In this document: positions 1 to 64,000 of the stretch, piece by piece | Layout: each line of letters opens with the position of its first letter | Numbering within the stretch: the first letter of the stretch is position 1 | Assembly (NCBI RefSeq): GCF_028368995.1 | Contig: NZ_JAQNDL010000001.1 | Coordinates: 1,504,001-1,568,000, forward strand | Length of the DNA: 64,000 bases | Direction: 5' to 3' | DNA from: Nannocystis bainbridge | GTDB taxonomy: Bacteria > Myxococcota_A > Polyangia > Nannocystales > Nannocystaceae | Made by a program: the position numbers and the translations under genes | The notes under the pieces: generated by a model | Told to the model about the DNA's origin: nothing | The model's input: the letters and a program-made list of their open reading frames with translations, nothing else | The model's database searches: none

Positions 1-156
1 CTCAAGTTCCTGTCGCGCTTCCCGCATTTCCAGGGGCAGTACGTGCTGCACTGCCACATCTTGGAGCACGAGGACGAAGGCATGATGCAGATCGTCGAGG
101 TGCAGCAGGCAACATGCCCGCCGCCGCCGACGGGCGACACTTGCGAGGCCGTATGA
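1..156 (+). CDS. Multicopper oxidase, C-terminal fragment (gene runs in from left edge)
   Basis: Manual frame +1 translation LKFLSRFPHFQGQYVLHCHILEHEDEGMMQIVEV...* contains the HCHxxxHxxxxM T1/T3 copper motif; TGA at 154-156. Not in the ORF track. Confidence 0.9.
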   Translation, partial: LKFLSRFPHFQGQYVLHCHILEHEDEGMMQIVEVQQATCPPPPTGDTCEAV

Positions 157-280
157 CCCTCACGACCTCTCGAGCGCGCTGACCCGAGCACCACCACTGC
201 CTTGAATGCCCGTGGTGAACCGGGGAGCGCAGACGACCATCCTGCGATGGTGCGTGCAATCGCACTCGACATTCGCCAGC

Positions 281-311
281 CGGGCGCCCATCGGGCGCCC
301 ATCGGGCGCCC
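281..311. repeat. 11-bp tandem repeat (CGGGCGCCCAT) x~3 upstream of the NRPS
   Basis: cgggcgcccat cgggcgcccat cgggcgccc; each unit contains the palindrome GGGCGCCC. Confidence 0.75.
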
Positions 312-724
312 GCCCGTGGATCGATGACGGCAGCACCACGACTCGTTCGATTTCCCCCGATAAGTCCGCCATTTCGCAACCCTGCGAATATCGAGAGAAA
401 TATGGCAGGAGTGGCGACGCGCCCCCGACAGGGCGTGAAACGACGTCGGGGGCCCGATGATGTCCTTTCTCTCTTCAGAGACGAGCCGAATAGGAGCGCA
501 GTTTTTTTCGATGTCGGCAAGCTCCGGGTCACTGCAGGGCGGCCGCGAGGGCGGTACCGCCACCGCAATCGCGGCTGAGGAGACGAGGTTGCCGAATTCG
601 ATCACGAGGGCCGGTGGATCCAGGGTTCGACCCGCGGACACGGGCGTGGTGCATCCCGTGATCGGCGCGACGCTCGCCACGGCGAGCGCGCGGATGAATG
701 CCAGGGCATCGGTCAGGAATTAAC

Positions 725-3700
725 ATGAGCATGCACGACGAGAGCCGGGACGTTCGAGGGTTCGAGCCGAGGACTGAACAGAATGTCGCTGCGCAGCAGG
801 ATGCAGGCAGCCCCGCCGACGCGGGGGACGTGCTCCGCTGGGCCGGCATGGCCGACCCGAACAGCCCGATCGGTCGCCTGCCTCAGTTCGCCTCGGACGA
901 GCTGCGTCAGCTTGCGGCGTGGAACGACACGGCGGTGGCGTATCCACCGGCGCGGTGCATCCACCAGCTCTTTGAAGATCAGGCCGCGCGCACGCCCGAC
1001 GCCGTGGCGCTGGTGTTCGGCGATCAGCGACTGTCGTACCACGAGCTCGACGAGCGCGCGAACCAGCTGGCCCATCACCTCTGCGGGCTGGGCGTCAGCC
1101 CGGAGGTACTGGTCGGACTGTGTGTCGAGCGCTCGCTCGAGATGGTCGTCGGCCTGCTGGCGATCCTCAAGGCAGGCGGGGCCTATGTGCCGCTCGACCC
1201 GGGCTATCCGCGCGAGCGGCTGGCCTTCATGCTGAAGGACGCGCGGCCCGCCGTGCTGCTCACGCAGGCGCACCTGCGAGACAGCCTCCCGCCGCACGAC
1301 GTTGCGATCGTGCAGCTCGACGAGGGCGATTGGCAGCACCAGCCGCGTACGCCTCCTGCGGTCGACGTCGGCCCCGATCACGCGATCTACGTCATCTATA
1401 CCTCGGGCTCGACCGGGCAGCCCAAGGGCGTGCTCAACACCCATCGTGGCCTCTACAACCGCCTGCGCTGGATGCAGCGGGCCTACGGTCTGAAGGCGAG
1501 CGACGCGATCTTGCAGAAGACGCCGCTGTCGTTCGACGTGTCCGGCTGGGAGCTGTGGTGGCCGCTCATCGAGGGCGCCCGCATGGTGATCGCCGCGCCC
1601 GAGGGGCACAAGGATCCGCGTTACCTCGCGGCGATCCTCGCGGCGGCCGACGTCACCGTGGTCCATTTCGTGCCGTCGATGCTCGCCGTGTTCCTGGCCG
1701 CGACCGAGCCCCGCGAGCGCGCTTCGCTGCGCCTCGTGTTCGCCAGCGGCGAGGCCTTGCCCGAGCACCTGCGCGCCGCCTGGTATGCGGGCAACCGCGG
1801 CGAGCTCCACAACCTCTACGGCCCCACCGAGGCCGCCATCGACGTCACGAGCCACGCCTGCCGGCCCGACGAGACGGGGCCGGTGCCGATCGGCAAGCCG
1901 ATCGACAACACCCGCACCTACGTGCTCGACGCTGCATTTCGGCCGGTCCCCGTCGGCGTCGCTGGGGAGCTGTATCTCTCGGGCGTCCAGCTCGCGCGCG
2001 GCTACCTTCATCGCCCAGGACTCACGGCGGAGCGATTCGTGCCCGATCCGCTCGTGCCCGGCGCTCGGATGTACCGCACCGGCGACCTTGCCCGCTTTCG
2101 CGACGATGGCGCGCTCGAGTTCCTCGGCCGCATCGACCACCAGGTCAAGATCCGCGGCTTCCGCATCGAGCTCGGCGAGATCGAGGCCGCCATCGCCGCG
2201 CATCCCTCGGTGCGCGACTGCGTCGTCGTGGCGCGCGAGGATGCAACCGGTGACAAGCGGCTGGTGGCTTACGTGGTCGGCAAAGACGCCACCGCGAGCG
2301 AGCTGCGAGAGCGCCTCGGCGCGACGGTGCCGGAGTACATGGTGCCCTCGGCGTTCGTCTTCCTCGACGCGCTGCCGCTCAATCCCAGCGGCAAGGTCGA
2401 TCGCAAGGCCCTGCCCGCCCCCGAAACGACGCGTAGCGCGACAGAGACCTACGTCGCGCCGCGCACCGACGTCGAGCGCGCCCTCGTGGCCATCTGGGAG
2501 GAGCTGCTCGAGGTCCGCCCCATCGGCGTGCGCGATGATTTCTTCCTGCTGGGTGGTCATTCGCTGCTCGCCTTTCGCGTCCTGTCCGCCATCCAGGCCC
2601 GATTCGGGAGCGCGCCGAGCCTGACCGCGCTGCTTCGCAACCCGACGATCGAGGCGCTGGCGGTGCTCTGGGACCCGCGGGCAGAGCGACCGGCGCCCCC
2701 GATCAGCCTATTGCCGCGAGCGGACGGCGAGGCGCCGTTCGCGGGCCTGTCGGGCACGGAGCGGCGGATCTGGTTCCTCGAGAAGCTGTCGCCGCAGGCG
2801 CGGTCGTACCAGATCCCGCACGTGTTCGAGGTTGCGTCCGCGCTGTGTGTCCGGGCCCTGCGGGACAGCGTGGACGCGTTGGTCTTGCGTCACGCGATCC
2901 TCCGTACGACCTATCCGGAGGTCGACGGCGCGCCGCGGCGAGAAGTGGCGGACGACGTGTCGATCCCGATCCGCGTCGAGGACGTCTCGGCGCTGCCCGC
3001 AGCGCAGCGCGATCCGGCGTTGCGGGCCATGCTCGCCGCGGAGGTGGAGTCCCGCTTCGACCTCGAGCGCGGGCCCCTGACCCGGGTCCTGGCCGTGACG
3101 ACCGCCGCGGACCGGCACGTCGTCGTCGTGCATCAGCATCACATCATCACCGACGAGTGGTCCTGGGGGCTGCTGCTCGCGGAGCTGTCGTCCCTTTACG
3201 AAGCATCGCGCCGCGGGCAGACGACCGCGCTGGCTCCCCTCGCCTACCAGTATTCGGATTATGCGCGTGCAGAGCGAGCGGCGCTCGCGGGCGACGGGTT
3301 GGCGGCGTCGCGGGCCTACTGGAAGCAGGCCCTCGTCGAAGTCCCGCGGCTCGACCTCTCGATCGTCGCTCCCGCTGCGGGAGCGGTCTCGGGGCCCGAA
3401 GGTTTTGTCTCGCTCCGCCTGTCGCCAGAGGCGAGCCGCCAGCTCCAGGCGCTCGCCCACGAGAGCGCCGCGACCCCCTTCATGGCCTGGTATGCCGCGC
3501 TCGCGGCTGTGCTGTCGCGCTACAGCGGCCAGCAGGACTTCGGGCTCGGCGCGGTGGTGGCCAACCGCCAGATCGCCGGGACCGAGGGGATGCTGGGGTT
3601 CTTCACCAACACGGTGGTGCTGCGCACCGACCTCGCGGGCGATCCGACCTTCGCCGAGCTGCTCGCGCGGGCGCGACGGACCGCGCTCGATGCCTACGAG

Positions 3701-6700
3701 CACCAGGCGCTGCCTTTCGACGTCGTCGTGCAAGATCAGGGGCTGGCGCGACAGGCCGGAGAGAATCCGCTGTTCGACGTCACCTTCTTCGAGGTGACGC
3801 CGCCGACGACGGGCGCCGCGGCCGGCTGGTCGCCGCGCCTCGGCGCGGTGCCGGAGGGCGTGACTACCGCCAAGAATGCGCTGGCAGTGTCGGTGCAGCA
3901 CACGGCCGAGGGGACTGTCGTCGAAGTCCTGTACGACACCACACGCGTCTCGAGAATCGCGGCCGAGCGGTTGTGTGGGCACCTGAGCACGCTGGTCACC
4001 GACGCCGCCGCGCATCCGGACCGACGGGTCTCCGAGCTCGAGCTGCTGACCGACGAAGAGATCGAGAAGCTCGCGGCTTGGAACGACTCGCCGCCGACCG
4101 ATCCTGCCGCGCGGTGCATTCACGAATTGATCGCCGAGCAGGCGGTCAGAGCACCGCAGGCCGTGGCGCTCGAGCAGGACGGGCAGCCGCTGAGTTACGG
4201 CGAATTCGAGGCACAGGTCAACCGGCTGGCGCACCACCTGCGCGCGCTCGGCGTCGGGCCCGAGGTCCGCGTCGCTTTGTGCGTGCAGCGATCGTTCGAC
4301 ATGGTGATCGGCCTGGTCGCCATCCTGAAGGCCGGGGGCGCCTTTGTGCCACTCGATCCCTCGTATCCGCCGGACCGGCTCTCGCTGCTGCTGGCCGAGG
4401 CGGGGGCGCCGGTACTGCTGACGCACGCGGCCATCGAGGGTCGTCTCGCAACACCAAACGTGACGGTGGTGCGCCTCGATGTCGACGCGGCGCAGTGGGC
4501 CTCGTTACCCACCACCCCGCCCGCGAGCGGCGTGACCCTCGACCACGCCAACTACGTCGTCTTCACCTCGGGCTCCACCGGCAAGCCCAAGCCGGTGATC
4601 AACGAACATCGAGGCCTCGCCGCCCGCGTCGCCTTCCAGCGCCGGCACATAGCAGTCCACCCCGGCGATCGAATCCTCTTCAGCGCCGCCATCGCTTTTG
4701 ACGGCGCGATCGTCGACTGGATGCTCTCGCTGTGCAACGGCGCCACCTGCGTGTTGCCCAGCAACGCCCTCGACGCCGTCGAGGGCATCGCCGAGTGCCT
4801 CGAGCACCGCGCCATCACCTTCTCCTTCATCCCGCCTGCGATGCTGCGTGTGCTCCGCTGCCGCGCGCCGGCGCTGCGCCACATCACCCTCGCGGGTGAC
4901 AAGACATCGCCCGCGCTGGTGGCTCAGTGGGCCGAGGGCCGCCAGGTCCTCAACTCCTACGGCCCCACCGAATTCAGCATCTTCGCTGCGCAGGCCTGGT
5001 TTGATCCGTCGCGGCCGGAGCGGTTCTCGATCGGCCGGCCCGTGCATGGCGTTCGAATCCACCTGCTCGATGGCAAGATGCGACAGGTCCCGATCGGCAT
5101 GCCGGGTGAGATCCACCTCGCCGGCGTCGGCCTGGCCCGCGGTTATTTGAATCGCCCCGCCATGACCGCCGAGCGGTTCTTGCCGGATCCCTTCGCGAGC
5201 CAGCCCGGCGCCCGCATGTATTGCACCGGCGACCTCGCCCGCTGGAACGAGGACGGGGAGCTCGAGTTCCTCGGCCGCGTCGATCATCAGGTCAAGATCC
5301 GCGGCTTCCGCGTCGAGCTCGGCGAGGTCGAGGCGGCGCTCGCGTCTCACCCCGCGGTCGCATCGTCCGTCGTCGTCGCGCGCGAGGACTCGCCGGGCAG
5401 CACCCGCCTCGTCGCCTATGTCGTGGCGAAGCACGAGGCGCTCACGGCGGCCTCGCTGCGCGAGCACCTGCGAGGCGACCTGCCCGACTACATGCTCCCG
5501 TCGGCGTTCGTCTTCCTCGACGCCCTGCCGCTGTCCAACAACGGCAAGATCGATCGCAAGGCCCTGCCCGCTCCCGAGGCGATGCGCGGCGCCGACGAGG
5601 CCTTCGTCGCTCCGCGCACCGCAGCGGAGCGAGCGCTCGCCGAGGTCTGGTCGGAGGTGCTGCGCATCGCGGCGGTGGGGCTCCACGACAACTTCTTCGC
5701 CCTGGGCGGAGACTCGATCCTGGCGATCCAGGTGGTCGGCCGGGCCAAGCGAGCCGGCTTGCACGTGACAGTGCGCGACATGTTCATGCACCAGACGGTC
5801 GCGGAGTTGGTGCAGGTGGCGCGCAGCTCGAGCGCGGCCGTGGCCGAGCAGGCGGTGACCGGCACGGCCGCGCTGACGCCGAGCCAGCAGTGGTTTTTCA
5901 GCAAGAACCCCGAGGAGGCCCACCACTTCAATCAGGCCTGGATGTGGACACCGTCGCCCGCGCTGTCGCCCGCGCTCGTGGCCGAGGCGCTGCAGGTCGT
6001 CTTGCGGCAGCACGACGCGCTGCGCTTGCGGTATGATCATAGTGAATCCGGGTGGGTCCAGATCCACGCGGAGGACGCGGCGCTGCCGCTCGCGCGCATC
6101 GACCTCTCGGCGCTGCCACCCGACGTGCGCAGGGCGGCCGTGGAGGCGTCGGCGGACGACCTGCAAGGCAGCCTGTCGCTGTCCGCGGGTCCGGTGGCCC
6201 GCGCGGCGTGGCTGGACCTGGGCGAGCAGGGCACGCGGCTGCTGCTCGTGGTGCACCACCTCGTGGTGGACGGGGTGTCTTGGCGGATCTTGCACGAGGA
6301 CCTGGAGCGCGTGTGCGAGGCCCTGCTGGCCGGACGGACCCCGGCGCTCGCTGCCAAGACGACCTCGTTCCGGCAGTGGTCGGAGCGGCTTCACACATTC
6401 GTCGCCGCCGGCGGCCTGTCGCAGGAGCTGGACTTCTGGCGAGCCCAGTGCGCGCGCGGCATCACGCCGCTGCCGCGAGATCGCGAGGCGGCGCCGGGCA
6501 CCGTCGGTGACAGTCGCACGGTCGACGTGGAGCTGTCCGAGGCAGAGACCCGGGCGCTGCTTCACGACGTGAGCGCGGCCTACCGCACCGAGATCAATGA
6601 TGTCCTGCTCTCGGCGCTCGCGGCGGCGCTGAGCAAGTTCTGCGACACGGACACGGTGTGCGTCACCCTCGAGGGGCACGGCCGCGAGGCGCTGATCGAG

Positions 6701-9700
6701 GACGTGGAAGTGTCCCGCACCGTCGGCTGGTTCACTTCGATGTTCCCGGTGTGGCTGACGGTCCCGGCGACCGACGACCCCGGGACATTGCTGAAGGGGA
6801 TCAAGGAGCAGCTCCGCTCGGTGCCGAACCGGGGCGTCGGCTACGGCTGGCTGCGGTACGCACATTCGGACGAGGCGGTGCGCGCCGCACTCTCGGTCGA
6901 TCCGCCGGTGGTGTTCAACTACCTCGGGCAGTTCGACATGGGGACGCAAGGCCGGTCGATGTTCGCACCGGCGGCGGAGCCGACGGGGAGGACCACGAGC
7001 TCGCGAATGGCGCTGTGGCACGCGCTGGCGGTGAACGGCGGCGTGTGGCAGGGCCGGCTGCGGTTCGAATGGACGTACAGCGCGGCGATTCACGACGAAG
7101 CGACGGTGGCGCGGCTCGCCGCGCGGTTCGTCGCCTCGCTGCGGCGAATCATCGATCATTGCGCGGCGGGCGAAGCGTTCGGATACACGCCCTCGGACTT
7201 CCCGCTGGCGCGGATCGAGCAACCAGCCCTGGACGGACTGTTCGGGGCGATGCGCGACGTCGAGAGCGTCTACCCGCTTTCGCCGCTGCAGGCTGGGCTG
7301 CTTTTCCACGCCCTGAACGAGCCGGAGTCGCCGACCTACACCGTCCAGCTCGCGCTGCAATTGGGCGGCGACGTCGACGCGACGGCGCTCGAGAGCGCGT
7401 GGAAGACCGTGCTCGCGCGCCACGCGGTGTATCGCACGGCCTTCTTGTGGCAGGGGGTCCCGGAGCCGCTGCAGGTGGTGCGGAGGAGCGTCGAATTCGC
7501 GATGCCGACGCACGACTGGTCCTCGCTGGAAGTCGCCGAGGCGGAGGCGCGGTGGGAGGCGCTGCGGCGCGAGGAGCGGGCGGCCGGCTTCGATCTGGGG
7601 CGGGCCCCGCTGGCGCGAGTCGTGCTCGTGCGTTTGCCTGGCGGCCGGACGTGGATGCTCAAGACGACGCATCACATCCTGGCCGACGGCTGGTCGATGC
7701 CGGTCGTGCTCGGCGAGCTGCAGGCCGCCTATGCCGCGAACCGGGGCGGGCGCCGGCTCGCGCTGCCGGAGCCGGTGGCCTACGAGCGGTACATCGCCTG
7801 GCTCGCGACGCGCGACCAGGCGGCGTCGTCGGCGTTCTTCGCAGCGTACCTGGCCGGCGTCGAGGAGCCGACCCGGCTGCCGTTCCCGCCGCCCGCACAG
7901 GCGCCCGCAGAGGCGACGCGAGAGCACGAGCAGCGGGATGCCTCGCTGACCGCGGCCGAGACCGAGGCGCTCACGGCCTTTGCGCGGCGGCACGGGCTGA
8001 CCCTGAACACGGTGGTGCAAGGGGCGCTCGCGCAGCTCCTCGGCCGCACCACGGGGCGCACGGATGTCGTCTTCGGCGTGACGACCTCCGGTCGCAGCGC
8101 GCCGCTCCGCGGCATCGAGCGGATGGTGGGCCTGTTCATCAACACGTTGCCGCTGCGGGCCCGCTGGTCCGGCTCGGAGATCGTGCTCGAATGGCTGCAG
8201 CGACTGCAAGCCGAGCAGGTCGAGCTGCGCGTGCACGAGGCGACCCCGCTTTACGAGGTGCAGCGCGCGAGCGCGGTGGGTGGCGGTCGCGCGCTGTTCG
8301 ACACGCTGCTGGTGTTCGAGAACTACCCGGTGGACGAGGCGGCGCAGCAGGCCGAGGCCCTGCCGATCGTGGACTTCCAGGCCTTCGAGCAGACGAGCTA
8401 TCCGCTGGCCATCACGGTGGCGGTGGGGACGACCCTCGACCTGCGCTGGATGTGGGAACCCGCGGCGCTGCGCGGCGAGGACATCGAGCAGCTGTGGGGG
8501 CACCTGCGAACGGTCCTCCTCGACATGGTCGCGCACCCGGGCAGGCGCTTGTCCGAGCTCGGCCTGCTGACAGAGGCGGAGCACGCGACGCTGGCGGCGT
8601 GGAACGACACGGTGGTGGCGTATCCGCCGGCGCGGTGCATCCACGCGCTGTTTGAAGAACAGGCCGCGCGCACGCCCGACGCCGTGGCGCTGGTGTTCGG
8701 CGATCAGCGACTGTCGTACCGCGAGCTCGACGAGCGCGCGAACCAGCTGGCCCATCACCTCTGCGGGCTGGGCGTCAGCCCGGAGGTACTGGTCGGACTG
8801 TGTGTCGAGCGCTCGCTCGAGATGGTCGTCGGCCTGCTGGCGATCCTCAAGGCGGGCGGGGCCTATGTGCCACTCGACCCGGGCTATCCGCGCGAGCGGC
8901 TGGCCTTCATGCTGAAGGACGCGCGGCCCGCCGTGCTGCTCACGCAGGCGCGCCTGCGAGACAGCCTCCCGCCGCACGACGTTGCGACCGTGCAGCTCGA
9001 CGAGGGCGATTGGCAGCGTCAACCGCGTACGTCCCCGGCGGTCGACGTCGGCCCCGATCACGCGATCTACGTCATCTACACCTCGGGCTCGACCGGGCAG
9101 CCCAAGGGCGTGCTCAACACGCATCGCGGCCTCTACAACCGCCTGCGCTGGATGCAGCGGGCCTACGCTCTGAAGGCGAGCGACGCGATCTTGCAGAAGA
9201 CGCCGCTGTCGTTCGATGTGTCCGGCTGGGAGCTGTGGTGGCCGCTCATCGAGGGCGCCCGCATGGTGATCGCCGCGCCCGAGGGGCACAAGGATCCGCG
9301 CTACCTCGCGGCCGTCCTCGCGGCGGCCGACGTCACCGTGGTCCACTTCGTGCCGTCGATGCTCGCCGTGTTCCTGGCGGCGACCGAGCCCCGCGAGCGC
9401 GCTTCGCTGCGCCTCGTGTTCGCCAGCGGCGAGGCGTTGCCCGAGCACCTGCGCGCCGCCTGGTATGCGGGCAACCGCGGTGAGCTCCACAACCTCTACG
9501 GCCCCACCGAGGCCGCCATCGACGTCACGCGCCACGCCTGCCGGCCCGACGAGACGGGGCCGGTGCCGATCGGCAAGCCGATCGACAACACCCGCACCTA
9601 CGTGCTCGACGCTGCATTTCGGCCGGTCCCCGTCGGCGTCGCTGGGGAGCTGTATCTCTCGGGCGTCCAGCTCGCGCGCGGCTACCTTCATCGCCCAGGA

Positions 9701-12700
9701 CTCACGGCGGAGCGATTCGTGCCCGATCCGCTCGTGCGCGGCGCTCGGATGTACCGCACCGGCGACCTTGCCCGCTTTCGCGACGACGGCGCGCTCGAGT
9801 TCCTCGGCCGCATCGACCACCAGGTCAAGATCCGCGGCTTCCGCATCGAGCTCGGCGAGATCGAGGCCGCCATCGCCGCGCATCCCTCGGTGCGCGACTG
9901 CGTGGTCGTGGCGCGCGAGGATGCCACCGGCGACAAGCGGCTGGTGGCTTACGTGGTCGGCGACCAAGCCATCGTGAGCGAGCTGCGAGAGCGCCTCGGC
10001 GCGACGGTGCCGGAGTACATGGTGCCCTCGGCGTTCGTCTTCCTCGACGCGCTGCCGCTCAATCCCAGCGGCAAGGTCGATCGCAAGGCCCTGCCCGCCC
10101 CCGACGCGAGCCGCGGTCCGGCCGAGACGTTCACGGCGCCGCGCACCGACGTCGAGCGCGCCCTCGTGGCCATCTGGGAGGAGCTGCTCGAGGTCCGCCC
10201 CATCGGCGTCCGCGATGATTTCTTCGCGCTCGGCGGCCACTCGCTGCTGGCGGTGCGCGTCGTCTCGGCGGTGAAGGCTCGGCTCGGGTTCGGGCTGACG
10301 CTCGCCACCTTGCTGCGACGACCGACGATCGCGGCCCTGGCGGCGTCACTCGCCGGGATCGAGACACAACCGGGACCCGCGCTCTCGCCCGCCCCGCGCG
10401 GCGCGGCCGAGCCCGCGTACGACGGCCTCTCGGGGACCGAGCGGCGGATCTGGTTCGTCGACAAGCTCGCGCCCGAGGCCCGGTCGTACCAGGTCCCGCA
10501 CGTGTTCGTCGTCCGCGGCGCGCTCTCGCTGCCGGCGCTGCGCCAAAGCGTGGAGCGGCTGGCGGAGCGGCAGGAGATCTTGCGCACCACCTACCCCGAG
10601 GTCGACGGCGCGCTGATGCGAAGGGTGGCGGACAGTGTGGCGATCCCGCTGCGCGTGGAGGACGTCTCGGCGCTGTCCGATTCGGCGCGAGAGGTGGCCC
10701 TGCGCGCCCACCTCGAGGCCGAGATCGCCGTCCCCTTCGATCTCGCGACCGGCCCGCTGACGCGCGCCCTGGTCGTGAGCCTGGCGGCCGAGCACCACGT
10801 CGTGCTCGTCCTTCAGCACCACATCATCACCGACGAGTGGTCCAGCGGCGTGCTGCTGTCCGAGCTCTCACGCCTTTACGAGGCGTGCTGCCGCGGCGAG
10901 GCGGCGGAGCTGCCGGCGCTCGCCTACCAGTTCGCCGACTACGCCCGCGCCGAGCAAGCGGCGCTCACGACCGGTGGCTTCGCGGCGTCTCGGGCGTACT
11001 GGAAGCACCAGCTCGCGGGCGTGCCGCGGCTCGAGCTGCCCATCGTTCGCACCGGCCCGGAGCGCGGCCCCGAGGCGAGCGTCACGCTCGGCGTCCCGCC
11101 GGCGGCGAGCCGCGCCTTGCAAGCGCTCGCGCGCGACCACGGATGCACGCCCTTCATGGCCTGGTACGCGGCGCTCACGGCGGTGCTGTCGCGCTACAGC
11201 GGCCAGACGGACTTCGGGCTCGGCGCGGTGATCGCCAACCGCGAGGTCGCGGGCACGGCCGATTTACTCGGGTTCTTCACCAACACGGTGGCGCTGCGCA
11301 CCGACCTCGCGGGCGACCCGAGCTTCGCCGAGCTGCTCGCGCGGGCGCGACGCACTGCCCTCGATGCCTACGAGCACCAGGCGCTGCCGTTCGACGTCGT
11401 CGTGCAAGAGCAGGGGCTGGCGCGACAGGCCGGAGAGAATCCGCTGTTCGACGTGACCTTCTTCGAGGTGACGCCAGCGAAGGGCGACGCCGCGGCCGGC
11501 TGGTCGCCGATTTCCGGTCCGGTGCCGCGAGGTGTGACGACGGCCAAGAATGCGCTGGCCGTGTCCGTGCAGCACACGGCCGAGGGGACTGTCGTCGAGG
11601 TGCTGTACGACACCACACGCGTCTCACGAGTCGCGGCCGAGCGGTTGTGCGGGCACCTGAGCACGCTGGTGACCGACGCCGCTGCGCATCCGAATCGACG
11701 GGTCTCCGAGCTCGATCTGCTGACGGATGAGGAGACCGAGAAGCTCGCCGCGTGGAACGACACGCCACGCACCGATCCTGCCGCACGATGCATTCACGAG
11801 TTGATCGCCGAGCAGGCGGTCAGAGCACCGCAGGCCGTCGCGCTCGAGCAGGACGGGCAGCCGCTGAGTTATGGCGAATTCGAGGCACAGGTCAACCGGC
11901 TGGCGCACCACCTGCGCGCGCTCGGTGTCGGGCCCGAGGTCCGTGTGGTCCTCTGCGTCGAGCGATCGTTCGACATGGTGATCGGTCTGGTCGCCATCCT
12001 GAAGGCCGGGGGCGCCTTCGTGCCGCTCGACCCCTCGTATCCATCGGACCGGCTCTCGCTGCTGCTGGCCGAGGCCGGCGCGCCGGTACTGCTGACGCAC
12101 GCGGCCATCGAGGATCGTCTCGCAACACCAAACGTGAAGGTGGTGCGCCTCGATGTCGACGCGGCGCAGTGGGCCTCGCAACCGAGCACGCCGCCCGCGA
12201 GCGGCGTGACCCTCGACCACGCCAACTACGTCGTCTTCACCTCGGGCTCCACTGGCAAGCCCAAGCCGGTAGTCAACGAGCATCGAGGCCTCGCCGCCCG
12301 CGTCGCCTTCCAGCGCCGGCACATCGTCGTCCATCCCGGCGATCGCATCCTCTTCAGCGCCGCGATCGCCTTTGACGGCGCGATCGTCGACTGGATGCTC
12401 TCCCTCTGCAACGGCGCCACCTGCGTATTGCCCAGCAACGCCCTCGATGCCGTCGAGGGCATCGCCGAGTGCCTCGAGCACCGCGCCATCACCTTCTCCT
12501 TCATCCCGCCTGCGATGTTGCGTGTGCTCCGCTGCCGCGCGCCGGCGCTGCGTCACATCACCCTCGCGGGTGACAAGACATCACCCTCACTGGTGGCTCA
12601 GTGGGCCGAGGGCCGACAGGTCCTCAACTCCTACGGCCCCACCGAGTTCAGCATCTTTGCGGCCCAGGCCTGGTTCGATCCGTCGCGCCCGGAGCGGTTC

Positions 12701-15700
12701 TCGATCGGCCGGCCCGTGCACGGCGTTCGAATCCACCTGCTCGATGGCAAGATGCGACAGGTCCCGCTCGGCATGCCCGGCGAGATCCACCTCGCCGGCG
12801 TCGGTCTGGCCCGCGGCTATTTGAATCGCCCTGCCATGACCGCCGAGCGGTTCGTGCCGGATCCCTTCTCGAACCAGCCCGGCGCCCGCATGTATTGCAC
12901 CGGCGACCTCGCGCGCTGGAACGAGGACGGCGAGCTCGAGTTCCTCGGCCGCGTCGATCATCAGGTCAAGATCCGCGGCTTCCGCGTCGAGCTCGGCGAG
13001 GTCGAGGCGGCGCTCGCGTCTCATCCCGCGGTCGGATCGGCCGTCGTCGTCGCGCGCGAGGACTCGCCAGGGAGCATGCGCCTCGTCGCTTATGTCGTGG
13101 CGAAGCAAGACGACCTTACGCCAGCTTCGCTGCGTGAGCACCTGCGGAGCGACCTGCCCGACTACATGCTCCCGTCGGCGTTCGTCTTCCTCGACGCCCT
13201 GCCGCTGAGCACCAACGGCAAGGTCGACCGCAAGGCCCTGCCCTCTCCCGAGGCGATGCGTGGCGCCGACGAAGCCTTTGTCGCCCCGCGCAACGACGTC
13301 GAGCGCGCCCTCGTGGCCATCTGGGAACAGCTGCTCGAGGTGCGCCCCATCGGCATCGACGACGACTTCTTCGCGCTCGGCGGCCACTCGCTGCTGGCGG
13401 TGCGCGTCGCGTCGGCAGTCAAGACGAGGCTCGGGCTCGGGCTGACGCTCGCCACCTTGCTGCGACGGCCGACGATCGCGGCCCTGGCGGCGTCGCTCGT
13501 CGAGATGGAGACGCGGCCCGGACCCGCGCTCTCACCTTCCCCGCGCGGCGCGGCCGCTCCCGCATACAGCGGCCTCTCGGGGACCGAGCGGCGGATCTGG
13601 TTCGTCGACAAGCTCGCGCCCAAGGCCCGGTCGTACCAGGTCCCGCACGTGTTCGTCGTCCGTGGCGCGCTCTCGCTGCCGGCGCTGCGTCACAGCGTGG
13701 AGCGGCTGGCAGAGCAGCAGGAGATCCTTCGCACCACCTATCCCGAGATCGACGGCGTGCTGATGCGAAGGGTGGCGGACAGCGCCTCGATCCCGCTGCG
13801 CATCGAGGACGTCTCGACGCTGCCCGAGGCAATCCGAGAAGCCGCCTTGCGCGCCCACCTCGAGTCCGAGATCGGGACCCGCTTCGATCTCGCTACCGGC
13901 CCGCTGACGCGCGCACTGGTCGTGAGCCTGGGAGCCGAGCACCACGTCGTGCTCGTCATTCAGCACCACATCATCACCGACGAGTGGTCCAGCGGCGTGC
14001 TGCTGTCCGAGCTCTCACGCCTTTACGAGGCGTGCTGCCGCGGCGAAGCGGCGGAGTCGCCGGCGCTCGCCTACCAGTTCGCCGACTATGCCCGCGCCGA
14101 GCAGGAGGCGCTCACGACCGGCGGCTTCGCGGCGTCGCGGACCTACTGGAAAAACCAACTGGCGAACGTGCCGCGGCTGGAGCTGCCCATCGTTCGCGCC
14201 GCTCCGGCGCGCGGTCCCGGCCTCGAAGCGAGCGCCGCGCTGCGGATCCCGCTGGCGGTGAGCCGCGGGCTGCAGGCGCTCGCGCGGGCCCACGGCTGCA
14301 CGCTTTTCATGGCCTGGTATGCCGCCTTCGCGGCGGTGCTGTCGCGGTACAGCGGCCAGCAGGACTTCGGGCTCGGCGCCGTGATCGCAAACCGCGAGGT
14401 GCCGGGCGCGGCCGAATTGCTGGGGTTCTTCACCAACACGGTGGTGCTGCGCACCGACCTCGCGGGCGATCCCTCGTTCGCCGAGCTGCTCGCGCGGGCG
14501 CGGCGGACCGCGCTCGAGTCCTACGAGCACCAGGCGCTGCCGTTCGACGTCGTCGTGCAAGATCAGGGGCTGGCGCGCCAGGCCGGCGAGAGCCCGCTGT
14601 TCGACGTGACCTTCTTCGAGGTGACGCCGCCGACGACGAGCGCCGGGGCCGGTTGGTCGCCGCTCGTCGAAGCGATGCCGACCGGCCTGGTGACCGCGAA
14701 GCAAGCGCTGGCGCTCGGGGTGCTTCACGACGCGGAGGGGACCGAGGTCTCCCTGGCCTACGACACGACCCGCGTCGACGCCGGCGCGGTCGAGCGGCTC
14801 GCCAGGCACCTGCAGGCGCTGGTGCAGGACGGGGTGCTTCACCCGGACAAGCGCCTGTCGCAGCTGGACCTGCTGACGGCGGCGGAGCACACGGAGCTCG
14901 CGGCGTGGAACGACACGACGGCGGCCTATCCCGCCGAGAGCTGCGTGCACGAGCTGTTCGCGGCGCAAGCCAGGCGCACGCCGGCCGCCGTGGCGCTGGT
15001 GTTCGGCGCGCAGCAGCTGACCTACCAGGAGCTCGACGAGCGCTCGAACCAGCTGGCTCATCACCTGCGCGGCCTGGGCGTCGGTCCGGAGGTGCTGGTG
15101 GCGCTGTGCGTCGAGCGGTCGCTCGAGATGGTCGTGGGGCTGCTCGGGATCCTCAAGGCGGGCGGGGCCTATGTGCCGCTCGACCCGAGCTATCCGCGCG
15201 AGCGGCTGGCCTTCATGCTGACGGACGCAAGGCCCGCCGTGCTGCTCACGCAGGCGCGCCTGCGTGACAGCCTCCCGCCGCACGAGGTCGTGACCGTGCA
15301 CCTCGACGCGGGCGCGCCCGCGTGGAAACAGCCGCGCACGCCCCACGCGGTCGCCGTGGGGCCGGACCACCCGAGCTACGTGCTCTACACGTCGGGTTCG
15401 ACGGGGCGGCCCAAGGGCGTCCAGATCCTTCACGCGGCGCTGACGAACCTGCTGCACGCGTTCGCCGAGCAGACGGCGATCGGGCCCCAGGACGCGCTGC
15501 TGGCCGTGACCTCGATGTCGTTCGACATCGCCGGGCTCGAGCTCTTCATGCCCCTGATCCGGGGGGCCGCGATCCACCTGGTGTCCCGCGACGACGCGAG
15601 CGACGGCGAAGCGCTGGTGAGCGCCCTCGATCGCGCGACGATGATGCAGGCGACGCCGGCCACGTGGCGCATGGTGCTGGACGCCGGCTGGAAAGGTGAG

Positions 15701-18016
15701 CGGCCGCTGCAGGTGCTGTGCGGCGGCGAGGCGATGACGCCAGATCTGGCGCTCGAGCTGACGCGCAGGGCATCCCGGGTGTGGAACGCGTATGGCCCGA
15801 CCGAGACGACGATCTGGTCCGCGCTGTCGCGCGTCGACGCGGGCCCCAGCCCCGTGCGGCTCGGGCGAGGGATCGCCAATACGCAGCTCCACGTGGTCGA
15901 CAAAGATCTGAGACAGACGCCGGTGGGCGTCCCGGGCGAGCTTTACATCGGCGGGACCGGGCTCGCGCGCGGGTACCTGGGGCGGCCTGAATTGACCGCG
16001 GAGCGCTTCGTGCCGGACCCGTTCTCCGCGGTGCCCGGGGCGCGGATGTATCGCACGGGCGACCTCGTGCGCTGGGACGCGAACGGACAGCTCGAGTTCC
16101 TCGGGCGCATCGATCACCAGGTCAAGATCCGCGGCTTCCGCATCGAGCTCGGGGAGATCGAAGCAGTACTGTCGTCGCACCCGTCGGTGCGAGCGTGCGC
16201 CGTGGGCGTGTGGGAGCCCGCGCCCGGTGACAGGCGCCTGGTCGCGCACGTGGTGCCCGGCGAGGGCGCATGCACCGACGACACATTGCGCGAGCACCTC
16301 GGCGCCGCGCTGCCGACATACATGGTCCCCTCGCTGTTCGTGCGGCTCACGGCGCTGCCGCTGAGCCCCAGCGGCAAGGTCGATCGCAAGGCGCTGCCGC
16401 CGCCCGACGCGACGCGCGACGCGGTCGAGACTTCCTGCGTGGCGCCGCGGAGCGAGGCCGAGCGCGTGCTCGCCGAGCTGTGGTCGGCGGTGCTGCAGGT
16501 GTCGCCGCTGGGGATCCACGACAACTTCTTCTCGCTCGGCGGGGACTCGATCCTGGCGCTGCAGGTGATCGGTCGCGCCAAGCGAGCCGGCCTCCATCTC
16601 ACGGCGCGCGACATGTTCACGCATCAGACGGTGGCCGAGCTCGCGCTGGTGGTGCGGCGAGAGAGCGCCGTGCTGGCCGAGCAGGACGCCGTGCACGGGA
16701 CGGTGCCGCTGACGCCGATCCAGCGCTGGTTCCTGGACGCGGATCCCGTCGATGCTCATCACTACTGTCCCGCGATGCGCTGGACGCCGCCTGCCGGGCT
16801 CTCGCCCGAGGTCGCCGCAGAGGCGCTGCGCATCGTCGCGGCCCAGCACGACGCGGTGCGATTGCGATATCGTCGCAGCGAGTCCGGGTGGGTTCAGGAG
16901 CACGAGGCGGGGGCGACCCTCGCGCTCGAGCGGGTCGATCTTTCGGCGGTGGACGGCGAGGCCCGCGACGCCGCCGCGCTCGAGGCGGTGGCGAGGCTGC
17001 AGCGCGCCATGAACCTCTCCAGCGGCCCGATCTGCCGCGCTGCGTGGCTGGACCTGGGCGAGGCGGGCGCGCAGCTGGTGCTCGTCCTGCACCACCTCGT
17101 CACCGACGGCGTGTCGTGGCGCATCGTGTGCGAGGACCTGCAGCGCGCATGCGAGGCGCTGAGCGCCGGACGGACGCCGGAGCTCGGACCCAAGACGACG
17201 TCGCTGCGCCAGTGGTCCGAGCGACTGCACGCGTTCGTCGCCGGCGGCGGCCTGGCGGAGGAGCTCGGGTACTGGCAGGCGCAGTGCGCTCGCCGCATGA
17301 CCGCGATCGTGCGCGACCGCGACGTCGCGCCGGGCAGCTTCGGCGACAGCCGCACCGTGGAGGTGGAGCTCTCGCCGGCGGATACCAGCGCCCTGCTGCG
17401 CGCGGTGGGCTCGGCGCACGGGACGGAGATCGACGCCGTCCTGCTGTCGGCCCTTGCATCGGCGCTGAGCACCGCCTCCGCGACAGACACGGTCTGCGTG
17501 GCGCTGCAGCACCACGGCCGCGAGCCTGTCGTGGCCGACGTGGAAGTGTCCCGCACCGTGGGATGGTTCTCGACGCTGTTCCCGCTGTGGCTGAGCGTGC
17601 AGCCGGACAACGACCCCGCCGTATTGCTGCGCGACGTGCAAGCGCAACTGCGGTCCGTGCCCGGCCGCGGCCTCGGCTACGGCTGGCTGCGCTATGCGCA
17701 TCCGGACGCGAGCGTGCGCGCGTCGCTCTCGGTGCCCATGCCGGTGGTGTTCAACTACCTCGGGCAGTACGAGGCCGGCTCGCCGTGGTCCTTCGCCGGC
17801 ACGGCGCCCTCGAGCATCAGCCCCAACATGGCGCTGTTTCACGAGCTCGTGGTGAGCTGCATCGTGGTGGACGGGCGGCTGCGGCTCGGCTGGAGCTTCA
17901 GCAGCGCCGTCCACGACACCGCGACGATCGAGCGGATCGCAGCCGCGTTCCTGTCGTCGCTACGGCGAATCATCGAATGCGCGCGCGGGCGGAGGGAGGA
18001 CACGTCTTGCAACTGA
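725..18016 (+). CDS. Five-module NRPS: A1(Ser)-T-C-A2(X)-T-E-C-A3(Ser)-T-C-A4(X)-T-C-A5(Gly)-T-E; no thioesterase
   Basis: Five A domains (TSGSTGxPK, YGPTE, TGDL, QVKIRGFR), five PCP motifs (GGHSL x3, GGDSI x2), C motifs HHIITDEWS x3 and HHILADGWS, E motifs HHLVVDGVSW and HHLVTDGVSW. ORF opens at 698; ATG 725 follows AGGA. Confidence 0.96.
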   Translation: MSMHDESRDVRGFEPRTEQNVAAQQDAGSPADAGDVLRWAGMADPNSPIGRLPQFASDELRQLAAWNDTAVAYPPARCIHQLFEDQAARTPDAVALVFGDQRLSYHELDERANQLAHHLCGLGVSPEVLVGLCVERSLEMVVGLLAILKAGGAYVPLDPGYPRERLAFMLKDARPAVLLTQAHLRDSLPPHDVAIVQLDEGDWQHQPRTPPAVDVGPDHAIYVIYTSGSTGQPKGVLNTHRGLYNRLRWMQRAYGLKASDAILQKTPLSFDVSGWELWWPLIEGARMVIAAPEGHKDPRYLAAILAAADVTVVHFVPSMLAVFLAATEPRERASLRLVFASGEALPEHLRAAWYAGNRGELHNLYGPTEAAIDVTSHACRPDETGPVPIGKPIDNTRTYVLDAAFRPVPVGVAGELYLSGVQLARGYLHRPGLTAERFVPDPLVPGARMYRTGDLARFRDDGALEFLGRIDHQVKIRGFRIELGEIEAAIAAHPSVRDCVVVAREDATGDKRLVAYVVGKDATASELRERLGATVPEYMVPSAFVFLDALPLNPSGKVDRKALPAPETTRSATETYVAPRTDVERALVAIWEELLEVRPIGVRDDFFLLGGHSLLAFRVLSAIQARFGSAPSLTALLRNPTIEALAVLWDPRAERPAPPISLLPRADGEAPFAGLSGTERRIWFLEKLSPQARSYQIPHVFEVASALCVRALRDSVDALVLRHAILRTTYPEVDGAPRREVADDVSIPIRVEDVSALPAAQRDPALRAMLAAEVESRFDLERGPLTRVLAVTTAADRHVVVVHQHHIITDEWSWGLLLAELSSLYEASRRGQTTALAPLAYQYSDYARAERAALAGDGLAASRAYWKQALVEVPRLDLSIVAPAAGAVSGPEGFVSLRLSPEASRQLQALAHESAATPFMAWYAALAAVLSRYSGQQDFGLGAVVANRQIAGTEGMLGFFTNTVVLRTDLAGDPTFAELLARARRTALDAYEHQALPFDVVVQDQGLARQAGENPLFDVTFFEVTPPTTGAAAGWSPRLGAVPEGVTTAKNALAVSVQHTAEGTVVEVLYDTTRVSRIAAERLCGHLSTLVTDAAAHPDRRVSELELLTDEEIEKLAAWNDSPPTDPAARCIHELIAEQAVRAPQAVALEQDGQPLSYGEFEAQVNRLAHHLRALGVGPEVRVALCVQRSFDMVIGLVAILKAGGAFVPLDPSYPPDRLSLLLAEAGAPVLLTHAAIEGRLATPNVTVVRLDVDAAQWASLPTTPPASGVTLDHANYVVFTSGSTGKPKPVINEHRGLAARVAFQRRHIAVHPGDRILFSAAIAFDGAIVDWMLSLCNGATCVLPSNALDAVEGIAECLEHRAITFSFIPPAMLRVLRCRAPALRHITLAGDKTSPALVAQWAEGRQVLNSYGPTEFSIFAAQAWFDPSRPERFSIGRPVHGVRIHLLDGKMRQVPIGMPGEIHLAGVGLARGYLNRPAMTAERFLPDPFASQPGARMYCTGDLARWNEDGELEFLGRVDHQVKIRGFRVELGEVEAALASHPAVASSVVVAREDSPGSTRLVAYVVAKHEALTAASLREHLRGDLPDYMLPSAFVFLDALPLSNNGKIDRKALPAPEAMRGADEAFVAPRTAAERALAEVWSEVLRIAAVGLHDNFFALGGDSILAIQVVGRAKRAGLHVTVRDMFMHQTVAELVQVARSSSAAVAEQAVTGTAALTPSQQWFFSKNPEEAHHFNQAWMWTPSPALSPALVAEALQVVLRQHDALRLRYDHSESGWVQIHAEDAALPLARIDLSALPPDVRRAAVEASADDLQGSLSLSAGPVARAAWLDLGEQGTRLLLVVHHLVVDGVSWRILHEDLERVCEALLAGRTPALAAKTTSFRQWSERLHTFVAAGGLSQELDFWRAQCARGITPLPRDREAAPGTVGDSRTVDVELSEAETRALLHDVSAAYRTEINDVLLSALAAALSKFCDTDTVCVTLEGHGREALIEDVEVSRTVGWFTSMFPVWLTVPATDDPGTLLKGIKEQLRSVPNRGVGYGWLRYAHSDEAVRAALSVDPPVVFNYLGQFDMGTQGRSMFAPAAEPTGRTTSSRMALWHALAVNGGVWQGRLRFEWTYSAAIHDEATVARLAARFVASLRRIIDHCAAGEAFGYTPSDFPLARIEQPALDGLFGAMRDVESVYPLSPLQAGLLFHALNEPESPTYTVQLALQLGGDVDATALESAWKTVLARHAVYRTAFLWQGVPEPLQVVRRSVEFAMPTHDWSSLEVAEAEARWEALRREERAAGFDLGRAPLARVVLVRLPGGRTWMLKTTHHILADGWSMPVVLGELQAAYAANRGGRRLALPEPVAYERYIAWLATRDQAASSAFFAAYLAGVEEPTRLPFPPPAQAPAEATREHEQRDASLTAAETEALTAFARRHGLTLNTVVQGALAQLLGRTTGRTDVVFGVTTSGRSAPLRGIERMVGLFINTLPLRARWSGSEIVLEWLQRLQAEQVELRVHEATPLYEVQRASAVGGGRALFDTLLVFENYPVDEAAQQAEALPIVDFQAFEQTSYPLAITVAVGTTLDLRWMWEPAALRGEDIEQLWGHLRTVLLDMVAHPGRRLSELGLLTEAEHATLAAWNDTVVAYPPARCIHALFEEQAARTPDAVALVFGDQRLSYRELDERANQLAHHLCGLGVSPEVLVGLCVERSLEMVVGLLAILKAGGAYVPLDPGYPRERLAFMLKDARPAVLLTQARLRDSLPPHDVATVQLDEGDWQRQPRTSPAVDVGPDHAIYVIYTSGSTGQPKGVLNTHRGLYNRLRWMQRAYALKASDAILQKTPLSFDVSGWELWWPLIEGARMVIAAPEGHKDPRYLAAVLAAADVTVVHFVPSMLAVFLAATEPRERASLRLVFASGEALPEHLRAAWYAGNRGELHNLYGPTEAAIDVTRHACRPDETGPVPIGKPIDNTRTYVLDAAFRPVPVGVAGELYLSGVQLARGYLHRPGLTAERFVPDPLVRGARMYRTGDLARFRDDGALEFLGRIDHQVKIRGFRIELGEIEAAIAAHPSVRDCVVVAREDATGDKRLVAYVVGDQAIVSELRERLGATVPEYMVPSAFVFLDALPLNPSGKVDRKALPAPDASRGPAETFTAPRTDVERALVAIWEELLEVRPIGVRDDFFALGGHSLLAVRVVSAVKARLGFGLTLATLLRRPTIAALAASLAGIETQPGPALSPAPRGAAEPAYDGLSGTERRIWFVDKLAPEARSYQVPHVFVVRGALSLPALRQSVERLAERQEILRTTYPEVDGALMRRVADSVAIPLRVEDVSALSDSAREVALRAHLEAEIAVPFDLATGPLTRALVVSLAAEHHVVLVLQHHIITDEWSSGVLLSELSRLYEACCRGEAAELPALAYQFADYARAEQAALTTGGFAASRAYWKHQLAGVPRLELPIVRTGPERGPEASVTLGVPPAASRALQALARDHGCTPFMAWYAALTAVLSRYSGQTDFGLGAVIANREVAGTADLLGFFTNTVALRTDLAGDPSFAELLARARRTALDAYEHQALPFDVVVQEQGLARQAGENPLFDVTFFEVTPAKGDAAAGWSPISGPVPRGVTTAKNALAVSVQHTAEGTVVEVLYDTTRVSRVAAERLCGHLSTLVTDAAAHPNRRVSELDLLTDEETEKLAAWNDTPRTDPAARCIHELIAEQAVRAPQAVALEQDGQPLSYGEFEAQVNRLAHHLRALGVGPEVRVVLCVERSFDMVIGLVAILKAGGAFVPLDPSYPSDRLSLLLAEAGAPVLLTHAAIEDRLATPNVKVVRLDVDAAQWASQPSTPPASGVTLDHANYVVFTSGSTGKPKPVVNEHRGLAARVAFQRRHIVVHPGDRILFSAAIAFDGAIVDWMLSLCNGATCVLPSNALDAVEGIAECLEHRAITFSFIPPAMLRVLRCRAPALRHITLAGDKTSPSLVAQWAEGRQVLNSYGPTEFSIFAAQAWFDPSRPERFSIGRPVHGVRIHLLDGKMRQVPLGMPGEIHLAGVGLARGYLNRPAMTAERFVPDPFSNQPGARMYCTGDLARWNEDGELEFLGRVDHQVKIRGFRVELGEVEAALASHPAVGSAVVVAREDSPGSMRLVAYVVAKQDDLTPASLREHLRSDLPDYMLPSAFVFLDALPLSTNGKVDRKALPSPEAMRGADEAFVAPRNDVERALVAIWEQLLEVRPIGIDDDFFALGGHSLLAVRVASAVKTRLGLGLTLATLLRRPTIAALAASLVEMETRPGPALSPSPRGAAAPAYSGLSGTERRIWFVDKLAPKARSYQVPHVFVVRGALSLPALRHSVERLAEQQEILRTTYPEIDGVLMRRVADSASIPLRIEDVSTLPEAIREAALRAHLESEIGTRFDLATGPLTRALVVSLGAEHHVVLVIQHHIITDEWSSGVLLSELSRLYEACCRGEAAESPALAYQFADYARAEQEALTTGGFAASRTYWKNQLANVPRLELPIVRAAPARGPGLEASAALRIPLAVSRGLQALARAHGCTLFMAWYAAFAAVLSRYSGQQDFGLGAVIANREVPGAAELLGFFTNTVVLRTDLAGDPSFAELLARARRTALESYEHQALPFDVVVQDQGLARQAGESPLFDVTFFEVTPPTTSAGAGWSPLVEAMPTGLVTAKQALALGVLHDAEGTEVSLAYDTTRVDAGAVERLARHLQALVQDGVLHPDKRLSQLDLLTAAEHTELAAWNDTTAAYPAESCVHELFAAQARRTPAAVALVFGAQQLTYQELDERSNQLAHHLRGLGVGPEVLVALCVERSLEMVVGLLGILKAGGAYVPLDPSYPRERLAFMLTDARPAVLLTQARLRDSLPPHEVVTVHLDAGAPAWKQPRTPHAVAVGPDHPSYVLYTSGSTGRPKGVQILHAALTNLLHAFAEQTAIGPQDALLAVTSMSFDIAGLELFMPLIRGAAIHLVSRDDASDGEALVSALDRATMMQATPATWRMVLDAGWKGERPLQVLCGGEAMTPDLALELTRRASRVWNAYGPTETTIWSALSRVDAGPSPVRLGRGIANTQLHVVDKDLRQTPVGVPGELYIGGTGLARGYLGRPELTAERFVPDPFSAVPGARMYRTGDLVRWDANGQLEFLGRIDHQVKIRGFRIELGEIEAVLSSHPSVRACAVGVWEPAPGDRRLVAHVVPGEGACTDDTLREHLGAALPTYMVPSLFVRLTALPLSPSGKVDRKALPPPDATRDAVETSCVAPRSEAERVLAELWSAVLQVSPLGIHDNFFSLGGDSILALQVIGRAKRAGLHLTARDMFTHQTVAELALVVRRESAVLAEQDAVHGTVPLTPIQRWFLDADPVDAHHYCPAMRWTPPAGLSPEVAAEALRIVAAQHDAVRLRYRRSESGWVQEHEAGATLALERVDLSAVDGEARDAAALEAVARLQRAMNLSSGPICRAAWLDLGEAGAQLVLVLHHLVTDGVSWRIVCEDLQRACEALSAGRTPELGPKTTSLRQWSERLHAFVAGGGLAEELGYWQAQCARRMTAIVRDRDVAPGSFGDSRTVEVELSPADTSALLRAVGSAHGTEIDAVLLSALASALSTASATDTVCVALQHHGREPVVADVEVSRTVGWFSTLFPLWLSVQPDNDPAVLLRDVQAQLRSVPGRGLGYGWLRYAHPDASVRASLSVPMPVVFNYLGQYEAGSPWSFAGTAPSSISPNMALFHELVVSCIVVDGRLRLGWSFSSAVHDTATIERIAAAFLSSLRRIIECARGRREDTSCN

Positions 18017-18726
18017 CAGATCCATCACAAGCTCGGCTGCTGTGCGCCGAGCAGCTCGACGAGCAGAGCGCCGGTCTGCCGGCAGCGACGCGCGCGCAGC
18101 TGCTGGAGGTGCGGACGTGGCTCAAGACGTTCATCTCCAGACCGAACCCGATCATCGGTCGCAAGGGGTCCGTGTGTCCCTTCGTCGAGCCCGGCCTGAA
18201 CCGCTTCCGATCGATCCGCTTTCACGTGTACGACGGAGAGCTCCACCCCGCAGCCGTGGAGTCGGTGATGCGCGCGCTGGTGGCACGCTTTCCCACCGAG
18301 CTCCCGATCGCCGGCGTGGGTCGAGAGTTCCGCGCCATCCTTACCCTGTTCCCCGGGCTGCCGAACGACGCGGGGCCGCGGTTCATCGACCCCGTGCAAC
18401 AGGCGCTCAAGCCCGAGATCACCGCGCAGGGTCTGATGATCGGCCAGTTCTATCCCGGCTGCCACGAGCCCGGTTTGCACAACCCGGACTACCGCCCGCT
18501 CGAAGCACCGCACCCGATGCTGGTGATTCGCCCGATGCAGCTCACCGATCTGATGTTCCTGTTCTCCCGCCCGGAGTACCTGTCGGCCTACGTGCGGAGG
18601 TTCGGCGTCACCGCCCGCGACGAGCTCACGGCGCGCATCGCCGCCGCCGGCGTCCCGCAGCTGCCGGTGAACTGGGAGGCGGTGCTCGACGCAGCGTTCC
18701 CACCGAGCCAGGCGGAGCTGCGATGA
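18007..18726 (+). CDS. DUF6875-like NRPS-associated protein (putative tailoring enzyme)
   Basis: C-terminal part of ORF 16270..18726; TTG at 18007 after GGAGGGAGGA, overlapping the NRPS end; motifs WLKTFISRPNPIIGRKGSVCPFV, GLMIGQFYP, LHNPDYRPL. Confidence 0.75.
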   Translation: MQLTDPSQARLLCAEQLDEQSAGLPAATRAQLLEVRTWLKTFISRPNPIIGRKGSVCPFVEPGLNRFRSIRFHVYDGELHPAAVESVMRALVARFPTELPIAGVGREFRAILTLFPGLPNDAGPRFIDPVQQALKPEITAQGLMIGQFYPGCHEPGLHNPDYRPLEAPHPMLVIRPMQLTDLMFLFSRPEYLSAYVRRFGVTARDELTARIAAAGVPQLPVNWEAVLDAAFPPSQAELR

Positions 18727-18761
18727 GCACCGCGCGCCCGGCCTCGATCATCCCGAGCAGG

Positions 18762-20390
18762 TCACGGAGTGGCCGCGGAGACCTGGACGCTGCGGATCTG
18801 CCCCTGCTCCATCGTGATGACCCGATCTGCGCAGGAGAAATAGCGGTCGTCGTGGCTGACCGCGAGCACGGTCTTTCCGCGGGCCCGGAGCGTGGGCAGC
18901 AGCTCGGTGTAGAAGTATTTGCGGAACTCGGGGTCCTGGTCGGCGGCCCACTCGTCGAAGACGTAGATCGGGCGGTCTTCGAGCAGCGCGACGATCATCG
19001 CCAGGCGCTTGCGCTGGCCGGTCGACAGCTCGCGCTTGGTGAAGCGCCCCTCGGCGAAGGAGGTCTGGCTGCGGAGGTGCATCTGCCCGAGCAGCCGGTG
19101 AACCTCGCCGGCGTCGACGTCGGCGAGGCCGTAGAGGCGCGAGAACAGGTGGAAGTCGGAGTAGATCGTCGTGAACAGCTCGCGGTAGGTGGCGGCGTTG
19201 CGCGGGTCGACAGTGACGCCGTCGACCGACAGTCGCCCGCCGCTCGGCGCGTACAGGCCCGTGAGCGTCTTGATCAGGGTCGTCTTGCCGCTGCCGTTGC
19301 CGCCGACGATGAACAGCACCTCGCCGGCCTTCACGGTGAGGTCGATCGGGCCGATGTGAAAGCCCTGCTCGCTGCCCCCGGCGTGGCCGTATTGCAGGCC
19401 GCGCAGCTCGATCGACGAGATGCGCCCGCCCCAGGGGTCCTCGCCGGGCTCGGAGCTCTCGAGGCCGGCCGCGTCGAGCTTGGCCTCGAGCGCCGCGATC
19501 TCGCCCAGCGCCTGGTTGGAGCGAGTGAACGCGGACACGCCGTTGATGATGCCGCTGAGCGGACCCCAGATGAACATCGTGCCGGCGACGAGCGTGCCGG
19601 TCATCGCCGTGTCCGTCTGCACGTACTGGGGCAGCACGAACACCACGGTGCCGAGCAGCGCGAACAGGCTGCAGTTGGCGAAGATCCAGTTGTCGTCGAA
19701 GATGCGGCCGGACTGGACCGTCGCGCGCCGCATCCGCTCGGAGTGCGCGACGATGCCGGCGCGCAGCTCGCTGCCGCGGCGACGGCTGTACTTCACCTCT
19801 TTGAAGCCGCGCAGCAGATCCGTCAGCGAGTCGAAGAAGCGCAGGCGCGTCTGGGCCTTCTCCTGGAAGTAGCCGTCGAGCTCGCGGATCCTGGCGCGGT
19901 AGATGCTCACGCTGATCGCGGTCAGCACCGCGAGCAAGATGAACGCGGTCGGCGACACGTACGCGAGGTAGAGGCAGGCGAACACGGAGATGCTGGCCGA
20001 CTGCAGCACGTGGGCCATGTTGCCTGCCCACCCGGAGATCACGGCCGCGTTCTCGGTGAGGCGGTCGAAGATCTCGGCGGAGCCGATGCGCTCGATGCTG
20101 GCCAGATCGGCGCGCTCGACCTTGTCGACGATCCGCGTCTTCATGCGGTGCAGCGCCGACTCGACGATGGCCACACAGCGGTGGTACGTGGCGCGCCCCG
20201 CCACGGCGTAGAGGATGACGCCCAGGGCGAACATCGCAAACACGCGAAACTCGGTCGGGTCGGACGAAGCGCTCGCTGTATTGACCAGCGCGAGCACCAG
20301 CACGTTGGCGACGCCGGCGAGGCTGGCCGCGGCCAGCACCGCGCGTCGCTCCCGCCCTGCCTCGTCGAGGAACAGTTCGACGATAGTCAT
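18762..20390 (-). CDS. Cyclic peptide export ABC transporter (PvdE/SyrD family)
   Basis: N-terminal TM helices; Walker A GGNGSGKT, signature LSTGQRKRL, family motif DEWAADQDPEFR. Confidence 0.95.
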   Translation of the reverse strand: MTIVELFLDEAGRERRAVLAAASLAGVANVLVLALVNTASASSDPTEFRVFAMFALGVILYAVAGRATYHRCVAIVESALHRMKTRIVDKVERADLASIERIGSAEIFDRLTENAAVISGWAGNMAHVLQSASISVFACLYLAYVSPTAFILLAVLTAISVSIYRARIRELDGYFQEKAQTRLRFFDSLTDLLRGFKEVKYSRRRGSELRAGIVAHSERMRRATVQSGRIFDDNWIFANCSLFALLGTVVFVLPQYVQTDTAMTGTLVAGTMFIWGPLSGIINGVSAFTRSNQALGEIAALEAKLDAAGLESSEPGEDPWGGRISSIELRGLQYGHAGGSEQGFHIGPIDLTVKAGEVLFIVGGNGSGKTTLIKTLTGLYAPSGGRLSVDGVTVDPRNAATYRELFTTIYSDFHLFSRLYGLADVDAGEVHRLLGQMHLRSQTSFAEGRFTKRELSTGQRKRLAMIVALLEDRPIYVFDEWAADQDPEFRKYFYTELLPTLRARGKTVLAVSHDDRYFSCADRVITMEQGQIRSVQVSAATP

Positions 20391-20426
20391 GGTTCGATGC
20401 CGTCGTACGCCGGTGGCCGGACGGGC

Positions 20427-20645
20427 TCAGCCCGCGGCCTTGGCCATGGCGATCCGCAGGGACAGCGGCCGCATGTCGGTCCACACTTCATCGATGTGGG
20501 CGAGGCACTCTCGCTTGGTGCCACGCTTGCCCGCCTTGCGCCATCCGGCCGGCAGCTCGCGGTCGGCGGCCCAGATCGAGTACTGCTCCTCGTGGTTGAG
20601 GACCACCTCGTAACGCAGGGTGTCATCCGTCTCGTCGTCGCGCAT
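20427..20645 (-). CDS. mbtH: MbtH-like NRPS accessory protein
   Basis: [12 protein letters not shown]...PAGW...[17 protein letters not shown]; start trimmed to ATG 20645. Confidence 0.96.
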
Positions 20646-21215
20646 CGAAGTATTCCTGCTCAGTCGGCATCCAGCGGTGAAACGCGACAGCACGCTCGCA
20701 CGTCGGCCGGTCGCCGTCAACATTCATTACGCGTCGCGCGGCGCACGACAGTGAACTGGTCCGGTGAAACACGCGGCGTCACCGATCGCGAGACGCGGCG
20801 TCCGCTACTCACATCCCATCTCCAGGCATTGCCGGCGAGTCGGGCGAATCTGCGCGAACCGCCGAACTGGCTCGCGTACCCGCACCGCGGGCCGCTCCTG
20901 GCCACATGCTTGCACACGAACGTGAGCAGAACGAGGGGTCGGCAGGCGACGATCTGACTCTTGTCATAAGCGCCGAGCAAGCATACGAGCGTCGCATCCG
21001 GTGCTCCGGGAAAGCGCTGCCCGCGGGCGCGTCCCGGAGGCTTTGCAGCGCAATGATCGTCGCATGGTCGTATCCGACGACCGTGCCGGCGTGCGCGTTC
21101 ATGCGTGCCAGACGGGCCAGAGCGGGCTCTTGGCGACAGCCGCGCAGCGCACGCGGCCGAGAAATCGATGCAACGAACCTTGACATTCAAACCCAAATGC
21201 AGTGAGGTACTATCC

Positions 21216-21755
21216 ATGGTGAGCGAGACGACACAAACGAACGAAGTGACCCCTGACCCGGAGGCTCGGCTGATGAAGGCCGACGCGATCATCCATCGCA
21301 ACGTCCTGTGGGCGCTCGGCGCGGGGGTGGTACCGATCCCCATCGCCGACGTGCTCGCCGTCAGCGCGGTGCAGGTCAAGCAGCTCAAGGAGCTGTCCGA
21401 GCTCTACGGCATCACGTTCCGCGAGGACCTCGCCAAGAAGCTCGTCGGTTCGCTGCTCGTCGGCATGGGCGGCGTCGGGGTCGGCGCGGCGCTCGGCATG
21501 AGCTTCGCCAAGCTGATCCCGGTGGTCGGTCAGGCGCTGGGCATCGTCAGCGTGTCGGTCGCGTCCGGCGCCTTCACGCACGCCATCGGCCGCGTGTTCG
21601 TCATGCACTTCGAGTCCGGCGGCACCTTCCTCGACTTCGATCCGCACCGGATGCGCGAGCACTTCAGGCGCGAGTTCGAGGACGCGAAGGACAAGGTCGC
21701 CGAGCTGCGCAATCGGCCCGGCGCGTCGAGCGAGTCGCCCCAGAAGCCGGCGTAG
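21216..21755 (+). CDS. DUF697/YcjF-like membrane-associated protein
   Basis: WALGAGVVPIPIADVLAVSAVQ...LSELYG...AKLIPVVG...THAIGRVFVMHFESGGT; ATG 21216 after GAGG. Confidence 0.8.
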   Translation: MVSETTQTNEVTPDPEARLMKADAIIHRNVLWALGAGVVPIPIADVLAVSAVQVKQLKELSELYGITFREDLAKKLVGSLLVGMGGVGVGAALGMSFAKLIPVVGQALGIVSVSVASGAFTHAIGRVFVMHFESGGTFLDFDPHRMREHFRREFEDAKDKVAELRNRPGASSESPQKPA

Positions 21756-21771
21756 TCCGAAGGAGCCGGCG

Positions 21772-21960
21772 ATGGAATTGACCCTGCTCTTCGTCTACGC
21801 GCTGCCGATCGTGACCGTGCTGGCGCTCGGGCTGCTCGGCACGACGCGGCGCCTCGGCTTCTGGTGGACAGCGCTGCTGTCGATCGTGCTGACGCCGATC
21901 GGCGGATTCATCGCCGCGCAGCTCTCGGGCGCGCGCAAGGCCAAACGGCGAGCAGGCTGA
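21772..21960 (+). CDS. Small two-TM membrane protein (62 aa)
   Basis: AAGGAG RBS; LLGTTRRLGFWWTALLSIVLTPIGG; tight spacing with both neighbours. Confidence 0.7.
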   Translation: MELTLLFVYALPIVTVLALGLLGTTRRLGFWWTALLSIVLTPIGGFIAAQLSGARKAKRRAG

Positions 21961-21966
21961 AATTCT

Positions 21967-23031
21967 ATGGCGAGCACCGAGGAGACGAAGGAGGTCGACG
22001 ACCGTTCGCCCTTCCGCGAATGGAGCGAGAGGACGCTCGGTCAGTTCGAATACCTCACTTACACCGCGCTGGTCGTGGTGCTGCTGATGCTCGGCTTCCT
22101 GTGGCCGCGGATGTTCATCACCATCCCGACCGGGAGCCAGGGGGTGATGTACCGCTATTTCGCCGGAGGCACCGTGACGGAGAGGGTGTGGGGCGAAGGG
22201 CTGCACGTCATCCCGCCGTGGGACCACCTGACGGTGTACGAGGTGCGCCTGCAGCAGAAGACGCTGAAGTTCGACGTCCTCAGCGACGAGGGGCTCAACC
22301 TGCAGGTCGCCATCTCGGTGAAGTTCCGGCCGGACAGCGACATGCTCGGGCATCTGCACCGCGACATCGGCCCCGATTACTTCGCGCGGATCATCGAGCC
22401 GGACATCCAGGCCCACGTCCGGCGGGCCTTCGGCGATCGGCCGGCGTACAAGATCTATTCGAGCGCCAATGACCTGATGGCTGAATTGCGGCGGATCTCC
22501 TCGCTCGCGCGCGACGAACTCGGCGACGGCGAAGAGGAGAAGCCGTACGTGCAGATCCAGGAGATCGAGCTGGTCGACCTCGATCTGCCGGAGGTCGTGC
22601 TCGCCGCGATCGCCGAGCGGTACCGCCAGGAGCAGCTCACGCTCGAGTATCGCCACAGGCTCGAGCGCGAGGAGGCGGAGGCCCAGCGCAAGCGGACCGA
22701 GGCGAGCGGCATCCGCGACTACAATACGATCATCGGCGAGCTCTCCCCCGATGTACTGCGCTGGCGCGACCTCGAAGCGACGTCGGAGCTGGCCAAGGCG
22801 AACAACTCCAAGGTGCTCGTGCTCGGCGGAGGGGCCGGCTCGGGCTCCTCGCTGCTTTTCAACGTCGGTGGTGACTCGTTGCCGGCCGCCGCGCCGGCGG
22901 CCGCCGAATCGGCGGCCTCCAAGTCGACGGCCGCCACTTCGACGGCCTCCAAGTCGACGGCCACCAACTCGACGGCTTCCAATTCGACGGCCGCCACTTC
23001 GGCGTCCACCACGTCGTCCGCGGCTCGCTGA
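21967..23031 (+). CDS. Prohibitin/SPFH (band 7) family protein with Ser/Thr/Ala-rich tail
   Basis: N-terminal TM; GEGLHVIPPW...YEVRLQ, VLSDEGL, coiled coil EREEAEAQRKRTEASGI. Confidence 0.88.
   Translation: MASTEETKEVDDRSPFREWSERTLGQFEYLTYTALVVVLLMLGFLWPRMFITIPTGSQGVMYRYFAGGTVTERVWGEGLHVIPPWDHLTVYEVRLQQKTLKFDVLSDEGLNLQVAISVKFRPDSDMLGHLHRDIGPDYFARIIEPDIQAHVRRAFGDRPAYKIYSSANDLMAELRRISSLARDELGDGEEEKPYVQIQEIELVDLDLPEVVLAAIAERYRQEQLTLEYRHRLEREEAEAQRKRTEASGIRDYNTIIGELSPDVLRWRDLEATSELAKANNSKVLVLGGGAGSGSSLLFNVGGDSLPAAAPAAAESAASKSTAATSTASKSTATNSTASNSTAATSASTTSSAAR
22909..23010 (+). repeat. 15-bp period coding repeat (STAxx) in the SPFH tail
   Basis: tcgacggcc/tcgacggct units every 15 nt, giving SKSTAATSTASKSTATNSTASNSTAATS. 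Confidence 0.7.
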
Positions 23032-23157
23032 GCGCTCGGCGTGAATGCGGCCCCGGAGAATGATCGCCTGCTCGTTTGACGCTCTGGAGCCCGTGTACGA
23101 GGATGCCTTCGCAATGCCCATAGATGCCCCAGTACGCGCGGGTCGCCGCGATTCGGG

Positions 23158-24696
23158 ATGTGCGTGATGGAGACGGCGATTCGCATCGGCCTCGCCCTCG
23201 CGCTGTCTTTCCTCGTGGTCGCGCTGTTCAGGCTCGGCCGCCGCAAACCGGCCTCGCGCAAGGATCCGGTGCGCCGCCGGGGATGGAGCTCCATCCTCGG
23301 TAACGCGCTGTTCCTCGGCGCCTTGTGGGTCGTGGTCGGCGTCATCGCGGCGTTCATGGCGCTCGGCGGCAACCTGGTCGACGCCGTCCCGCCGGTCGCC
23401 GAGCTCGTCGAGGTCCGCGACGAGCTCGGCGAAGCACCGATCGAGTGCGGCCCGCCTGGCCCGCGTGGCCAGCCGACCCTCGTCGAGGTCATCCACAGCA
23501 TCGACCAGGGTCCCTGGCTCACGCAGGCCGCCAGCGCCTTCATGGAGGAGTGCCCGAACGTCCAGCTGCAACTGACCGCGCGCGACGATTTCGACGCTGC
23601 CAGCGCCATTCTCCGCGGTGAGCTGCGACCGACGTTGTGGGCGCCGGCCGAGGAGCTGTCGCTGCGCTACCTCGAGATCCGCTGGGGCGAGCAGTCGAGC
23701 GAATCGCTGTTCCGGATCGACGAGCGGCGCCCCCTCGTGCGCTCGCCGCTGGTCGCCCTGCTGCACGAGGAGCAGTTCCGGGCGCTGCAGGCGATCCGCG
23801 AGGCCGACCGCGACGGGGTGGGGTTCTGGGTCGACGCGCTCTGTCCGACGATCCCTCGCGCGCCCGCGCTCGAAGACGTGCTGCAGGAGGACATGCTCCC
23901 GGGCACCTGGATCGACTGGTACCTGCAGCGCAAGCCGGCGCAGCCCGCTCCGCCGGTCGTGACGAAGAAGGGGCGCGCCGCCGCTGCGGTCCCGTCGAAG
24001 CCCGCCGCTCCGACGATTCCGACGCCCGATGCGCTGCGCTCCTGGGGCCGCGTCAAGCTGGGGTTCCCCGCGCCGACGTCGTCCGCCGGCGGCATTGCGA
24101 CGCTCTCGCTGATGGCCCGGCAGCACCTCCTCGCCGGCGGCGCCGGGGACCTCGCGCCCGCGCTCGAGCGCGAGGGCGAGGTCTTGCAGCGGTGGCTGCG
24201 GCGCTGCAACGCCGGGCGCGACGATTGGTTCGCCTCCGCGATCCTGCTGACCGATCACGTCTTCGACCTCGGGCCGAAGAGCTACGACGGCGTCATCACC
24301 TACGAGAGCCTCGTCTTCCCGATCCTCGGGCGGCTCCAATCCGAACATCTCGGCGAGGTCCGGGTATACTACCCGCCGACGACCTACGTCGCCGAGCACC
24401 CCGCGGTGCTGATGTGGCCCGACGACGAAATGCGCGCCCGTGAACTCGAGGCCGCGCAGCACTGGTTGCAATACCTCGAGAGCGAAGCGGTGCAGCGCAG
24501 CGCGGTCTCGTATGGCCTGCGCCCGGGACGGCTCGACCGCCCGCTCAGCGCATTCGACCTCGAGAAGAACCCCTTCCTCGATCTGCGTCGCTTCGGCATC
24601 GAGCTCGACCCGGAGCTCTCGGAGCCGCCGCGGCCCGACGGGTCGGCGCTGCGCAAGCTGCTCGAGCTGTGGCGCGACGCGACCGGCCGGAGTTGA
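23158..24696 (+). CDS. Membrane-anchored extracellular solute-binding-domain protein
   Basis: Two N-terminal TMs; PTLWAPA, RSPLV, KLGFPAPTSSAGG, ITYES, VYYPPTT...EHP, YGLRP resemble vWA-associated SBP domains. Start may be 23167. Confidence 0.7.
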   Translation: MCVMETAIRIGLALALSFLVVALFRLGRRKPASRKDPVRRRGWSSILGNALFLGALWVVVGVIAAFMALGGNLVDAVPPVAELVEVRDELGEAPIECGPPGPRGQPTLVEVIHSIDQGPWLTQAASAFMEECPNVQLQLTARDDFDAASAILRGELRPTLWAPAEELSLRYLEIRWGEQSSESLFRIDERRPLVRSPLVALLHEEQFRALQAIREADRDGVGFWVDALCPTIPRAPALEDVLQEDMLPGTWIDWYLQRKPAQPAPPVVTKKGRAAAAVPSKPAAPTIPTPDALRSWGRVKLGFPAPTSSAGGIATLSLMARQHLLAGGAGDLAPALEREGEVLQRWLRRCNAGRDDWFASAILLTDHVFDLGPKSYDGVITYESLVFPILGRLQSEHLGEVRVYYPPTTYVAEHPAVLMWPDDEMRARELEAAQHWLQYLESEAVQRSAVSYGLRPGRLDRPLSAFDLEKNPFLDLRRFGIELDPELSEPPRPDGSALRKLLELWRDATGRS

Positions 24697-24740
24697 GCCC
24701 GGGGGCTCCACCGGGCAGCCAGGAATTTGGCACTGGCCAA

Positions 24741-26411
24741 TCACGTGAGCAGCTCGGCGAGGGGGAGCGTGCGGCAACCCCTCGTGCGCAGCCACGCCTC
24801 GACGTCCGCGCCTTCGGCGGTGTGAAAGCCGGCGGCGATCGAGGCGAGCCCTCGCGCGAGCCGCCAGGGCTCGGCGGACTGCTCGAGCATGTCGCAGACG
24901 CGGAAGGCCGCGCTGATGCCCGCCAGCGGCGGTTCGACCAGCGCGGCGCGCAGCGCCTGAATCAGCGGTGATTGAGCCGGCGCGAGCCAGAACAGCCGCG
25001 AAGCGAACGGCGAGCCGGCGGGCAGCTGCCCGGCGATCGCCGCCGGCAGCTCCGACGGCCGGCCGACGGCGATCCACTCGTCCGCCGGCGCGGTCGCCTG
25101 CGTGGCCGACCCGCCGCGCGCCGGCCCGAGTTCGAGCGCCGTGAGTTGCCCCGGGGCCAGGTCCGCGAGCGCGACTTCGAGGCAATGTTCGCCGGGCCCG
25201 GGGGCTTCGCTGCCGTACTTGAGGCCGTCCGGATGGTGGTAGAGCACGAATTGCTGCCACTCGTCGTCGCTGCGATCGACCACGAAGATCCCGCGCCCCA
25301 CGGCCGCCAGCGGGCGACGCAAACCGGAGTTGACCACGCGGCTCCGCATCTGGACCGTGTCGAGCGCCGCGCCGTCGGCCGCACGCACAGTGAAGAACGA
25401 CAGTTGCGCGAACCAGCGGTCGATCGGGAGCAACTGACACCCGCGCCGCCGCAACCACGCCTCGACCGCGTCGGCGCTGCCCGTGTGAAAGCCAGTCGTC
25501 ACCTGGATCGTGCGGCGACCGCCGATCGCCTGCTGCTCGGGCGCGATCAGGTCGGTGAGGCAAAAGGCGTGCCCGGCGATCCTGCCCATCTCCTCGGCGA
25601 TCCGGCGCCCGTCGTCGCTGGCGTCGCACACGGGCTCGGGGATGGCCGCGAACAGCTCGTCGGGGATCGAGGAGCTCGCGGCCACCAGGAAGAACAGCTT
25701 GTCCGCCAGCGGGCCAGCTGCGGGCACCGGCTCGGTGAACGCCGGCGGCAGGTCGCGGAGGCGATACACGAGCAGCCGTTCGCCCGCGAGCAGGCTGGTG
25801 ATGTCGACCGCGCGACACTTCGCGGCGTTGCCCACCCGGCGGACTTCGAAGCCCGGGAACAGCACCGGCAACACCGCCTGCATTCGCCCCTGCGAGTCCT
25901 CCACGCGGAGATGACGGCCGCGCGGCTGGTAGAGGAACATGTGCTGCCAATAGGCCCAGCCGCGCGCCTCGAGCAGCGCGTCGAGGTAGACGCTGAACGA
26001 ATTCGTCAGCGCTCGCGCCTCGCCGGAGTCCTCCTCGACCAGCGAGAAGCCGCCAGAGCGGCGCGCGAGCCCGAGGTAGCTGGTGTCGTACGGAAAATCG
26101 ATCGGGATCCAGCGACCGCCGCCGATGCGCTCGGCGACCCGCGCGAGCGCACCGACGGGGAGCATCCGGATCGCCCCGCGCGCGCCGAAATCACGCCACC
26201 GCTCCTGGCGATGCGACCAGCGAATCTCGACCCCGTCGAGCTCGGCGTAGAACGCCCGCAGCGCGGCAGGCAGGCGCCGGCCGAGCTCGGCCTCGGCCCC
26301 GTCGAGCTCGGCCCCCGACGTCGGTGCCCCCAGCGTCTGCTTGTCGGTCGTGATGTCGGGGTGCGCGGCGAGCTCGTCGATCAGCGCATGGAAGCGGGCC
26401 CGCAACGTCAT
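24741..26411 (-). CDS. SMI1/KNR4 (SUKH)-like protein with duplicated C-terminal domain
   Basis: APTSGAELDGAEAELGRRLPAALRAFYAELDG...SFSVYLDALL; ATG 26411 overlaps the upstream TGA (ATGA). Confidence 0.72.
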   Translation of the reverse strand: MTLRARFHALIDELAAHPDITTDKQTLGAPTSGAELDGAEAELGRRLPAALRAFYAELDGVEIRWSHRQERWRDFGARGAIRMLPVGALARVAERIGGGRWIPIDFPYDTSYLGLARRSGGFSLVEEDSGEARALTNSFSVYLDALLEARGWAYWQHMFLYQPRGRHLRVEDSQGRMQAVLPVLFPGFEVRRVGNAAKCRAVDITSLLAGERLLVYRLRDLPPAFTEPVPAAGPLADKLFFLVAASSSIPDELFAAIPEPVCDASDDGRRIAEEMGRIAGHAFCLTDLIAPEQQAIGGRRTIQVTTGFHTGSADAVEAWLRRRGCQLLPIDRWFAQLSFFTVRAADGAALDTVQMRSRVVNSGLRRPLAAVGRGIFVVDRSDDEWQQFVLYHHPDGLKYGSEAPGPGEHCLEVALADLAPGQLTALELGPARGGSATQATAPADEWIAVGRPSELPAAIAGQLPAGSPFASRLFWLAPAQSPLIQALRAALVEPPLAGISAAFRVCDMLEQSAEPWRLARGLASIAAGFHTAEGADVEAWLRTRGCRTLPLAELLT

Positions 26412-28186
26412 GCGGCGCCCTGCCCTGTCGCTTGCGAGAGCACGGCGGACCAGATCGACGGGAGCAGTTGCACGCCGGCCCCGGTCCCGTCGGGCGGACG
26501 GGCGAGCAACATCGAGTCGGCCTTGTCGCCGGCGAGCGCGTCCAGGGCCGCGAGCGCGCCGCCCGGATCGGCGGGGAGGAAGGCGGCGGCGACCTGCCGC
26601 GCGACGGTGTGGCGGTCCGCGGGGGTGACCTTCCTGGCGGCCTTGAGCGCGAGCTCCGGCTGCCCGTGGCGCATCGCGCGGTGCACCAGCGAGCTCGTGA
26701 CTGCGTTCTTGCCGTAGGTGTCCTTCGCGTAGGCCTGAATGCGCGGCAGATCGGCGAGGTCGGCCTCGAGCGCCGCCGCCACCGCGGACCGATCGCCCTG
26801 CGCGGCCACGATGCGGAGCCGCAGGTCCGCGAGCTGGCTGCGCATGCTCGCCTCGATCCCGACGTCGTATTGCGTCCGCTTCTTGGAAGCGAGAAGACCC
26901 TCGATGGCCGCCAGGATCGGGTCGAGCTCGGCGTGTTCTCCCCGCTCGAGTGCCAGCCCCGCGAGGTCGCTCAAGGCTCCCACCTGCGCCATCACGCTGC
27001 CACCGGTCCGCGGATTCAGCTGGCGCAGCCGCTCGCGCGCCTGAGCCACCGTCTCGACGCCCAGGCGGATCCTGTACAGGGTGAACTTGTCGGACTCGGG
27101 CCAGAGCTCCGGGTCGCGCGCGAGCCGCTTCGCCGCCTCGATCTCGCCGAGCAGGAGGTGGCGCTCGACGAGCTCCGAGGCCAGCGGCTCCTCTTCGGCG
27201 CGGGGCGCCAGCACGTGCCGCGCTTCGGCGTCGCGACCCGCCGCCAGGAGGTGCCTGCCCAGCGGGATGGCCGCGTCCGACTCGAGCGCGACGAGCGTGT
27301 CGAGGTGCTCGCGTGCCCAGGTCGCGCACGCCCGCACTCCGTCGCCTCGCTTCAGCGCGATGTGGCGGTAACCGGCTTCGATGGCGTTGATCAGCGCGAG
27401 CGTGGTCTTCGGATCGTCGACGGCGATCCACAGCAGCGAGTCTGCGTACTGCAGGACCTCGCCGAGCGACTCCGGGTCCTCGCGCAGCCAGCGATCGAGC
27501 GTGCGACGCACCGACTTCGCGGCGCCGTTCGCGACCTGCGCGCGCAACAGCGGCACGAGCGCGGTGAAGCGGTCGGACTCGCCCCACTCCGGCTCGCCCG
27601 CGAACGCCTCGTCGATCACCGCGTCGACGAGCTGCTCCAGCGCGGCCCCCCGCCCGCCGGCACCGACAAGAGCGAGCGCCTCGACGGCGTTGGCGGCCCA
27701 CAACGGGCGGCCCCTGGGGTCCTTGGCCGCGCTCTTCACGAACGCGTCGAGCGCCGCGTCCACGGAGCCGGCTCCGGCCGCCGCGGCGATAGCGAGGGTG
27801 GGTGCCCGCAGGTCGGCGCGGAGCCCCTGGGCGAGCGAGGCCGCCAGCTCGGGCCGTCCGGCGGCGACGCAGCGGCGCGCCGCCTCCTCGATCGCAGCCG
27901 ACTCGCGCAGACGTTCGACGCTGCCCGCGGCCTTGCGGCTCCGGTCCAGCAGCGCCTCGACCGTGAGCGTCTGAGCCGCGGCGGACGCTTTTCCCGGCCG
28001 CGCGGGCTTCGGCTTCGCGGGCGCGGCGGACTTTGCCTTCGCGGTCGCGGGGACCTTCTTCGCGGCAGACTTCGTGGACTTTACCTTCGCAGTCGCGGGG
28101 ACCTTCTTCGCGGACTTTGCCTTCGCAGTCGCGGGGACCTTCTTCGCGGCAGACTTCGCGGACTTCTTCTTCGGCGTGGCACTCAT
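26408..28186 (-). CDS. Hypothetical helical-repeat-like protein with histone H1-like Lys/Ala-rich N-terminus
   Basis: MSATPKKKSAKSAAKKVPATAKAK... followed by an Ala/Leu-rich helical body; coupled to the SMI1 gene. Confidence 0.7.
   Translation of the reverse strand: MSATPKKKSAKSAAKKVPATAKAKSAKKVPATAKVKSTKSAAKKVPATAKAKSAAPAKPKPARPGKASAAAQTLTVEALLDRSRKAAGSVERLRESAAIEEAARRCVAAGRPELAASLAQGLRADLRAPTLAIAAAAGAGSVDAALDAFVKSAAKDPRGRPLWAANAVEALALVGAGGRGAALEQLVDAVIDEAFAGEPEWGESDRFTALVPLLRAQVANGAAKSVRRTLDRWLREDPESLGEVLQYADSLLWIAVDDPKTTLALINAIEAGYRHIALKRGDGVRACATWAREHLDTLVALESDAAIPLGRHLLAAGRDAEARHVLAPRAEEEPLASELVERHLLLGEIEAAKRLARDPELWPESDKFTLYRIRLGVETVAQARERLRQLNPRTGGSVMAQVGALSDLAGLALERGEHAELDPILAAIEGLLASKKRTQYDVGIEASMRSQLADLRLRIVAAQGDRSAVAAALEADLADLPRIQAYAKDTYGKNAVTSSLVHRAMRHGQPELALKAARKVTPADRHTVARQVAAAFLPADPGGALAALDALAGDKADSMLLARPPDGTGAGVQLLPSIWSAVLSQATGQGAA
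28030..28170 (-). repeat. KKVPATAKxKS repeat x3
   Basis: ccttcgc(g/a)gtcgcggggaccttcttcgcgg occurs three times. Confidence 0.8.
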
Positions 28187-28630
28187 GGACGTGGACTCGG
28201 TTCGCTGGAGGTTGGTGACCGGGTGCGAGCAATGCGAGGTCTGGTCGTCTTCGCAGAGGATAACCTCGTAGAAGGTGCCGGTGAGGTTCTTCGCCGTTTC
28301 GCGGGTCGCGGGGAGAGACACGGCGCTCGACAGGCCCTCTCACGGCAGGACGCAGCGAGGAGCTCGACCGTCTCACGAAATTTGTCGAGCCCCGGACCTA
28401 CGGCCCCGCCTCATGCCCTGCCCTACCGAGAACACGGGCGACCGGGCACCTCACGTGTGTTCAGGGAGACGCATGACCAGCGGCGACTCGCCGCTCGTCA
28501 CGCTCTACTGGATGCCCTCGAATCCAGGTCGGCCGTCGCGGTCATCGACGCTGAGCGCGACCTCGAAGCGCTGCTCGTGGCGAGCTCCGACGCCATCACG
28601 CAGCCGAACATCCGGCATACTCTGCGCGGC

Positions 28631-29035
28631 ATGTCCTCCCTCGAGCTCGTGGCCCTGATCGTCGACGACTACGACCCCGCGATCGAATTCTTCGTCGGCG
28701 CGCTCGGCTTCACATTGGTCGAGGACTCGCCGGCGCACACCAACGACGGGCGCTCGAAGCGTTGGGTGGTCGTGCGGCCGCCCGGGGCGCAGACGGCGAT
28801 CTTGCTCGCGCGCGCCGACGGGCCGCGTCAGGCCGCGGCTGTCGGCGAGCAGTTCGCCGGCCGCGTCGGCCTGTTCCTGCGCGTCGACGACTTCGAGGCC
28901 GCACACGCGCGCATGCTCGCGGCCGGCGTCGAGTTCGTGTCTGCCCCGCGCACCGAGCCGTACGGGCGCGTCGCCGTGTTCCGCGACATCGCCGGCAACC
29001 GCTGGGACATGCTCGGCCCGGACCCGCGCCGCTGA
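28631..29035 (+). CDS. VOC/glyoxalase family protein
   Basis: LVALIVDDYDPAIEFF...KRWVVVRPPG...GRVGLFLRVDDF...YGRVAVFRDIAGNRWD; C-terminal part of ORF 26432..29035. Confidence 0.9.
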   Translation: MSSLELVALIVDDYDPAIEFFVGALGFTLVEDSPAHTNDGRSKRWVVVRPPGAQTAILLARADGPRQAAAVGEQFAGRVGLFLRVDDFEAAHARMLAAGVEFVSAPRTEPYGRVAVFRDIAGNRWDMLGPDPRR

Positions 29036-29061
29036 GCTGCCACCTCGTGGCGCACGCGAGT

Positions 29062-29083
29062 GACATGTCCTTTCGGACATGCC
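29062..29083. repeat. GACATGTC-N6-GACATG(T/C)C dispersed element
   Basis: GACATGTC CTTTCG GACATGCC, between convergent genes. Confidence 0.7.
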
Positions 29084-29086
29084 GCG

Positions 29087-30205
29087 TCACTCGGCGGCGA
29101 GCACCGCCAGCGCGTCCGACGACTCGTAGTAGACGGCGTCGAGCCCACGCAGCAGCGCGGCCCGCTGTTCGCGGGAGAACACCGGCTCTAGCGACTTCAA
29201 GACGCGAGGGTCGTAGAAGCGGAAATACACGCGGTCCGCCTCGCCCTCGACCTCGACCATCAAGAACTGTCGCAGGTGCCGCCGCACCGCCTCGAGCGGC
29301 TTCTTGCTGACGAGGAACACGCCCCACGCGTCGCCCCAGCCCTCATGGACCAGGCGCTCGAGCAGCAGGGAGTCGGCCCGCAGCTGGACCACGTACGGCG
29401 CCACGTCGTCGAACGCGCGGCCCCTCTCGCCGTCGAACAGCGAGGCGTAGGGATCGACGCTCTCCTCGATGAGCTGGAGCGCCCGCTCGGAGCGCGCGGC
29501 GTCGACGACCGCGTAGAGCGTGCCCGCGTCGCACGGGGCCCGGAGCGTGGCGAGAGCGGCGAGCCCCGCCTCGCTCGGCGTGACCGGCCCGGGCGGCGGC
29601 GTGTAGTCCTCGACGAGGAAGCGGAAGCTCGTGCGGCCGGCCGTCATCCACCCGCGGCTGGCCAGCTCGCCGACGAAGCACGGCTCGCCGTCGACGGCGA
29701 TCCGGTGCGGGTCGAGGGCCTGCACGTGGGCGCACACGCCGTCCCACACGATCTGGAAGTGCGGCGAGCCGCCGGCATCGGCGTGGACCACGAAATCGGA
29801 CCGCGCAGTGCCCACGGTGCGCGGCTCACCCGGCTCGAGGATCAGCTTGTGGTAGCTCTCGCGGCCCGACCATACTTGCAAGATCGCTCGACGCCTCGTC
29901 GCCGGCCCGAGCGGCAGCAGGTGATAGCGCGCGAACGTGTAGTCGAGCTCGCCGAGCGCGTCGGCGTATTCGGGGTCGAGCTCGCCGAACTCGCGGAGGC
30001 CGAGCGGACCGAGGTTGGTGCGCGCGCGATCGTCAGGGTGAGGGATCCGGCCGCGGGCGGTGGTCCGGGCCATGAACTCGAGCTGGACGGCGATCGTTCG
30101 CAGCGCGGGCCAGCGCGAGGGGTCGAGCGCGCGGGTGTGGGCGCGGGCCTCGGCGAGCACCTCCGCGAAGGCGTCGCGCGACGTGATCCGCATCAGCTCG
30201 GACAC
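29087..30205 (-). CDS. Tsi6-like immunity + degenerate FHA + DUF4123 T6SS adaptor fusion (copy 1)
   Basis: N-term QLEFM...NLGPLGLREFGELDPEYADAL; middle VGT..SDFVV..HFQIVWDG..VDGEP..AGRTSFRF; C-term LYAVVDAAR..SLFDG..APYVVQL..WGVFL..HLRQFLMV..YFRFYDPRVL. Confidence 0.85.
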   Translation of the reverse strand: MSELMRITSRDAFAEVLAEARAHTRALDPSRWPALRTIAVQLEFMARTTARGRIPHPDDRARTNLGPLGLREFGELDPEYADALGELDYTFARYHLLPLGPATRRRAILQVWSGRESYHKLILEPGEPRTVGTARSDFVVHADAGGSPHFQIVWDGVCAHVQALDPHRIAVDGEPCFVGELASRGWMTAGRTSFRFLVEDYTPPPGPVTPSEAGLAALATLRAPCDAGTLYAVVDAARSERALQLIEESVDPYASLFDGERGRAFDDVAPYVVQLRADSLLLERLVHEGWGDAWGVFLVSKKPLEAVRRHLRQFLMVEVEGEADRVYFRFYDPRVLKSLEPVFSREQRAALLRGLDAVYYESSDALAVLAAE

Positions 30206-30208
30206 GCG

Positions 30209-31198
30209 TCAGCCCCACGGGTGAAAGCGCTTGGGGATCATGACCTGCGTGGCGCCGCCCTTGCAGTGCACGGGATCCGCGAGCGACCAATCGTCGACGA
30301 TGGGGGCGGCGGTGCTCTGGAGGCCGAGAGCGGGATCGCCGAAGGTGACCTCGCGCGGCTCGCGGACCACGGGCGGCGGGCTCGGCTTGCCGTCGACGAG
30401 CGCGTAGGCGGAAGACGAGCAGCCGACCTCCTCCGGCGTGATCGACGGGTCGAGCGTGAAGTACTGGCCGGTGCCGGCGCCCGGGATGCTGCGCTGAAAC
30501 AGGGTCTGCTCGCTGAACGAGCGCACCGAGACGGGCCGGCTCAGGTCGATGCCCTTGATGTGCGAGAGGATCTGGCTCGGCTTCATCTTGCTGGGCCCGT
30601 GCGCGGCGTAGAACTGATAGGCGACGGCGTAGCGGGTCTGCACGCGCAGCTCCGCGAGGCCGTCGTCCGCGTCGTCCTGGGCGGCGAGCTCGTGCTTCGA
30701 GACGTCGAGGTCGGCGAAGGCGTCGCGGCCGCTGCGGGCGCCGGGCGGCGGCTCGTCGTCGTCGAGGGTCGCGCTGCCCGGGTCGGACGCGATCGGCTCG
30801 GCGGAGTCGTCGAAGGTGTCGACCGCGACGCGCTGGCGCTCGCACTCCTCACAGAAGGGCGTCCCGCGGCGCGCGGCGACCCGGAGCGCGAAGCTCTGCG
30901 GGGTGTCGCCGATGATCACGGTCGGGCAGCCGGCCGTGATCATGTCGCCCGAGGCGTGCACGGCGGGATCGGTGCGGCGCGCGGCCTGGCGGTGATTGAT
31001 CAGCACGGTCGCCGAGCCCTGCTTGATCTTGTCGGTCGGACCGACCGGGAAGCACACGACGCGATCGTCCTTCCGCGCCGCCGGGAGGAAGCCGACGATC
31101 ACGTCGGCGCTGCCCGAATAGATCGGCCCGCCGACGTGCGGCACGGGCCCGTCTTTGGGGCAGCTGTGATAGTCGCTGATCCGGGCGGCTTCGGGCAT
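30209..31198 (-). CDS. PAAR protein with C-terminal Ntox46/Tse6-like NAD(P)+ glycohydrolase toxin (copy 1)
   Basis: EAARISDYHSCP..PAARKDD..QAARRTD..GCPTVIIG; toxin SHIKGID..GQYFT..QSTAAPIVDDWS..GGATQ. Confidence 0.88.
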   Translation of the reverse strand: MPEAARISDYHSCPKDGPVPHVGGPIYSGSADVIVGFLPAARKDDRVVCFPVGPTDKIKQGSATVLINHRQAARRTDPAVHASGDMITAGCPTVIIGDTPQSFALRVAARRGTPFCEECERQRVAVDTFDDSAEPIASDPGSATLDDDEPPPGARSGRDAFADLDVSKHELAAQDDADDGLAELRVQTRYAVAYQFYAAHGPSKMKPSQILSHIKGIDLSRPVSVRSFSEQTLFQRSIPGAGTGQYFTLDPSITPEEVGCSSSAYALVDGKPSPPPVVREPREVTFGDPALGLQSTAAPIVDDWSLADPVHCKGGATQVMIPKRFHPWG

Positions 31199-31389
31199 GA
31201 CAACGGCCTTCTGCGGGTTCGTGGCAGCCTAACAGAAGACGCGGAGGGCGACACACGAACGGCGATGTGGCCATGGGACGCATCATGCGCGCCGCGGTCC
31301 GCGGATGCGTGCGCGACGCGGGCGCGCGCGCGCTTTCGTCGGCGCAATGGACAGACGCGGGTCATCGCGGGCATGATGGTCGGACGCCC
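31199..31389. promoter_or_regulatory. Divergent intergenic region conserved with 58288..58478
   Basis: 191 bp; shared blocks CAGCnTAACA, CATCATGCG, ATGCGTG, CAATGGACAGA, TCGCGGGCAnGATG. Confidence 0.6.
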
Positions 31390-33414
31390 GTGTCCGGTTC
31401 GTTCTCTCCGCGCGTCGGTGACCGCGTCCGCGAACGCTTCGAGCTGATGGCGCCGCTGCGCGAGGGCGGATCGACGCAGGTGTTCCTGGCCGTCGATCAT
31501 CAGGTCGGCCGCGAGGTGGAGCTGCTGCTGTTCGACCCGACCTGCGTCCGGGCCGAGTCGTGGAGCGCGTTCGCTCGAGCGGTCCGCGCGGCGGCCGCGG
31601 CCAAGATCCCGGGCCTGGTGCTGCCCCGGGGCTTGACGGAGGCCGCCCCCGCCCCGCCGTATTGCGCGACGGACGTACAAGCGGCGTCCAGCCTGGCGCG
31701 GCTGGTCGAGCGCGGCCCCACGCCCTGGCAGCGCGCGCTGACCCTGTGCGAGCGGATCGCGGCGATCGTCGAGCGCGCGCACGCGGCCACGGGCGTGGCC
31801 CACCGCGCGCTGACGCCGTCGCGCTGCGTCGTGACCGGGCGCGACGAGGTGCGGGTGCTCGACTACGGGGTCGTCGAGGTGACGGGCGTCGAGGACTCGC
31901 CGTACCGCGCACCGGAGCAGCAAGGCGACAGCGGCGATCCGCGGAGCGATGTCCGGGCGATCGGGGTGATGCTCTGTGAATTGATCACGGGCCAGCGCGT
32001 CGGCGACGAACCACCGCGGGTGGACGCGATCGCCGACCTGAGCCAGGGCGTCCGCGACCTCGTCCACAAGGCTCTGGGCGCCGATCCAGGGCAGCGCTAC
32101 GCCGATCTGGCGGCGCTGCGCGTGGCGATGTGCGCCCTGCTCGAGATCGAGTTCGTCGCGGTCCAGCCCGCGCCGCCGCCGGCTTCGCGCGAGCCGAAAC
32201 CAGCCCCGCGCGCCGAGCCGTCGCCCGCCGGCGCGGAGCCCCCGTTGCACGGCGGCGCGACGGCGTCTTCGCAGCGCGACGTACGGCGCGACACGGCGCC
32301 TCCGCAGTCGCGCCGCACGGCCCCGCAGTCCGTGGTCCCCTCGGCGCTCCCGCCTCCGCAATCGCGCCGCACGGCCCCGCAGTCCGTGGTCCCCTCGGCG
32401 CTCCCGCCTCGCTCGGCGAAGCCTTCGCCCGCCGCGCCGCCGCCCCTGCTGCCGCCGCTGGAGGACGGGACCCAGGTGCTCGCGCTCGATTCGATCGCGC
32501 AGGCACCGGCCGCGCGCACGAGCCGGACGGGCGCGCAGGTCCCCGTCCCCGCGAGCGACGGGACTCAGGTGCTCGCGCTCGATTCGCTCGCGCCTGCGTC
32601 ACCGACTGCGCGCACGCAAAGGACAGGCGCGCAGGTCCCCGTCTCCGCGGCGAGCGATGGGACTCAGGTGCTCGCGCTCGATTCGCTCACGCCCGCGTCA
32701 CCGGCTGCGCGCACGCACGAGACGGGCGCGCAGGTCCCCATCCCGGTGAGCGACAGGACCGAAGTGGTGTCGCTCGAAGCGATCGCGCAGGCAGCTCAGG
32801 CTGCGCGCGCGCGCAAGACGGGCGCGCAGGCGTCTGTTCCGCCGGCGAGCGCGAGGTCGGGGGCGACTTCGCGGCGCGCGGTCAACGGCTCGCCTGCAGC
32901 CTCCACCCGCCCCGGCACCGGGTCCCAGCGGGCCATCGCGCGTCCGGAGCCGCCGGTCGACGCGACGGTCGTCGCGCGCTCGCCCTTGAATCCTTCGCTC
33001 TCGCGGCTGCCGGCGCCGGCCTCGGCCGCCGCGAATGGCGTCACTCGACAGCCCGCGAATCGATCGACCCCGTCGCCCGCGATGGCGACATTCGTCGGGG
33101 CGCGGCCCGCCTCCGACTCGACGATGATCCTGCCGGCGCCCGAGCTCCCGGTGCGAGCGAGCGAGCCGGATCGCACGGTGATCTGGCGACCGCCAGGCGC
33201 GTCTGAAGACGACGCCGCAACGTCGCGCGGATCCTCGGAGGTCGCGCCGGAGCTGCCGTCGCACGAGCAGACCAGGATCCTCGCGCCGGGGCCCGTCCCG
33301 CCGAAGTCACCGCGGCTGGCCGCGGCCGCAGGATGGTCGCTGCAGAAGAAGCTGCTCGTCGTCAATGTCGCGCTCGCCGTGGTCATCCTGGTCGGGGTGA
33401 TCGTCGCGACCTGA
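31390..33414 (+). CDS. Membrane-anchored Ser/Thr pseudokinase with repetitive Pro/Ala/Ser linker (copy 1)
   Basis: Hanks fold remnants REGGSTQVF, VELLLF (no Lys), HRALTPSR (no Asp), DYG, YRAPEQ, SDVRAIG; C-terminal TM. GTG 31390 chosen by alignment with the paralog. Confidence 0.82.
   Translation: MSGSFSPRVGDRVRERFELMAPLREGGSTQVFLAVDHQVGREVELLLFDPTCVRAESWSAFARAVRAAAAAKIPGLVLPRGLTEAAPAPPYCATDVQAASSLARLVERGPTPWQRALTLCERIAAIVERAHAATGVAHRALTPSRCVVTGRDEVRVLDYGVVEVTGVEDSPYRAPEQQGDSGDPRSDVRAIGVMLCELITGQRVGDEPPRVDAIADLSQGVRDLVHKALGADPGQRYADLAALRVAMCALLEIEFVAVQPAPPPASREPKPAPRAEPSPAGAEPPLHGGATASSQRDVRRDTAPPQSRRTAPQSVVPSALPPPQSRRTAPQSVVPSALPPRSAKPSPAAPPPLLPPLEDGTQVLALDSIAQAPAARTSRTGAQVPVPASDGTQVLALDSLAPASPTARTQRTGAQVPVSAASDGTQVLALDSLTPASPAARTHETGAQVPIPVSDRTEVVSLEAIAQAAQAARARKTGAQASVPPASARSGATSRRAVNGSPAASTRPGTGSQRAIARPEPPVDATVVARSPLNPSLSRLPAPASAAANGVTRQPANRSTPSPAMATFVGARPASDSTMILPAPELPVRASEPDRTVIWRPPGASEDDAATSRGSSEVAPELPSHEQTRILAPGPVPPKSPRLAAAAGWSLQKKLLVVNVALAVVILVGVIVAT
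32297..32830 (+). repeat. Coding tandem repeats: PPQSRRTAPQSVVPSAL x2 and ~37-aa DxTxVxxLxx..ART..TGAQ units x4
   Basis: Visible in both DNA (gg(g/t)act/acccaggtgctcgcgctcgattcg recurs) and protein. Confidence 0.8.
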
Positions 33415-33829
33415 GGCGAGCGCCCGCGCGTGAGTCGCACGAGTGGCTTCGCGCGTCGCTGCGCGGACCTCTGCGCATGCTCGCCAGCGCTCGTCGCCGT
33501 CGTGACAGCCGCGCAAGAAGGCCGGCCCATGGACCGGCTATGTCCAGTGCGTATCCGGTGCGTCGTCGCCCGCGCCTCCGGGTGGACCGGGCGTCACGCG
33601 TCGGGAATCGTAGGAGTCCTCGAACCGCGCCCGGGCGAGGGCCTCACGGGCGATCCGAGGGGGTCCACGCGGCATCCGCATGCGCACGCCAGTTCGGTGA
33701 TTCACGCCGATCGTCCGGGGCGCGCGGGCTCGTCGCGCCGTCCGTGCCGGAGGCGACCGTGTTACAGTCCGCCGCGATGGACTCGGTGATGTCTCCGCGC
33801 TCGCGCAGCCACCGGGGCGAGGGACCACT

Positions 33830-36022
33830 TTGAGCACCCCAAAGGTCATCGGGTTGAACATCCGCAAGGAGGCGAGCGGACGCAGCGCCAAGCTCGGCCT
33901 GCTCCCACGCGGCGCACGGATCGAGCTCGGCGAGCGCTCGTCGGACGGCAAGTGGGCGCGGATCGGCCGCGTGGTGTCCGGCCAGATCGCCCCGGTGCAG
34001 CAGAACGGCGCCCTCGATCCCACGGCCGCCACCGGCTGGGTGTTCATCGGCGAGCTCGATCAAGGCGCCGCCCAGCCCGAGGTGTTCGACGAGGTCGTCG
34101 CCCCGGCCAAGCCGGTCGCGATGGCGGCCGGCGAGTTCGTCGGATACATCGGCGAATATCAACAGCACGTCGACGCGCTGCAGACCCCGGTCCGCGGGCG
34201 CCGTCCGCTGCTCCACCTCGAGGTGTTCAGCGGCGACGACGTCCCGGGCTTCATCGAGAAGTGCCGGCAATACGCCAAGACGCTGCCGGCCGGCAGCGGG
34301 ACCCTGTTCGTGGTCGAGAAGGGCGCGAAGCTGGTCCAGCCCGCGTCGTCGAACGGCGAGATCGGGGCCGACGACCCGGTGGCGCCCGTCGCCAGCAAGG
34401 CCGCCGGCGCGTGGGTGCAGGTCAAGCGCGCGACGCTGCAAGTGCTGGAGCGCCGCCCGCTCGGCGAATACGACACCGCGACCAAGACCTACGCCAGCGG
34501 CGCCGTCTTCACCGGCTGGTTCGTGGGCGCGCAGGACGGTCAGCGCACGCAGGACGAGGCCGCCTCGGGACGCCTCGGCTATACGCGACGCGAGGTGCTG
34601 GTGCCGACGGGCCAGCCGGTGTGGGTGGAGCGCTCGGCGCTCGACGCCCGGGCGACGGCGTGCGTGCCGTTGAAGACGTGGAGCGAGTATCCGCTGCGGG
34701 TGGCCAACGCCGCCGATCCGCCGGTCACCCTCACCCGCGTGATCTCGAAGACGGAGCTCGAGCGCACGCCGGCGAGCGGGCGGGCCACCGACCCCGATGG
34801 CAACCTCTGGTGGCGCGTGTCGGCGCGGCGCGACCCCGACTCGAGCGGCAACACCACGGCCGTCGGCTGGGCCTGTGAAAAGGGCCACGACAAGGTGTCG
34901 TGGCAATCGCCGTGGGCCTGGCCGGGCTTCGAGTTCGTCGAGGAGGGGGAGATCGAGCCGGTCGATCAGTGGTCGACGATGCTCTACCGCATGGGCATGG
35001 CCAACGACGAGGAGCTGAGCGACTTCAAGATGCGCGCCGACAAGGTCGACAAGAGCGCGCTGCTGCAGAAGCTCTACGAGCTGATCGACACCAACAAGAA
35101 CTGGATCTTCGAGCCCCACGAGCTGCGCGCGGCGATGCGGCAGCCGCTGCTGGCGCAGGCGTTGAGCCGGATCCTCAGCCGCTACGAGAGCGAGTGGGGC
35201 GGCGAGGACGCCAAGTGGGACGCCCTCGACCCGCTGGTCCTCGACGGCAAGCCGGAGTGGCAGGCCGAGAAGCTGCGGATCAAGGGGCTGCGGTGGTGGC
35301 CGCAGGTGGCCGCCAAGGTGCAGGGGTTCCCGAGCAGCCCGGTGGCCTACCACATCCATCCGACGGGCCTCATCGAGAACTTCTACTCCCAGCCCAGCGC
35401 CACCGCCGCCAGCGCCGACACCGGCGGCGCGCGGGAGAAGAGCGGCGCGGTGTGGGTCAGCCGCTTCATGCCCAGCCAGGCCATCTCGGACCTCAAGGAC
35501 CCGTTCCGCACGAGCGTCACGAACTTCTTCAACGCCCTCGCCACCGCGGGCGTGGCGAGGAACATCAACACCACGCTGCGCCCGCCGCAGCGCTCCTATT
35601 TGATGTACTACGCCCGCGAGATCACCGCGGGCCGGCTCGCGCCCGACAAGGTGCCCGCATTCGTCCCGCAGGACGGCGACGCGCCGGTCAACATCGACTG
35701 GGCGCACCTCGACAGCGCGGGCAAGCCGAACCTCACCGCCGCCCGGCAGGGGGCGCGAGAGATGGACACGAGGTACGGAGCCGCCGGCGCGATCGGCATG
35801 GCCTACCGGTCGAATCACAACAAGGGCCAGGCGATCGACGTCAGCTTCACGCCGGCGTGGGGCGTCGGCAAGAGCGTCGTCGACGCCACCGGCAAGACCG
35901 TGGCGATCGGCTCGAAGCGAGACCTGCTCGAGGTGGGCGCGACCTACGGCGTCTACCACTGGACCTACCACGGCGCGAAGACCAAATCCGACGAGCCGCA
36001 CTGGTCGCTGACCGGGAATTGA
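33830..36022 (+). CDS. Putative peptidoglycan-targeting effector: SH3b-like start, second half of M23/WHIX-like domain, EF-hand-like loop, C-terminal M15-type peptidase
   Basis: GLNIR..GWVF; VAMAAGEFVGYIGEY..LLHLEVF; IDTNKNWIFE; TLRPPQRSYLM..SNHNKGQAIDV..DEPHWS. TTG start after GAGGGA. Confidence 0.72.
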   Translation: MSTPKVIGLNIRKEASGRSAKLGLLPRGARIELGERSSDGKWARIGRVVSGQIAPVQQNGALDPTAATGWVFIGELDQGAAQPEVFDEVVAPAKPVAMAAGEFVGYIGEYQQHVDALQTPVRGRRPLLHLEVFSGDDVPGFIEKCRQYAKTLPAGSGTLFVVEKGAKLVQPASSNGEIGADDPVAPVASKAAGAWVQVKRATLQVLERRPLGEYDTATKTYASGAVFTGWFVGAQDGQRTQDEAASGRLGYTRREVLVPTGQPVWVERSALDARATACVPLKTWSEYPLRVANAADPPVTLTRVISKTELERTPASGRATDPDGNLWWRVSARRDPDSSGNTTAVGWACEKGHDKVSWQSPWAWPGFEFVEEGEIEPVDQWSTMLYRMGMANDEELSDFKMRADKVDKSALLQKLYELIDTNKNWIFEPHELRAAMRQPLLAQALSRILSRYESEWGGEDAKWDALDPLVLDGKPEWQAEKLRIKGLRWWPQVAAKVQGFPSSPVAYHIHPTGLIENFYSQPSATAASADTGGAREKSGAVWVSRFMPSQAISDLKDPFRTSVTNFFNALATAGVARNINTTLRPPQRSYLMYYAREITAGRLAPDKVPAFVPQDGDAPVNIDWAHLDSAGKPNLTAARQGAREMDTRYGAAGAIGMAYRSNHNKGQAIDVSFTPAWGVGKSVVDATGKTVAIGSKRDLLEVGATYGVYHWTYHGAKTKSDEPHWSLTGN

Positions 36023-36034
36023 TTCGCGCGAACA

Positions 36035-36106
36035 GACATGTCGCAAAGGACATGTCCGACGCACCGGCGTCGCGCGCTTCTGAGAACATGTCTCGAAGGA
36101 CATGTC
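36035..36106. repeat. Two copies of the GACATGTC-N6-GACATGTC element
   Basis: GACATGTC GCAAAG GACATGTC (36035-36056) and AACATGTC TCGAAG GACATGTC (36085-36106), between convergent genes. Confidence 0.75.
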
Positions 36107-36154
36107 TGACGAGTCGCGGGGTCGCTGACAAGAACCGGCGGCCCGGCGCCGCGC

Positions 36155-36643
36155 TCACGACGAGAACATGTAGAGCCGACGCGCGATCGCCCGCGGGCAC
36201 CGGCCGATCGGGTCGCCGACCTTTGCCCGGTTGCTGAACTCCTCGTCGGCCGCGGGGGTGGGCTTCGGCTGCGCCGGCGACTTCTCGCCGTCCCCGGTGT
36301 CCTGCGCCGCGGCCTCCTCGCAGAGCCGATCCATCACCTCGGTGGCGGACTTGGGGTTCGCCTTGGCGAGCAGCTCGGCGGCCCACGTGAGCTTCGGGTC
36401 GACGTCGAACTGCTCGCCGAGCACGGCGGCCAGCGCGAGGAAGCGGCTGACGTCTTTCTCGGAGGTGATGTGATGCGCGGCCGCCCGCTCGATGCCCGCC
36501 TTGACCTTGCCGAGGAGCTCCGCGCCGCTCATCCCCGCGACGGAGGGGAGCTGCTCGCCGAGGCGCTTCACCATCTGCGCCTCGAAGTCACGAGCGCCGG
36601 CCTCCGCGAGCTGGGTCATCTGTTGCTTGACGAACTTGAGCAT
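36155..36643 (-). CDS. Small helical T6SS-accessory-like protein (similar to 54573..54932)
   Basis: MLKFVKQQM...IERAAAHHITSEKDVSRFLALAAVLGEQFDVDPKLTWAAELL; tail VGDPIGRCP. Confidence 0.65.
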   Translation of the reverse strand: MLKFVKQQMTQLAEAGARDFEAQMVKRLGEQLPSVAGMSGAELLGKVKAGIERAAAHHITSEKDVSRFLALAAVLGEQFDVDPKLTWAAELLAKANPKSATEVMDRLCEEAAAQDTGDGEKSPAQPKPTPAADEEFSNRAKVGDPIGRCPRAIARRLYMFSS

Positions 36644-37039
36644 GGCGGCCGAACTACAGCTTCCATTTTTATCACTTCCGCTGCGCCCGCGCGACCGGGG
36701 CGGCGCACGCCGGACGCACGAGAGTTCGCCCTGGCTCGCCCCGCGGGCGCGCGATGCGTCCCAGGCGCAGCCCGTGCCGTGCAGGCTCATGTGCCTGTGC
36801 GTGCTGGCGCTCGCTTCGAGGACCGAGAGCGACGAGACGCGGCTGGCGCAGGCCGAGGTCTTCCGCTCTCGTGTCATCGTCGGGGCGTGAGCGCACTCGA
36901 GCGTCGGGCGTCTGTCCGCCGGGCCGAGCCAGGCCCGCGCGGACGCAGCGGCCGCCTTGCGCCGCCCTGGGCCCGTCGATATCCTCGCTCATGAGAACGC
37001 GCGTCGGAGCGACGCGACCGATCGGCGGCGGGTGGCGGG

Positions 37040-38407
37040 ATGGCGACCAAAGAGTTCCCTGATTATTGCGAGTTGACATTCCGGACCGAGGGCGGCCACC
37101 TGCCGAGCGTCCTCAAGGCGCACTGGCCGGGAGGCGTGTCAGGTGTGACCATCGGCCCCGGATACGACATGGGCCAGCGCAGCGCCGCGTCGATCCGCAC
37201 CGACCTCGCCAACGCGGGTGTGCCCCAGACCAGCATCGACAAGTTCGTGGGTGGCGCCGGCCTGACCAGCACCTCCGCTCGCGACTGGGTGAACACGAAC
37301 GCCGACTCGATCCCCCTGCTGACCCGCGACCAGTCGATGGCCCTCTTCACCCACGTGTACCCGGTGTACGTCGGGTACACGAAGAGCATCATCCGGTCGT
37401 GGGGCGGCAACTGGGACGCTTACCCGCAAAAGATGAAAGAGGTGCTGGTCGACCTGCGATTCCGCGGCGACCTCTCCGAACGGCACAAGCCCCGCCTGTT
37501 GCCGTCGATCACGGCCGCCGACTACCCCGCATTCCGGGCGGTGATCCACGACCACAAGTACTGGGTGGACAACACCAACCTCCGGAACGCGCGGGACGGC
37601 AGCATCAATCAGCGCATCACCGCGCGCAGCGCCTGGTTGCCGGCGGAGCCGGGGACCCAGGCCGCGGCCTGGGTGTTCCCGTTCCCGGACAACGCAGGCA
37701 AGGACGTCCAGGACGGCGGCTATTACATCGGCTCGCCGTCGCTGAGCGCAGCGGCCCTGCCGAAGGCGGACGACGGCTTTTACCCGATCGGCGCGAGCGG
37801 CATCTGGCACGGCGGGATCCACTTCGACGCCGGGACCGGGACTCAGCTCAAGCAGGTCGACGGCGTCCGCTGCATCAAGGACGGCGAGGTCGTCGCATAC
37901 CTCGTCAATCAGAAGTACAAGGAGATCGCGTTCCCGGCGGAGGACAAGAAGGCGCTGTATTCGTCCGGGTTCACGTTGATCCGGCACAAGCTCGAGTGCC
38001 CGGGGGCGCCGCCCGCCCAGCCGGCCGCGCCTGCCACGACGACCCCCGCGCAGACTCCTGCGTCCGGCACGCCCACCAACCCCGCGCCCGCAACGCCAGC
38101 CCCCGCCACGCAGGCGCCCGCCAAGACCCCTCCGCCCGCTCAAAACGCGACGCCCGCCAAGCCGCCTCCGCCCGCCCAGCCGGCCGCGCCCGCCAAGCCG
38201 ACCCTGACCTTTTACAGCCTCTACATGCATCAACTCGACTACGAGGGCTATCAAAGCGACGCCCAGCGCAAGCGCCCCAAATATTGGGGGCCGGCGAAAG
38301 AATACGTGGTCGGAGAGAAGGCCAAGGATCAGCAGGAAGACGGGCCGGAGCCGGCCGAGCCGGAGCTGCTCGGGGAGTGCGACGAGATGGCCTGCTGGTC
38401 GGAGTAG
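37040..38407 (+). CDS. Pesticin-type muramidase fused to first half of M23/WHIX-like domain
   Basis: TEGG..HWPGGVSGVTIGPGYDM..EVLVDLRFRGD (pesticin C-like); GFYPIG..WHGGIHFD..VRCIKDGEVVAY..FTLIRH..FYSLYMHQ; Pro/Ala/Thr insert near 38000-38200. Confidence 0.78.
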   Translation: MATKEFPDYCELTFRTEGGHLPSVLKAHWPGGVSGVTIGPGYDMGQRSAASIRTDLANAGVPQTSIDKFVGGAGLTSTSARDWVNTNADSIPLLTRDQSMALFTHVYPVYVGYTKSIIRSWGGNWDAYPQKMKEVLVDLRFRGDLSERHKPRLLPSITAADYPAFRAVIHDHKYWVDNTNLRNARDGSINQRITARSAWLPAEPGTQAAAWVFPFPDNAGKDVQDGGYYIGSPSLSAAALPKADDGFYPIGASGIWHGGIHFDAGTGTQLKQVDGVRCIKDGEVVAYLVNQKYKEIAFPAEDKKALYSSGFTLIRHKLECPGAPPAQPAAPATTTPAQTPASGTPTNPAPATPAPATQAPAKTPPPAQNATPAKPPPPAQPAAPAKPTLTFYSLYMHQLDYEGYQSDAQRKRPKYWGPAKEYVVGEKAKDQQEDGPEPAEPELLGECDEMACWSE

Positions 38408-38614
38408 CGGCGATACGAGCGTCGCTCTCCGGCCGAGGGTCCGAGGCCCTCCCCGAAGCACCGCCTCCCGCATGACGGAGCCGAGGCCGCCGACCCGGCC
38501 GAGCGAAATCTCGGCCGATCTCGCATGAATCTTCGCCCTGTCGCCCGCCCGTGCCGGGGCGCATCCTCGGGTCATCGACGTTCCGCCTCGCGCGGACGCT
38601 CTGGAGGACACCTC

Positions 38615-39343
38615 ATGGCCCACGAACACTCCGCTCCCTCTGCTCATCCACCCGTGTCGGGCTTCGGTGCCGACCGAGCCGCGCATTACGACACCCAGGC
38701 CGCCGTCGCGCTCGCGGGCACGCAAGCGATGTACGAGCTCGGCGTCAGCGCGCTCACCAGCCAGTTGGACGGCCAGGACACCGCGTCCCTGCTATTCGTC
38801 GGGCTGGGCACGGGCGCGGAGCTGGTGCCTTATAATCGGTTCGAGGTCCCGGGCTGGCGCTTCACGGGCGTCGACCCTTCCGACGCGATGCTGGCGGTCG
38901 CCCGCGAGCGCCTGGCCGCCGAGGGGCTGCTCTCGCGCACGCACCTGCACGTCGGCGAGCTGCAAAGCCTGCCTCCCGGTCCTCCTTTCGACGGCGCGCA
39001 AATGCTGGGAGTGCTGCATCACGTGCCGGAAGCGGAGCGCCTCGCGCTGCTGCGCGAGGTGACCCGGCGGCTCAAGCCCGGCGCGCCGCTCGTCGTCGGC
39101 TGCCGCGTCGGCATGGACCCATCCCTGTGGGACGTGGAGCTGCGGCGCTGGCGTGCCCACGGGATCCCCCAGGAGGATCTGGAACGCCGGCGTCAGAGCG
39201 CGAACATGATGCACTTCATCGAGTCCGACGCCGCGCTGTTCGAGTTGTTCGCGCAGACAGACCTGGTGGCGCCGCGACCGATCTTCGTCTCGCTGCAGTT
39301 CAAGGTGTTCCTCGTGCGCTGCGAGCCGGGCGCTGCCGGCTGA
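38615..39343 (+). CDS. Class I SAM-dependent methyltransferase
   Basis: LLFVGLGTGAE, FTGVDPSDAML, RLKPGAPL; ATG 38615 after GGAGGA. Confidence 0.88.
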   Translation: MAHEHSAPSAHPPVSGFGADRAAHYDTQAAVALAGTQAMYELGVSALTSQLDGQDTASLLFVGLGTGAELVPYNRFEVPGWRFTGVDPSDAMLAVARERLAAEGLLSRTHLHVGELQSLPPGPPFDGAQMLGVLHHVPEAERLALLREVTRRLKPGAPLVVGCRVGMDPSLWDVELRRWRAHGIPQEDLERRRQSANMMHFIESDAALFELFAQTDLVAPRPIFVSLQFKVFLVRCEPGAAG

Positions 39344-39403
39344 GTCCCGGCCGCGATCGTCGCGGGCGCGCTCGCTGCCCGCCGCGACAGCGAGGCCGCG
39401 CGC

Positions 39404-39862
39404 TCATTCGACGGCCAGGTTCGAGCGCGCGTAGGAGAACACCAGCGAGGTCTCGATCCGGCTGACCTCGGGGCGGCTGGTGAACGAGCGGATGGTGAGC
39501 ACGCGCAGGTGCTCGGTGTTGCGGCACGCGACGTGGACCAGGAAATCGGTCGAGCCGCCGAGGCAATACACCGCGACCGTCTCGGGCAGCGAGCGCAGGT
39601 GGTCGCCGATGCTGTTGAAAGCCTCGCCGACGTGGAGGCGGAGCTGGACGGCGATCATGGCCTGGAGGTCGAGGCCCAGCGAGCGCGGCGCGAGCTCGGT
39701 GCGGTAGCCGGTGATCACGCCCTCGGCCTCGAGCCGGCGCACGCGCGCGAGGCACGACGACGGCGCGAGGCCGACGCTCGCGGCCAGCTCCTTGTTGGAG
39801 ATCCGTGCATCCTTCTGCAGCAGCCCGAGCAGGGCGCGATCAATTCGGTCGAGGGTCGACAT
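39404..39862 (-). CDS. Lrp/AsnC family transcriptional regulator
   Basis: LDRIDRALLGLLQKDARISNKELAASVGLAPSSCLARVRRLEAEGVITGY; C-terminal RAM domain. Confidence 0.95.
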   Translation of the reverse strand: MSTLDRIDRALLGLLQKDARISNKELAASVGLAPSSCLARVRRLEAEGVITGYRTELAPRSLGLDLQAMIAVQLRLHVGEAFNSIGDHLRSLPETVAVYCLGGSTDFLVHVACRNTEHLRVLTIRSFTSRPEVSRIETSLVFSYARSNLAVE

Positions 39863-39878
39863 CTCCGGCTCCGTTCGA

Positions 39879-39918
39879 ATTCTATTCGATAGAATACCGG
39901 GTAGTTCGAGAATATTCT
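39879..39918. promoter_or_regulatory. AT-rich inverted repeats, candidate Lrp-family operators
   Basis: ATTCTAT-tcg-ATAGAAT (39879-39895) and AGAATATTCT (39909-39918) in the short divergent spacer. Confidence 0.55.
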
Positions 39919-39927
39919 TCGGTTTCG

Positions 39928-41412
39928 ATGCTCATATCCCGACTTTTCGCCGGTCTGCTCGCCCTCGCCTCGCCTGCGGCCCCCCGGGCCGGGACGGTCT
40001 CGCTCGAACCCGCGTCGGTGACCTCCGCCGCGGGGGAGAAGATCCAGTTCGAGCTCGGCACCCTGCACGTGCTCGAGAATCGCGCTGCCGCGGACAGCCG
40101 CGTGATCGACGTCGGGTTCGCGCGGCTGCGAGCGGCGCGACCGACCCGCGCGGCGCCGATCGTGTTCTTGCCCGGCGGGCCGGGCAACAGCTACCTCGAC
40201 GCCTTCACCGACAGCGGCGAGAACTCGCGCCGCCGGCTCGAGAACTTCCGCCGCTACAGCGCCGTCGCCGACGTCATCGTGCTCGATCAGCGCGGGTTCT
40301 CGCGCCGCGGCACCACCCTGCGCCTGCCCGATGCCGTGCCCGCGCCGCTCGATCGCCCGAGCTCCATGGAGGCCGAGAGCGCGACCTATCGCGCCTTTGC
40401 GGCCGCGGCGATCGCCGCCAACCCGGATCACGATCTGTCCGGCTATCACGTGCGCGAGTGCGTCGAGGACGTCGCCGAGCTGCGCCGCGCGCTCGGCTAC
40501 GCCAAGCTCAACCTGCTCGGCGGCAGCTTCGGCTCGCAGTGGAGCTTCGCGGTCCTGCGGCTGCACCCGGAGATCGTCGAGCGCGCCGTGCTTTACGGCG
40601 TCGAGCCGCTCGACGACGGCGTCGACATGCCATCCTATTTGTTCGCCGCCTTGCAGCGCATCGCCTTCGATGGCGACCGCGCGCCGAACTTGCGGCCGTA
40701 TCTGCCGCCCGGCGGATTGATGGCCGCGGTCCGCGAGCTCCGCGACCGGTTCGCCCGTGGTCCGGTCACCGTGAAGGTCCGCGTGCCCGAGACCGGCAAG
40801 ACCGAAGCGGTGGTGCTCGGCCTCGCCGACCTGCAAAATGCGCTGCTGCCCGACGACGCCGAAACGTGGCCGGCGTTCATCCTGTCGCTGTATCACGGCC
40901 GCTACGAGGAGTGGGCGCGGGAGGAGCTGGCGCGCCGCCGCAGGTCGAAGTTCTCCTCGGTGATCTTGCCGCTGATCGATTCGGGGCTGGGCTTCAGCGC
41001 GACCCGAGCGCACCGGCTGCACAGCGATCCAGCGACCCACTACCTCGGCACGTGGAGCTTCGAGCCTCACGAGAGCTCGCGCCCGGCCTGGCCGACCCCC
41101 GATTTCGGCGACGCGCTGCGCGCCCCGGCGACGAGCGAGGTGCCGGTGCTGTTCGTCAACGGCGACTGGGACACCTCGACGCCGATCGAGAACATGCTGC
41201 AGATCGCGCCCTACTTCCCGCGCGGCCGCGTGATGATCGTGCACCGCGCCGTGCACGAGCAGCTGACCCGGATGACCCGCCACCAGCCCGAAGTCTTCGC
41301 TGCGATCCTCGAGTTCTATCGCTCGGGCGCGACCGCGAAGCTGCCGGCCGAGATTTCGCTGCCGACCCCGAACTTCGTGACGCCGTCCTTTCCTCCGCCC
41401 GCTCGCCGCTGA
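39928..41412 (+). CDS. Secreted alpha/beta hydrolase (tripeptidyl-aminopeptidase/TAP-like)
   Basis: Signal peptide; LPGGPG, LDQRG, GGSFGS nucleophile elbow, NGDWDTSTP, late His. Confidence 0.88.
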   Translation: MLISRLFAGLLALASPAAPRAGTVSLEPASVTSAAGEKIQFELGTLHVLENRAAADSRVIDVGFARLRAARPTRAAPIVFLPGGPGNSYLDAFTDSGENSRRRLENFRRYSAVADVIVLDQRGFSRRGTTLRLPDAVPAPLDRPSSMEAESATYRAFAAAAIAANPDHDLSGYHVRECVEDVAELRRALGYAKLNLLGGSFGSQWSFAVLRLHPEIVERAVLYGVEPLDDGVDMPSYLFAALQRIAFDGDRAPNLRPYLPPGGLMAAVRELRDRFARGPVTVKVRVPETGKTEAVVLGLADLQNALLPDDAETWPAFILSLYHGRYEEWAREELARRRRSKFSSVILPLIDSGLGFSATRAHRLHSDPATHYLGTWSFEPHESSRPAWPTPDFGDALRAPATSEVPVLFVNGDWDTSTPIENMLQIAPYFPRGRVMIVHRAVHEQLTRMTRHQPEVFAAILEFYRSGATAKLPAEISLPTPNFVTPSFPPPARR

Positions 41413-41581
41413 GCAGCGACTGAATGGAGGGCCGCTCCGGGCCCCTCGTCGAGACACGCGCGACGCGGACATCGACGCCAGGACCCTGACACTCGCACCA
41501 TGGGCCCGCGGAGAAACGGCCCCTACGGGCCGCCACGGGCCAGGAAACGATCTGGCATCCCCCGTGCATTCGCTGCCGGAC

Positions 41582-42709
41582 ATGACGCGCAGCCCGTCGA
41601 CTCCTCGCCTCCTCCTCGCCCTCGCGCCGCTCCTCGGCCTCGCTCCTGCCTGTGAAAAGGTCGATACCGCGCCGGGCGACACGACGAACATCGCCGGCTC
41701 CGAGGGCGACTCCGAGGCTGACACCGACCCGGCGAGCCCGCCGTCGACCACGACCACGACCAGCGCCACCGAGGGCGACGACTCCGAGGGCGCCGACTCC
41801 GAGGGCGACTCGGAGACCAGCACCACGACCGACCCCCTGCCCCCGGACGACGAGTGCCAGTTCCTCGTCGCCGACATGAGCCCCGACGAGATCCTCGCCG
41901 CCTGGACCACCTCGCAGTCGTGGGGCGGCGAGGATCGGCTCGAGTGGTGCGAGGGCGAACACTCGATGCCCTGCACCACCGCGGGGGGCGAGGAAGGCAC
42001 GTCGCTCTGCGTGGTCTCGTGGGGCGCGGAGGAGTGGACGACCTGCGCGGTCGAACACGCCTGCACCCCCGACGACGTGTTCGAAGAGGGCGAGTGCCAG
42101 GGCACCCACTGCGCCATTCTCGAGGGCGCGCTCTCGGTCGAACAGTGGTACAGCGAAGACCCGTGCTGCGGCACCGACGACCCGTGCTGCTGGACGCCGC
42201 TGGTCGTCAGCTTCGACGGCGAGCCGATCCGCTTCGAGGCCGCCGGGGCCGCGGCGTTCGACATCAGCGGCCAGGGCTCGTGCCTCAGCACCGACTGGCC
42301 GGCCCAGCCGTGGCTGGCCCTCGACCGCGACGGCGACGGGCTCATCGGCAGCGGCCGCGAGCTGTTCGGCAGCGGCACGCTCTTGACCACCGGCGTGCGC
42401 GCCAGCCATGGCTTCGAGGCGCTCGGCGAGTTCGATGTCGACCGCGACGGCAAGATCACCGCGGCCGACCCGATCTTCCACGAGCTGGTGCTCTGGTCGG
42501 ATCATAACAGCGACCGCCGCGGCGCCCTGGGCGAGCTGATGCCGGTCGCCGAGGCGGAGCTCATCGCCATCGACCTCGGGTTCGGCCGGCGTTACGACTG
42601 CGACGAGCGCGGCAACTGCGGGGTCGAGCGCTCGGCCTTCGAGTTCCGCGACGCCCTGGGTGCGGTCCGTAGCGGCCAGATCGTCGACGTCCACCTGCCG
42701 TGCCAGTGA
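41582..42709 (+). CDS. Lipoprotein with acidic linker, Cys-rich region and Ca-binding (RTX-associated/EF-like) domain
   Basis: Lipobox LAPAC; PLVVSFDG..WLALDRDGDGLIGSGRELFG..GFEALGEFDVDRDGKI. Confidence 0.78.
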   Translation: MTRSPSTPRLLLALAPLLGLAPACEKVDTAPGDTTNIAGSEGDSEADTDPASPPSTTTTTSATEGDDSEGADSEGDSETSTTTDPLPPDDECQFLVADMSPDEILAAWTTSQSWGGEDRLEWCEGEHSMPCTTAGGEEGTSLCVVSWGAEEWTTCAVEHACTPDDVFEEGECQGTHCAILEGALSVEQWYSEDPCCGTDDPCCWTPLVVSFDGEPIRFEAAGAAAFDISGQGSCLSTDWPAQPWLALDRDGDGLIGSGRELFGSGTLLTTGVRASHGFEALGEFDVDRDGKITAADPIFHELVLWSDHNSDRRGALGELMPVAEAELIAIDLGFGRRYDCDERGNCGVERSAFEFRDALGAVRSGQIVDVHLPCQ

Positions 42710-42893
42710 GTCGTTCGGCGCCGCGCCCTGCGCGGCGCCGCCGGCACGCGGCTGGAGGTGACGGCGAGCTGCAGTCCCTCGTCGCCCCCGAGAGTGACAC
42801 CGAGAGCGAGGGCGGCAGCGCGACGGAGGGCGAAGGAGCTCCGGAAGCCCATGCAGCGGGGGAGCGACTCTCCCCCGGCTCGATCGCCTTCGC

Positions 42894-43634
42894 TCAGCCG
42901 CGGTCCGTCCGCTCGCGGCCACGCTCGCCGTGCGGGCCGAAGCCGCGCTCGCCACGGGGCGCGGGCTTGAAGGCGGAAAGCTCGGCCATGCTCAAGGCGC
43001 CGTCGCTGTTGGTGTCGATCGCCGCGAACTCGCCGGCGAGCCGCGGGTGGTCGGCGACCTCGGCCAGCGACAGCGAGCCGCTGGTGTCGACATCGGCGCG
43101 GGCCATGAAGTGGGCCGCGCGCTCGGCCGGGTCACGCTTGCCGCCGCGGCCCTTCATCGCCTGCAGCTCGGTGAGCCCGAGCTTGCCGTCCTTGTCCGCG
43201 TCGAGCCCGGCGAACTTGCCCGCGAGGCGCGGATGGTCCACGAGCTCGGCGGCGCTGAGGCTGCCGTCCTTGTCGGCGTCGAACTTCTGCACGAGGTGAT
43301 TGGCGCGCTCGGCCGGGTCGCCGTGGCGCTTGCCGCCGCCGTGCTTGCCGCCGCGGCCCTTCATGGCCCGCAGCTCGTCGCGGCTGAGCTTGCCGTCCTT
43401 GTCCGCGTCGAGCTCGGCGAACTTCGCGGCGATGCGATGCCCCGCGGCCTCGGCCTGCGAGATGGCGCCGTCCTTGTCGGTGTCGAGCCGCATCGGACCG
43501 CCACGACCGCGGCGGCCCTCGCCCTCGTGGTTCGACTCGGCGGCGAGCTCGGTGGACTCGATGTCTTCGCCGTCCTCGGTGTCACAAGCGAAGAGGAGCG
43601 CGACGGGGAGCAGGATCTTGGTGATGGCGTTCAT
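42894..43634 (-). CDS. EF-hand repeat lipoprotein
   Basis: Lipobox LLFAC; six DxDxDGxL/I-type loops (DTDKDGAIS, DADKDGKLS, DTNSDGALS etc.). Confidence 0.88.
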   Translation of the reverse strand: MNAITKILLPVALLFACDTEDGEDIESTELAAESNHEGEGRRGRGGPMRLDTDKDGAISQAEAAGHRIAAKFAELDADKDGKLSRDELRAMKGRGGKHGGGKRHGDPAERANHLVQKFDADKDGSLSAAELVDHPRLAGKFAGLDADKDGKLGLTELQAMKGRGGKRDPAERAAHFMARADVDTSGSLSLAEVADHPRLAGEFAAIDTNSDGALSMAELSAFKPAPRGERGFGPHGERGRERTDRG

Positions 43635-43993
43635 GGCGGGTCTTTCCTTGCGGGGCTTTCGACCCCGGCGATGCTGGTACTATTCGTCGCCCGACCCGCC
43701 CGCGCTCGCCCGCTTACGACCCCTTTACCCGCGGTTACGCGGGCGCAAACCGGGCCCGGACGGGCAGCGCCGGATCCGCAGCCCCCTCCTTTGCGCACCC
43801 GCTCCTCACGCCTCCCCCGCAGGGTCGAACCCCTCGGCCGCGACGACGATCGCGCACCGCACTTAGATCGGCGAGGTCGTACCAGCCCGTCGCGAAGCGT
43901 CCGGTACTTCGGCGATCGACGAATCACCGCACTCGCGCGTCGCCGACGCTGTCGCCGGCGCACGCCGGGACGGCTGGACGATCGCGCGGGCAC

Positions 43994-45259
43994 GTGGTGA
44001 AGTTCGTGCGAGAGAACGATCGCTTGCTTCCGTCTCCCTTCGCGGTTTGGAGCCTGGCTTGTGGCGTCGGCCTGATCGCCGCGACCGCGCGAGCCGCCAC
44101 GGAGCCGCCGCCAGAGGGCGCGCCGGCGGCTCGCTCCTGGTGCGCGAGCACTTCGCCGCAAGCGGGCGTGGCAGCGCTCGGCCACGCCCGCAGCCGGGTG
44201 TTCTTCCTCAACTACGACGGCGTGAGCCTCGCGCAGGGCGAGCAGGACGACGCGACCACCGACACGACGATGTTCGCGGAGTTCGTCGCCGACTACGCGC
44301 CGTACGGCCTCGGCAGCAAGCGCGACGCGTCGCTGCAGGCGGTCCTGGCCGACTGGGCCGCCTACGACGTGACGATCACCGATGTCCGGCCGCAGGCCGG
44401 CGCCTACGCGATGAGCGTCAACTCGCCGACCAACCCGTTCGGCGACGGCGTGACGGGTGCGTCCGCGCTCGACTGCGACGACGGGGTCGCCAGCAGCGTC
44501 GTGCTCGCGTTCCACGGCGCAGACGACGAATTCTCGGCGGCAGCCCAGGCGACGACGATCAGCCACGAGCTCGCGCACTCCTACGGGCTCGAGCATGTGG
44601 CCGAGCCCGAGGAGATCATGAACCCGACCCTCGTCGGCGTGGACGCGAGCTTCCGCGACGAATGTCTGGCCCTGACCGGCGGCGGCCCCCTCCACTGCGA
44701 GCAGCACCGGCGCTTCTGCGACGACGGCCGGCAGAACGCGCACCAGGAGCTGCTGTGGCTGTTCGGGCCCGCCGTCGCCGACACCACGCCGCCGGTGGTG
44801 ACGATCACCAGCCCGGCGGACGGGGACGCATTCGAGGCGCCGGCGCTGGTGACGATCGTCGCCGAGGCGAGCGACGAGATCGGGCTCTCCGCGGTCACGC
44901 TGCGCATCGACGGGCTGGCGCAGGCCGGCCCCGATTCGCTGGCGCCGTATCGCTGGCTGGACCGGCCGTTCGCCGCGGGCAGCCACTGTCTCACCGTGGA
45001 GGCGCGCGATCACGGCGCCAACGTGACGGTGTCGCAGGAAGTCTGCTTCTTCGTGGACCCGGGCGAGGACGAGGGCCTTTCCACGAGCTCCGGCGCGAGC
45101 GCGACCGCAGCCGAGGACTCGGACTCGAGCGGCGACGCCCAGGAGCGCGGAGACGAAGGCTGCGGCTGCGCGGTACGCAGCAGCGCAGGGACCGCGGCAT
45201 GGCTGGTGATGCTGGCCCTGGGCGGCGTCAGGCGCCGCCGCCGAGCGCCGAGCCCCTGA
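43994..45259 (+). CDS. Matrixin-like zinc metalloprotease with Ig-like domain and MYXO-CTERM-type tail
   Basis: HELAHSYGLEH plus Met-turn IMNP; DTTPPVVTITSPADG; GCGCAV..hydrophobic..RRRRR. Confidence 0.85.
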   Translation: MVKFVRENDRLLPSPFAVWSLACGVGLIAATARAATEPPPEGAPAARSWCASTSPQAGVAALGHARSRVFFLNYDGVSLAQGEQDDATTDTTMFAEFVADYAPYGLGSKRDASLQAVLADWAAYDVTITDVRPQAGAYAMSVNSPTNPFGDGVTGASALDCDDGVASSVVLAFHGADDEFSAAAQATTISHELAHSYGLEHVAEPEEIMNPTLVGVDASFRDECLALTGGGPLHCEQHRRFCDDGRQNAHQELLWLFGPAVADTTPPVVTITSPADGDAFEAPALVTIVAEASDEIGLSAVTLRIDGLAQAGPDSLAPYRWLDRPFAAGSHCLTVEARDHGANVTVSQEVCFFVDPGEDEGLSTSSGASATAAEDSDSSGDAQERGDEGCGCAVRSSAGTAAWLVMLALGGVRRRRRAPSP

Positions 45260-45438
45260 CCGCACGCGGGTGCATGCGAGACGTCCGGGTCATCAAGGCG
45301 CCCTCCAGCCGCATGAGTTCGCTGCGACAATGAGTCGCTGTGCGACCTCTCGTTGCGCCACGCCGCCACGGGTCGGATGATGGCTCATGGGGGCTCGCAC
45401 CGACGCAGCTCCCTCGGGCGCGTATGCCCGAAAGATAT

Positions 45439-45460
45439 GACATGTCCCTTCGGACATGTC
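45439..45460. repeat. GACATGTC-N6-GACATGTC element
   Basis: GACATGTC CCTTCG GACATGTC, about 80 bp upstream of ATG 45538. Confidence 0.75.
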
Positions 45461-45537
45461 TTCGATGCGTGCCGGCTGCACGCGGCCGTCGACGGAAGCC
45501 TCGCTGTGATACTGTGCCACGGCCAGGACCACCCGAG

Positions 45538-46998
45538 ATGAACGCACGCCGAACCCTCCTCGCGCTCGCCCCACTCCTTCTGGCCATCGTCGCACCGGGC
45601 TCGGCGACGGCGTCTCCCGCGGGGCCGCGCACGCTGTTCGACCGGCCCGTCACCGAGGTCGCGGAGCCGTCCGAGCAGGAGCTCGAGGCCCGGAGGCTCG
45701 ACTTCCAGAACATGCTGGAGGCTGGCGGGCTCGAGGTTCACGGCGACGTCGTCGGTCCGGCCGAGCTGTTCGCCGAATCGCCGGCGCCGACGACGGCTCT
45801 CGGTGAATGGCAGTACCCGCCGCACCGGGCCACGATCTTCCTCAACTTCTTCGGCGGCCAGATGACGAACGGCAGCAACGCCGCGTTGATGGAGTCGACC
45901 TGCATCGTCGGCAACTTCAAGTACCCCGGGTTCCTCGGCACCGAGGCCCAGGCGCTGGCGATCATCGAGACCTTCAAGAACCTGCTCGGGCCGTACGGGA
46001 TCCGGGTCGCGTACGAAAAGGCGCCCCCGCCCGAGCTGCCGTACGCCATGGTCATGATGGGCGGCAAGCCCGGCGATATCGGCATGTCCTCCGGCATCCT
46101 CGGGGTGTCGTGCAGCAGCGACTGCGGCGATCGATGGTGGCGCGACACGACCCTCGCGTTCACCGCCGCCGCCTCGCCGAGCCAGACCAACACCCTTTCG
46201 ACGACGGCGCTGCACGAGGCCGCGCACGCGTTCGGGCTCGGCCACATCGACACCGGCTTCAACTCACCGTTCGTCATGCACCCGTACGTCGACGGCGGCG
46301 ACAAGGTCTGGGGCGACAACTGCGAGGAGTACAACGACGCCACCGGCAGCATCAATTGCCAGTCGACCCACGACGTGTGGTGCGGCGGCGGGGCGCAGAA
46401 CACCCACGCCGAGCTGCTCGCGTACTTCGGGACCAACACCCCCGACACCGAGCCGCCGACCGTCACGATCGTCTCGCCCGCCGAGGATCTGAACCTCCCG
46501 CCGGGCTCCAACGTGGACATCGAGGCCGAGATCAGCGACGACCACGACGGCGCCGGCTGGAAGATCATGATCTACAAGGACGGCGAGCTCGTCGACGATC
46601 GCCCGAGCTTCAACTTCCAGAAGACGTGGTCGCTGTCGGGCCTGCCGCAGGGCGTCTACACGGTGCGCGTGCAGGCGATCGACCACGACCGCAACATCGG
46701 CTTCGACGAGGTCGTGGTGCACGTCGGCACCCAGGCACCTGGCACGGACACGGAGTCGGACACGGCGAACGGATCGGAGACCACCTCGGAGCCGACCACT
46801 TCGAGCTCCGACGGCAGCGCAGGCGTCGATACGTCGGAGACCCAGGACTCGGACAGCGGGGCCTCGGACAGCGGGGCCGGCCAGGCCGGCGTCGATGACG
46901 ACGGATGCGCGTGCGGGGTCGACGGCTCCCGGGGCTCGACCGCGCCGCTGGTCGTGCTCGGCGCCCTGGCGCTCCGTCGCCGTCGACGGACCCGGTGA
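45538..46998 (+). CDS. Zinc metalloprotease with Ig-like domain and MYXO-CTERM-type tail (paralog of 43994)
   Basis: Signal peptide; HEAAHAFGLGH..VMHP; DTEPPTVTIVSP; GCACGV..LRRRRR. Confidence 0.86.
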   Translation: MNARRTLLALAPLLLAIVAPGSATASPAGPRTLFDRPVTEVAEPSEQELEARRLDFQNMLEAGGLEVHGDVVGPAELFAESPAPTTALGEWQYPPHRATIFLNFFGGQMTNGSNAALMESTCIVGNFKYPGFLGTEAQALAIIETFKNLLGPYGIRVAYEKAPPPELPYAMVMMGGKPGDIGMSSGILGVSCSSDCGDRWWRDTTLAFTAAASPSQTNTLSTTALHEAAHAFGLGHIDTGFNSPFVMHPYVDGGDKVWGDNCEEYNDATGSINCQSTHDVWCGGGAQNTHAELLAYFGTNTPDTEPPTVTIVSPAEDLNLPPGSNVDIEAEISDDHDGAGWKIMIYKDGELVDDRPSFNFQKTWSLSGLPQGVYTVRVQAIDHDRNIGFDEVVVHVGTQAPGTDTESDTANGSETTSEPTTSSSDGSAGVDTSETQDSDSGASDSGAGQAGVDDDGCACGVDGSRGSTAPLVVLGALALRRRRRTR

Positions 46999-47101
46999 TA
47001 CGGACCTGACCGCGCATCGTGATGCGTGGTCGGGTCGCCCCACCTCGCGCTTGGCAGCGAACACTTCCATGCCATCCGGCCAGATCGGATAGGATGGCGG
47101 C

Positions 47102-48640
47102 ATGCGTCCCGTCGCCGTCCTCACCCTCCTCTCGCTGGCGTCGGCCTGCGCGAACACTCCTTCGGCGGCGACCGAGCAGGGCAGCGCGTCGGACACGAGC
47201 ACGGGCAGCAGCGGCAGCCTCACCGAGAGCAGCAGCGGCAGCCCCACCGAGGCCACGAGCACGGGTGATGACGGCGAGCCGCTCTGCCACGGCGGCCCGT
47301 GGGAGCGCGGGCAGCCGATCGCGGCGCCCGAGCTGCCCTCCGGAGACCCAGCAGCGGGCTACACGGCGCTGCTGACCCGCGATTACGTGAGTTGCGGGAT
47401 CCCCTGGGACCTGTTCGGCTTCGCCGAGGGCGTGCTCGGCGTCGAGGAGCCGCTGCCCGGTCGCGCCGGCAAGAACGCCGAGGTCGGCCACGCCTGGAAC
47501 GTCGTCACCCTCGCGGACGACAGCGAGCTGGTCGTCTCCAACTGTCTGCAGTGCCACGCGGGCTACTTCAACGGCGAGCTGATCGTCGGCCTCGGCAAGG
47601 CCTCGGCCGACTTCACGACCTCGCTCAGCGAGTTCGCCGAGCCGCTGCCCGACCTGCCCGAGACCAGCCTTGCCAACGCCGCCTTCAACAAGTTCAAGGC
47701 CCGCGCCGCGGCGCTCGGGCCTTATTCGACGATGATGACGGTCGGCGCCAACCCGGCGGTCATGTTCGCCATCATCCTGCTGTCGCACCGCGATCCGGTC
47801 ACGCTCGCGTGGAGCGACGAGCCGCTGTACGAGCTCTCCGCGGAATTGGTGCTCCCCGCCGATCCGCCGCCGTGGTGGCGCGTCGGCAAGAAGACCAGCA
47901 ACTTCGCCAACGGCATGTCGCGCGGCGACCACCGCGGGACCATGGTCCTGGCCTCGTCGCTGTGTACCGACAGCGTCGAGGAGGCCGGCCCCGTGGTCGA
48001 CTATTTCGCCGACATCCAGGCCTATCTCGCCTCGCTCGAAGCGCCCACGTATCCGTTTGCGATCGACGAGGCGCTCGCCGCTGACGGCGCGCAGGTCTTC
48101 GAGTGCAACTGCGCCGGCTGCCACGGCACCTACGCCAAGGACCCGGCGGCGGAGAGCTTCCCCAACCTGCTGATCCCGCTCGACCTGATCGGCACCGATC
48201 CGTCGTTCGCCACCCAGGCGGCCGCGGGCGGCTTTTATCACCACCTGCGCGAATGGTTCAACGCGTCGTTCTACGGCATGTTCAGCGAGGTCGTGACCGA
48301 CGACCCGACGCCCGGCTACACCGCGCCGCCGCTCGACGGCATCTGGGCGACCGCGCCGTACTTCCACAACGGCTCGGTGCCCACCATCGCGCTGGTGCTC
48401 GACAGCGCGGCCCGGCCGGGCGCCTGGCGGCGGCTCGACTACGACAGCACGAACTTCGACCAGGCCGCGCTCGGCTGGCCGTGGCAGCCCGCGCCGGCCC
48501 ACGCCGAAGCGCCCGCGAGCGAGCGCAAGTTCATCTACGACACGACCCTGTTCGGCTACGGCAATCGCGGCCACACCTTCGGCGACCACCTCGACGACGC
48601 CGAGCGCCAGGCCCTGCTCGAGTACCTCAAGACGCTCTGA
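47102..48640 (+). CDS. RoxA-like di-heme c-type cytochrome lipoprotein
   Basis: Lipobox ASAC; CLQCH and CAGCH; DPPPWW; PPLDGIWATAPYFHNGSVPT; GNRGHTF; LLEYLKTL. Confidence 0.85.
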   Translation: MRPVAVLTLLSLASACANTPSAATEQGSASDTSTGSSGSLTESSSGSPTEATSTGDDGEPLCHGGPWERGQPIAAPELPSGDPAAGYTALLTRDYVSCGIPWDLFGFAEGVLGVEEPLPGRAGKNAEVGHAWNVVTLADDSELVVSNCLQCHAGYFNGELIVGLGKASADFTTSLSEFAEPLPDLPETSLANAAFNKFKARAAALGPYSTMMTVGANPAVMFAIILLSHRDPVTLAWSDEPLYELSAELVLPADPPPWWRVGKKTSNFANGMSRGDHRGTMVLASSLCTDSVEEAGPVVDYFADIQAYLASLEAPTYPFAIDEALAADGAQVFECNCAGCHGTYAKDPAAESFPNLLIPLDLIGTDPSFATQAAAGGFYHHLREWFNASFYGMFSEVVTDDPTPGYTAPPLDGIWATAPYFHNGSVPTIALVLDSAARPGAWRRLDYDSTNFDQAALGWPWQPAPAHAEAPASERKFIYDTTLFGYGNRGHTFGDHLDDAERQALLEYLKTL

Positions 48641-48765
48641 CCGGCGGGTCCTCACCGGCGCCTGCGACGCTCGAAACGGGGCGGCGGCCGCAGCGGCGGC
48701 GATCTTGAGGATGTTCTCAGGAAACTCTCAAGCTCGGCCGCCCGGCTCGCGCTACACCGAGCGGC

Positions 48766-49851
48766 ATGCTCCGCCCGGCGCTCGCGACCTGCTGCGTGGC
48801 CCTCCTCGCCGTCTCCTGCATGTCCGAAGAGACATGCCCGGATCGGGCCCCCGACAGCCGACCCGCGAGCACCCCGACCGCGTGGGTCGAGGCCAGCGCG
48901 CCGCAGGACGTCTCGCTGCTGCAGGCCGCCGCCCGCGTCGTGCTCGCCGGCGATCGCCAGGCCGTGATCCGCCCGCTGTTCCGCGCCCGGATCACCCGCT
49001 TCCACGTCCAGGCCGGCGATCGCGTGCGCGCCGGTCAGCCGATCGTCGACGTCGTCATGCCCGAGGTCGTCATCGCCGCCGCCGGCTACCGCGGCGCCCT
49101 GCTCCGCGGCGCCGCCCACAACGCGCGCCGCGACAAGCTCACGGGCCTGCGCAACGAGGGCCTGGTCGCCGAGCGCGACGTCTTCGACGTCGCCACCCGC
49201 GCCGCGGAGGTCGAGCAGCAGGCGCTGACCGCCGCCGCCACCTTGCGGGCCGCCGGCCTCGATCCCTCGCAGGCGCGCGAGCTGCTGCAGAAGCCCGAGG
49301 TCACGCTCACCAGCGCCGTCGACGGCGTGGTCCGCGAGCTCAACGGTCGCCTCGGCGAGGTCATCGAGGGCCAGGGTCCGCCGATCGCCAGCGTCGTCGG
49401 CGAGGGCGTGCCGCGCGTCGAGGCTCGCTTCCTGCAGGCCCCGCCGGCGCGCGCCACCCTGCGGTTTCACGCCGTCGACGGCAGCGTGTGGCCGCTGCGG
49501 CCCGAGCCGCTCGCCCGCACCGTCGAGGCCGATGACGGCGCGATCGTCATGTGGTTCCAGGTCGAGGGCGATCGGCTGGCCGCGCCCGGTCTGCGCGGCA
49601 CCGTCGAGGCCTTCAGCGACGAGCCCGGCGTGGTCCAGGTCCCCGCCGGCGCGCTGCGGCGGCGTGACGACGCTCTGATCGTCTACCGCCGGCGCGACGG
49701 CCAGGTCGCCGCGGTCGCCGTCGAATTGCTCATGGCCTCCGGCGCCTCCGCGCTGGTGCGAGCCGTCGATCCGACGCAGCTCAGCGCCGGCGAGCGGATC
49801 GCCGAGGACGCCCTGGCCTACGAGCGGGCCCAGGCGGGGGCCGGCGCGTGA
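48766..49851 (+). CDS. RND efflux periplasmic adaptor (membrane fusion protein)
   Basis: Lipoprotein-like N-terminus; biotinyl-lipoyl-like VQAGDRVRAGQPI and LTSAVDGVV; GTGA overlap with the RND gene. Confidence 0.85.
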   Translation: MLRPALATCCVALLAVSCMSEETCPDRAPDSRPASTPTAWVEASAPQDVSLLQAAARVVLAGDRQAVIRPLFRARITRFHVQAGDRVRAGQPIVDVVMPEVVIAAAGYRGALLRGAAHNARRDKLTGLRNEGLVAERDVFDVATRAAEVEQQALTAAATLRAAGLDPSQARELLQKPEVTLTSAVDGVVRELNGRLGEVIEGQGPPIASVVGEGVPRVEARFLQAPPARATLRFHAVDGSVWPLRPEPLARTVEADDGAIVMWFQVEGDRLAAPGLRGTVEAFSDEPGVVQVPAGALRRRDDALIVYRRRDGQVAAVAVELLMASGASALVRAVDPTQLSAGERIAEDALAYERAQAGAGA

Positions 49852-52800
49852 TCGAGGCGCTCGTCCAGGCGTCGGTGGTCCATCGCCGCGCGGTCATCCT
49901 CATCACCCTGGTGGCGACGCTGTTCGCCGCGATCGTCGCCACCGGCCTGCGCTTCGACGCCCTCCCGGACGTCACCACCAATCAGGTCCTCGTCCTCACG
50001 CGCGCGCACGGCCTCACCCCCGAAGAGGTCGAGCGCCTGGTGACGCGGCCGATCGAGATCAGCCTCGGCGGCATCCCGGGCATGGTCAAGCAGCGCAGCG
50101 TCTCGCGCTACGGCATCTCCTCGATCACCGCCGTGTTCGGCGACGACGTGAGCCCGTTCCTCGCCCGCCAGATGGTGCAGGAGCGCCTCGCGCTGGTCGG
50201 CGACCGCCTGCCCGAAGACGTCGAGTCGCCCGAGCTCGGCCCGCTGTCCGGCGGCCTCGGCGAGATCTTCCACTTCACCGTGCGCTCGCCCGACCGCACG
50301 CCGGCGGAGCTGCTCGAGCTCGTCGAGCTGCGCCTGGTCCCGCTGCTGCGCGCCATCGAGGGCGTGGTCGAGGTCAACACCTGGGGCGGCGAGAAGCGCA
50401 CCCTCGACGTCGTCGGCCGCCCGGAGGCCATGGCGCGCTGGCGCGTCACGCTCGGTCAGCTCGAGGCCGCCGTGGTCGACGCCACCGGCACGGCCGCGGG
50501 CGCCAGCCTGGCCGACGGCACGCATCAAGTGCTGCTGCGCGGGGTCGCCCGGCCGACCACGCCGCAGGAGCTCGGCAGCGCTCTGGTGCGCCCGGCGGCC
50601 AGCGGCGAGCCCGGCCTGCGGCTCGCCGACGTCGCCGACGTGCGCTGGGGCAGCACCCCGCGGATCGGCGCCGCGACCTCGAACGGCGGCGGCGAGACCG
50701 TGTACGTGATGGTGCAGATGCTGCGCGGCGCCAACGCCCTGCAGGTCATGGAGCGCCTGCACGCACGCATGGCCGATGTCACCGCGACGCTGCCCGAGGA
50801 TGTCGCCGTCGACGTCGTCTACGATCGCTCGAAGCTGGTCTCGGCCACGCTCGCCACCGTCGCCAAGAACCTGCTCGAGGGCGGCCTGCTGGTCATCGTC
50901 GTCCTGTTCGCCATGCTGGGCAGCTTCCGCGCGGGGCTGTTGGTCGCGCTCGTGATCCCGCTGTCGATGGTGTTCGCGCTCGCCGGCATGGCGCTGCTCG
51001 ACATCCCGGGCAACCTCATGAGCCTCGGCGCGATCGACTTCGGCCTGCTCGTGGACGGCGCGGTGGTGATGGTCGAGGCCGTGTTCTGCGGGGCCGTCGG
51101 CGCGTCCCTGTCACCCGCGCGGATCGCCGACCTGACGCGCGGCGTGGCCCGCCCGGTGTTCTTCTCGGTGCTGGTGATCCTGCTGGTCTACGTCCCGATC
51201 GTCACGCTCACCGGCGTCGACGGCAAGATGTTCCGGCCGATGGCGGCGACGGTGATCATGGCCCTGCTCGCGGCCCTGATCCTCGCGCTCACCTTCATCC
51301 CGGCGGCCGCCGCGACGGTCCTGCGATCGCGCGACATCCCCGCCCGCGAGCCCCTGCTGGTCCGCCTCGCCGAGCACGCCTACGCCCCCGTGCTGCGCCT
51401 CGCCGCCCGCTTCCCGATGCTCGTCGCCGCGTCCGGCCTCGCCGCGCTGGCGGTGGGCGTGTGGCTGTTCGGGCGCACCGGCGCCGCCTTCGTCCCGCAG
51501 CTCGACGAGGGCGACCTGGTGATCCAGACCGAGCGCGCGCCCGACATCTCGATCGAGTCGGCGGTGCGCGAAGCGACCGCGCTCGAGCAGGTCCTGCTCG
51601 AGGCCGTGCCCGAGGTCCGGGCCGTGGTCGGGCGCATCGGCTCGCCCGCGGTCGCCACCGACCTCATGGGCATCGAGCAGGCCGACATGTTCGTCGAGCT
51701 GGCCCCGAAGTCACAGTGGCGACCGGGCCTCGACAAGGACGCGCTCGTCGAAGAGATCGACGCGCTGCTGGCGGCGCGAGCCCCGGCCGACGTCGTCGTC
51801 TTCACCCAGCCGATCCAGATGCGCTTCAACGAGCTGCTCGGCGGCACCGTCACCGACGTCTCGCTCAGCATCTTCGGCGACGACCTCGCGCAGCTGCGAG
51901 AGCTGGCAGAGCAGGCCGCCGAGGTCATCGAGGCCCAGCCCGGCGCCGTCGACGTCCGCATCATGGCGCCGCCGGACGTCGCGGTGGCCGAGGTCCGCCC
52001 GCGCATGCTCGCCGCCGGCAGCCACGGCATGTCGGCCGCCGACGTGCTGCGCGTCGTCCAGGCCATCCGCACCGGCATCACCGCCAGCCACACCTACGTG
52101 GGCCCGCTGCGCCTGCCGGTGCGGGTTCGCCTCGGCGAGCCGCCCCAGGCCGCCCTGCTCGCGCAGGTGCCGGTGCCCACCCCCGACGGGGCCCTGATCG
52201 CGCTCCACCACCTCGCCACCGTCGAGCAACGAGCGGCCGCGAGCCTCGTCAATCACGACGACGCCCAGCGCCGGATCGTCGTCGGCTTCAACGTCCGCGG
52301 CGCGGCCCTCGGCGACGTCGTCGAGGCGCTCAAGACCGAGCTCGCCGCGCGCGCCCCGTTGCCTCGCGGGACCCGCTCGGTGTGGGGCGGCCAGTACGAG
52401 TCGCTGGCCGAGGCGCGCGCGCGCCTGGCATGGGTCATCCCCGTGGTGATCGCGGGCATCTTCGCGGTCCTGCTGCTCGCCTTCCGCCGCCTGCGGCCCG
52501 CCGTCCTGATCTTCACCCACGTGCCCTTCGCCTGCGTCGGCGGCATCGTCGCCCTGACCCTGCGCGGCCTCCCGCTGTCGCTGTCCGCCGCGATCGGCTT
52601 CATCGCCCTCAGCGGGATCGCGGTGCTCAACGGCGTGGTGCTGCTGGCGCAGATCGATCTGCTCACGGCCCAGGGTCACGGTCCGCGGCGCGCGGCGCTG
52701 GACGCCGCCGCGTCGCGCATGCGCCCGGTGCTGATGACCGCGCTGGTGGCCGCGCTCGGGTTCGTGCCGATGATGCTGGCCACCGGCACCGGCGCCGAGG

Positions 52801-52922
52801 TCCAGCGCCCGCTCGCGACCGTCGTCGTCGGCGGCCTCCTCACCTCGACGCTGCTCACCCTCGTCATCCTCCCCGCGCTCTACCCGTTCTTCGCCGGACG
52901 CGCCGCGGGCGGCGAGCGCTGA
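49848..52922 (+). CDS. CusA/CzcA family heavy-metal RND transporter
   Basis: DALPDVT, GPLSGGLGEI, GAIDFGLLVDGAVVMVE, GKMFRPMA, RMRPVLMTA, GAEVQRPLATVVVGG. Confidence 0.94.
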   Translation: MIEALVQASVVHRRAVILITLVATLFAAIVATGLRFDALPDVTTNQVLVLTRAHGLTPEEVERLVTRPIEISLGGIPGMVKQRSVSRYGISSITAVFGDDVSPFLARQMVQERLALVGDRLPEDVESPELGPLSGGLGEIFHFTVRSPDRTPAELLELVELRLVPLLRAIEGVVEVNTWGGEKRTLDVVGRPEAMARWRVTLGQLEAAVVDATGTAAGASLADGTHQVLLRGVARPTTPQELGSALVRPAASGEPGLRLADVADVRWGSTPRIGAATSNGGGETVYVMVQMLRGANALQVMERLHARMADVTATLPEDVAVDVVYDRSKLVSATLATVAKNLLEGGLLVIVVLFAMLGSFRAGLLVALVIPLSMVFALAGMALLDIPGNLMSLGAIDFGLLVDGAVVMVEAVFCGAVGASLSPARIADLTRGVARPVFFSVLVILLVYVPIVTLTGVDGKMFRPMAATVIMALLAALILALTFIPAAAATVLRSRDIPAREPLLVRLAEHAYAPVLRLAARFPMLVAASGLAALAVGVWLFGRTGAAFVPQLDEGDLVIQTERAPDISIESAVREATALEQVLLEAVPEVRAVVGRIGSPAVATDLMGIEQADMFVELAPKSQWRPGLDKDALVEEIDALLAARAPADVVVFTQPIQMRFNELLGGTVTDVSLSIFGDDLAQLRELAEQAAEVIEAQPGAVDVRIMAPPDVAVAEVRPRMLAAGSHGMSAADVLRVVQAIRTGITASHTYVGPLRLPVRVRLGEPPQAALLAQVPVPTPDGALIALHHLATVEQRAAASLVNHDDAQRRIVVGFNVRGAALGDVVEALKTELAARAPLPRGTRSVWGGQYESLAEARARLAWVIPVVIAGIFAVLLLAFRRLRPAVLIFTHVPFACVGGIVALTLRGLPLSLSAAIGFIALSGIAVLNGVVLLAQIDLLTAQGHGPRRAALDAAASRMRPVLMTALVAALGFVPMMLATGTGAEVQRPLATVVVGGLLTSTLLTLVILPALYPFFAGRAAGGER

Positions 52923-53111
52923 ACTGCAGCGCCGCGAGCGGCCGTTCGACGCCCGCCCCCGCCCTGCATCGGCCGCGAACGGGCCTCGCATCGCTGCAAT
53001 CGTGCCTCGCACGGCTGCGACGACGTCGCGACCCGAGCCGCGTACACTGGCCGCACGCACGAACCGGCGCGGCCGTGGGCGTGGCTCACGACGCGCCGCG
53101 AGGAGTTACCC

Positions 53112-53327
53112 ATGAAGAAGCTTGCATTCATCCTGTCCTTCGCCGTCGGCGCCATCATCGCCAACACCGCCTACGCCGCCCAGCCCACCAAGGCCTGCAC
53201 CGCCAGCAACACCGGCGAGCAGGTGACCACGTGGAACAAGGCGCACACCCGCTCGGAGACCTACCTGTGCAGCTCGGGCTGGCAGTTGATCCGCGTGTGC
53301 GCCAACGGCGTGTGCGAAGACTATTGA
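53112..53327 (+). CDS. Small secreted 4-Cys protein (71 aa)
   Basis: GAGGAG RBS; MKK signal peptide ending AYA; four Cys in the mature part. Confidence 0.75.
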   Translation: MKKLAFILSFAVGAIIANTAYAAQPTKACTASNTGEQVTTWNKAHTRSETYLCSSGWQLIRVCANGVCEDY

Positions 53328-53513
53328 TGGCAGTACGAGGCTATCGTCAGCCTCGCGGCTGCGGAGTCGCTCGCGGCCGCAGCGGGTGCATGCACCGTAC
53401 GTGAGAGGTCGCCCGCCGCGAGCGGGCCTGACCCTCGTCCCGCATGGCGGGACGTCTCCACTCATTTCGGCGTGTTCGCGTCGACGGCCTCGCGGCGCCC
53501 CGGCGCGTCATGG

Positions 53514-54464
53514 TTACCGCGGCCGACCGAGATCCTTGAGCACGGCCCCGGTCGTCCGATCGACGATGCGCAGCGCGTGCGATGTCTTGGGCCCGTCGCA
53601 TTCGAAATACACGCGGGTGGCGGTCCCGACCATCGCGTAGCCGCCGGTCCCGCCGCACGACGAGGTCCACAGCACGGTCCCGGTGCGCGCGTCGATCGCA
53701 GAAGTCTCACCTTGCCGGATCAGCACGGTGCCGCCGACGAGATCGAGGGCCTCGATCCTGCGGCCCTTCGGGTCGAACGGCAGCCGGTAGGTCGGCTGCC
53801 CCGCCGTGTCGTAGCCGACGATCGTGACCTCCGGTGTGCCCGGGCTCTTGACCTCGATCCCGACCGATTCACCGGTGACCGGGTCCGTCAGCCGCGCCTT
53901 GCTGGTCACGAAGTCGCCCTCGCAGCGCGCGTGCTTCACCGTGGTGCACAGCAGCGGGAGCGAACTCGAGTCGCAGGCCGGCGGCGTCGCGGCGTCGTCG
54001 CGCTGGCCGGTCGCCACGTCGAGCACGAAGCGCACATGATCGATCTGGTGGACCCCGACCTTGTCGCCCTCGACACACAGCCGCTCGACCTCGTCGGTCA
54101 GCGCGAGCGTGGTGCGGGTGGCCCCGTTCGTCGACTCGAGGATCTCCAGCCCTCGCGCCCGCGCTATCACGACCGCCCCGCCGGCGACGACTGCCTCGTC
54201 TCTCGGTTCGATCCGCAGATCGGGCCGGCGCCACAGCGGCTTGAAGGTGGCCCCGTCGAGCGCGAGCACGCCGTCGTCCACGAACCACGCCACGACATCC
54301 TCGAGCCCGTCGCCGTTGAAGTCGCCGAGGACCGGCGGCCCGCCCATCCAGAACCGGTACTCCGTGGGGTCGCGCTCCTTGGCGCCGAGACAACCGACGA
54401 GCGCCGTCAGGGCGAGCCCAGCCGCGCTCGCGGCGCTCCTCCGACCTCTGCGTGCATGAAGCAT
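53514..54464 (-). CDS. Lipoprotein with FG-GAP/PQQ-like beta-propeller repeats
   Basis: Lipobox LVGC; GDFNGDGLEDVV; ALDGATFKPLW, AIDARTGTVLW, VDRTTG repeats. Start uncertain. Confidence 0.72.
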   Translation of the reverse strand: MLHARRGRRSAASAAGLALTALVGCLGAKERDPTEYRFWMGGPPVLGDFNGDGLEDVVAWFVDDGVLALDGATFKPLWRRPDLRIEPRDEAVVAGGAVVIARARGLEILESTNGATRTTLALTDEVERLCVEGDKVGVHQIDHVRFVLDVATGQRDDAATPPACDSSSLPLLCTTVKHARCEGDFVTSKARLTDPVTGESVGIEVKSPGTPEVTIVGYDTAGQPTYRLPFDPKGRRIEALDLVGGTVLIRQGETSAIDARTGTVLWTSSCGGTGGYAMVGTATRVYFECDGPKTSHALRIVDRTTGAVLKDLGRPR

Positions 54465-54572
54465 CGAAAGCACTCTACCCGATCTCGCAGCCCGACGACG
54501 GCTGCGTCCACGCGCGCGATCGCGGCGGCGCGCGATCATGAGACACCGGCGCCGACGCGCGTCCTGCTACGA

Positions 54573-54932
54573 TTACCGCCGGGCGTCCTCGTATCGCCGC
54601 ACCTCGGCGATGCCCGCCTGGTACCACAGCTCGGCGATCGGCGCGTCGCCCTCGCGCGCCGCCACGATCTCGCGGGCCCACGGCTCGCGGGTATCAAAAT
54701 CGTCGCTGAAGCTCAGCATCAGCGCCGCGATTTTGAACACGTCGCGCTCCGCGTTCATCGCGTAGTCGGCGGCCTTGACCGTCGCCGCGCGCACGACCTC
54801 GAGCGCCTGCGGGTCGCCTGGCCACACCTGCGTCGGCCCGTAGTGTTGGCGCAGCAGCGCGAAGATCCGCCGCTCCGACGCGTCGCGGGCGGCGGCCGTG
54901 ACCTCGCCGCGTTGATGGGCATCGAGCTTCAT
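54573..54932 (-). CDS. Small helical T6SS-accessory-like protein (similar to 36155..36643)
   Basis: MKLDAHQ...KAADYAMNAERDVFKIAALMLSFSDDFDTREPWAREIV; ATG 1 bp after the upstream stop. Confidence 0.68.
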   Translation of the reverse strand: MKLDAHQRGEVTAAARDASERRIFALLRQHYGPTQVWPGDPQALEVVRAATVKAADYAMNAERDVFKIAALMLSFSDDFDTREPWAREIVAAREGDAPIAELWYQAGIAEVRRYEDARR

Positions 54933-54933
54933 G

Positions 54934-56118
54934 TCAGTCGTCGTCCGCCTCGTCGGGGGCTGCGCGGTCGATGTGCACGTGGCTGGCGATGTCGAACAGC
55001 GACTCGACCTTCGAGCCGCCGGACGTCGCGGCGTCGGGGATCCCGTCCTCGTTGGTGTCCGGCATCTTGTCGGTCGGCGACGGCACCGCCGCGCTCGACG
55101 GATAGACCGCGCTGGGCCCCTTCTCGAGCAGGACCACGCGCGAGCGGACCGACCGCGCCGCGTTGTAGAGCCGCAGGTAGGCCGCCCGCCGGGTCGCACC
55201 TCGCATGTCCCGCTGGCCGATCGGCTGCATGTCGAGCGCGCCGCCGTGCTGGTGGTTGCTGTTGGGGACCTTGCTGCCGGCGGCCAGGTTGCGCCGCGGG
55301 TTGCGCCACCCGCTCGACACGTGGACCCGCCCGCCGTACGCCGCCTCGGTCGCGGTCAGCAGCTCGGTCATCGCCGAGTCGAGGATGAGCTGATAGTTGC
55401 CGCGCAGGTCGGCGCGGTCGGTCGCCTTGATGTGATTGCGGTAGGGCACGTGCAGCGTGAACTTGTCCCGCCACATGCGCTGGTCGACGTACTCCTGGCG
55501 GATGATGTCGCGCTCGTCCTGCGTCACCACCTCGACGATCTCGTGCGACTTGCCCCCGTGGGTGATGGTCGCCTTGATGCTGTACTGCACCGGCGGGTTC
55601 GGCTTCTTCGAGGCCGTGATCGGCCGCTGCGCATTGGTGACCTCCGGCGTGTAGTCGAAGCGGTTGCCGGTGCCGGTGCGCTTGGGGATCGTGCCGCTGT
55701 GGGTGCCGACGGGCGTGACCTCCCACGTCGCCGACGCGCCCTCCGGCGAGGCGACGCGGACGCTCAGGGTGCGGAACGACCTGCTCACGTCCTTGCCGAC
55801 CAGGAAGATGAACTTCGAGGCGACGACCCACTCTTTCTCGGAATAGCGGGTCTTCGCGGTGTACTGGCTGCGGTGCTCGAGGATGATCTGCGGCGGGCAG
55901 GTCGCACAGTCGCCGCCCGCCGGCTTGTCGCCGAGCTGCTGATCGGCGGCGGTGCCGGCGTTCTCCATCGTTTTGGAGAAGCGATTCGTCTGGCCCTGGA
56001 CCGGCTCCGGCGACACGGCCCGACCGGTGAAGCTGCCGGGCTGGCCCGAGGTGTTCGGGTTCAGCAGGTCCCACGTGAACCGCGGCGCGGTCAGTCCATT
56101 GTTCCCGGTTCCGCTCAT
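54934..56118 (-). CDS. Putative effector with C-terminal peptidase M15 (D-Ala-D-Ala carboxypeptidase-like) domain
   Basis: VSSGWRNPRRN..NSNHQHGGALDM..SHVHID zinc motifs; directly downstream of the DUF4123 gene; no obvious signal peptide. Confidence 0.8.
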   Translation of the reverse strand: MSGTGNNGLTAPRFTWDLLNPNTSGQPGSFTGRAVSPEPVQGQTNRFSKTMENAGTAADQQLGDKPAGGDCATCPPQIILEHRSQYTAKTRYSEKEWVVASKFIFLVGKDVSRSFRTLSVRVASPEGASATWEVTPVGTHSGTIPKRTGTGNRFDYTPEVTNAQRPITASKKPNPPVQYSIKATITHGGKSHEIVEVVTQDERDIIRQEYVDQRMWRDKFTLHVPYRNHIKATDRADLRGNYQLILDSAMTELLTATEAAYGGRVHVSSGWRNPRRNLAAGSKVPNSNHQHGGALDMQPIGQRDMRGATRRAAYLRLYNAARSVRSRVVLLEKGPSAVYPSSAAVPSPTDKMPDTNEDGIPDAATSGGSKVESLFDIASHVHIDRAAPDEADDD

Positions 56119-56145
56119 CGCCCCACCACCCGTCCCGGCGCGCGC

Positions 56146-57264
56146 CTATGCATGATCGAGCCTCGCCAGCGCGCGCGGCGTCTCGTAGAGCACCGCCTCG
56201 AGGTGACGCAAAAAATCGCCTCGCTGATCGGCGGTGAGCACCGGCGCGACGGTCTGAAGCACCCGCGGGTCGTAGAAGCGAAAGAACACCCGGTGCGCCT
56301 CGCCCTCGAGGTCGATCATCAAGAAGCGCCGCAGTTGCCTGCGCACGACCTCGAACTCGGCCCCGCTGACGACGAACACGCCCCACGCCTCGCCCCAGCC
56401 CTCGCCGACGAGCCGCTCGAGCAGACCGGAGCCGCGCCCGAGGCGGACCAGGTACGGCGCGACGTCGTCGTGCGCGCGGCCCTGCTCGCCGTCGTAGAGC
56501 GAGGCGTATGGATCGACGCTCTCCTCGACGAGCTCGAGCGGGCGGTCGGCGCGAGCGGCGTCGACGATCGCGTACAGCGTGCCGGCGTCGCGCAGGCCCT
56601 GGAGCTGCGCGAGGGCGCGCAGCGCCGCCTCGCCGGGGTTCGGCGGCGCGGGCGGCTGCGTGAAGTCCTCGACGAGGAAGCGATACGTGGTGCGCCCGGC
56701 CTGCATCCACCCGCGGTTGGCCAGCTCGCCGGTCCAGCACGGCTCGCCGCCGACGCTGATGCGGTGCGGATCGATCGCCTGCACGTGAGCACAGACGCCG
56801 TCCCAGACGACGCTGAATTGCGGCGAGCCTGCCCGGTCGCCGTGGACCACGAAGTCGGCCTCGGCGGTGCCGACGGTGCGCGCGACCCCGGGCACGAGCA
56901 CCAGCTTGCGGAAGCCCTCGCGCCCCGACCACACCTGCAAGATCCCGCGACGCCGCCGCGCCGGACCGGGCGCGAGCACGTCGTAGCGCGCGAACGTGTA
57001 GTCGAGCTCCCCGAGCCAGTCGGCGTATTCGGGGTCGGTGTCGGCGAACTCGCGCACGCCGAGCGGGCCGAGGCCCGTGCGCCCGCGATCGTCGGGGTGC
57101 GGCACGCGACCGCGGGCGGTCGCGCCGGCCATGAACTCGAGCTGATCCTCGATCTGCCGCAGCAACGGCCAGCGCGCCGGCTCGTAGGCCCGCGTGCGCG
57201 CGCGGGCCTCCGCCAGCACCTCGGCGAAGGCGTCGCGCGACGTGATGCGCATCAGCCCGGGCAC
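56146..57264 (-). CDS. Tsi6-like immunity + degenerate FHA + DUF4123 fusion (copy 2)
   Basis: Collinear paralog of 29087..30205; LGPLGVREFADTDPEYADWL; LYAIVDAAR..FFRFYDPRVL. Confidence 0.85.
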   Translation of the reverse strand: MPGLMRITSRDAFAEVLAEARARTRAYEPARWPLLRQIEDQLEFMAGATARGRVPHPDDRGRTGLGPLGVREFADTDPEYADWLGELDYTFARYDVLAPGPARRRRGILQVWSGREGFRKLVLVPGVARTVGTAEADFVVHGDRAGSPQFSVVWDGVCAHVQAIDPHRISVGGEPCWTGELANRGWMQAGRTTYRFLVEDFTQPPAPPNPGEAALRALAQLQGLRDAGTLYAIVDAARADRPLELVEESVDPYASLYDGEQGRAHDDVAPYLVRLGRGSGLLERLVGEGWGEAWGVFVVSGAEFEVVRRQLRRFLMIDLEGEAHRVFFRFYDPRVLQTVAPVLTADQRGDFLRHLEAVLYETPRALARLDHA

Positions 57265-57267
57265 GCC

Positions 57268-58287
57268 TCAGCCCTCCGCCGACGGGTGGAACTTGCGCGG
57301 GATCATCACCTGCGTCGCCCCGCCCGGGCAATACACCGCCACCAGCGTGCCCGCGCGCGCATCCTTGAGCGACCAGTCGTCGACGATCGGCGCCGCCGTG
57401 CTCTGCAGGCCGAGCGCGGGCTCGTCGAACGCGACCTCGCGCGGCTCGCGGAGCAGCGGCGGCGGGCCCGGCTTGCCGTCGACGTAGCCGTAGCTCATCG
57501 GCGACACGCCGACCTGCTCCGGCGTGATCGAGGGGTCGAGCGTGAAGTACTGGCCGACGCCGGCGCCGGGGATCGATCTCTGGTGCATCGTCTTGCCGGC
57601 GAACGAGCGCACGATCACCGGCTGCTCGAGGTCGATGCCCTTGATGTGCGAGAGGATCTCGCTCGGCTTGACGGTGTCGGGGGTGTGGGCGGCGTAGAAC
57701 TGATAGGCGACCGCGTAGCGGGCCTGCATCCGCGCCTCCGACAGCCCGTCGTCGCTGTCGAGCATGCCGGCGAGCTCGTGCTTGGTGAAGTCGAGGTCGG
57801 CGAACGCGTCGCGCCCCGATCGCGCGCCCACCGGCGCCTCGTCGTCGAGGGTGACCGTCTCGGGGTCGGGCGCGTCGGGCGTGGCCGAGTCGTCGCGGCT
57901 GTCGTACTCCCGGCGCTTGCGCTCGCACTCCTCACAAAAGGGCGTGCCGAGCTTGGCCGCCTCGCGGAACACGAAGCTCTGCGTCGAGTCGCCGATCACC
58001 ACAGTCGGGCAGCCGTCGACGATCCGATCGCCGCCGATGTGGACCGCCGGATCGGTGCGGCGCGCCGCCTGGCGGTGATTGATCAGCACCGTCGCCGAGC
58101 CCTGCTGGATGCGGTCGCTCGGCCCGACCGGGAAGCACACCACGCTGTCGTCCTTGCGCGCGGCCGGCAGGAAGCCGACGATCACGTCGGCGCTGCCGCT
58201 GAAGATCGGGCCGCCGACGTGCGGTACGGGGCCGGGCTCGACCTTCGGGCAGACGTGCGAGTCGCTGATACGGGCGGCGTCGGGCAT
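57268..58287 (-). CDS. PAAR + Ntox46/Tse6-like toxin (copy 2)
   Basis: MPDAARISDSHVCP..PAARKDD..; SHIKGID..GQYFT..QSTAAPIVDDWS..GGATQ; ATG 58287 by alignment with the paralog. Confidence 0.88.
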   Translation of the reverse strand: MPDAARISDSHVCPKVEPGPVPHVGGPIFSGSADVIVGFLPAARKDDSVVCFPVGPSDRIQQGSATVLINHRQAARRTDPAVHIGGDRIVDGCPTVVIGDSTQSFVFREAAKLGTPFCEECERKRREYDSRDDSATPDAPDPETVTLDDEAPVGARSGRDAFADLDFTKHELAGMLDSDDGLSEARMQARYAVAYQFYAAHTPDTVKPSEILSHIKGIDLEQPVIVRSFAGKTMHQRSIPGAGVGQYFTLDPSITPEQVGVSPMSYGYVDGKPGPPPLLREPREVAFDEPALGLQSTAAPIVDDWSLKDARAGTLVAVYCPGGATQVMIPRKFHPSAEG

Positions 58288-58478
58288 GCGTGCGAGCGCC
58301 GACCAGCGTAACAAAATCCTGCCACGCGCGGCGCGCGGCGCTCCGTGGCGGATCGACTGTCACTGCCATCATGCGATCCACGGGTCGGCGAATGCGTGAA
58401 TGACGATATCGCGCGGCGCGAATTCGCCGGAAACAATGGACAGAGGCCGCCTGTCGCGGGCAAGATGCGAGGTCCTCC
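58288..58478. promoter_or_regulatory. Divergent intergenic region conserved with 31199..31389
   Basis: 191 bp; same blocks (CATCATGCG at 58367, CAATGGACAGA at 58434). Confidence 0.6.
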
Positions 58479-61319
58479 GTGCCCGATCCCTTCTCGCCGC
58501 GTGTGGGCGACCGTGTCCGCGATCGCTATGAGCTGATGACTCCGTTGCGCGCCGGCGGCCCGGCGCAGGTGTTCATGGCCGTCGATCACCAGGCCGGACG
58601 CGAGGTCGAGCTCACCTTGTTCGATCCCGCGTGCGCCGGCGCCGACGCGTGGGCCGGCTTCGCCCGGGTCATCATCGCCGCCACCGCGGCCAAGATCCCG
58701 GGCCTCGTGCTGCCGCGCGGCGTCACCCGCACAGCGCCGACCCCGCCCTCGTGCCTCGCCGACCCGCAGATGGCGCGCGGCCTCGATCGCCGCGCCGAGC
58801 AGGGCCCCACGCCGTGGCGGCGCGCCCTGCAGCTGTGCGAGCGCGTGGCGGAGATCGTCGAGCGCGCGCACGCGGCCACCGGCGCGGCCCACCGCGCGCT
58901 GACCTCGGCGCGCTGCGTCGTCACGGCGCGCGAGGAGGTCAAGGTCCTCGATTTCGGGATCGCCGAGCTCGCGCCGGGCCACGCCGACGATTCACCGTAC
59001 CGCGCGCCCGAGCAGCAACAGGCCGCCGGCGGCCCGCCCAGCGACGTCTATGCAATCGGCGTGATGCTCCACGAATTGCTCACCGGCCAGCGCGCGCCCG
59101 CGGGTCCGCTGCCGCCGTGGAGCCCGCCCGCCGACGCGCCCCCCGAGCTCGCGGAGCTGCTGACGCGCGCCACCGCCATCGCTCCCGAGCACCGCCACCC
59201 CGATCCGGCCGCGCTGCGGACCGCCATGCGCGCGGTGCTCGACGCCGACGCCAAGGCCGCCGCCGCCAGGGCCGTCGCCGAGGCCGAGGCCGCCGAGGCC
59301 AGGGCCGTCGCCGAGGCCAAGGCCGCCGAGGCCAGGGCCGCCGAGGCCAAAGCTGCCGAGGAGAGGGCCGCGGCTGCGCCGGTGCGCGAGGCGACCGTCG
59401 AGCTGCCGCTGCCCGGAGGCAGCAACCTGTCCGCAAAGCCATCCGATCTGCCGCGCCTCGCGGGCGGCGCCGACCTGTCCGCCCGGCCCGCCGATCCGCC
59501 GCTGCTCGCGAGCGGCGCCGACCTGCCCGCGCGGCCATCCGCCGCCCCGGCCGAGCCGCTGCTGGGCGGGACCAACCTGTCCGCGAGGACACCCCCGGCC
59601 CCGCCGCCGCCGCCCCCGCTGCGAGATGTCAGTCTGTCCGAACGGACAGTCGAACTCCCGCTCCCGCCCGACTCCTCGCCGGCCCGCGCCGACCTGTCCT
59701 CCGGGACATCCGCAGCGCCTCCCGAGCCGCGGCCCTCGCAGTCGAGCGCGTCACTCGCCTCCTCGTCCGGCTCGCGCCTCGCCGGCGACCCATCGGCCTC
59801 CGCCTCGTCCTCGTCGCTGTCCGGCTCACGCTCGCGCGGATCAACCTCGCCGTCGCGCGCCCACCCGACGATCGCCCCGGATGATTCGTCATCTTCGTCG
59901 CTGTCCGGCTCGCGCTCGCGCGGATCGACCTCGCCGTCGCGCGCGCACCCGACGATCGCCCCGGATGATTCATCGTCCTCACGCTCGCGGGCTTCGATCG
60001 CGCCAGACGACGCGTCATCCGCGTCGCAGAGCCTCCGGGCCTCGCGCTCTCACTCGACGATCGCCCCGAGTGATTCGGCGTCCGCGTCGCAGAGTCAGCG
60101 AGCCTCGCGCTCTCACTCCACCCTCGCCCCGGCGGATGCATCCTCGTCGCAGAGCCTCCGGGTCTCGCGCTCACACCCGACGATCGCCCCGGGTGATTCC
60201 TCCTCCTCGCTCGGCCGCGCGTCCGTCCCTGGCTCCGCCTCGCCGTCGCGCTCGCACCCCACGCTCTCCTCCGCGTCCTCCTCGTCGCTCCAGCGCCCGC
60301 GCGGCTCGGCCTCGCCGTCCCGCTCGCACCCGACGCTCGCCGCCGAGTCCTCCGCCTCGTCCCTCCAGCGCCCCCGCGGCTCGGCCTCGCCGTCGCGCTC
60401 GCACCCCACGCTGTCCGCCGAATCCTCCGCCTCCACGCGTCCGCGCCCGCCCGGCGCCCCGCCCACGCGGGCCTACCCGACCCTCGCGTCCGCGCAGGCC
60501 CAGGCCGCCGCGTCCTCGTCCTCGCTGTCGCGGCCGCGACCCCCGGGCGCCCCCCCGTCGCGCTCCTACCCGACCCTCGCCCCGTCCGCCTCGCCGCCGC
60601 CGGTCCCCGCGGACCGCACCGAGGTGCTCGCCCACAGCGCCATCGTCGCGGCCGAGCGCGCCCGCACCGGCGCCCACCCGCCGGTGCCCGCCGCCGACAA
60701 GACCGAGGTCACCCCGCGACGCTCCGTGCGCGGCCTGCCCGACGGCTCGCGCGGCGCCGCGGCCTCGGGCGCGGCGTGGCGACGCGACGCCGTCGCCCAA
60801 TCCTCGGTCCTCGCGCCCGGCGATTCGACCGTCATCGCCCCGGCGCCCGATGCAGCCTCGACCGAGGAAATGCCGGTACCCGCATTCGCCCGCGCGCCGC
60901 GAGGCCACGTCGATCCGCCGACCACGTCCTTGCCGGTACCCCCATTCTCGACGCAGGGCCGCCACGTCGATCCGCCGACCGATCAGATCGCGGTGCCCGC
61001 CTTCGCCGACGCGACGCAGATGCTGCACGCCGACGATCTGCTGCTGCCGCCGGCCCCGGTGAGCGATCCGGACGCCACACGGATCTGGCGCCGACCGCCG
61101 GACCCGAGCGAGGTCGAGCCGGCCGCCCGCGCGCCCGAGTCGACGATGATGCTGCCCACCACCGGGGAGACCGTCGTGCACCGGCCAGAACCTGTCCCTC
61201 GGGCCAGGTCATTGCTGGCCGAGTTCGCCAGCTGGTCCCTGCGCAAGAAGCTGCTCGCCGTCAACGTCGCGTTCGCGCTGCTCATCTTGATCGGCGCGCT
61301 GGCAGCGGTCGCCTGCTGA
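58479..61319 (+). CDS. Membrane-anchored Ser/Thr pseudokinase with Ser-rich repeat linker (copy 2)
   Basis: RAGGPAQVF, VELTLF (no Lys), HRALTSAR (no Asp), DFG, YRAPEQ, SDVYAIG; C-terminal WSLRKKLL + TM as in copy 1. Confidence 0.82.
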   Translation: MPDPFSPRVGDRVRDRYELMTPLRAGGPAQVFMAVDHQAGREVELTLFDPACAGADAWAGFARVIIAATAAKIPGLVLPRGVTRTAPTPPSCLADPQMARGLDRRAEQGPTPWRRALQLCERVAEIVERAHAATGAAHRALTSARCVVTAREEVKVLDFGIAELAPGHADDSPYRAPEQQQAAGGPPSDVYAIGVMLHELLTGQRAPAGPLPPWSPPADAPPELAELLTRATAIAPEHRHPDPAALRTAMRAVLDADAKAAAARAVAEAEAAEARAVAEAKAAEARAAEAKAAEERAAAAPVREATVELPLPGGSNLSAKPSDLPRLAGGADLSARPADPPLLASGADLPARPSAAPAEPLLGGTNLSARTPPAPPPPPPLRDVSLSERTVELPLPPDSSPARADLSSGTSAAPPEPRPSQSSASLASSSGSRLAGDPSASASSSSLSGSRSRGSTSPSRAHPTIAPDDSSSSSLSGSRSRGSTSPSRAHPTIAPDDSSSSRSRASIAPDDASSASQSLRASRSHSTIAPSDSASASQSQRASRSHSTLAPADASSSQSLRVSRSHPTIAPGDSSSSLGRASVPGSASPSRSHPTLSSASSSSLQRPRGSASPSRSHPTLAAESSASSLQRPRGSASPSRSHPTLSAESSASTRPRPPGAPPTRAYPTLASAQAQAAASSSSLSRPRPPGAPPSRSYPTLAPSASPPPVPADRTEVLAHSAIVAAERARTGAHPPVPAADKTEVTPRRSVRGLPDGSRGAAASGAAWRRDAVAQSSVLAPGDSTVIAPAPDAASTEEMPVPAFARAPRGHVDPPTTSLPVPPFSTQGRHVDPPTDQIAVPAFADATQMLHADDLLLPPAPVSDPDATRIWRRPPDPSEVEPAARAPESTMMLPTTGETVVHRPEPVPRARSLLAEFASWSLRKKLLAVNVAFALLILIGALAAVAC
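59805..60600 (+). repeat. Ser-rich SRxHPT(I/L)A repeat array (about ten units)
   Basis: Units SPSRAHPTIAP, SRSHSTIAP, SPSRSHPTL, RSYPTLA; includes a near-exact ~84-bp duplication around 59808-59975. Confidence 0.78.
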
Positions 61320-61334
61320 GACCCGCGCCCCGCG

Positions 61335-63653
61335 TCAGCCCTTGTTCGCCGGGGTGCGCGACGCCAGCGAGGCGACCACCGCCAGCAGCTCGAGCGGCTC
61401 GACCGGCTTGGCGACGTGGTTGTTGAACCCCGCCAGCAGCGCGCGGGTGCGGTCCTCCGAGCGCGCGTAGGCCGTCAGCGCCACCGCCGGCAGGGCCCCG
61501 CCGGCCTCGCGCGGCAGCTTGCGCAGCTTCTCGAGCAGCATGTAGCCGTCCTCTCCCGGCATGCCGATGTCGGAGATGAGCACATCGGGTCGCTCCGACG
61601 CGATCTGTCGCAGCGCCTCCGCGGCCGAGCCGGCCAGCAGGACGTCGACCCCGCAGCGCTTCAGCAACATGCCGAGCATCTCGCGGGTGTCTCGCTCGTC
61701 GTCGACCACCAGCACGCGCAGCCCCGCGAGCTCGGGCGGGCAGTTCAACTCCTTCGTCGCGGGCCGGTCGGGCGGCGCCACCTCGGGCGCCTCGATCTCG
61801 CGCCGCAGCGTGACCGCCAGCGGGACCCGGACCGTGAAGCTCGCCCCGCGATCTTCGCCCTCGCTGAACACGCTGACCGTCCCGCCGTGCATCTCGACCA
61901 ACTGGCGGACGATCGACAGCCCGAGCCCGAGCCCGCCGTGGCGCCGCGTCGTCGCCCCGTCGGCCTGGCGGAACCGCTCGAACACGTGCGGCTGAAACTC
62001 GGGGGCGATGCCCTTGCCGGTGTCGGCGACCACGATCTCGACCGACGAGTCGCGCCGCTCCACCAGCACCCCCACCCGGCCGCCGCGGGGCGTGAACTTG
62101 ACCGCGTTGCTCAGCAGGTTCCACACCACCTGCTGCAGCCGCTGCGGGTCGCCCATCACCGTCGCGCCCGACGCCAGCGTGGCCTGCAGCCGGACCCCGC
62201 GGGCCTCGGCCGCCGGGCGCACCGTCTCGAGCGCCGCCTCGACGATCTCGCGGATGTTGACGGTCTGGACCTCGAGGCGCAGCTTGCCCGCGAGGATGCT
62301 GCTCACGTCGAGCAGGTCCTCGATCAGCTGGGCCTGGGCCCGCGCGTTGCGCTCGATGGTGTCGATCGCGTGGCGGCGCTGCTCGTTCGGCAAGCCGTCG
62401 AGTTGCAGCATCTGCGCCCACCCAAGGATCGAAGTCAGCGGCGTGCGCAGCTCGTGGCTGACCGTGGCCAGGAATTCGTCGCGCAGCCGGGTCGCCGTCT
62501 CGGCCTCGCGCCGGGCCGCGCTCTCGAGCGCGAACAGCTCGGCGCGGTGCGCCTCCATGCGCTTGCGCTCGCTGATGTCCTTGAACACGAGCGCCACCTG
62601 CCGCTGCTCGGCCGGGCCGGCGCGCGTGGCGTAGACCTCGAACCACCGGTTCATCGCCGGCGCGTGGTTCTCGAATCGGGCCGTCTCGCCGGTCTCGGCG
62701 ACGCGGCCGTACATGCGGAACCACGACGCGTCGAGGCCGGGCACCATCTCGCGCGCGGTCTTGCCGACGGCGCCGACCAGGCCCGTATGGGTCTCGAACG
62801 CCGAGTTGGTCTCGAGGAACCGATAATCGACGGACTCGCCGTGCTCGTCGACGATCATCTGCAGCAGGCAATAGCCGTCGTCGATCGAGGCGAACAGCCG
62901 GCGATAGCGCTCCTCGGACGCCTGCAGCGCGGCCTCGGCCTGCTCGCCGCGCTGGCTCAGCAGCCGCATCTGCGTCACCTCTTGCCCCTGCACGAGGATC
63001 CCGGTCACCTGGCCGTCGGCGTCGCGGATCGGCTGGTAGATGAAGTCGAGGTAGGCGTCGATCGAGGCCTCGCCCGGCACCGGCTGCAGCACCACTTTAC
63101 GCTGGGTGCCGAGGTACGGCTCGCCCGTGGTGTAGACGTGCTCGAGCAGCTCGTAGTAGCCCTGCCCCGCGAGCTCGGGCAGCGCCTCGCGCACGCTCTT
63201 GCCGACGACCTTGCGGTGGCCGACGAGCTGGTGATAGGCGGCGTTGGCCACCTCGAACACCATCTCGGGCCCGCGCAGGAACGCGACGAACCCTGGCGCC
63301 TGCTCGAACAGCTCGAGCGGCCGCCGCGAATCGGCGGAGGACCGCTCGGCGGCCGCGGCCGCGTCGGCGCTGCGAGCCGCGGCCCAGCGAGCCAGGGCCG
63401 CGAGGTCCCGCGGGTCGTGCGTCGCCCCGTCCGCGCCCGGCAGCGCCAGCACTGCGTCGACCAGCGCGACGACCTCGGACGCCTCGACGGAGCCGCGCGA
63501 CGGCTGCGAATCGTCGGCGCCGCGCAACGCCTGGCACAACGAGTCGAGCAAACGCGACAGTCGCTGGCCCGCGCCGCCTCGCGCGAGCCGCTGCTCGCAC
63601 GTCGTCCGTAAAAGGTCCTTCTGTCCCTCGATGAGCTCGGCCAGAGCACTCAT
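61335..63653 (-). CDS. Hybrid sensor histidine kinase (PAS-PAS-HisKA-HATPase-REC)
   Basis: Two PAS-like domains; FLATVSHELRTPL; NLLSNAVKFT, DTGKGI, GGLGLGL; receiver VVDDE..SDIGMPGEDG..KP. Start trimmed to ATG 63653. Confidence 0.95.
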   Translation of the reverse strand: MSALAELIEGQKDLLRTTCEQRLARGGAGQRLSRLLDSLCQALRGADDSQPSRGSVEASEVVALVDAVLALPGADGATHDPRDLAALARWAAARSADAAAAAERSSADSRRPLELFEQAPGFVAFLRGPEMVFEVANAAYHQLVGHRKVVGKSVREALPELAGQGYYELLEHVYTTGEPYLGTQRKVVLQPVPGEASIDAYLDFIYQPIRDADGQVTGILVQGQEVTQMRLLSQRGEQAEAALQASEERYRRLFASIDDGYCLLQMIVDEHGESVDYRFLETNSAFETHTGLVGAVGKTAREMVPGLDASWFRMYGRVAETGETARFENHAPAMNRWFEVYATRAGPAEQRQVALVFKDISERKRMEAHRAELFALESAARREAETATRLRDEFLATVSHELRTPLTSILGWAQMLQLDGLPNEQRRHAIDTIERNARAQAQLIEDLLDVSSILAGKLRLEVQTVNIREIVEAALETVRPAAEARGVRLQATLASGATVMGDPQRLQQVVWNLLSNAVKFTPRGGRVGVLVERRDSSVEIVVADTGKGIAPEFQPHVFERFRQADGATTRRHGGLGLGLSIVRQLVEMHGGTVSVFSEGEDRGASFTVRVPLAVTLRREIEAPEVAPPDRPATKELNCPPELAGLRVLVVDDERDTREMLGMLLKRCGVDVLLAGSAAEALRQIASERPDVLISDIGMPGEDGYMLLEKLRKLPREAGGALPAVALTAYARSEDRTRALLAGFNNHVAKPVEPLELLAVVASLASRTPANKG

Positions 63654-64000
63654 GCTGCCCTCTCCCTGTCGTTTGCTGGGGTTTTGGCCAGGGGGCCGCT
63701 CGCTCGTAGCAAAAAACAGCGAAGAAAACATCTTCTGGCAGGGCCTGCACCGCCCGGGGCGCAGGTTACGCGGCGAGCGCGACGGATTGCAGGCACGAAG
63801 ACCCCGTGACCCGCGACGGCGAGCGCGCCGCCCCCTGAATCACTGGACGACGCGAAGGTCCCGGCTCGACGCCTGTCGTGCTCAGCAGTGAAGCGGCAGC
63901 GCCGAAGCGCCCGTGGCGGGCCATTGTCGCAAGCCTCGGGCCGCTCCCCATCTCGACGACCAGCGCGATCGAGCTGCGCGCGAACAGACCGGCCGCGCCC

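Follow-up and report, generated by a model that had tools for sequence, protein, structure and literature searches.

The 64,000-nucleotide stretch of Nannocystis bainbridge DNA analysed here (the window) holds two loci which, on balance, we read as paralogous orphan T6SS effector islands, each composed of a toxin and its fusion partner, a split small-protein lobe with its cargo, and a pseudokinase accessory. The core of these islands, a PAAR-Ntox46 toxin gene followed by a Tsi6/FHA-like/DUF4123 fusion gene, with a divergent gene for a tail-anchored pseudokinase, is present in two copies in the window (islands A and B; Table 1). The same core was found four times in this genome, the two islands being two of these four modules, and 13 more times in six congeners, indicating that the arrangement is more than chance. 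Such islands suggest how bacteria arm the T6SS weapon, with a toxin, an antidote-adaptor fusion, a helper, a variable wall-degrading cargo and a dead kinase.

Table 1. Features of the two islands, in window coordinates
Feature	Position	Strand	Description	Evidence
fusA	29087..30205	-	372 aa; Tsi6-like ~10-92, FHA-like ~107-198, DUF4123 N-lobe 230-349	Pfam, PDB profile, AF2
paarA	30209..31198	-	PAAR spike-tip domain 1-97 and Ntox46/Tse6-like toxin domain ~195-321	Pfam, PDB profile
Divergent intergenic region A	31199..31389		191 nt	
kinA	31267..33414	+	Tail-anchored pseudokinase; homologous start probably GTG 31390	PknB and paralogue alignments
m15A	33830..36022	+	730 aa candidate cargo; SH3_3-like N-terminus, weak Peptidase_M15_4 C-terminus	Pfam, both under cut-off
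smA	36155..36643	-	162 aa, sm family	Family profile E 4e-63
Pesticin-like lysozyme	37040..38407	+	455 aa; second candidate cargo, island A	Pfam Pesticin E 1.2e-8, 35.5 bits
B341	53514..54539	-	341 aa; read as lipoprotein (LVGC lipobox, by eye)	Weak PQQ_2 match under cut-off
smB	54573..54932	-	119 aa, sm family; starts 1 nt after m15B stop	Family profile E 7e-38
m15B	54934..56118	-	394 aa Peptidase_M15_3 protein; candidate cargo, island B	Pfam
fusB	56146..57264	-	372 aa; second Tsi6/FHA-like/DUF4123 fusion	Pfam, pairwise alignment
paarB	57268..58287	-	Second PAAR-Ntox46 toxin; ORF to 58314, homologous ATG 58287	Pfam, pairwise alignment
kinB	58479..61319	+	Second tail-anchored pseudokinase, 946 aa	Pfam, pairwise and paralogue alignments

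Genes in the window were called from third-position GC and open reading frames. The pairwise identity between copies A and B was 70% for the fusion, 73.5% for the toxin, 61% for the kinase N-domain and 36% for the kinase C-terminal stretch. In both islands the toxin stop is separated from the fusion start by 3 nt, and the divergent spacer, counted from the PAAR ATG (31198 and 58287) to the kinase GTG (31390 and 58479) as the homologous starts, is 191 nt, in agreement with the earlier note, which had seen the triad twice with the same order and spacer length. The note had further described a duplicated five-part module including a small protein and an M15-type wall hydrolase. This reading was rejected because similarity between the two M15 genes is limited to a zinc-site motif and the cargo differs between copies; the duplicated unit is the three-part core plus the small protein. 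In the spacer of island A, an extended −10-like element (TGTTAGGCT, 31226-31234, minus strand) begins 36 nt upstream of the PAAR ATG, and island B carries its own (TGTTACGCT, 58305-58313). The element was present in 14 of the 17 copies and was counted four times over the two strands of the window, 128 kb in total. An RNA library contained one 1,699-nt contig (about 95% identity) that covers 29512-31204 and crosses from toxin to fusion; with DNA carry-over possible, it is a hint that the pair is expressed.

The domain calls made earlier (a PAAR-NADase-type toxin, an immunity/FHA/DUF4123 fusion and a pseudokinase) all held. Both toxins matched Pfam PAAR (56.6 and 63.8 bits) and Ntox46 (43.8 and 48 bits, cut-off 25), and profile searches of the PDB recovered PAAR proteins (E 7.5e-18) and the Tse6 toxin domain (E 4.6e-9); the Ntox46 domain is a predicted Tse6-type NAD(P)+ glycohydrolase. 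In the paarA linker a conserved motif (...AARRGTPFCEECER.R, residues ~100-125) precedes an acidic stretch, and the CEEC pair of the toxin linker is invariant in 17/17 copies. For paarA, no TM segment was seen by eye and no prePAAR match was obtained. AF2 modelled residues 1-145 of the PAAR protein poorly (pLDDT <50), and the helix-turn-helix drawn at residues 100-127 is unreliable.

Both fusions matched Pfam DUF4123 (113 and 106 bits), and Tsi6 scored 27.2 bits in fusB and 21.1 bits in fusA, the latter under the 26.9 cut-off. The fusion family profile matched FHA (E 1.9e-11) and, only weakly, Tsi6 (E 1.3e-3) structures in the PDB, and the AF2 model of fusA was of high quality (pLDDT 93.3, pTM 0.88). 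The FHA-like region is a beta-sandwich whose top Foldseek matches were FHA domains (target-normalised TM 0.75-0.80); the FHA fold named earlier therefore stands, but the phosphothreonine-binding residues are lost in the window domains. The window fusions stop 23 residues past the DUF4123 match and thus lack the C-lobe. A divergent relative (P0083) has Tsi6, FHA and DUF4123 Pfam matches in one protein.

The toxin was linked to the fusion in 17/17 copies in the genus, a count drawn from this genome and its six congeners, which are related and not independent, whereas the pseudokinase accompanied 10/17 of them. Among 73 genomes of the order, neither the three-domain fusion nor the pseudokinase family was found outside Nannocystis, and the remainder of a sample of 401 genomes of the phylum gave no fusion either, so that the cassette previously thought to be conserved in myxobacteria was seen, in these genomes, only in Nannocystis.

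The kinA product is composed of a kinase-like domain, a disordered linker of ~380 aa and a C-terminal TM helix, and Pfam Pkinase matches were weak for both window kinases. Compared to PknB, kinA has Leu for the VAIK Lys, Ala for the alpha-C Glu, HRA for HRD and Arg for Asn; by their residues, the window kinases are catalytically dead. The kinA linker contains repeated T-x-hydrophobic-hydrophobic motifs (7 observed, 0.7 expected), as does that of kinB (4 observed, 0.6 expected, p 0.0035), and all the pseudokinases carry repeated [D/E]RTE[L/V]LP motifs, which would be compatible with FHA ligands. In this genome, each of the seven paralogues has a PAAR or vgrG gene no more than ~6 kb away, and in five congeners a PAAR motif was found less than 10 kb from 15 of the best 16 pseudokinase matches. 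An apparently active paralogue is encoded in a tssB-tssC-kinase-FHA operon of this genome, and the order tssC to kinase is kept in 4/4 congeners checked. Considering that the pseudokinase is found with only 10 core copies and that paralogues also stand beside Eag/prePAAR modules and vgrG, it accompanies spike islands in general and does not belong to this triad alone. The membrane pseudokinase that had been linked to the cassette is indeed TM-anchored and adjacent to both window copies.

It is unlikely, in our view, that the pseudokinase has no part in loading, being either a degenerate copy of the T6SS kinase inherited along with the islands or a regulator of something else. The open frame, conserved domain, linker motif and TM anchor are kept in seven paralogues and in congeners, and the gene occurs in three different arrangements beside PAAR or vgrG genes, which argues for selection on the pseudokinase, even though it is missing from 7/17 copies, has lost its catalytic residues, belongs to a family confined to one genus within the order, and owes its linkage counts to related, non-independent genomes.

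The cargo candidates differ between the islands. The m15B product passes the Peptidase_M15_3 cut-off (25.3 vs 23.2 bits) and m15A falls under that of Peptidase_M15_4 (19.1 vs 25 bits); as mutual copies the two were rejected, since BLASTP gave only an 11-residue zinc-site match (E 1.1). No second copy of m15A or m15B was found in this genome. The orthologous locus L057 keeps an m15A orthologue (90% identical) and the pesticin-like lysozyme beside an sm gene, and related fragments adjoin sm in L063 and L064. L058, L059 and L060 preserve the gene order fusion, m15B, smB, and L061 gave no match to any cargo query used. Across the copies, the cargo comprised two unrelated M15-type proteins, pesticin-like lysozymes, a protein-arginine deiminase and one candidate that we read as GH19-like from a sequence motif, indicating that a wall hydrolase is not the fixed part of the module once supposed. 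No signal peptide was seen by eye on any cargo candidate, including m15A, m15B and the pesticin-like lysozyme. Solely by its position, B341 is a candidate periplasmic immunity protein for m15B.

The pairwise similarity of smA and smB was weak (28% over 81 aa, E 1e-5), and their relatedness, proposed earlier, was established by one family profile that matches both. Their true starts are probably internal, at 36643 and 54932. The family is large and unnamed (8,737 clusters), and its proteins are small, helical and without known domain. An sm gene was seen in 15 of the 17 copy regions examined; for a 16th copy, the orthologous sm is on an adjoining stretch. It stands directly downstream of the fusion in six copies and after fusion and m15B in four others, and smB orthologues (84-87% identical) follow m15B in three congener loci; in island A the sm gene is ~5 kb from the fusion, beyond the kinase. 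Identity was 73-91% within sm subtypes and 16-37% between them (62-73% for the fusions), and the subtypes follow cargo type. Natural DUF4123-sm fusions, with DUF4123 first, were found in L098 (462 aa, hhalign probability 93.7%) and P0171 (459 aa). DUF4123 was present in 29/31 sm-positive genomes compared to 11/270 sm-negative ones. Outside the genus, sm lay within 10 kb of 13/42 DUF4123 matches, with none within 10 kb of the other 29/42. The family is often multi-copy and distant from DUF4123 (G048 has nine sm matches and one DUF4123 match, on different contigs), and is therefore not strictly an adaptor partner.

As two natural DUF4123-sm fusions exist and sm subtypes follow cargo type, the sm family is probably the detached effector-binding lobe of the adaptor, like co-TecT. 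The complex prediction called for by the earlier note was run for the fusA and smA pair and gave a median score of 0.32 against 0.00 for the best of three controls, which the tool grades as weak support; contacts agreed in at least 89% across runs, and partner pLDDT was at least 79. In the tool's calibration, whose counts apply only roughly here because the prediction used our own alignments, the mark was reached by 58/80 solved complexes and 2/110 mismatched pairs, and passes at scores of 0.60 or less comprised 7/80 solved complexes and both mismatches, so that a weak score misleads more often than not, save where the pairing was already probable. Together with the natural fusions, the genome co-occurrence and the tracking of cargo by subtype, this prediction favours the co-TecT analogy drawn earlier.

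We consider it quite unlikely that DUF4123 serves only its fused PAAR toxin, the fusion being a self-contained immunity and escort protein and the sm and hydrolase genes separate, vgrG-loaded neighbours. Such a division would suit an invariant toxin-fusion pair amid variable cargo, the failure of cargo queries in L061, the distant sm of island A, and copy C, where vgrG lies directly upstream of the sm gene on the opposite strand; against it stand the natural fusions, the sm genes placed after the fusion or after fusion and m15B, the co-occurrence in genomes and the weakly supported complex. Very unlikely, too, is a cytoplasmic immunity or antitoxin role for sm, for which up to nine copies per genome, many without nearby DUF4123, and tandem arrangement would be the pattern typical of polymorphic-toxin immunity genes; the small, helical, domain-less proteins and the position of smB directly after m15B, a classic effector-immunity order, would fit. 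However, no signal peptide was seen by eye on sm, although the wall hydrolases commonly found next to it act in the periplasm, a single family would need to neutralise unrelated enzymes, sm is C-terminal to DUF4123 in both natural fusions, and B341, following smB, is the better fit for immunity.

As reported earlier, TssC, TssK, TssF and Hcp had no match inside the window, and no VgrG was found among the window genes scanned. The search of the whole genome proposed earlier located TssC at three loci, TssK, TssF and two Hcp, and vgrG adjoins the related loci E, F and H; with DUF4123, these genes and neighbours support the original assignment to T6SS spike loading. Firing by an extracellular contractile injection system (eCIS) is barely credible: among solved structures the PAAR domain best matches SalCis10 (E 7.5e-18), the tip protein of a contractile injection system, and PAAR proteins serve T6SS and eCIS alike according to PMC8651086, but paralogues stand beside T6SS hallmarks (DUF4123 adaptors, VgrG with gp5-type domains, Eag/prePAAR modules), the genome has T6SS clusters, and a kinase paralogue lies in a tssBC operon.

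We therefore keep to the reading of T6SS effector islands, which would work as follows. The PAAR spike-tip protein would carry the predicted NAD(P)+ glycohydrolase at its C-terminus, and the Tsi6-type domain of the fusion may neutralise it in the producer. In published work a helix-turn-helix of VgrG or PAAR is the binding site for the N-lobe of DUF4123 adaptors; the window DUF4123 domain, which corresponds to this conserved N-lobe of two-lobed T6SS adaptors, may dock on the CEEC-containing segment that follows PAAR, or else on the tail of a VgrG. The sm protein, as the missing effector-binding lobe, would recruit a second, island-specific cargo without signal peptide, M15-type peptidases and the pesticin-like lysozyme in the window and other enzymes elsewhere. 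The pseudokinase, a catalytically dead paralogue of the apparently active tssB-tssC operon kinase, could assist spike loading as an accessory tethered to the membrane. PMC11582642 describes DUF4123 adaptors with two lobes as well as the split pair TecT/co-TecT; it is to this split pair that we liken the window fusion and the sm protein.

Genes were chosen by third-position GC because the window has about 70% G+C, and two paralogous toxin-loading islands, A and B, were delineated. Each contains a PAAR-Ntox46 toxin gene (paarA, paarB), a gene for a fusion of Tsi6-like, FHA-like and DUF4123 domains (fusA, fusB), a tail-anchored pseudokinase gene (kinA, kinB), a gene of a small-protein family designated sm (smA, smB) and an M15-type candidate cargo gene (m15A, m15B). 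These islands are a real, recurrent and genus-restricted type of T6SS effector island. What is new is the arrangement; the component families themselves are already known.

Genes of islands A and B, with window positions and strands
Gene	Position	Strand	Island
fusA	29087-30205	-	A
paarA	30209-31198	-	A
kinA	31267-33414	+	A
m15A	33830-36022	+	A
smA	36155-36643	-	A
pesticin-like lysozyme	37040-38407	+	A
B341	53514-54539	-	B
smB	54573-54932	-	B
m15B	54934-56118	-	B
fusB	56146-57264	-	B
paarB	57268-58287	-	B
kinB	58479-61319	+	B

Between the islands, the fusions were 70% identical, the toxins 73.5% and the kinase domains 61%, and smA and smB shared 28% identity over 81 residues. The earlier note had described a duplicated five-part module of pseudokinase, PAAR-NADase, fusion, small protein and wall hydrolase, with the same order and spacer length for pseudokinase, toxin and fusion in both copies. 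The spacing held, with a toxin-fusion gap of 3 nt and a divergent spacer of 191 nt in both islands when homologous start codons were used. Toxin, fusion, pseudokinase and sm gene are indeed duplicated, but the hydrolases are variable cargo, as m15A and m15B resemble each other only in an 11-residue zinc-site stretch. In 14 of 17 copies of the toxin-fusion pair, an extended -10-like element was located 19-54 nt 5ʹ of the PAAR ATG, and a single RNA-library contig, about 95% identical, covered toxin and fusion jointly, a weak hint that the two are co-transcribed in a relative.

The genes lying between the islands were ordinary by Pfam (methyltransferase, AsnC regulator, hydrolases, EF-hand proteins and an RND pump). 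Elsewhere in the window, a single 5,772-aa ORF (698-18016, +) was assigned to a non-ribosomal peptide synthetase because its first 4,000 residues contain four Condensation, four AMP-binding and three PP-binding stretches, and an ABC exporter is encoded at 18762-20390 (-). Just downstream of island A, a SMI1_KNR4 (SUKH-1) match at about 25982-26321 (-), in frame 24741-28376, had an E value of 3e-4, below the cut-off, and the rival frame 26408-28321 bears the coding signature upstream. The SMI1_KNR4 family is usually tied to polymorphic-toxin immunity. The 637-aa protein of 26408-28321 (-) starts with a Lys/Ala-rich stretch resembling histone H1 and is helical in its C-terminal part; it had no Pfam match and was not seen behind the fusion at L057, the orthologous locus. 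A hybrid histidine kinase gene (PAS, HisKA, HATPase_c and receiver; 61335-63731, -) is convergent with kinB.

The fusion protein was analyzed domain by domain. For its N-terminal part, the Tsi6 model (PF18660) scored 21.1 bits in fusA, below the cut-off of 26.9, 27.2 in fusB, and 35.1 and 35.2 in copies C and D, which lie elsewhere in the genome; a family profile of 57 members matched Tsi6 (4ZUY) over positions 26-85 with an E value of 1.3e-3. The same profile matched the FHA domain of FhaA in the PDB over positions 110-193 (E 1.9e-11). AlphaFold2 modeled fusA with a pLDDT of 93.3 and a pTM of 0.88 as a helical domain, a beta-sandwich and an alpha/beta domain, and the best Foldseek matches were FHA domains (target-normalised TM 0.75-0.80, probability 1.00). 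A direct Pfam scan of fusA residues 95-215 gave no FHA match at E up to 1, and phmmer with fusA alone against the PDB returned nothing useful. The FHA identity of the middle domain is thus drawn solely from the family profile, the fold and the relatives; relatives exceed the PF00498 cut-off, and a divergent one, P0083, carries all three Pfam domains (Tsi6, FHA and DUF4123).

The alignment was divided by input order into 35 Tsi6-fused rows and 22 FHA-DUF4123-only rows, and the canonical phosphothreonine-binding positions were compared. Of the 35 Tsi6-fused rows, 33 had a gap in the Arg column of the GR motif, the Ser column of SxxH held Gly (22) or Ala (7) in 29, the Gly column of (N)G(T/S) held Arg (23) or Gln (5) in 28, and the Thr column of that motif held Leu or Ile in 33. 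Among the 22 FHA-DUF4123-only rows, the Arg column was filled in 21 (20 Arg, 1 His), and Ser, Gly and Thr were retained in 19, 20 and 16, respectively. Judged by these columns, the FHA-like domain of the Tsi6-fused proteins is degenerate and has lost the phosphothreonine-binding residues.

According to the available text of PMC11582642, DUF4123 adaptors bind a helix-turn-helix on VgrG or PAAR through a conserved N-lobe and the effector through a variable C-lobe, and TecT/co-TecT represents these two lobes split into separate proteins. The conserved N-lobe was recognized in fusA and fusB with 113 and 106 bits (cut-off 25.8). A second, effector-binding C-terminal lobe was absent, since the DUF4123 match stops at position 349 in a protein of 372 residues and the AlphaFold2 model shows no further domain. 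The fusion is in a TecT-like state, with an N-lobe-only DUF4123, as far as the available account in PMC11582642 allows comparison, and PAAR is its more likely docking partner than VgrG.

The PAAR domain (PF05488) scored 56.6 and 63.8 bits in the two toxins (cut-off 27) and matched PDB PAAR proteins with E values of 7.5e-18 and 5.4e-6. Ntox46 scored 43.8 and 48 bits (cut-off 25), and toxin residues 204-320 matched the Tse6 toxin domain 4ZV0_A (E 4.6e-9). The toxin C-terminus belongs to the Ntox46/Tse6 family and is predicted to be an NAD(P)+ glycohydrolase. The features of Tse6-type delivery were not found: paarA and paarB had no prePAAR match with a library that detects prePAAR at loci G and H of the same genome, no hydrophobic or TM segment was seen by eye in their sequences, and Pfam scans of islands A and B revealed no DcrB/Eag (DUF1795) gene. 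In each of the 17 copies, the PAAR domain is followed immediately by the segment ...AA.RGTPFCEECER.R, in which the CEEC pair is invariant. This segment is a candidate docking site for the adaptor; a cysteine pair is noted in VgrG helix-turn-helix motifs in the available text of PMC11582642. AlphaFold2 placed helices at toxin residues 100-112 and 117-127 with pLDDT below 50, the N-terminal half of the model being too poor to judge a helix-turn-helix.

The genome (11.05 Mb) carries four toxin-fusion pairs, A to D, together with two loci, E and F, that match the FHA-DUF4123 part only. The T6SS core genes sought elsewhere in the genome at the suggestion of the earlier note were present, all outside the window: TssC at three loci, TssK at two, TssF at two, and two hcp genes. 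The closest database homologues were named Nannocystis, and DUF4123 and Tsi6 occurred together in about 75 clusters, of which all named ones were Nannocystis. When 73 genomes of the order were searched, the full-length fusion was found in 6 of 10 other genomes of the genus and in no other genus, where the DUF4123 part alone matched; among 401 sampled genomes of the phylum, the window's genome alone had it, and FHA-DUF4123 two-domain proteins were found in three genomes of other families. The proposal of a conserved myxobacterial cassette therefore has to be given up, the full-length fusion being confined to the genus in both samples. A literature search, judged by titles and abstracts, returned no account of the fusion or of the pseudokinase link, in agreement with the earlier statement that no description of the combination was known.

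A survey of 17 copies, 4 from this genome and 13 from congeners, showed how tightly the parts are linked. Toxin and fusion were adjacent, in this order, in all 17, while the divergent pseudokinase was found in 10, so that the linkage expected for the whole triad is complete for the first two genes and partial for the third. Of the 17 fetched regions, 15 contained an sm gene; L067 has its orthologous sm on the neighbouring stretch, L060, and the contig of L069 stops 68 nt past the fusion. The sm gene followed the fusion immediately on its 3ʹ side in 6 copies and lay behind fusion and m15B in 4. Copy C is convergent with a vgrG gene followed by sm (256 aa) and a 266-aa protein, which had no Pfam match and in which we noticed by eye what is presumably a GH19-like motif. 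Behind the fusion of copy D come sm (259 aa) and a protein-arginine deiminase.

The sm proteins had no relative in Pfam, the PDB or the named part of the ESM Atlas. For smC, phmmer against the PDB gave nothing useful, the Atlas contained unnamed clusters only, and the sole structural neighbour with TM above 0.5 was a 50-member unnamed cluster, probably smC's own. A word-based search with smA found 4 close relatives, and a profile search found 8,737 representative clusters, mostly two-repeat proteins of about 250 aa. Subtypes were 73-91% identical within and 16-37% between, each with its own cargo gene. A C-P-x(4-5)-[K/R]-R-L-x-x-F-S-S tail is common to single-domain sm of two subtypes (island A, L061, L063 and L064) and missing from two-repeat and smB-type sm.

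In a sample of the class, sm occurred in 31 of 301 genomes (14 of 136 genera), and DUF4123 was present in 29 of the 31 sm-positive versus 11 of the 270 sm-negative genomes. Outside the genus, sm was located within 10 kb of 13 of 42 DUF4123 matches, with none at that distance for the other 29, and many sm copies lie far from any DUF4123. Two natural fusions place DUF4123 before sm in one polypeptide (L098, 462 aa, adjoining an hcp gene, and P0171, 459 aa). A complex prediction run with fusA and smA residues 1-112 gave 0.32 against 0.00 for the best control, which is weak support. The sm protein is probably a detached effector-recognition lobe of DUF4123 adaptors.

Candidate cargo differed among the copies. 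Peptidase_M15_3 scored 25.3 bits in m15B (cut-off 23.2); m15A had 19.1 bits for Peptidase_M15_4, below the cut-off of 25, and an SH3_3 match that was likewise sub-threshold. Both contain an S-x-H-x-x-G-x-A-x-D stretch, which we take to be the M15 zinc-site motif, and neither had an informative match in the PDB by phmmer. No signal peptide was seen by eye on the cargo candidates. A common N-terminal loading signal was sought in the cargo proteins and rejected, the C-x-x-C pair occurring in 2 of 5. An LVGC lipobox was recognised by eye in B341, which is encoded behind smB and is a possible periplasmic immunity protein. The protein-arginine deiminase gene (L022:6731-9109, -; genome C1:1874731-1877109; PAD E 1e-96, PAD_M E 7e-18) follows sm in copy D and in two congener copies (L065 and L068), and no signal peptide was seen by eye in its product. 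This enzyme is a possible T6SS cargo of unusual enzymatic type; we know of no report of a protein-arginine deiminase in this role.

The island kinases matched Hanks-type kinases in sequence (kinA versus PknB, E 2.3e-15), with weak Pkinase Pfam scores, below or near the cut-off, for kinA and kinB. In the alignment with PknB, the VAIK Lys is replaced in kinA by Leu, the alpha-C Glu by Ala and the catalytic Asn by Arg, and HRD has become HRA; DYG and APE are retained. In six aligned paralogues of the genome, the VAIK Lys is gone, HRD is replaced by HRA in five and by HRI in kinD, and DxG and APE are kept; a seventh, read from translation, has HRA and no VAIK Lys. From these substitutions, the island kinases are predicted to be catalytically dead. 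All seven end in a TM helix, and each has a PAAR or vgrG gene no more than about 6 kb away: paralogues A, B and D are divergent from toxin genes, G is beside a DcrB gene followed by a prePAAR-PAAR gene, H2 is convergent with such a module, H1 is immediately 3ʹ of vgrG, and the seventh has a PAAR-RHS pair at a distance of about 5 kb (L136, genome C2:262001-282000). In that region, the seventh pseudokinase gene stands amid kinase genes with good Pkinase scores, two on its upstream side and one on its downstream side. The 16 best matches in five congeners included 15 within 10 kb of a PAAR motif, 8 of these within 0.35 kb.

The nearest other relative, the kinase of the tssB-tssC operon, keeps the Lys, HRD and Asn (Pkinase 109.7 bits) and is apparently active. 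In that operon (L137, genome C2:1004001-1022000), tssB is followed by tssC, a tail-anchored kinase and an FHA protein, and the operon is divergent from hcp and clpV; the order of tssC and kinase was kept in all 4 congeners checked. The main T6SS cluster itself contains further genes for FHA proteins, at C2:1089524 and C2:1095479. The kinase linkers are rich in T-x-hydrophobic-hydrophobic motifs with the consensus [D/E]RTE[L/V/I][L/V]P[P/Q], 2-9 in each linker versus 0.3-1.3 expected (shuffle p no greater than 0.03 in 8 of 8 proteins). In congeners, p was below 0.05 for 12 of the 16 linkers parsed, a count that omits 3 of 19 kinase loci, unparsed, and includes a few motifs within the TM tail. 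The usual FHA ligand pattern is a Thr with a hydrophobic residue at +3.

It is conceivable, though we consider it improbable, that T6SS effector loading in Nannocystis is organised by a kinase/FHA docking code that includes a phosphate-independent contact in the window's clade. The tssB-tssC kinase would phosphorylate linker motifs, both its own and those of the island pseudokinases, and these motifs fit a pT-x-x-hydrophobic FHA ligand. The pseudokinases, tethered to the membrane, would serve as multivalent landing pads for FHA-bearing DUF4123 adaptors, which would bring PAAR toxins and cargo to the place where the baseplate assembles. Within the window's clade, the same contact between the FHA domain and its private pseudokinase would have become independent of phosphate. 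If this were true, a dead kinase would hand an immunity-adaptor fusion to the machine.

The selection and loading of T6SS effectors without a shared signal are only partly understood. The islands join predicted immunity and adaptor functions in one polypeptide, from which it would follow that the antidote accompanies the toxin as far as the spike and has to be removed there. If sm is a split lobe, the TecT/co-TecT principle would reach far outside Pseudomonas, and sm would provide a new marker for cargo effectors. Dead kinases with FHA-ligand-like repeats, tied to spike islands, make a link between T6SS phospho-signalling and loading directly testable. In the 2020 census, as far as its available text goes (PMC7714669), the most frequent additional domain was FHA for DUF4123 proteins (1.1%) and PKc-like for DUF1795 (Eag) proteins (5.8%), in both cases with no mechanism offered, and none of the toxic effectors from the two genes downstream of DUF4123 was PAAR-fused. 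The present loci offer a system to explain the FHA-DUF4123 and kinase-Eag architectures of that census.

Among known systems, PAAR4/TecT/co-TecT/TseT/TsiT of P. aeruginosa, reportedly described by Burkinshaw et al. in 2018, is said to have the gene order PAAR, DUF4123, helper and cargo. This is the order of copy D (toxin, fusion, sm, deiminase). On the available account in PMC11582642, the islands share with it a PAAR protein, an N-lobe-only DUF4123, a separate recognition helper, to which sm would correspond by analogy, and a cargo. Unlike in that system, the PAAR protein of the islands carries the toxin itself, the DUF4123 lobe is fused to the toxin's putative immunity domain and an FHA-like domain, the candidate cargo consists of wall hydrolases rather than a DNase, and a pseudokinase is attached.

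The second comparison is with Tse6/Tsi6/EagT6 of P. aeruginosa, reportedly characterized by Whitney et al. in 2015. The structures of Tse6/Tsi6 (PDB 4ZV0, 4ZV4 and 4ZUY) were matched in the family-profile and toxin searches, and the islands likewise have Ntox46 on a PAAR protein, with a candidate Tsi6-type immunity domain encoded adjacent to it. They differ from Tse6/EagT6 in having no prePAAR match, no TM segments by eye and no Eag chaperone, and from Tsi6, a protein of roughly 100 aa, in that the predicted immunity function is a domain within a 372-aa adaptor fusion. The H1-T6SS of P. aeruginosa has the threonine phosphorylation pathway PpkA/Fha1/PppA. Similarly, this genome encodes a Hanks-type kinase and FHA proteins with the T6SS core (tssB-tssC-kinase-FHA), but the island kinase is predicted to be dead, the island FHA domain is without the phospho-binding residues, and both lie beside effectors rather than the apparatus.

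Within the available text of PMC11582642, Tap6/Tap14 resemble the islands in the conserved lobe, in the cysteine pair of the candidate docking segment and in an effector-specific variable part that co-varies with the effector family. Unlike in Tap6/Tap14 as described there, the variable lobe of the islands would be encoded by a separate gene, of a family without a Pfam model, and the adaptor has extra N-terminal immunity and FHA-like domains. TsxE/TsxI of M. xanthus, encoded downstream of an orphan vgrG, VgrG2, is a T6SS effector-immunity pair shown experimentally, and a PAAR-bearing tsxE homologue was noted in Nannocystis exedens (PMC5801462, available text). TsxE is an amidohydrolase, whereas the toxin domain of the islands is Ntox46, and the available text of PMC5801462 makes no mention of FHA-DUF4123, sm or the pseudokinase. 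The N. exedens homologue, so far as it is described there, corresponds to locus E (L023:5309-11735, genome C1:2034309-2040735), in which vgrG is followed by a TsxE-like PAAR-amidohydrolase and a 505-aa protein with canonical FHA and DUF4123 domains behind an N-terminal part without an assigned domain. A search for stand-alone homologues of that part, possibly a TsxI-like immunity domain, found none. In locus F (L024:1718-7708, genome C4), vgrG and a short PAAR gene are followed further on by an Imm72-like gene and an FHA-DUF4123 gene, which are separate and overlap by ATGA, and this locus looks like the unfused state of the immunity-FHA-DUF4123 protein.

Follow-up and report, generated by a model that had tools for sequence, protein, structure and literature searches.

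Background

Subclass II 'double-blade' WHIX effectors of type VI secretion systems (T6SS), such as Awe1 of Aeromonas jandaei, have a WHxxxH motif, a bipartite conserved domain, and peptidoglycan hydrolases at both ends. According to the available parts of the WHIX paper, the WHIX cavity is built from both conserved regions and, in Awe1, caps the FSG-type tail in which the adjacent VgrG ends (PMC12135965). Those parts describe no split form, and the survey reported there used a 70% domain-coverage filter, which would exclude proteins that carry only the first part of the domain. Coverage-filtered surveys miss split effectors of the kind described below. In Stenotrophomonas rhizophila CFBP13503, V2a and V2b (Tse2a and Tse2b) are both produced from one vgrG operon, have separate immunity genes and differ in the target ranges of their single mutants. 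The accessible text presents them as two separate amidase effectors, implicitly non-interacting, and does not mention WHIX (PMC13340143). A split adaptor, TecT/co-TecT, is described in the accessible text as a DUF4123 spike-binding lobe with a separately encoded effector-binding partner (PMC11582642).

Here we describe a locus in a 64-kb window of the Nannocystis bainbridge genome, the window being the whole stretch of DNA analyzed. Sequence comparison supports the reading that a double-ended T6SS effector of the WHIX type is divided here between two genes, A and B, and that each half brings one wall hydrolase. The arrangement suggests that toxins are loaded onto the injection needle as two pieces, a mode that would be new. 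No description of a split WHIX was found in the literature searched, which left out most subscription papers.

Gene content of the locus

Gene A (33830–36022, forward strand) encodes 730 aa from a TTG start, and gene B (37040–38407, forward strand) encodes 455 aa. Both ORFs were verified as intact with an inverted gene between them, as an earlier note made from the sequence alone had reported, and the domains which that note had named were largely recovered by Pfam and fold searches. The pesticin/T4-lysozyme-like muramidase at the N-terminus of B (37040–37651) matches the Pfam pesticin domain (E 1e-8) and pesticin in a fold search (Z 9.2). Its residues E17, T37, and D43 occupy positions like those of the catalytic residues in pesticin (T201 and D207 taken from PDB titles); E178 of pesticin is presumably the catalytic counterpart of E17. 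The first part of WHIX follows (37652–38335), with WHGGIHF (37805), DGEVVAY, a Pro/Ala linker (about 38000–38200), FYSLYMH, and YVVGEKAKD (38303–38329), and with H257, H261, H316, and H397 invariant. B closes with a 23-residue acidic tail and a stop codon (tail at 38336–38404). The tail contains cysteines C447 and C452, and at least two cysteines occur in 35 of 36 B-type tails.

Gene A spans the second part of WHIX and an M15-type toxin. The SH3b domain body begins at GLNIR (residues 8–12; 33845–34069), and alignment to compact single-chain relatives suggests that its first strand is encoded at the end of gene B. A second M23-like segment (34115–34228) runs from VAMAAGEFVGYIG at 34115 to LLHLEVF ending at 34228, with H129 and E131 invariant. 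It is followed by an inserted beta region and by the conserved helical WPGF/YESEW/HP region (34862–35383), which contains W347, W362, YESEWGG, and HIHP and has an EF-hand-like motif in relatives. The C-terminal toxin (35474–36019) contains R584, H663, D670, E722, and H724, which we take to be an M15/LAS-type zinc peptidase motif. Fold searches matched SH3b (Z 7.3) and Ply500/VanY-type M15 peptidases (Z 5.5–6.2), while the Pfam matches to SH3_3 (E 4e-5) and M15_4 (E 0.002) both fall below the curated cut-offs.

M23 peptidases carry HxxxD and HxH as zinc and catalytic motifs. Read across B and then A, the locus has the LytM-type order HxxxH .. DG .. YxH .. G..G..G .. HxE, but HxxxD is replaced by HxxxH (HGGIH, in B), HxH by LxH (LLHLE, in A), and long insertions including SH3b are present. 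The proposed likeness of A and B to two halves of one M23-type fold is supported for A, whose segment aligned to the M23 profile in hhalign with 68% probability (E 5e-5), and only weakly for B (0.5%, E 0.11). Fold searches of the separate halves returned no M23 rows. The first histidine of HxH is a leucine, a canonical fold or activity is unsupported, and a catalytic role for the domain is not expected.

Split and single-chain WHIX proteins

When A and B were compared with full-length relatives, as had been proposed, B 200–435 and A 1–518 matched consecutive segments of the same single-chain proteins, of which 47 were counted. P0174, P0175, and P0199 are covered by B and A jointly at 32–44% identity, and these three, out of six accessions searched, are present in the available supplement of a WHIX paper, which bears out the likeness to WHIX effectors that the earlier note had named. 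The WHxxxH motif (WHGGIH, B 256–261) is invariant in three alignments (A2, A3, and A5), and residues invariant in single-chain WHIX proteins remain so on either side of the break. Each half has its own ORF here, with no single polypeptide containing both regions. The single-chain alignment, searched against PDB sequences, matched only GH19 toxin domains and, weakly, an SH3, and no solved WHIX.

The split is supported as real and conserved. That it reflects misassembly, a pseudogene, or read-through of one gene is scarcely conceivable, even though broken single-chain genes turn up here and there in the family (L027, L044, and L045). The order is A before B, the gene that separates them is on the opposite strand, dozens of split orthologues share an identical break site, and the genes are under purifying selection. 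The complete chromosome of Nannocystis punicea FL3 (L001), an independent assembly, has the same order of A, inverted accessory gene, and B, which excludes the misassembly that the earlier note had named as a possible refutation. All parts have dN/dS below 1 (0.04–0.51 against N. punicea), as do unlinked pairs (0.18–0.36).

All 36 B-type proteins fall in one clade (support 0.957). The matching A clade (support 0.985) comprises 24 of 30 rows labelled split; the six left out are L027, L044, and L045, which are broken elsewhere, P0163 and P0164, which have no gene context, and L078. The re-fused proteins P0158 and P0394 nest inside the split clade, secondarily. A second, differently laid out split at the same junction occurs in genome G674, where the VgrG upstream of it has no docking tail. 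Toxin domains have been exchanged on both halves between lineages. The earlier note had envisaged mix-and-match toxins; within one cell this is not supported, with one split A and one split B in each genome examined.

The S. rhizophila proteins are among the closest published relatives. V2a is 50% identical to B over 203–452; for A, the match is a V2b-like cluster member, 54% identical over its length. By sequence, V2a and V2b are direct orthologues of B and A. In that locus B precedes A behind vgrG2, with immunity genes, and the B toxin is Slt/lysozyme-like, not pesticin-like. Proteobacterial relatives share vgrG linkage and an FSG-type tail with subclass II. The pair described here differs from subclass II in being encoded by two genes, sometimes unlinked, in having its Nannocystis tail on a separate adaptor, and in that flanking immunity genes were not seen.

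Probable pairing of the two chains

Reassembly of A and B as a heterodimer is likely. Alignment and trees show that an ancestral single-chain double-blade effector was cut where its SH3b domain begins, within an enlarged acidic loop. The two chains may then pair in the cytoplasm, with the first strands from B and the rest from A, rebuilding the WHIX cavity. In proteobacteria the rebuilt cavity would cap the FSG-type tail of the adjacent VgrG, as published for Awe1 and in keeping with the motif found here. After injection into the target periplasm, the muramidase is predicted from fold and motifs to cut glycan and the M15 peptidase to cut stem peptides. Because each chain carries one toxin, either can be swapped or relocated on its own over evolution, as is seen here.

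Models of the separate chains bear on this. A folded alone has a mean pLDDT of 87 and a recognizable SH3b, while its second M23-like segment is coil and residues 81–130 are without strands. The WHIX half of B models badly alone (10-residue blocks at pLDDT 33–66 over 201–330). Foldseek on the separate halves of A and B found nothing at E ≤ 0.001.

We consider it rather unlikely that the arrangement is asymmetric, with A self-sufficient and alone binding the docking tail, B an optional passenger on A, and the heterodimer obligate only for B. Most of the conserved WHIX length does sit in A, A folds confidently alone, and genome G037 has an intact A although the accessory gene and B are both broken close to their 3′ ends. 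The available S. rhizophila text points the same way: a dV5 dV2a strain was built, yet only dV5 dV2b is named as strongly impaired, and most killing is attributed to V2b and V5 (PMC13340143). This suggests that an A-type chain may be delivered without its B-type chain. As read from the published primer translations, the V2b deletion apparently leaves the first ~197 codons; the published primer end, mapped onto the loci collected here, gave no match. On the other side, the name-giving WHxxxH motif lies in B, and the cavity as published in the accessible text of PMC12135965 uses both regions. Moreover, no A-type gene was found without a B-type gene in the six of six Nannocystis genomes with A or in the three of three clade split cases among 400 Xanthomonadaceae genomes.

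That strict one-to-one co-occurrence also argues against a reading we hold to be quite improbable, in which the halves no longer interact and act as separate effectors, with the half-domains repurposed for wall binding or as separate loading signals. The S. rhizophila immunity genes and single-mutant target ranges noted above would fit it, and A and B can sit 1 Mb apart. It does not readily account for the residues kept invariant on both sides of the break, the failure of the B half to fold alone in models, or the re-fusion nested within the split clade. In favour of pairing, V2a and V2b come from a single operon, and in the accessible AlphaFold 3 table of PMC13340143 V2b with V2a scores ipTM 0.61; this is below the authors' cut-off of 0.75, however, and the non-cognate pair V2a with Tai2b2 scores the same 0.61.

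Accessory gene and its putative docking tail

The inverted gene between A and B (36155–36643, reverse strand; 162 aa) probably starts at 36643, not 36877. Its product consists of an unnamed helical domain in single copy, a linker, and the C-terminal tail RRLYMFSS (36155–36181, reverse strand), which matches the pattern [RK]xxx[FY]S[GDN] in which WHIX-linked VgrGs end. This match to the VgrG tail that WHIX caps is new here, and the VgrG-type docking tail of the gene had escaped the earlier note. The motif, which was defined after the sequences had been seen, is carried by 70 of the 73 VgrGs encoded upstream of WHIX genes, many of them orthologues and so non-independent, and by none of 19 other VgrGs in those loci. 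The accessory gene is one of two matches among 9816 likely coding ends of the N. bainbridge genome. All 11 short members of the accessory family end in FS[SAM], as do none of 138 long members. Against N. punicea the tail has no amino-acid changes in 20 codons (dS 0.38), and it is retained among members only about 30% identical.

We conclude that the accessory gene is probably a detached docking adaptor for the WHIX pair, because its tail matches the WHIX-capped VgrG tail and the motif is absent from all 13 VgrGs of the genome. No VgrG lies within the window. The genome has a T6SS, with 3 VipB matches and with TssB/C, Hcp, ClpV, and TssA/M/L/K/J-like genes read by eye. The helical domain occurs beside DUF4123/VgrG genes; its family has 6466 representatives at 50% identity, with no significant PDB, Pfam, or NCBIfam match and only unnamed Atlas clusters.

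The probable partner of the accessory gene is a Tsi6-like and DUF4123 adaptor gene (29087–30205, reverse strand; DUF4123 at 230–349 of 372 aa, the gene ending just after), which belongs to the same recurring T6SS auxiliary module as a PAAR-Ntox46 gene (30209–31198, reverse strand). In related loci a DUF4123 gene is immediately upstream of the accessory gene or adjoins it or a paralogue (L009, L141, L184, and L187); in the window it is 6 kb away. In Nannocystis the accessory protein would provide the tail and, in the manner of an effector-binding lobe that has become detached, be tied to the spike by the DUF4123/PAAR/VgrG module. In gene layout this resembles TecT/co-TecT, with a DUF4123 gene lacking an effector lobe and a small separate partner gene nearby in several loci. 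A difference from co-TecT is that cargo binding by the accessory protein appears to rely on a copied VgrG tail.

Compatible with reassembly, the likeness of the accessory tail could instead be chance or ancestry, with the pair docking on a Nannocystis VgrG that ends in ERGSK; we give this a minor chance. B is directly behind such a VgrG in four Nannocystis genomes, N. bainbridge has an 89% orthologue of it at C1:3.69 Mb, and the tail motif was defined post hoc. At L185, however, the same VgrG type stands before a toxin that is not WHIX and is accompanied by an accessory paralogue without the tail, and the conservation of the accessory tail, both against N. punicea and at about 30% identity, also speaks against this reading.

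The explanation we lean toward, by a small measure, is a naturally two-chain WHIX cargo effector docked in Nannocystis through the accessory-borne tail. Weighing against it are the lack of flanking immunity genes here, the metagenome locus L081, and the tail-less VgrG upstream of the second split in G674, besides the S. rhizophila mutant text, the ipTM scores, the confident fold of A alone, and the state of G037. Such a pair would amount to a naturally split secretion domain, with two effectors needing to meet for export. It would reinterpret the published V2a/V2b pair, for which mutants already exist, and is relevant to a question that the WHIX authors left open, concerning the stretch that separates the two WHIX regions. 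It further suggests that WHIX docking tails follow a general sequence rule and that the large helical family provides T6SS adaptor lobes, with one branch copying the VgrG tail. A bolder version, which we rate a little below even, is a third WHIX subclass of obligate two-chain effectors. Their secretion domain, possibly with a His3 metal site (B H257 and H261, A H129), would form only in trans, even from genes 1 Mb apart. It would have arisen at least twice at the same junction, with myxobacterial loading by a small VgrG-tail-mimicking adaptor and assembly as an AND gate. If so, assembly would deliver a glycan cutter and a peptide cutter jointly, each toxin evolving as a free module.

Distribution

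The split clade spans Nannocystis, Archangium, Lysobacter, and Stenotrophomonas. A and B are both present, in single copy, in 6 of 11 Nannocystis genomes, and in three of these they are ~1 Mb apart or on different contigs. The reversed order emphasized in the earlier note is incidental, because relatives have B then A adjacent behind vgrG, or A and B unlinked. Signal-peptide immunity-like genes flank A and B neither in the window nor in N. punicea FL3, and the Stenotrophomonas immunity proteins have no homologue in the N. bainbridge genome (best E 0.11); flanking immunity genes are present at Stenotrophomonas and Lysobacter split loci. A metagenome locus (L081) encodes both halves, and neither a VgrG nor an accessory gene was detected in its 15.9 kb.

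Among read-derived contigs, no single piece covers the whole locus. One contig (run X16), about 93% alike, covers A and the accessory gene; it comes from an RNA library, whose contigs are not evidence of transcription, and was left out of account. In a phylum sample of 400 other genomes, the A core had only two weak matches (E about 3e-4), and the B core had 63 weak matches, mostly within long ORFs.

Gene A (33830–36022) encodes 730 aa, and gene B (37040–38407) encodes 455 aa. Both ORFs are intact, as an earlier note on this DNA had suggested, and every motif it listed was found at its position. The 11-Mb genome, in five contigs, has its nearest protein relatives in Nannocystis and carries one copy of each gene. 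Pfam assigns a pesticin-type muramidase to B, and SH3_3 and M15_4 to A, both below cut-off. In structure searches, the B model matches pesticin (Z 9.2 across 167 residues), A 6–79 matches SH3b (Z 7.3), and A 549–730 matches Ply500/VanY-type peptidases (Z 5.5–6.2).

WHIX is defined as a two-part domain that takes its name from WHxxxH; in the accessible text of its description, the domain alone suffices for T6SS export, and its cavity caps the C-terminal end of VgrG (PMC12135965). Using Blast (211 proteins), B 200–435 and then A 1–518 align to successive stretches of shared single-chain targets. A WHIX double-blade effector has undergone fission at one site, which bears out the earlier proposal that two genes hold the halves of one WHIX-class effector. 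The proteins that cover the A part well comprise 47 single chains versus 39 starting at GLNIR, A itself counted. Three of six accessions searched, the single-chain relatives WP_186164592, WP_074263003, and WP_144898349, are listed in the supplement of the WHIX paper. The survey there used a 70% coverage filter, and the portions available of that paper and its preprint describe no split form (PMC12135965).

The spacing from YSLYMH to the LNIR-type motif is 31 residues in a compact single-chain member, 45–52 in several single-chain relatives, 93–103 in Burkholderiaceae single-chain members, and 120–123 acidic residues in Stenotrophomonas single-chain proteins, which are sister to the split clade. 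This series places the break in an expanded loop directly after strand YVVG, which by alignment is probably the first SH3b strand. Two 700-aa single chains (P0011 and P0012) share the N-terminal pesticin-like domain of B and have a distant WHIX-like core containing a peptidoglycan-binding insert. A distant single-chain WHIX-like protein of 1,083 aa, with an N-terminal M23 domain and WHGGVH, is encoded elsewhere in the window's genome (G000:C2:1881002–1884253, reverse strand), with vgrG nearby.

The M23 character proposed for the halves stands in part: A 96–135 matches the M23 profile with 68% probability, and the B half with 0.5%. The canonical M23 motifs are altered in both halves, and the M23-like part is probably a derivative without catalytic activity. 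Three invariant histidines, B H257, B H261, and A H129, may together bind a metal across the two chains.

All 36 aligned B-type proteins fall in one clade (support 0.957), and 24 of the 30 A rows labelled split make up the matching A clade (support 0.985). Single-chain P0158 and its cluster-mate P0394 are nested within both clades and have retained the tail of B-type proteins, and so look like a re-fusion. Toxins were exchanged independently on the two halves: B-type proteins carry pesticin-like, M23, GH73, or Slt/lysozyme-like toxins, and A-type proteins carry M15, GH19, lysozyme-like, or pesticin-like toxins. Of the 36 B-type proteins, 35 carry a two-cysteine acidic tail (38336–38404 in gene B), a possible zinc hook, which is missing from the two unsplit sister proteins; it arose together with the split.

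The window and the complete chromosome of N. punicea share the order A > accessory < B. Stenotrophomonas and two 6.2-Mb Xanthomonadaceae genomes, one of which carries a protein named from Lysobacter enzymogenes, have vgrG > (immunity) > B > A > immunity. N. radixulma has vgrG > B > A, and in Archangium gephyra the two halves bear neighbouring accession numbers. Among 11 Nannocystis genomes, A occurs in six and B in the same six, in single copy each; the remaining five (64–88% complete) have neither, save one weak linker match. Three of these six have the two halves separated by ~1 Mb or on different contigs; there, vgrG precedes B, and A sits elsewhere, adjoining hcp in two. dN/dS is <1 throughout (0.18–0.36 for an unlinked pair). 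Both halves are conserved and selected, and their co-occurrence persists when unlinked. The A core was found in 22 of 400 scored Xanthomonadaceae genomes, three of this split type, each with B adjoining A. The split system is rare: a search of 400 genomes sampled from the phylum did not find it.

At one locus (L183; G037:C2, 7.67 Mb), B and the accessory gene are both broken near their 3′ ends and the unlinked A is intact, reflecting co-decay or assembly error (genome 80% complete). P0047 is another B-type protein whose end is altered. A contig titled Bacillus subtilis (L004; JAHREJ010000029.1) has a Stenotrophomonas-type T6SS locus and is probably contamination or mislabelled. Genome G674 has another split at the same junction with a different layout (L277:4141–7928; P0043 and P0210): a WHIX first part with a C-terminal M15 toxin, an immunity-like lipoprotein, and a compact second part with a lysozyme-like toxin. 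The VgrG upstream lacks the FSG tail.

The accessory gene (36155–36643, reverse strand), whose most likely start is 36643, codes for a 162-aa protein with RRLYMFSS at its C-terminus. Awe1 is described as binding the VgrG4 tail K688-V-S-F-S-G-R694 (PMC12135965). Outside Nannocystis, [FY]S[GSDN] ends 70 of 73 VgrGs encoded immediately before a WHIX gene (the three exceptions look broken) and 0 of 19 other VgrGs of the same loci, many rows being orthologues. The tail is on none of the 13 VgrGs of the window's genome. Among its 9,816 likely coding ends, [RK]xxx[FY]S[GSDN] has two matches, the accessory gene and one that looks spurious and overlaps a gene on the opposite strand. The accessory protein is a member of a large, unnamed family of helical proteins (6,466 representatives); among the top 149 matches checked, FS[SAM] ends 11 of 11 short forms, and the tail is on 0 of 138 long forms. 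Copies with the tail occur at or close to WHIX halves in the window, the N. punicea FL3 locus (L001), and four further loci (L009, L141, L182, and L184); tail-less paralogues adjoin other toxins. The tail motif moved from VgrG to the accessory protein in Nannocystis. In several loci, the accessory gene comes directly after a DUF4123 gene, one that stops right past the DUF4123 domain. This pairing recalls TecT/co-TecT, described with spike-binding and effector-binding lobes in separate genes (PMC11582642). An 89% orthologue of the VgrG preceding B in other Nannocystis genomes is present in the window's genome (G000:C1:3690451–3692604), with no WHIX half behind it.

Delivery by T6SS is very likely. 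Physical pairing of A and B, counting obligate and one-way forms together, is likely, and docking on the accessory tail is fairly likely. Separate-chain folds fit with B depending on A more than A on B, from alignments of 48 rows for B (shallower) versus 90 for A. No immunity gene was found near the A/B locus in the window or N. punicea.

S. rhizophila CFBP13503 V2a (WP_141057882.1) and V2b (WP_141057883.1) are orthologues of B and A, respectively. The accessible text on this strain treats them as two amidases of the vgrG2 operon; both were detected inside cells, and the supernatant gave little effector signal; single deletion of V2a or V2b reduced killing of some targets (PMC13340143). Its AF3 table lists V2b × V2a at 0.61, below the authors' 0.75 cut-off and the same as one non-cognate pair, and other non-cognate pairs at 0.17 and 0.22. 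Strong impairment is stated for dV5 dV2b only, though dV5 dV2a was also built, which counts against an obligate dimer. Rescue by V5 is reported, and the same text is silent about rescue by V2b alone (PMC13340143). S. maltophilia S25 has the same four-gene layout, and S377 has a 1,200-aa fusion at that vgrG2 site; the accessible part of that paper does not link the two (PMC13055248).

The stretch 53514–58314 (reverse strand) holds a second PAAR-Ntox46/Tsi6-DUF4123 module, followed by an M15_3-type toxin (54934–56118), an accessory-type short domain without the FS tail (~54573–54870), and a lipoprotein. Upstream of it, at 58479, is a kinase-like gene, as there is at 31267. A weak SMI1/KNR4-like domain (24741–26411, reverse strand) within the 3′ portion of a long ORF, near the PAAR-Ntox46 module, is a possible orphan immunity gene. 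A 5,772-aa non-ribosomal peptide synthetase with condensation, adenylation, and carrier domains is encoded at 698–18016 (forward strand).
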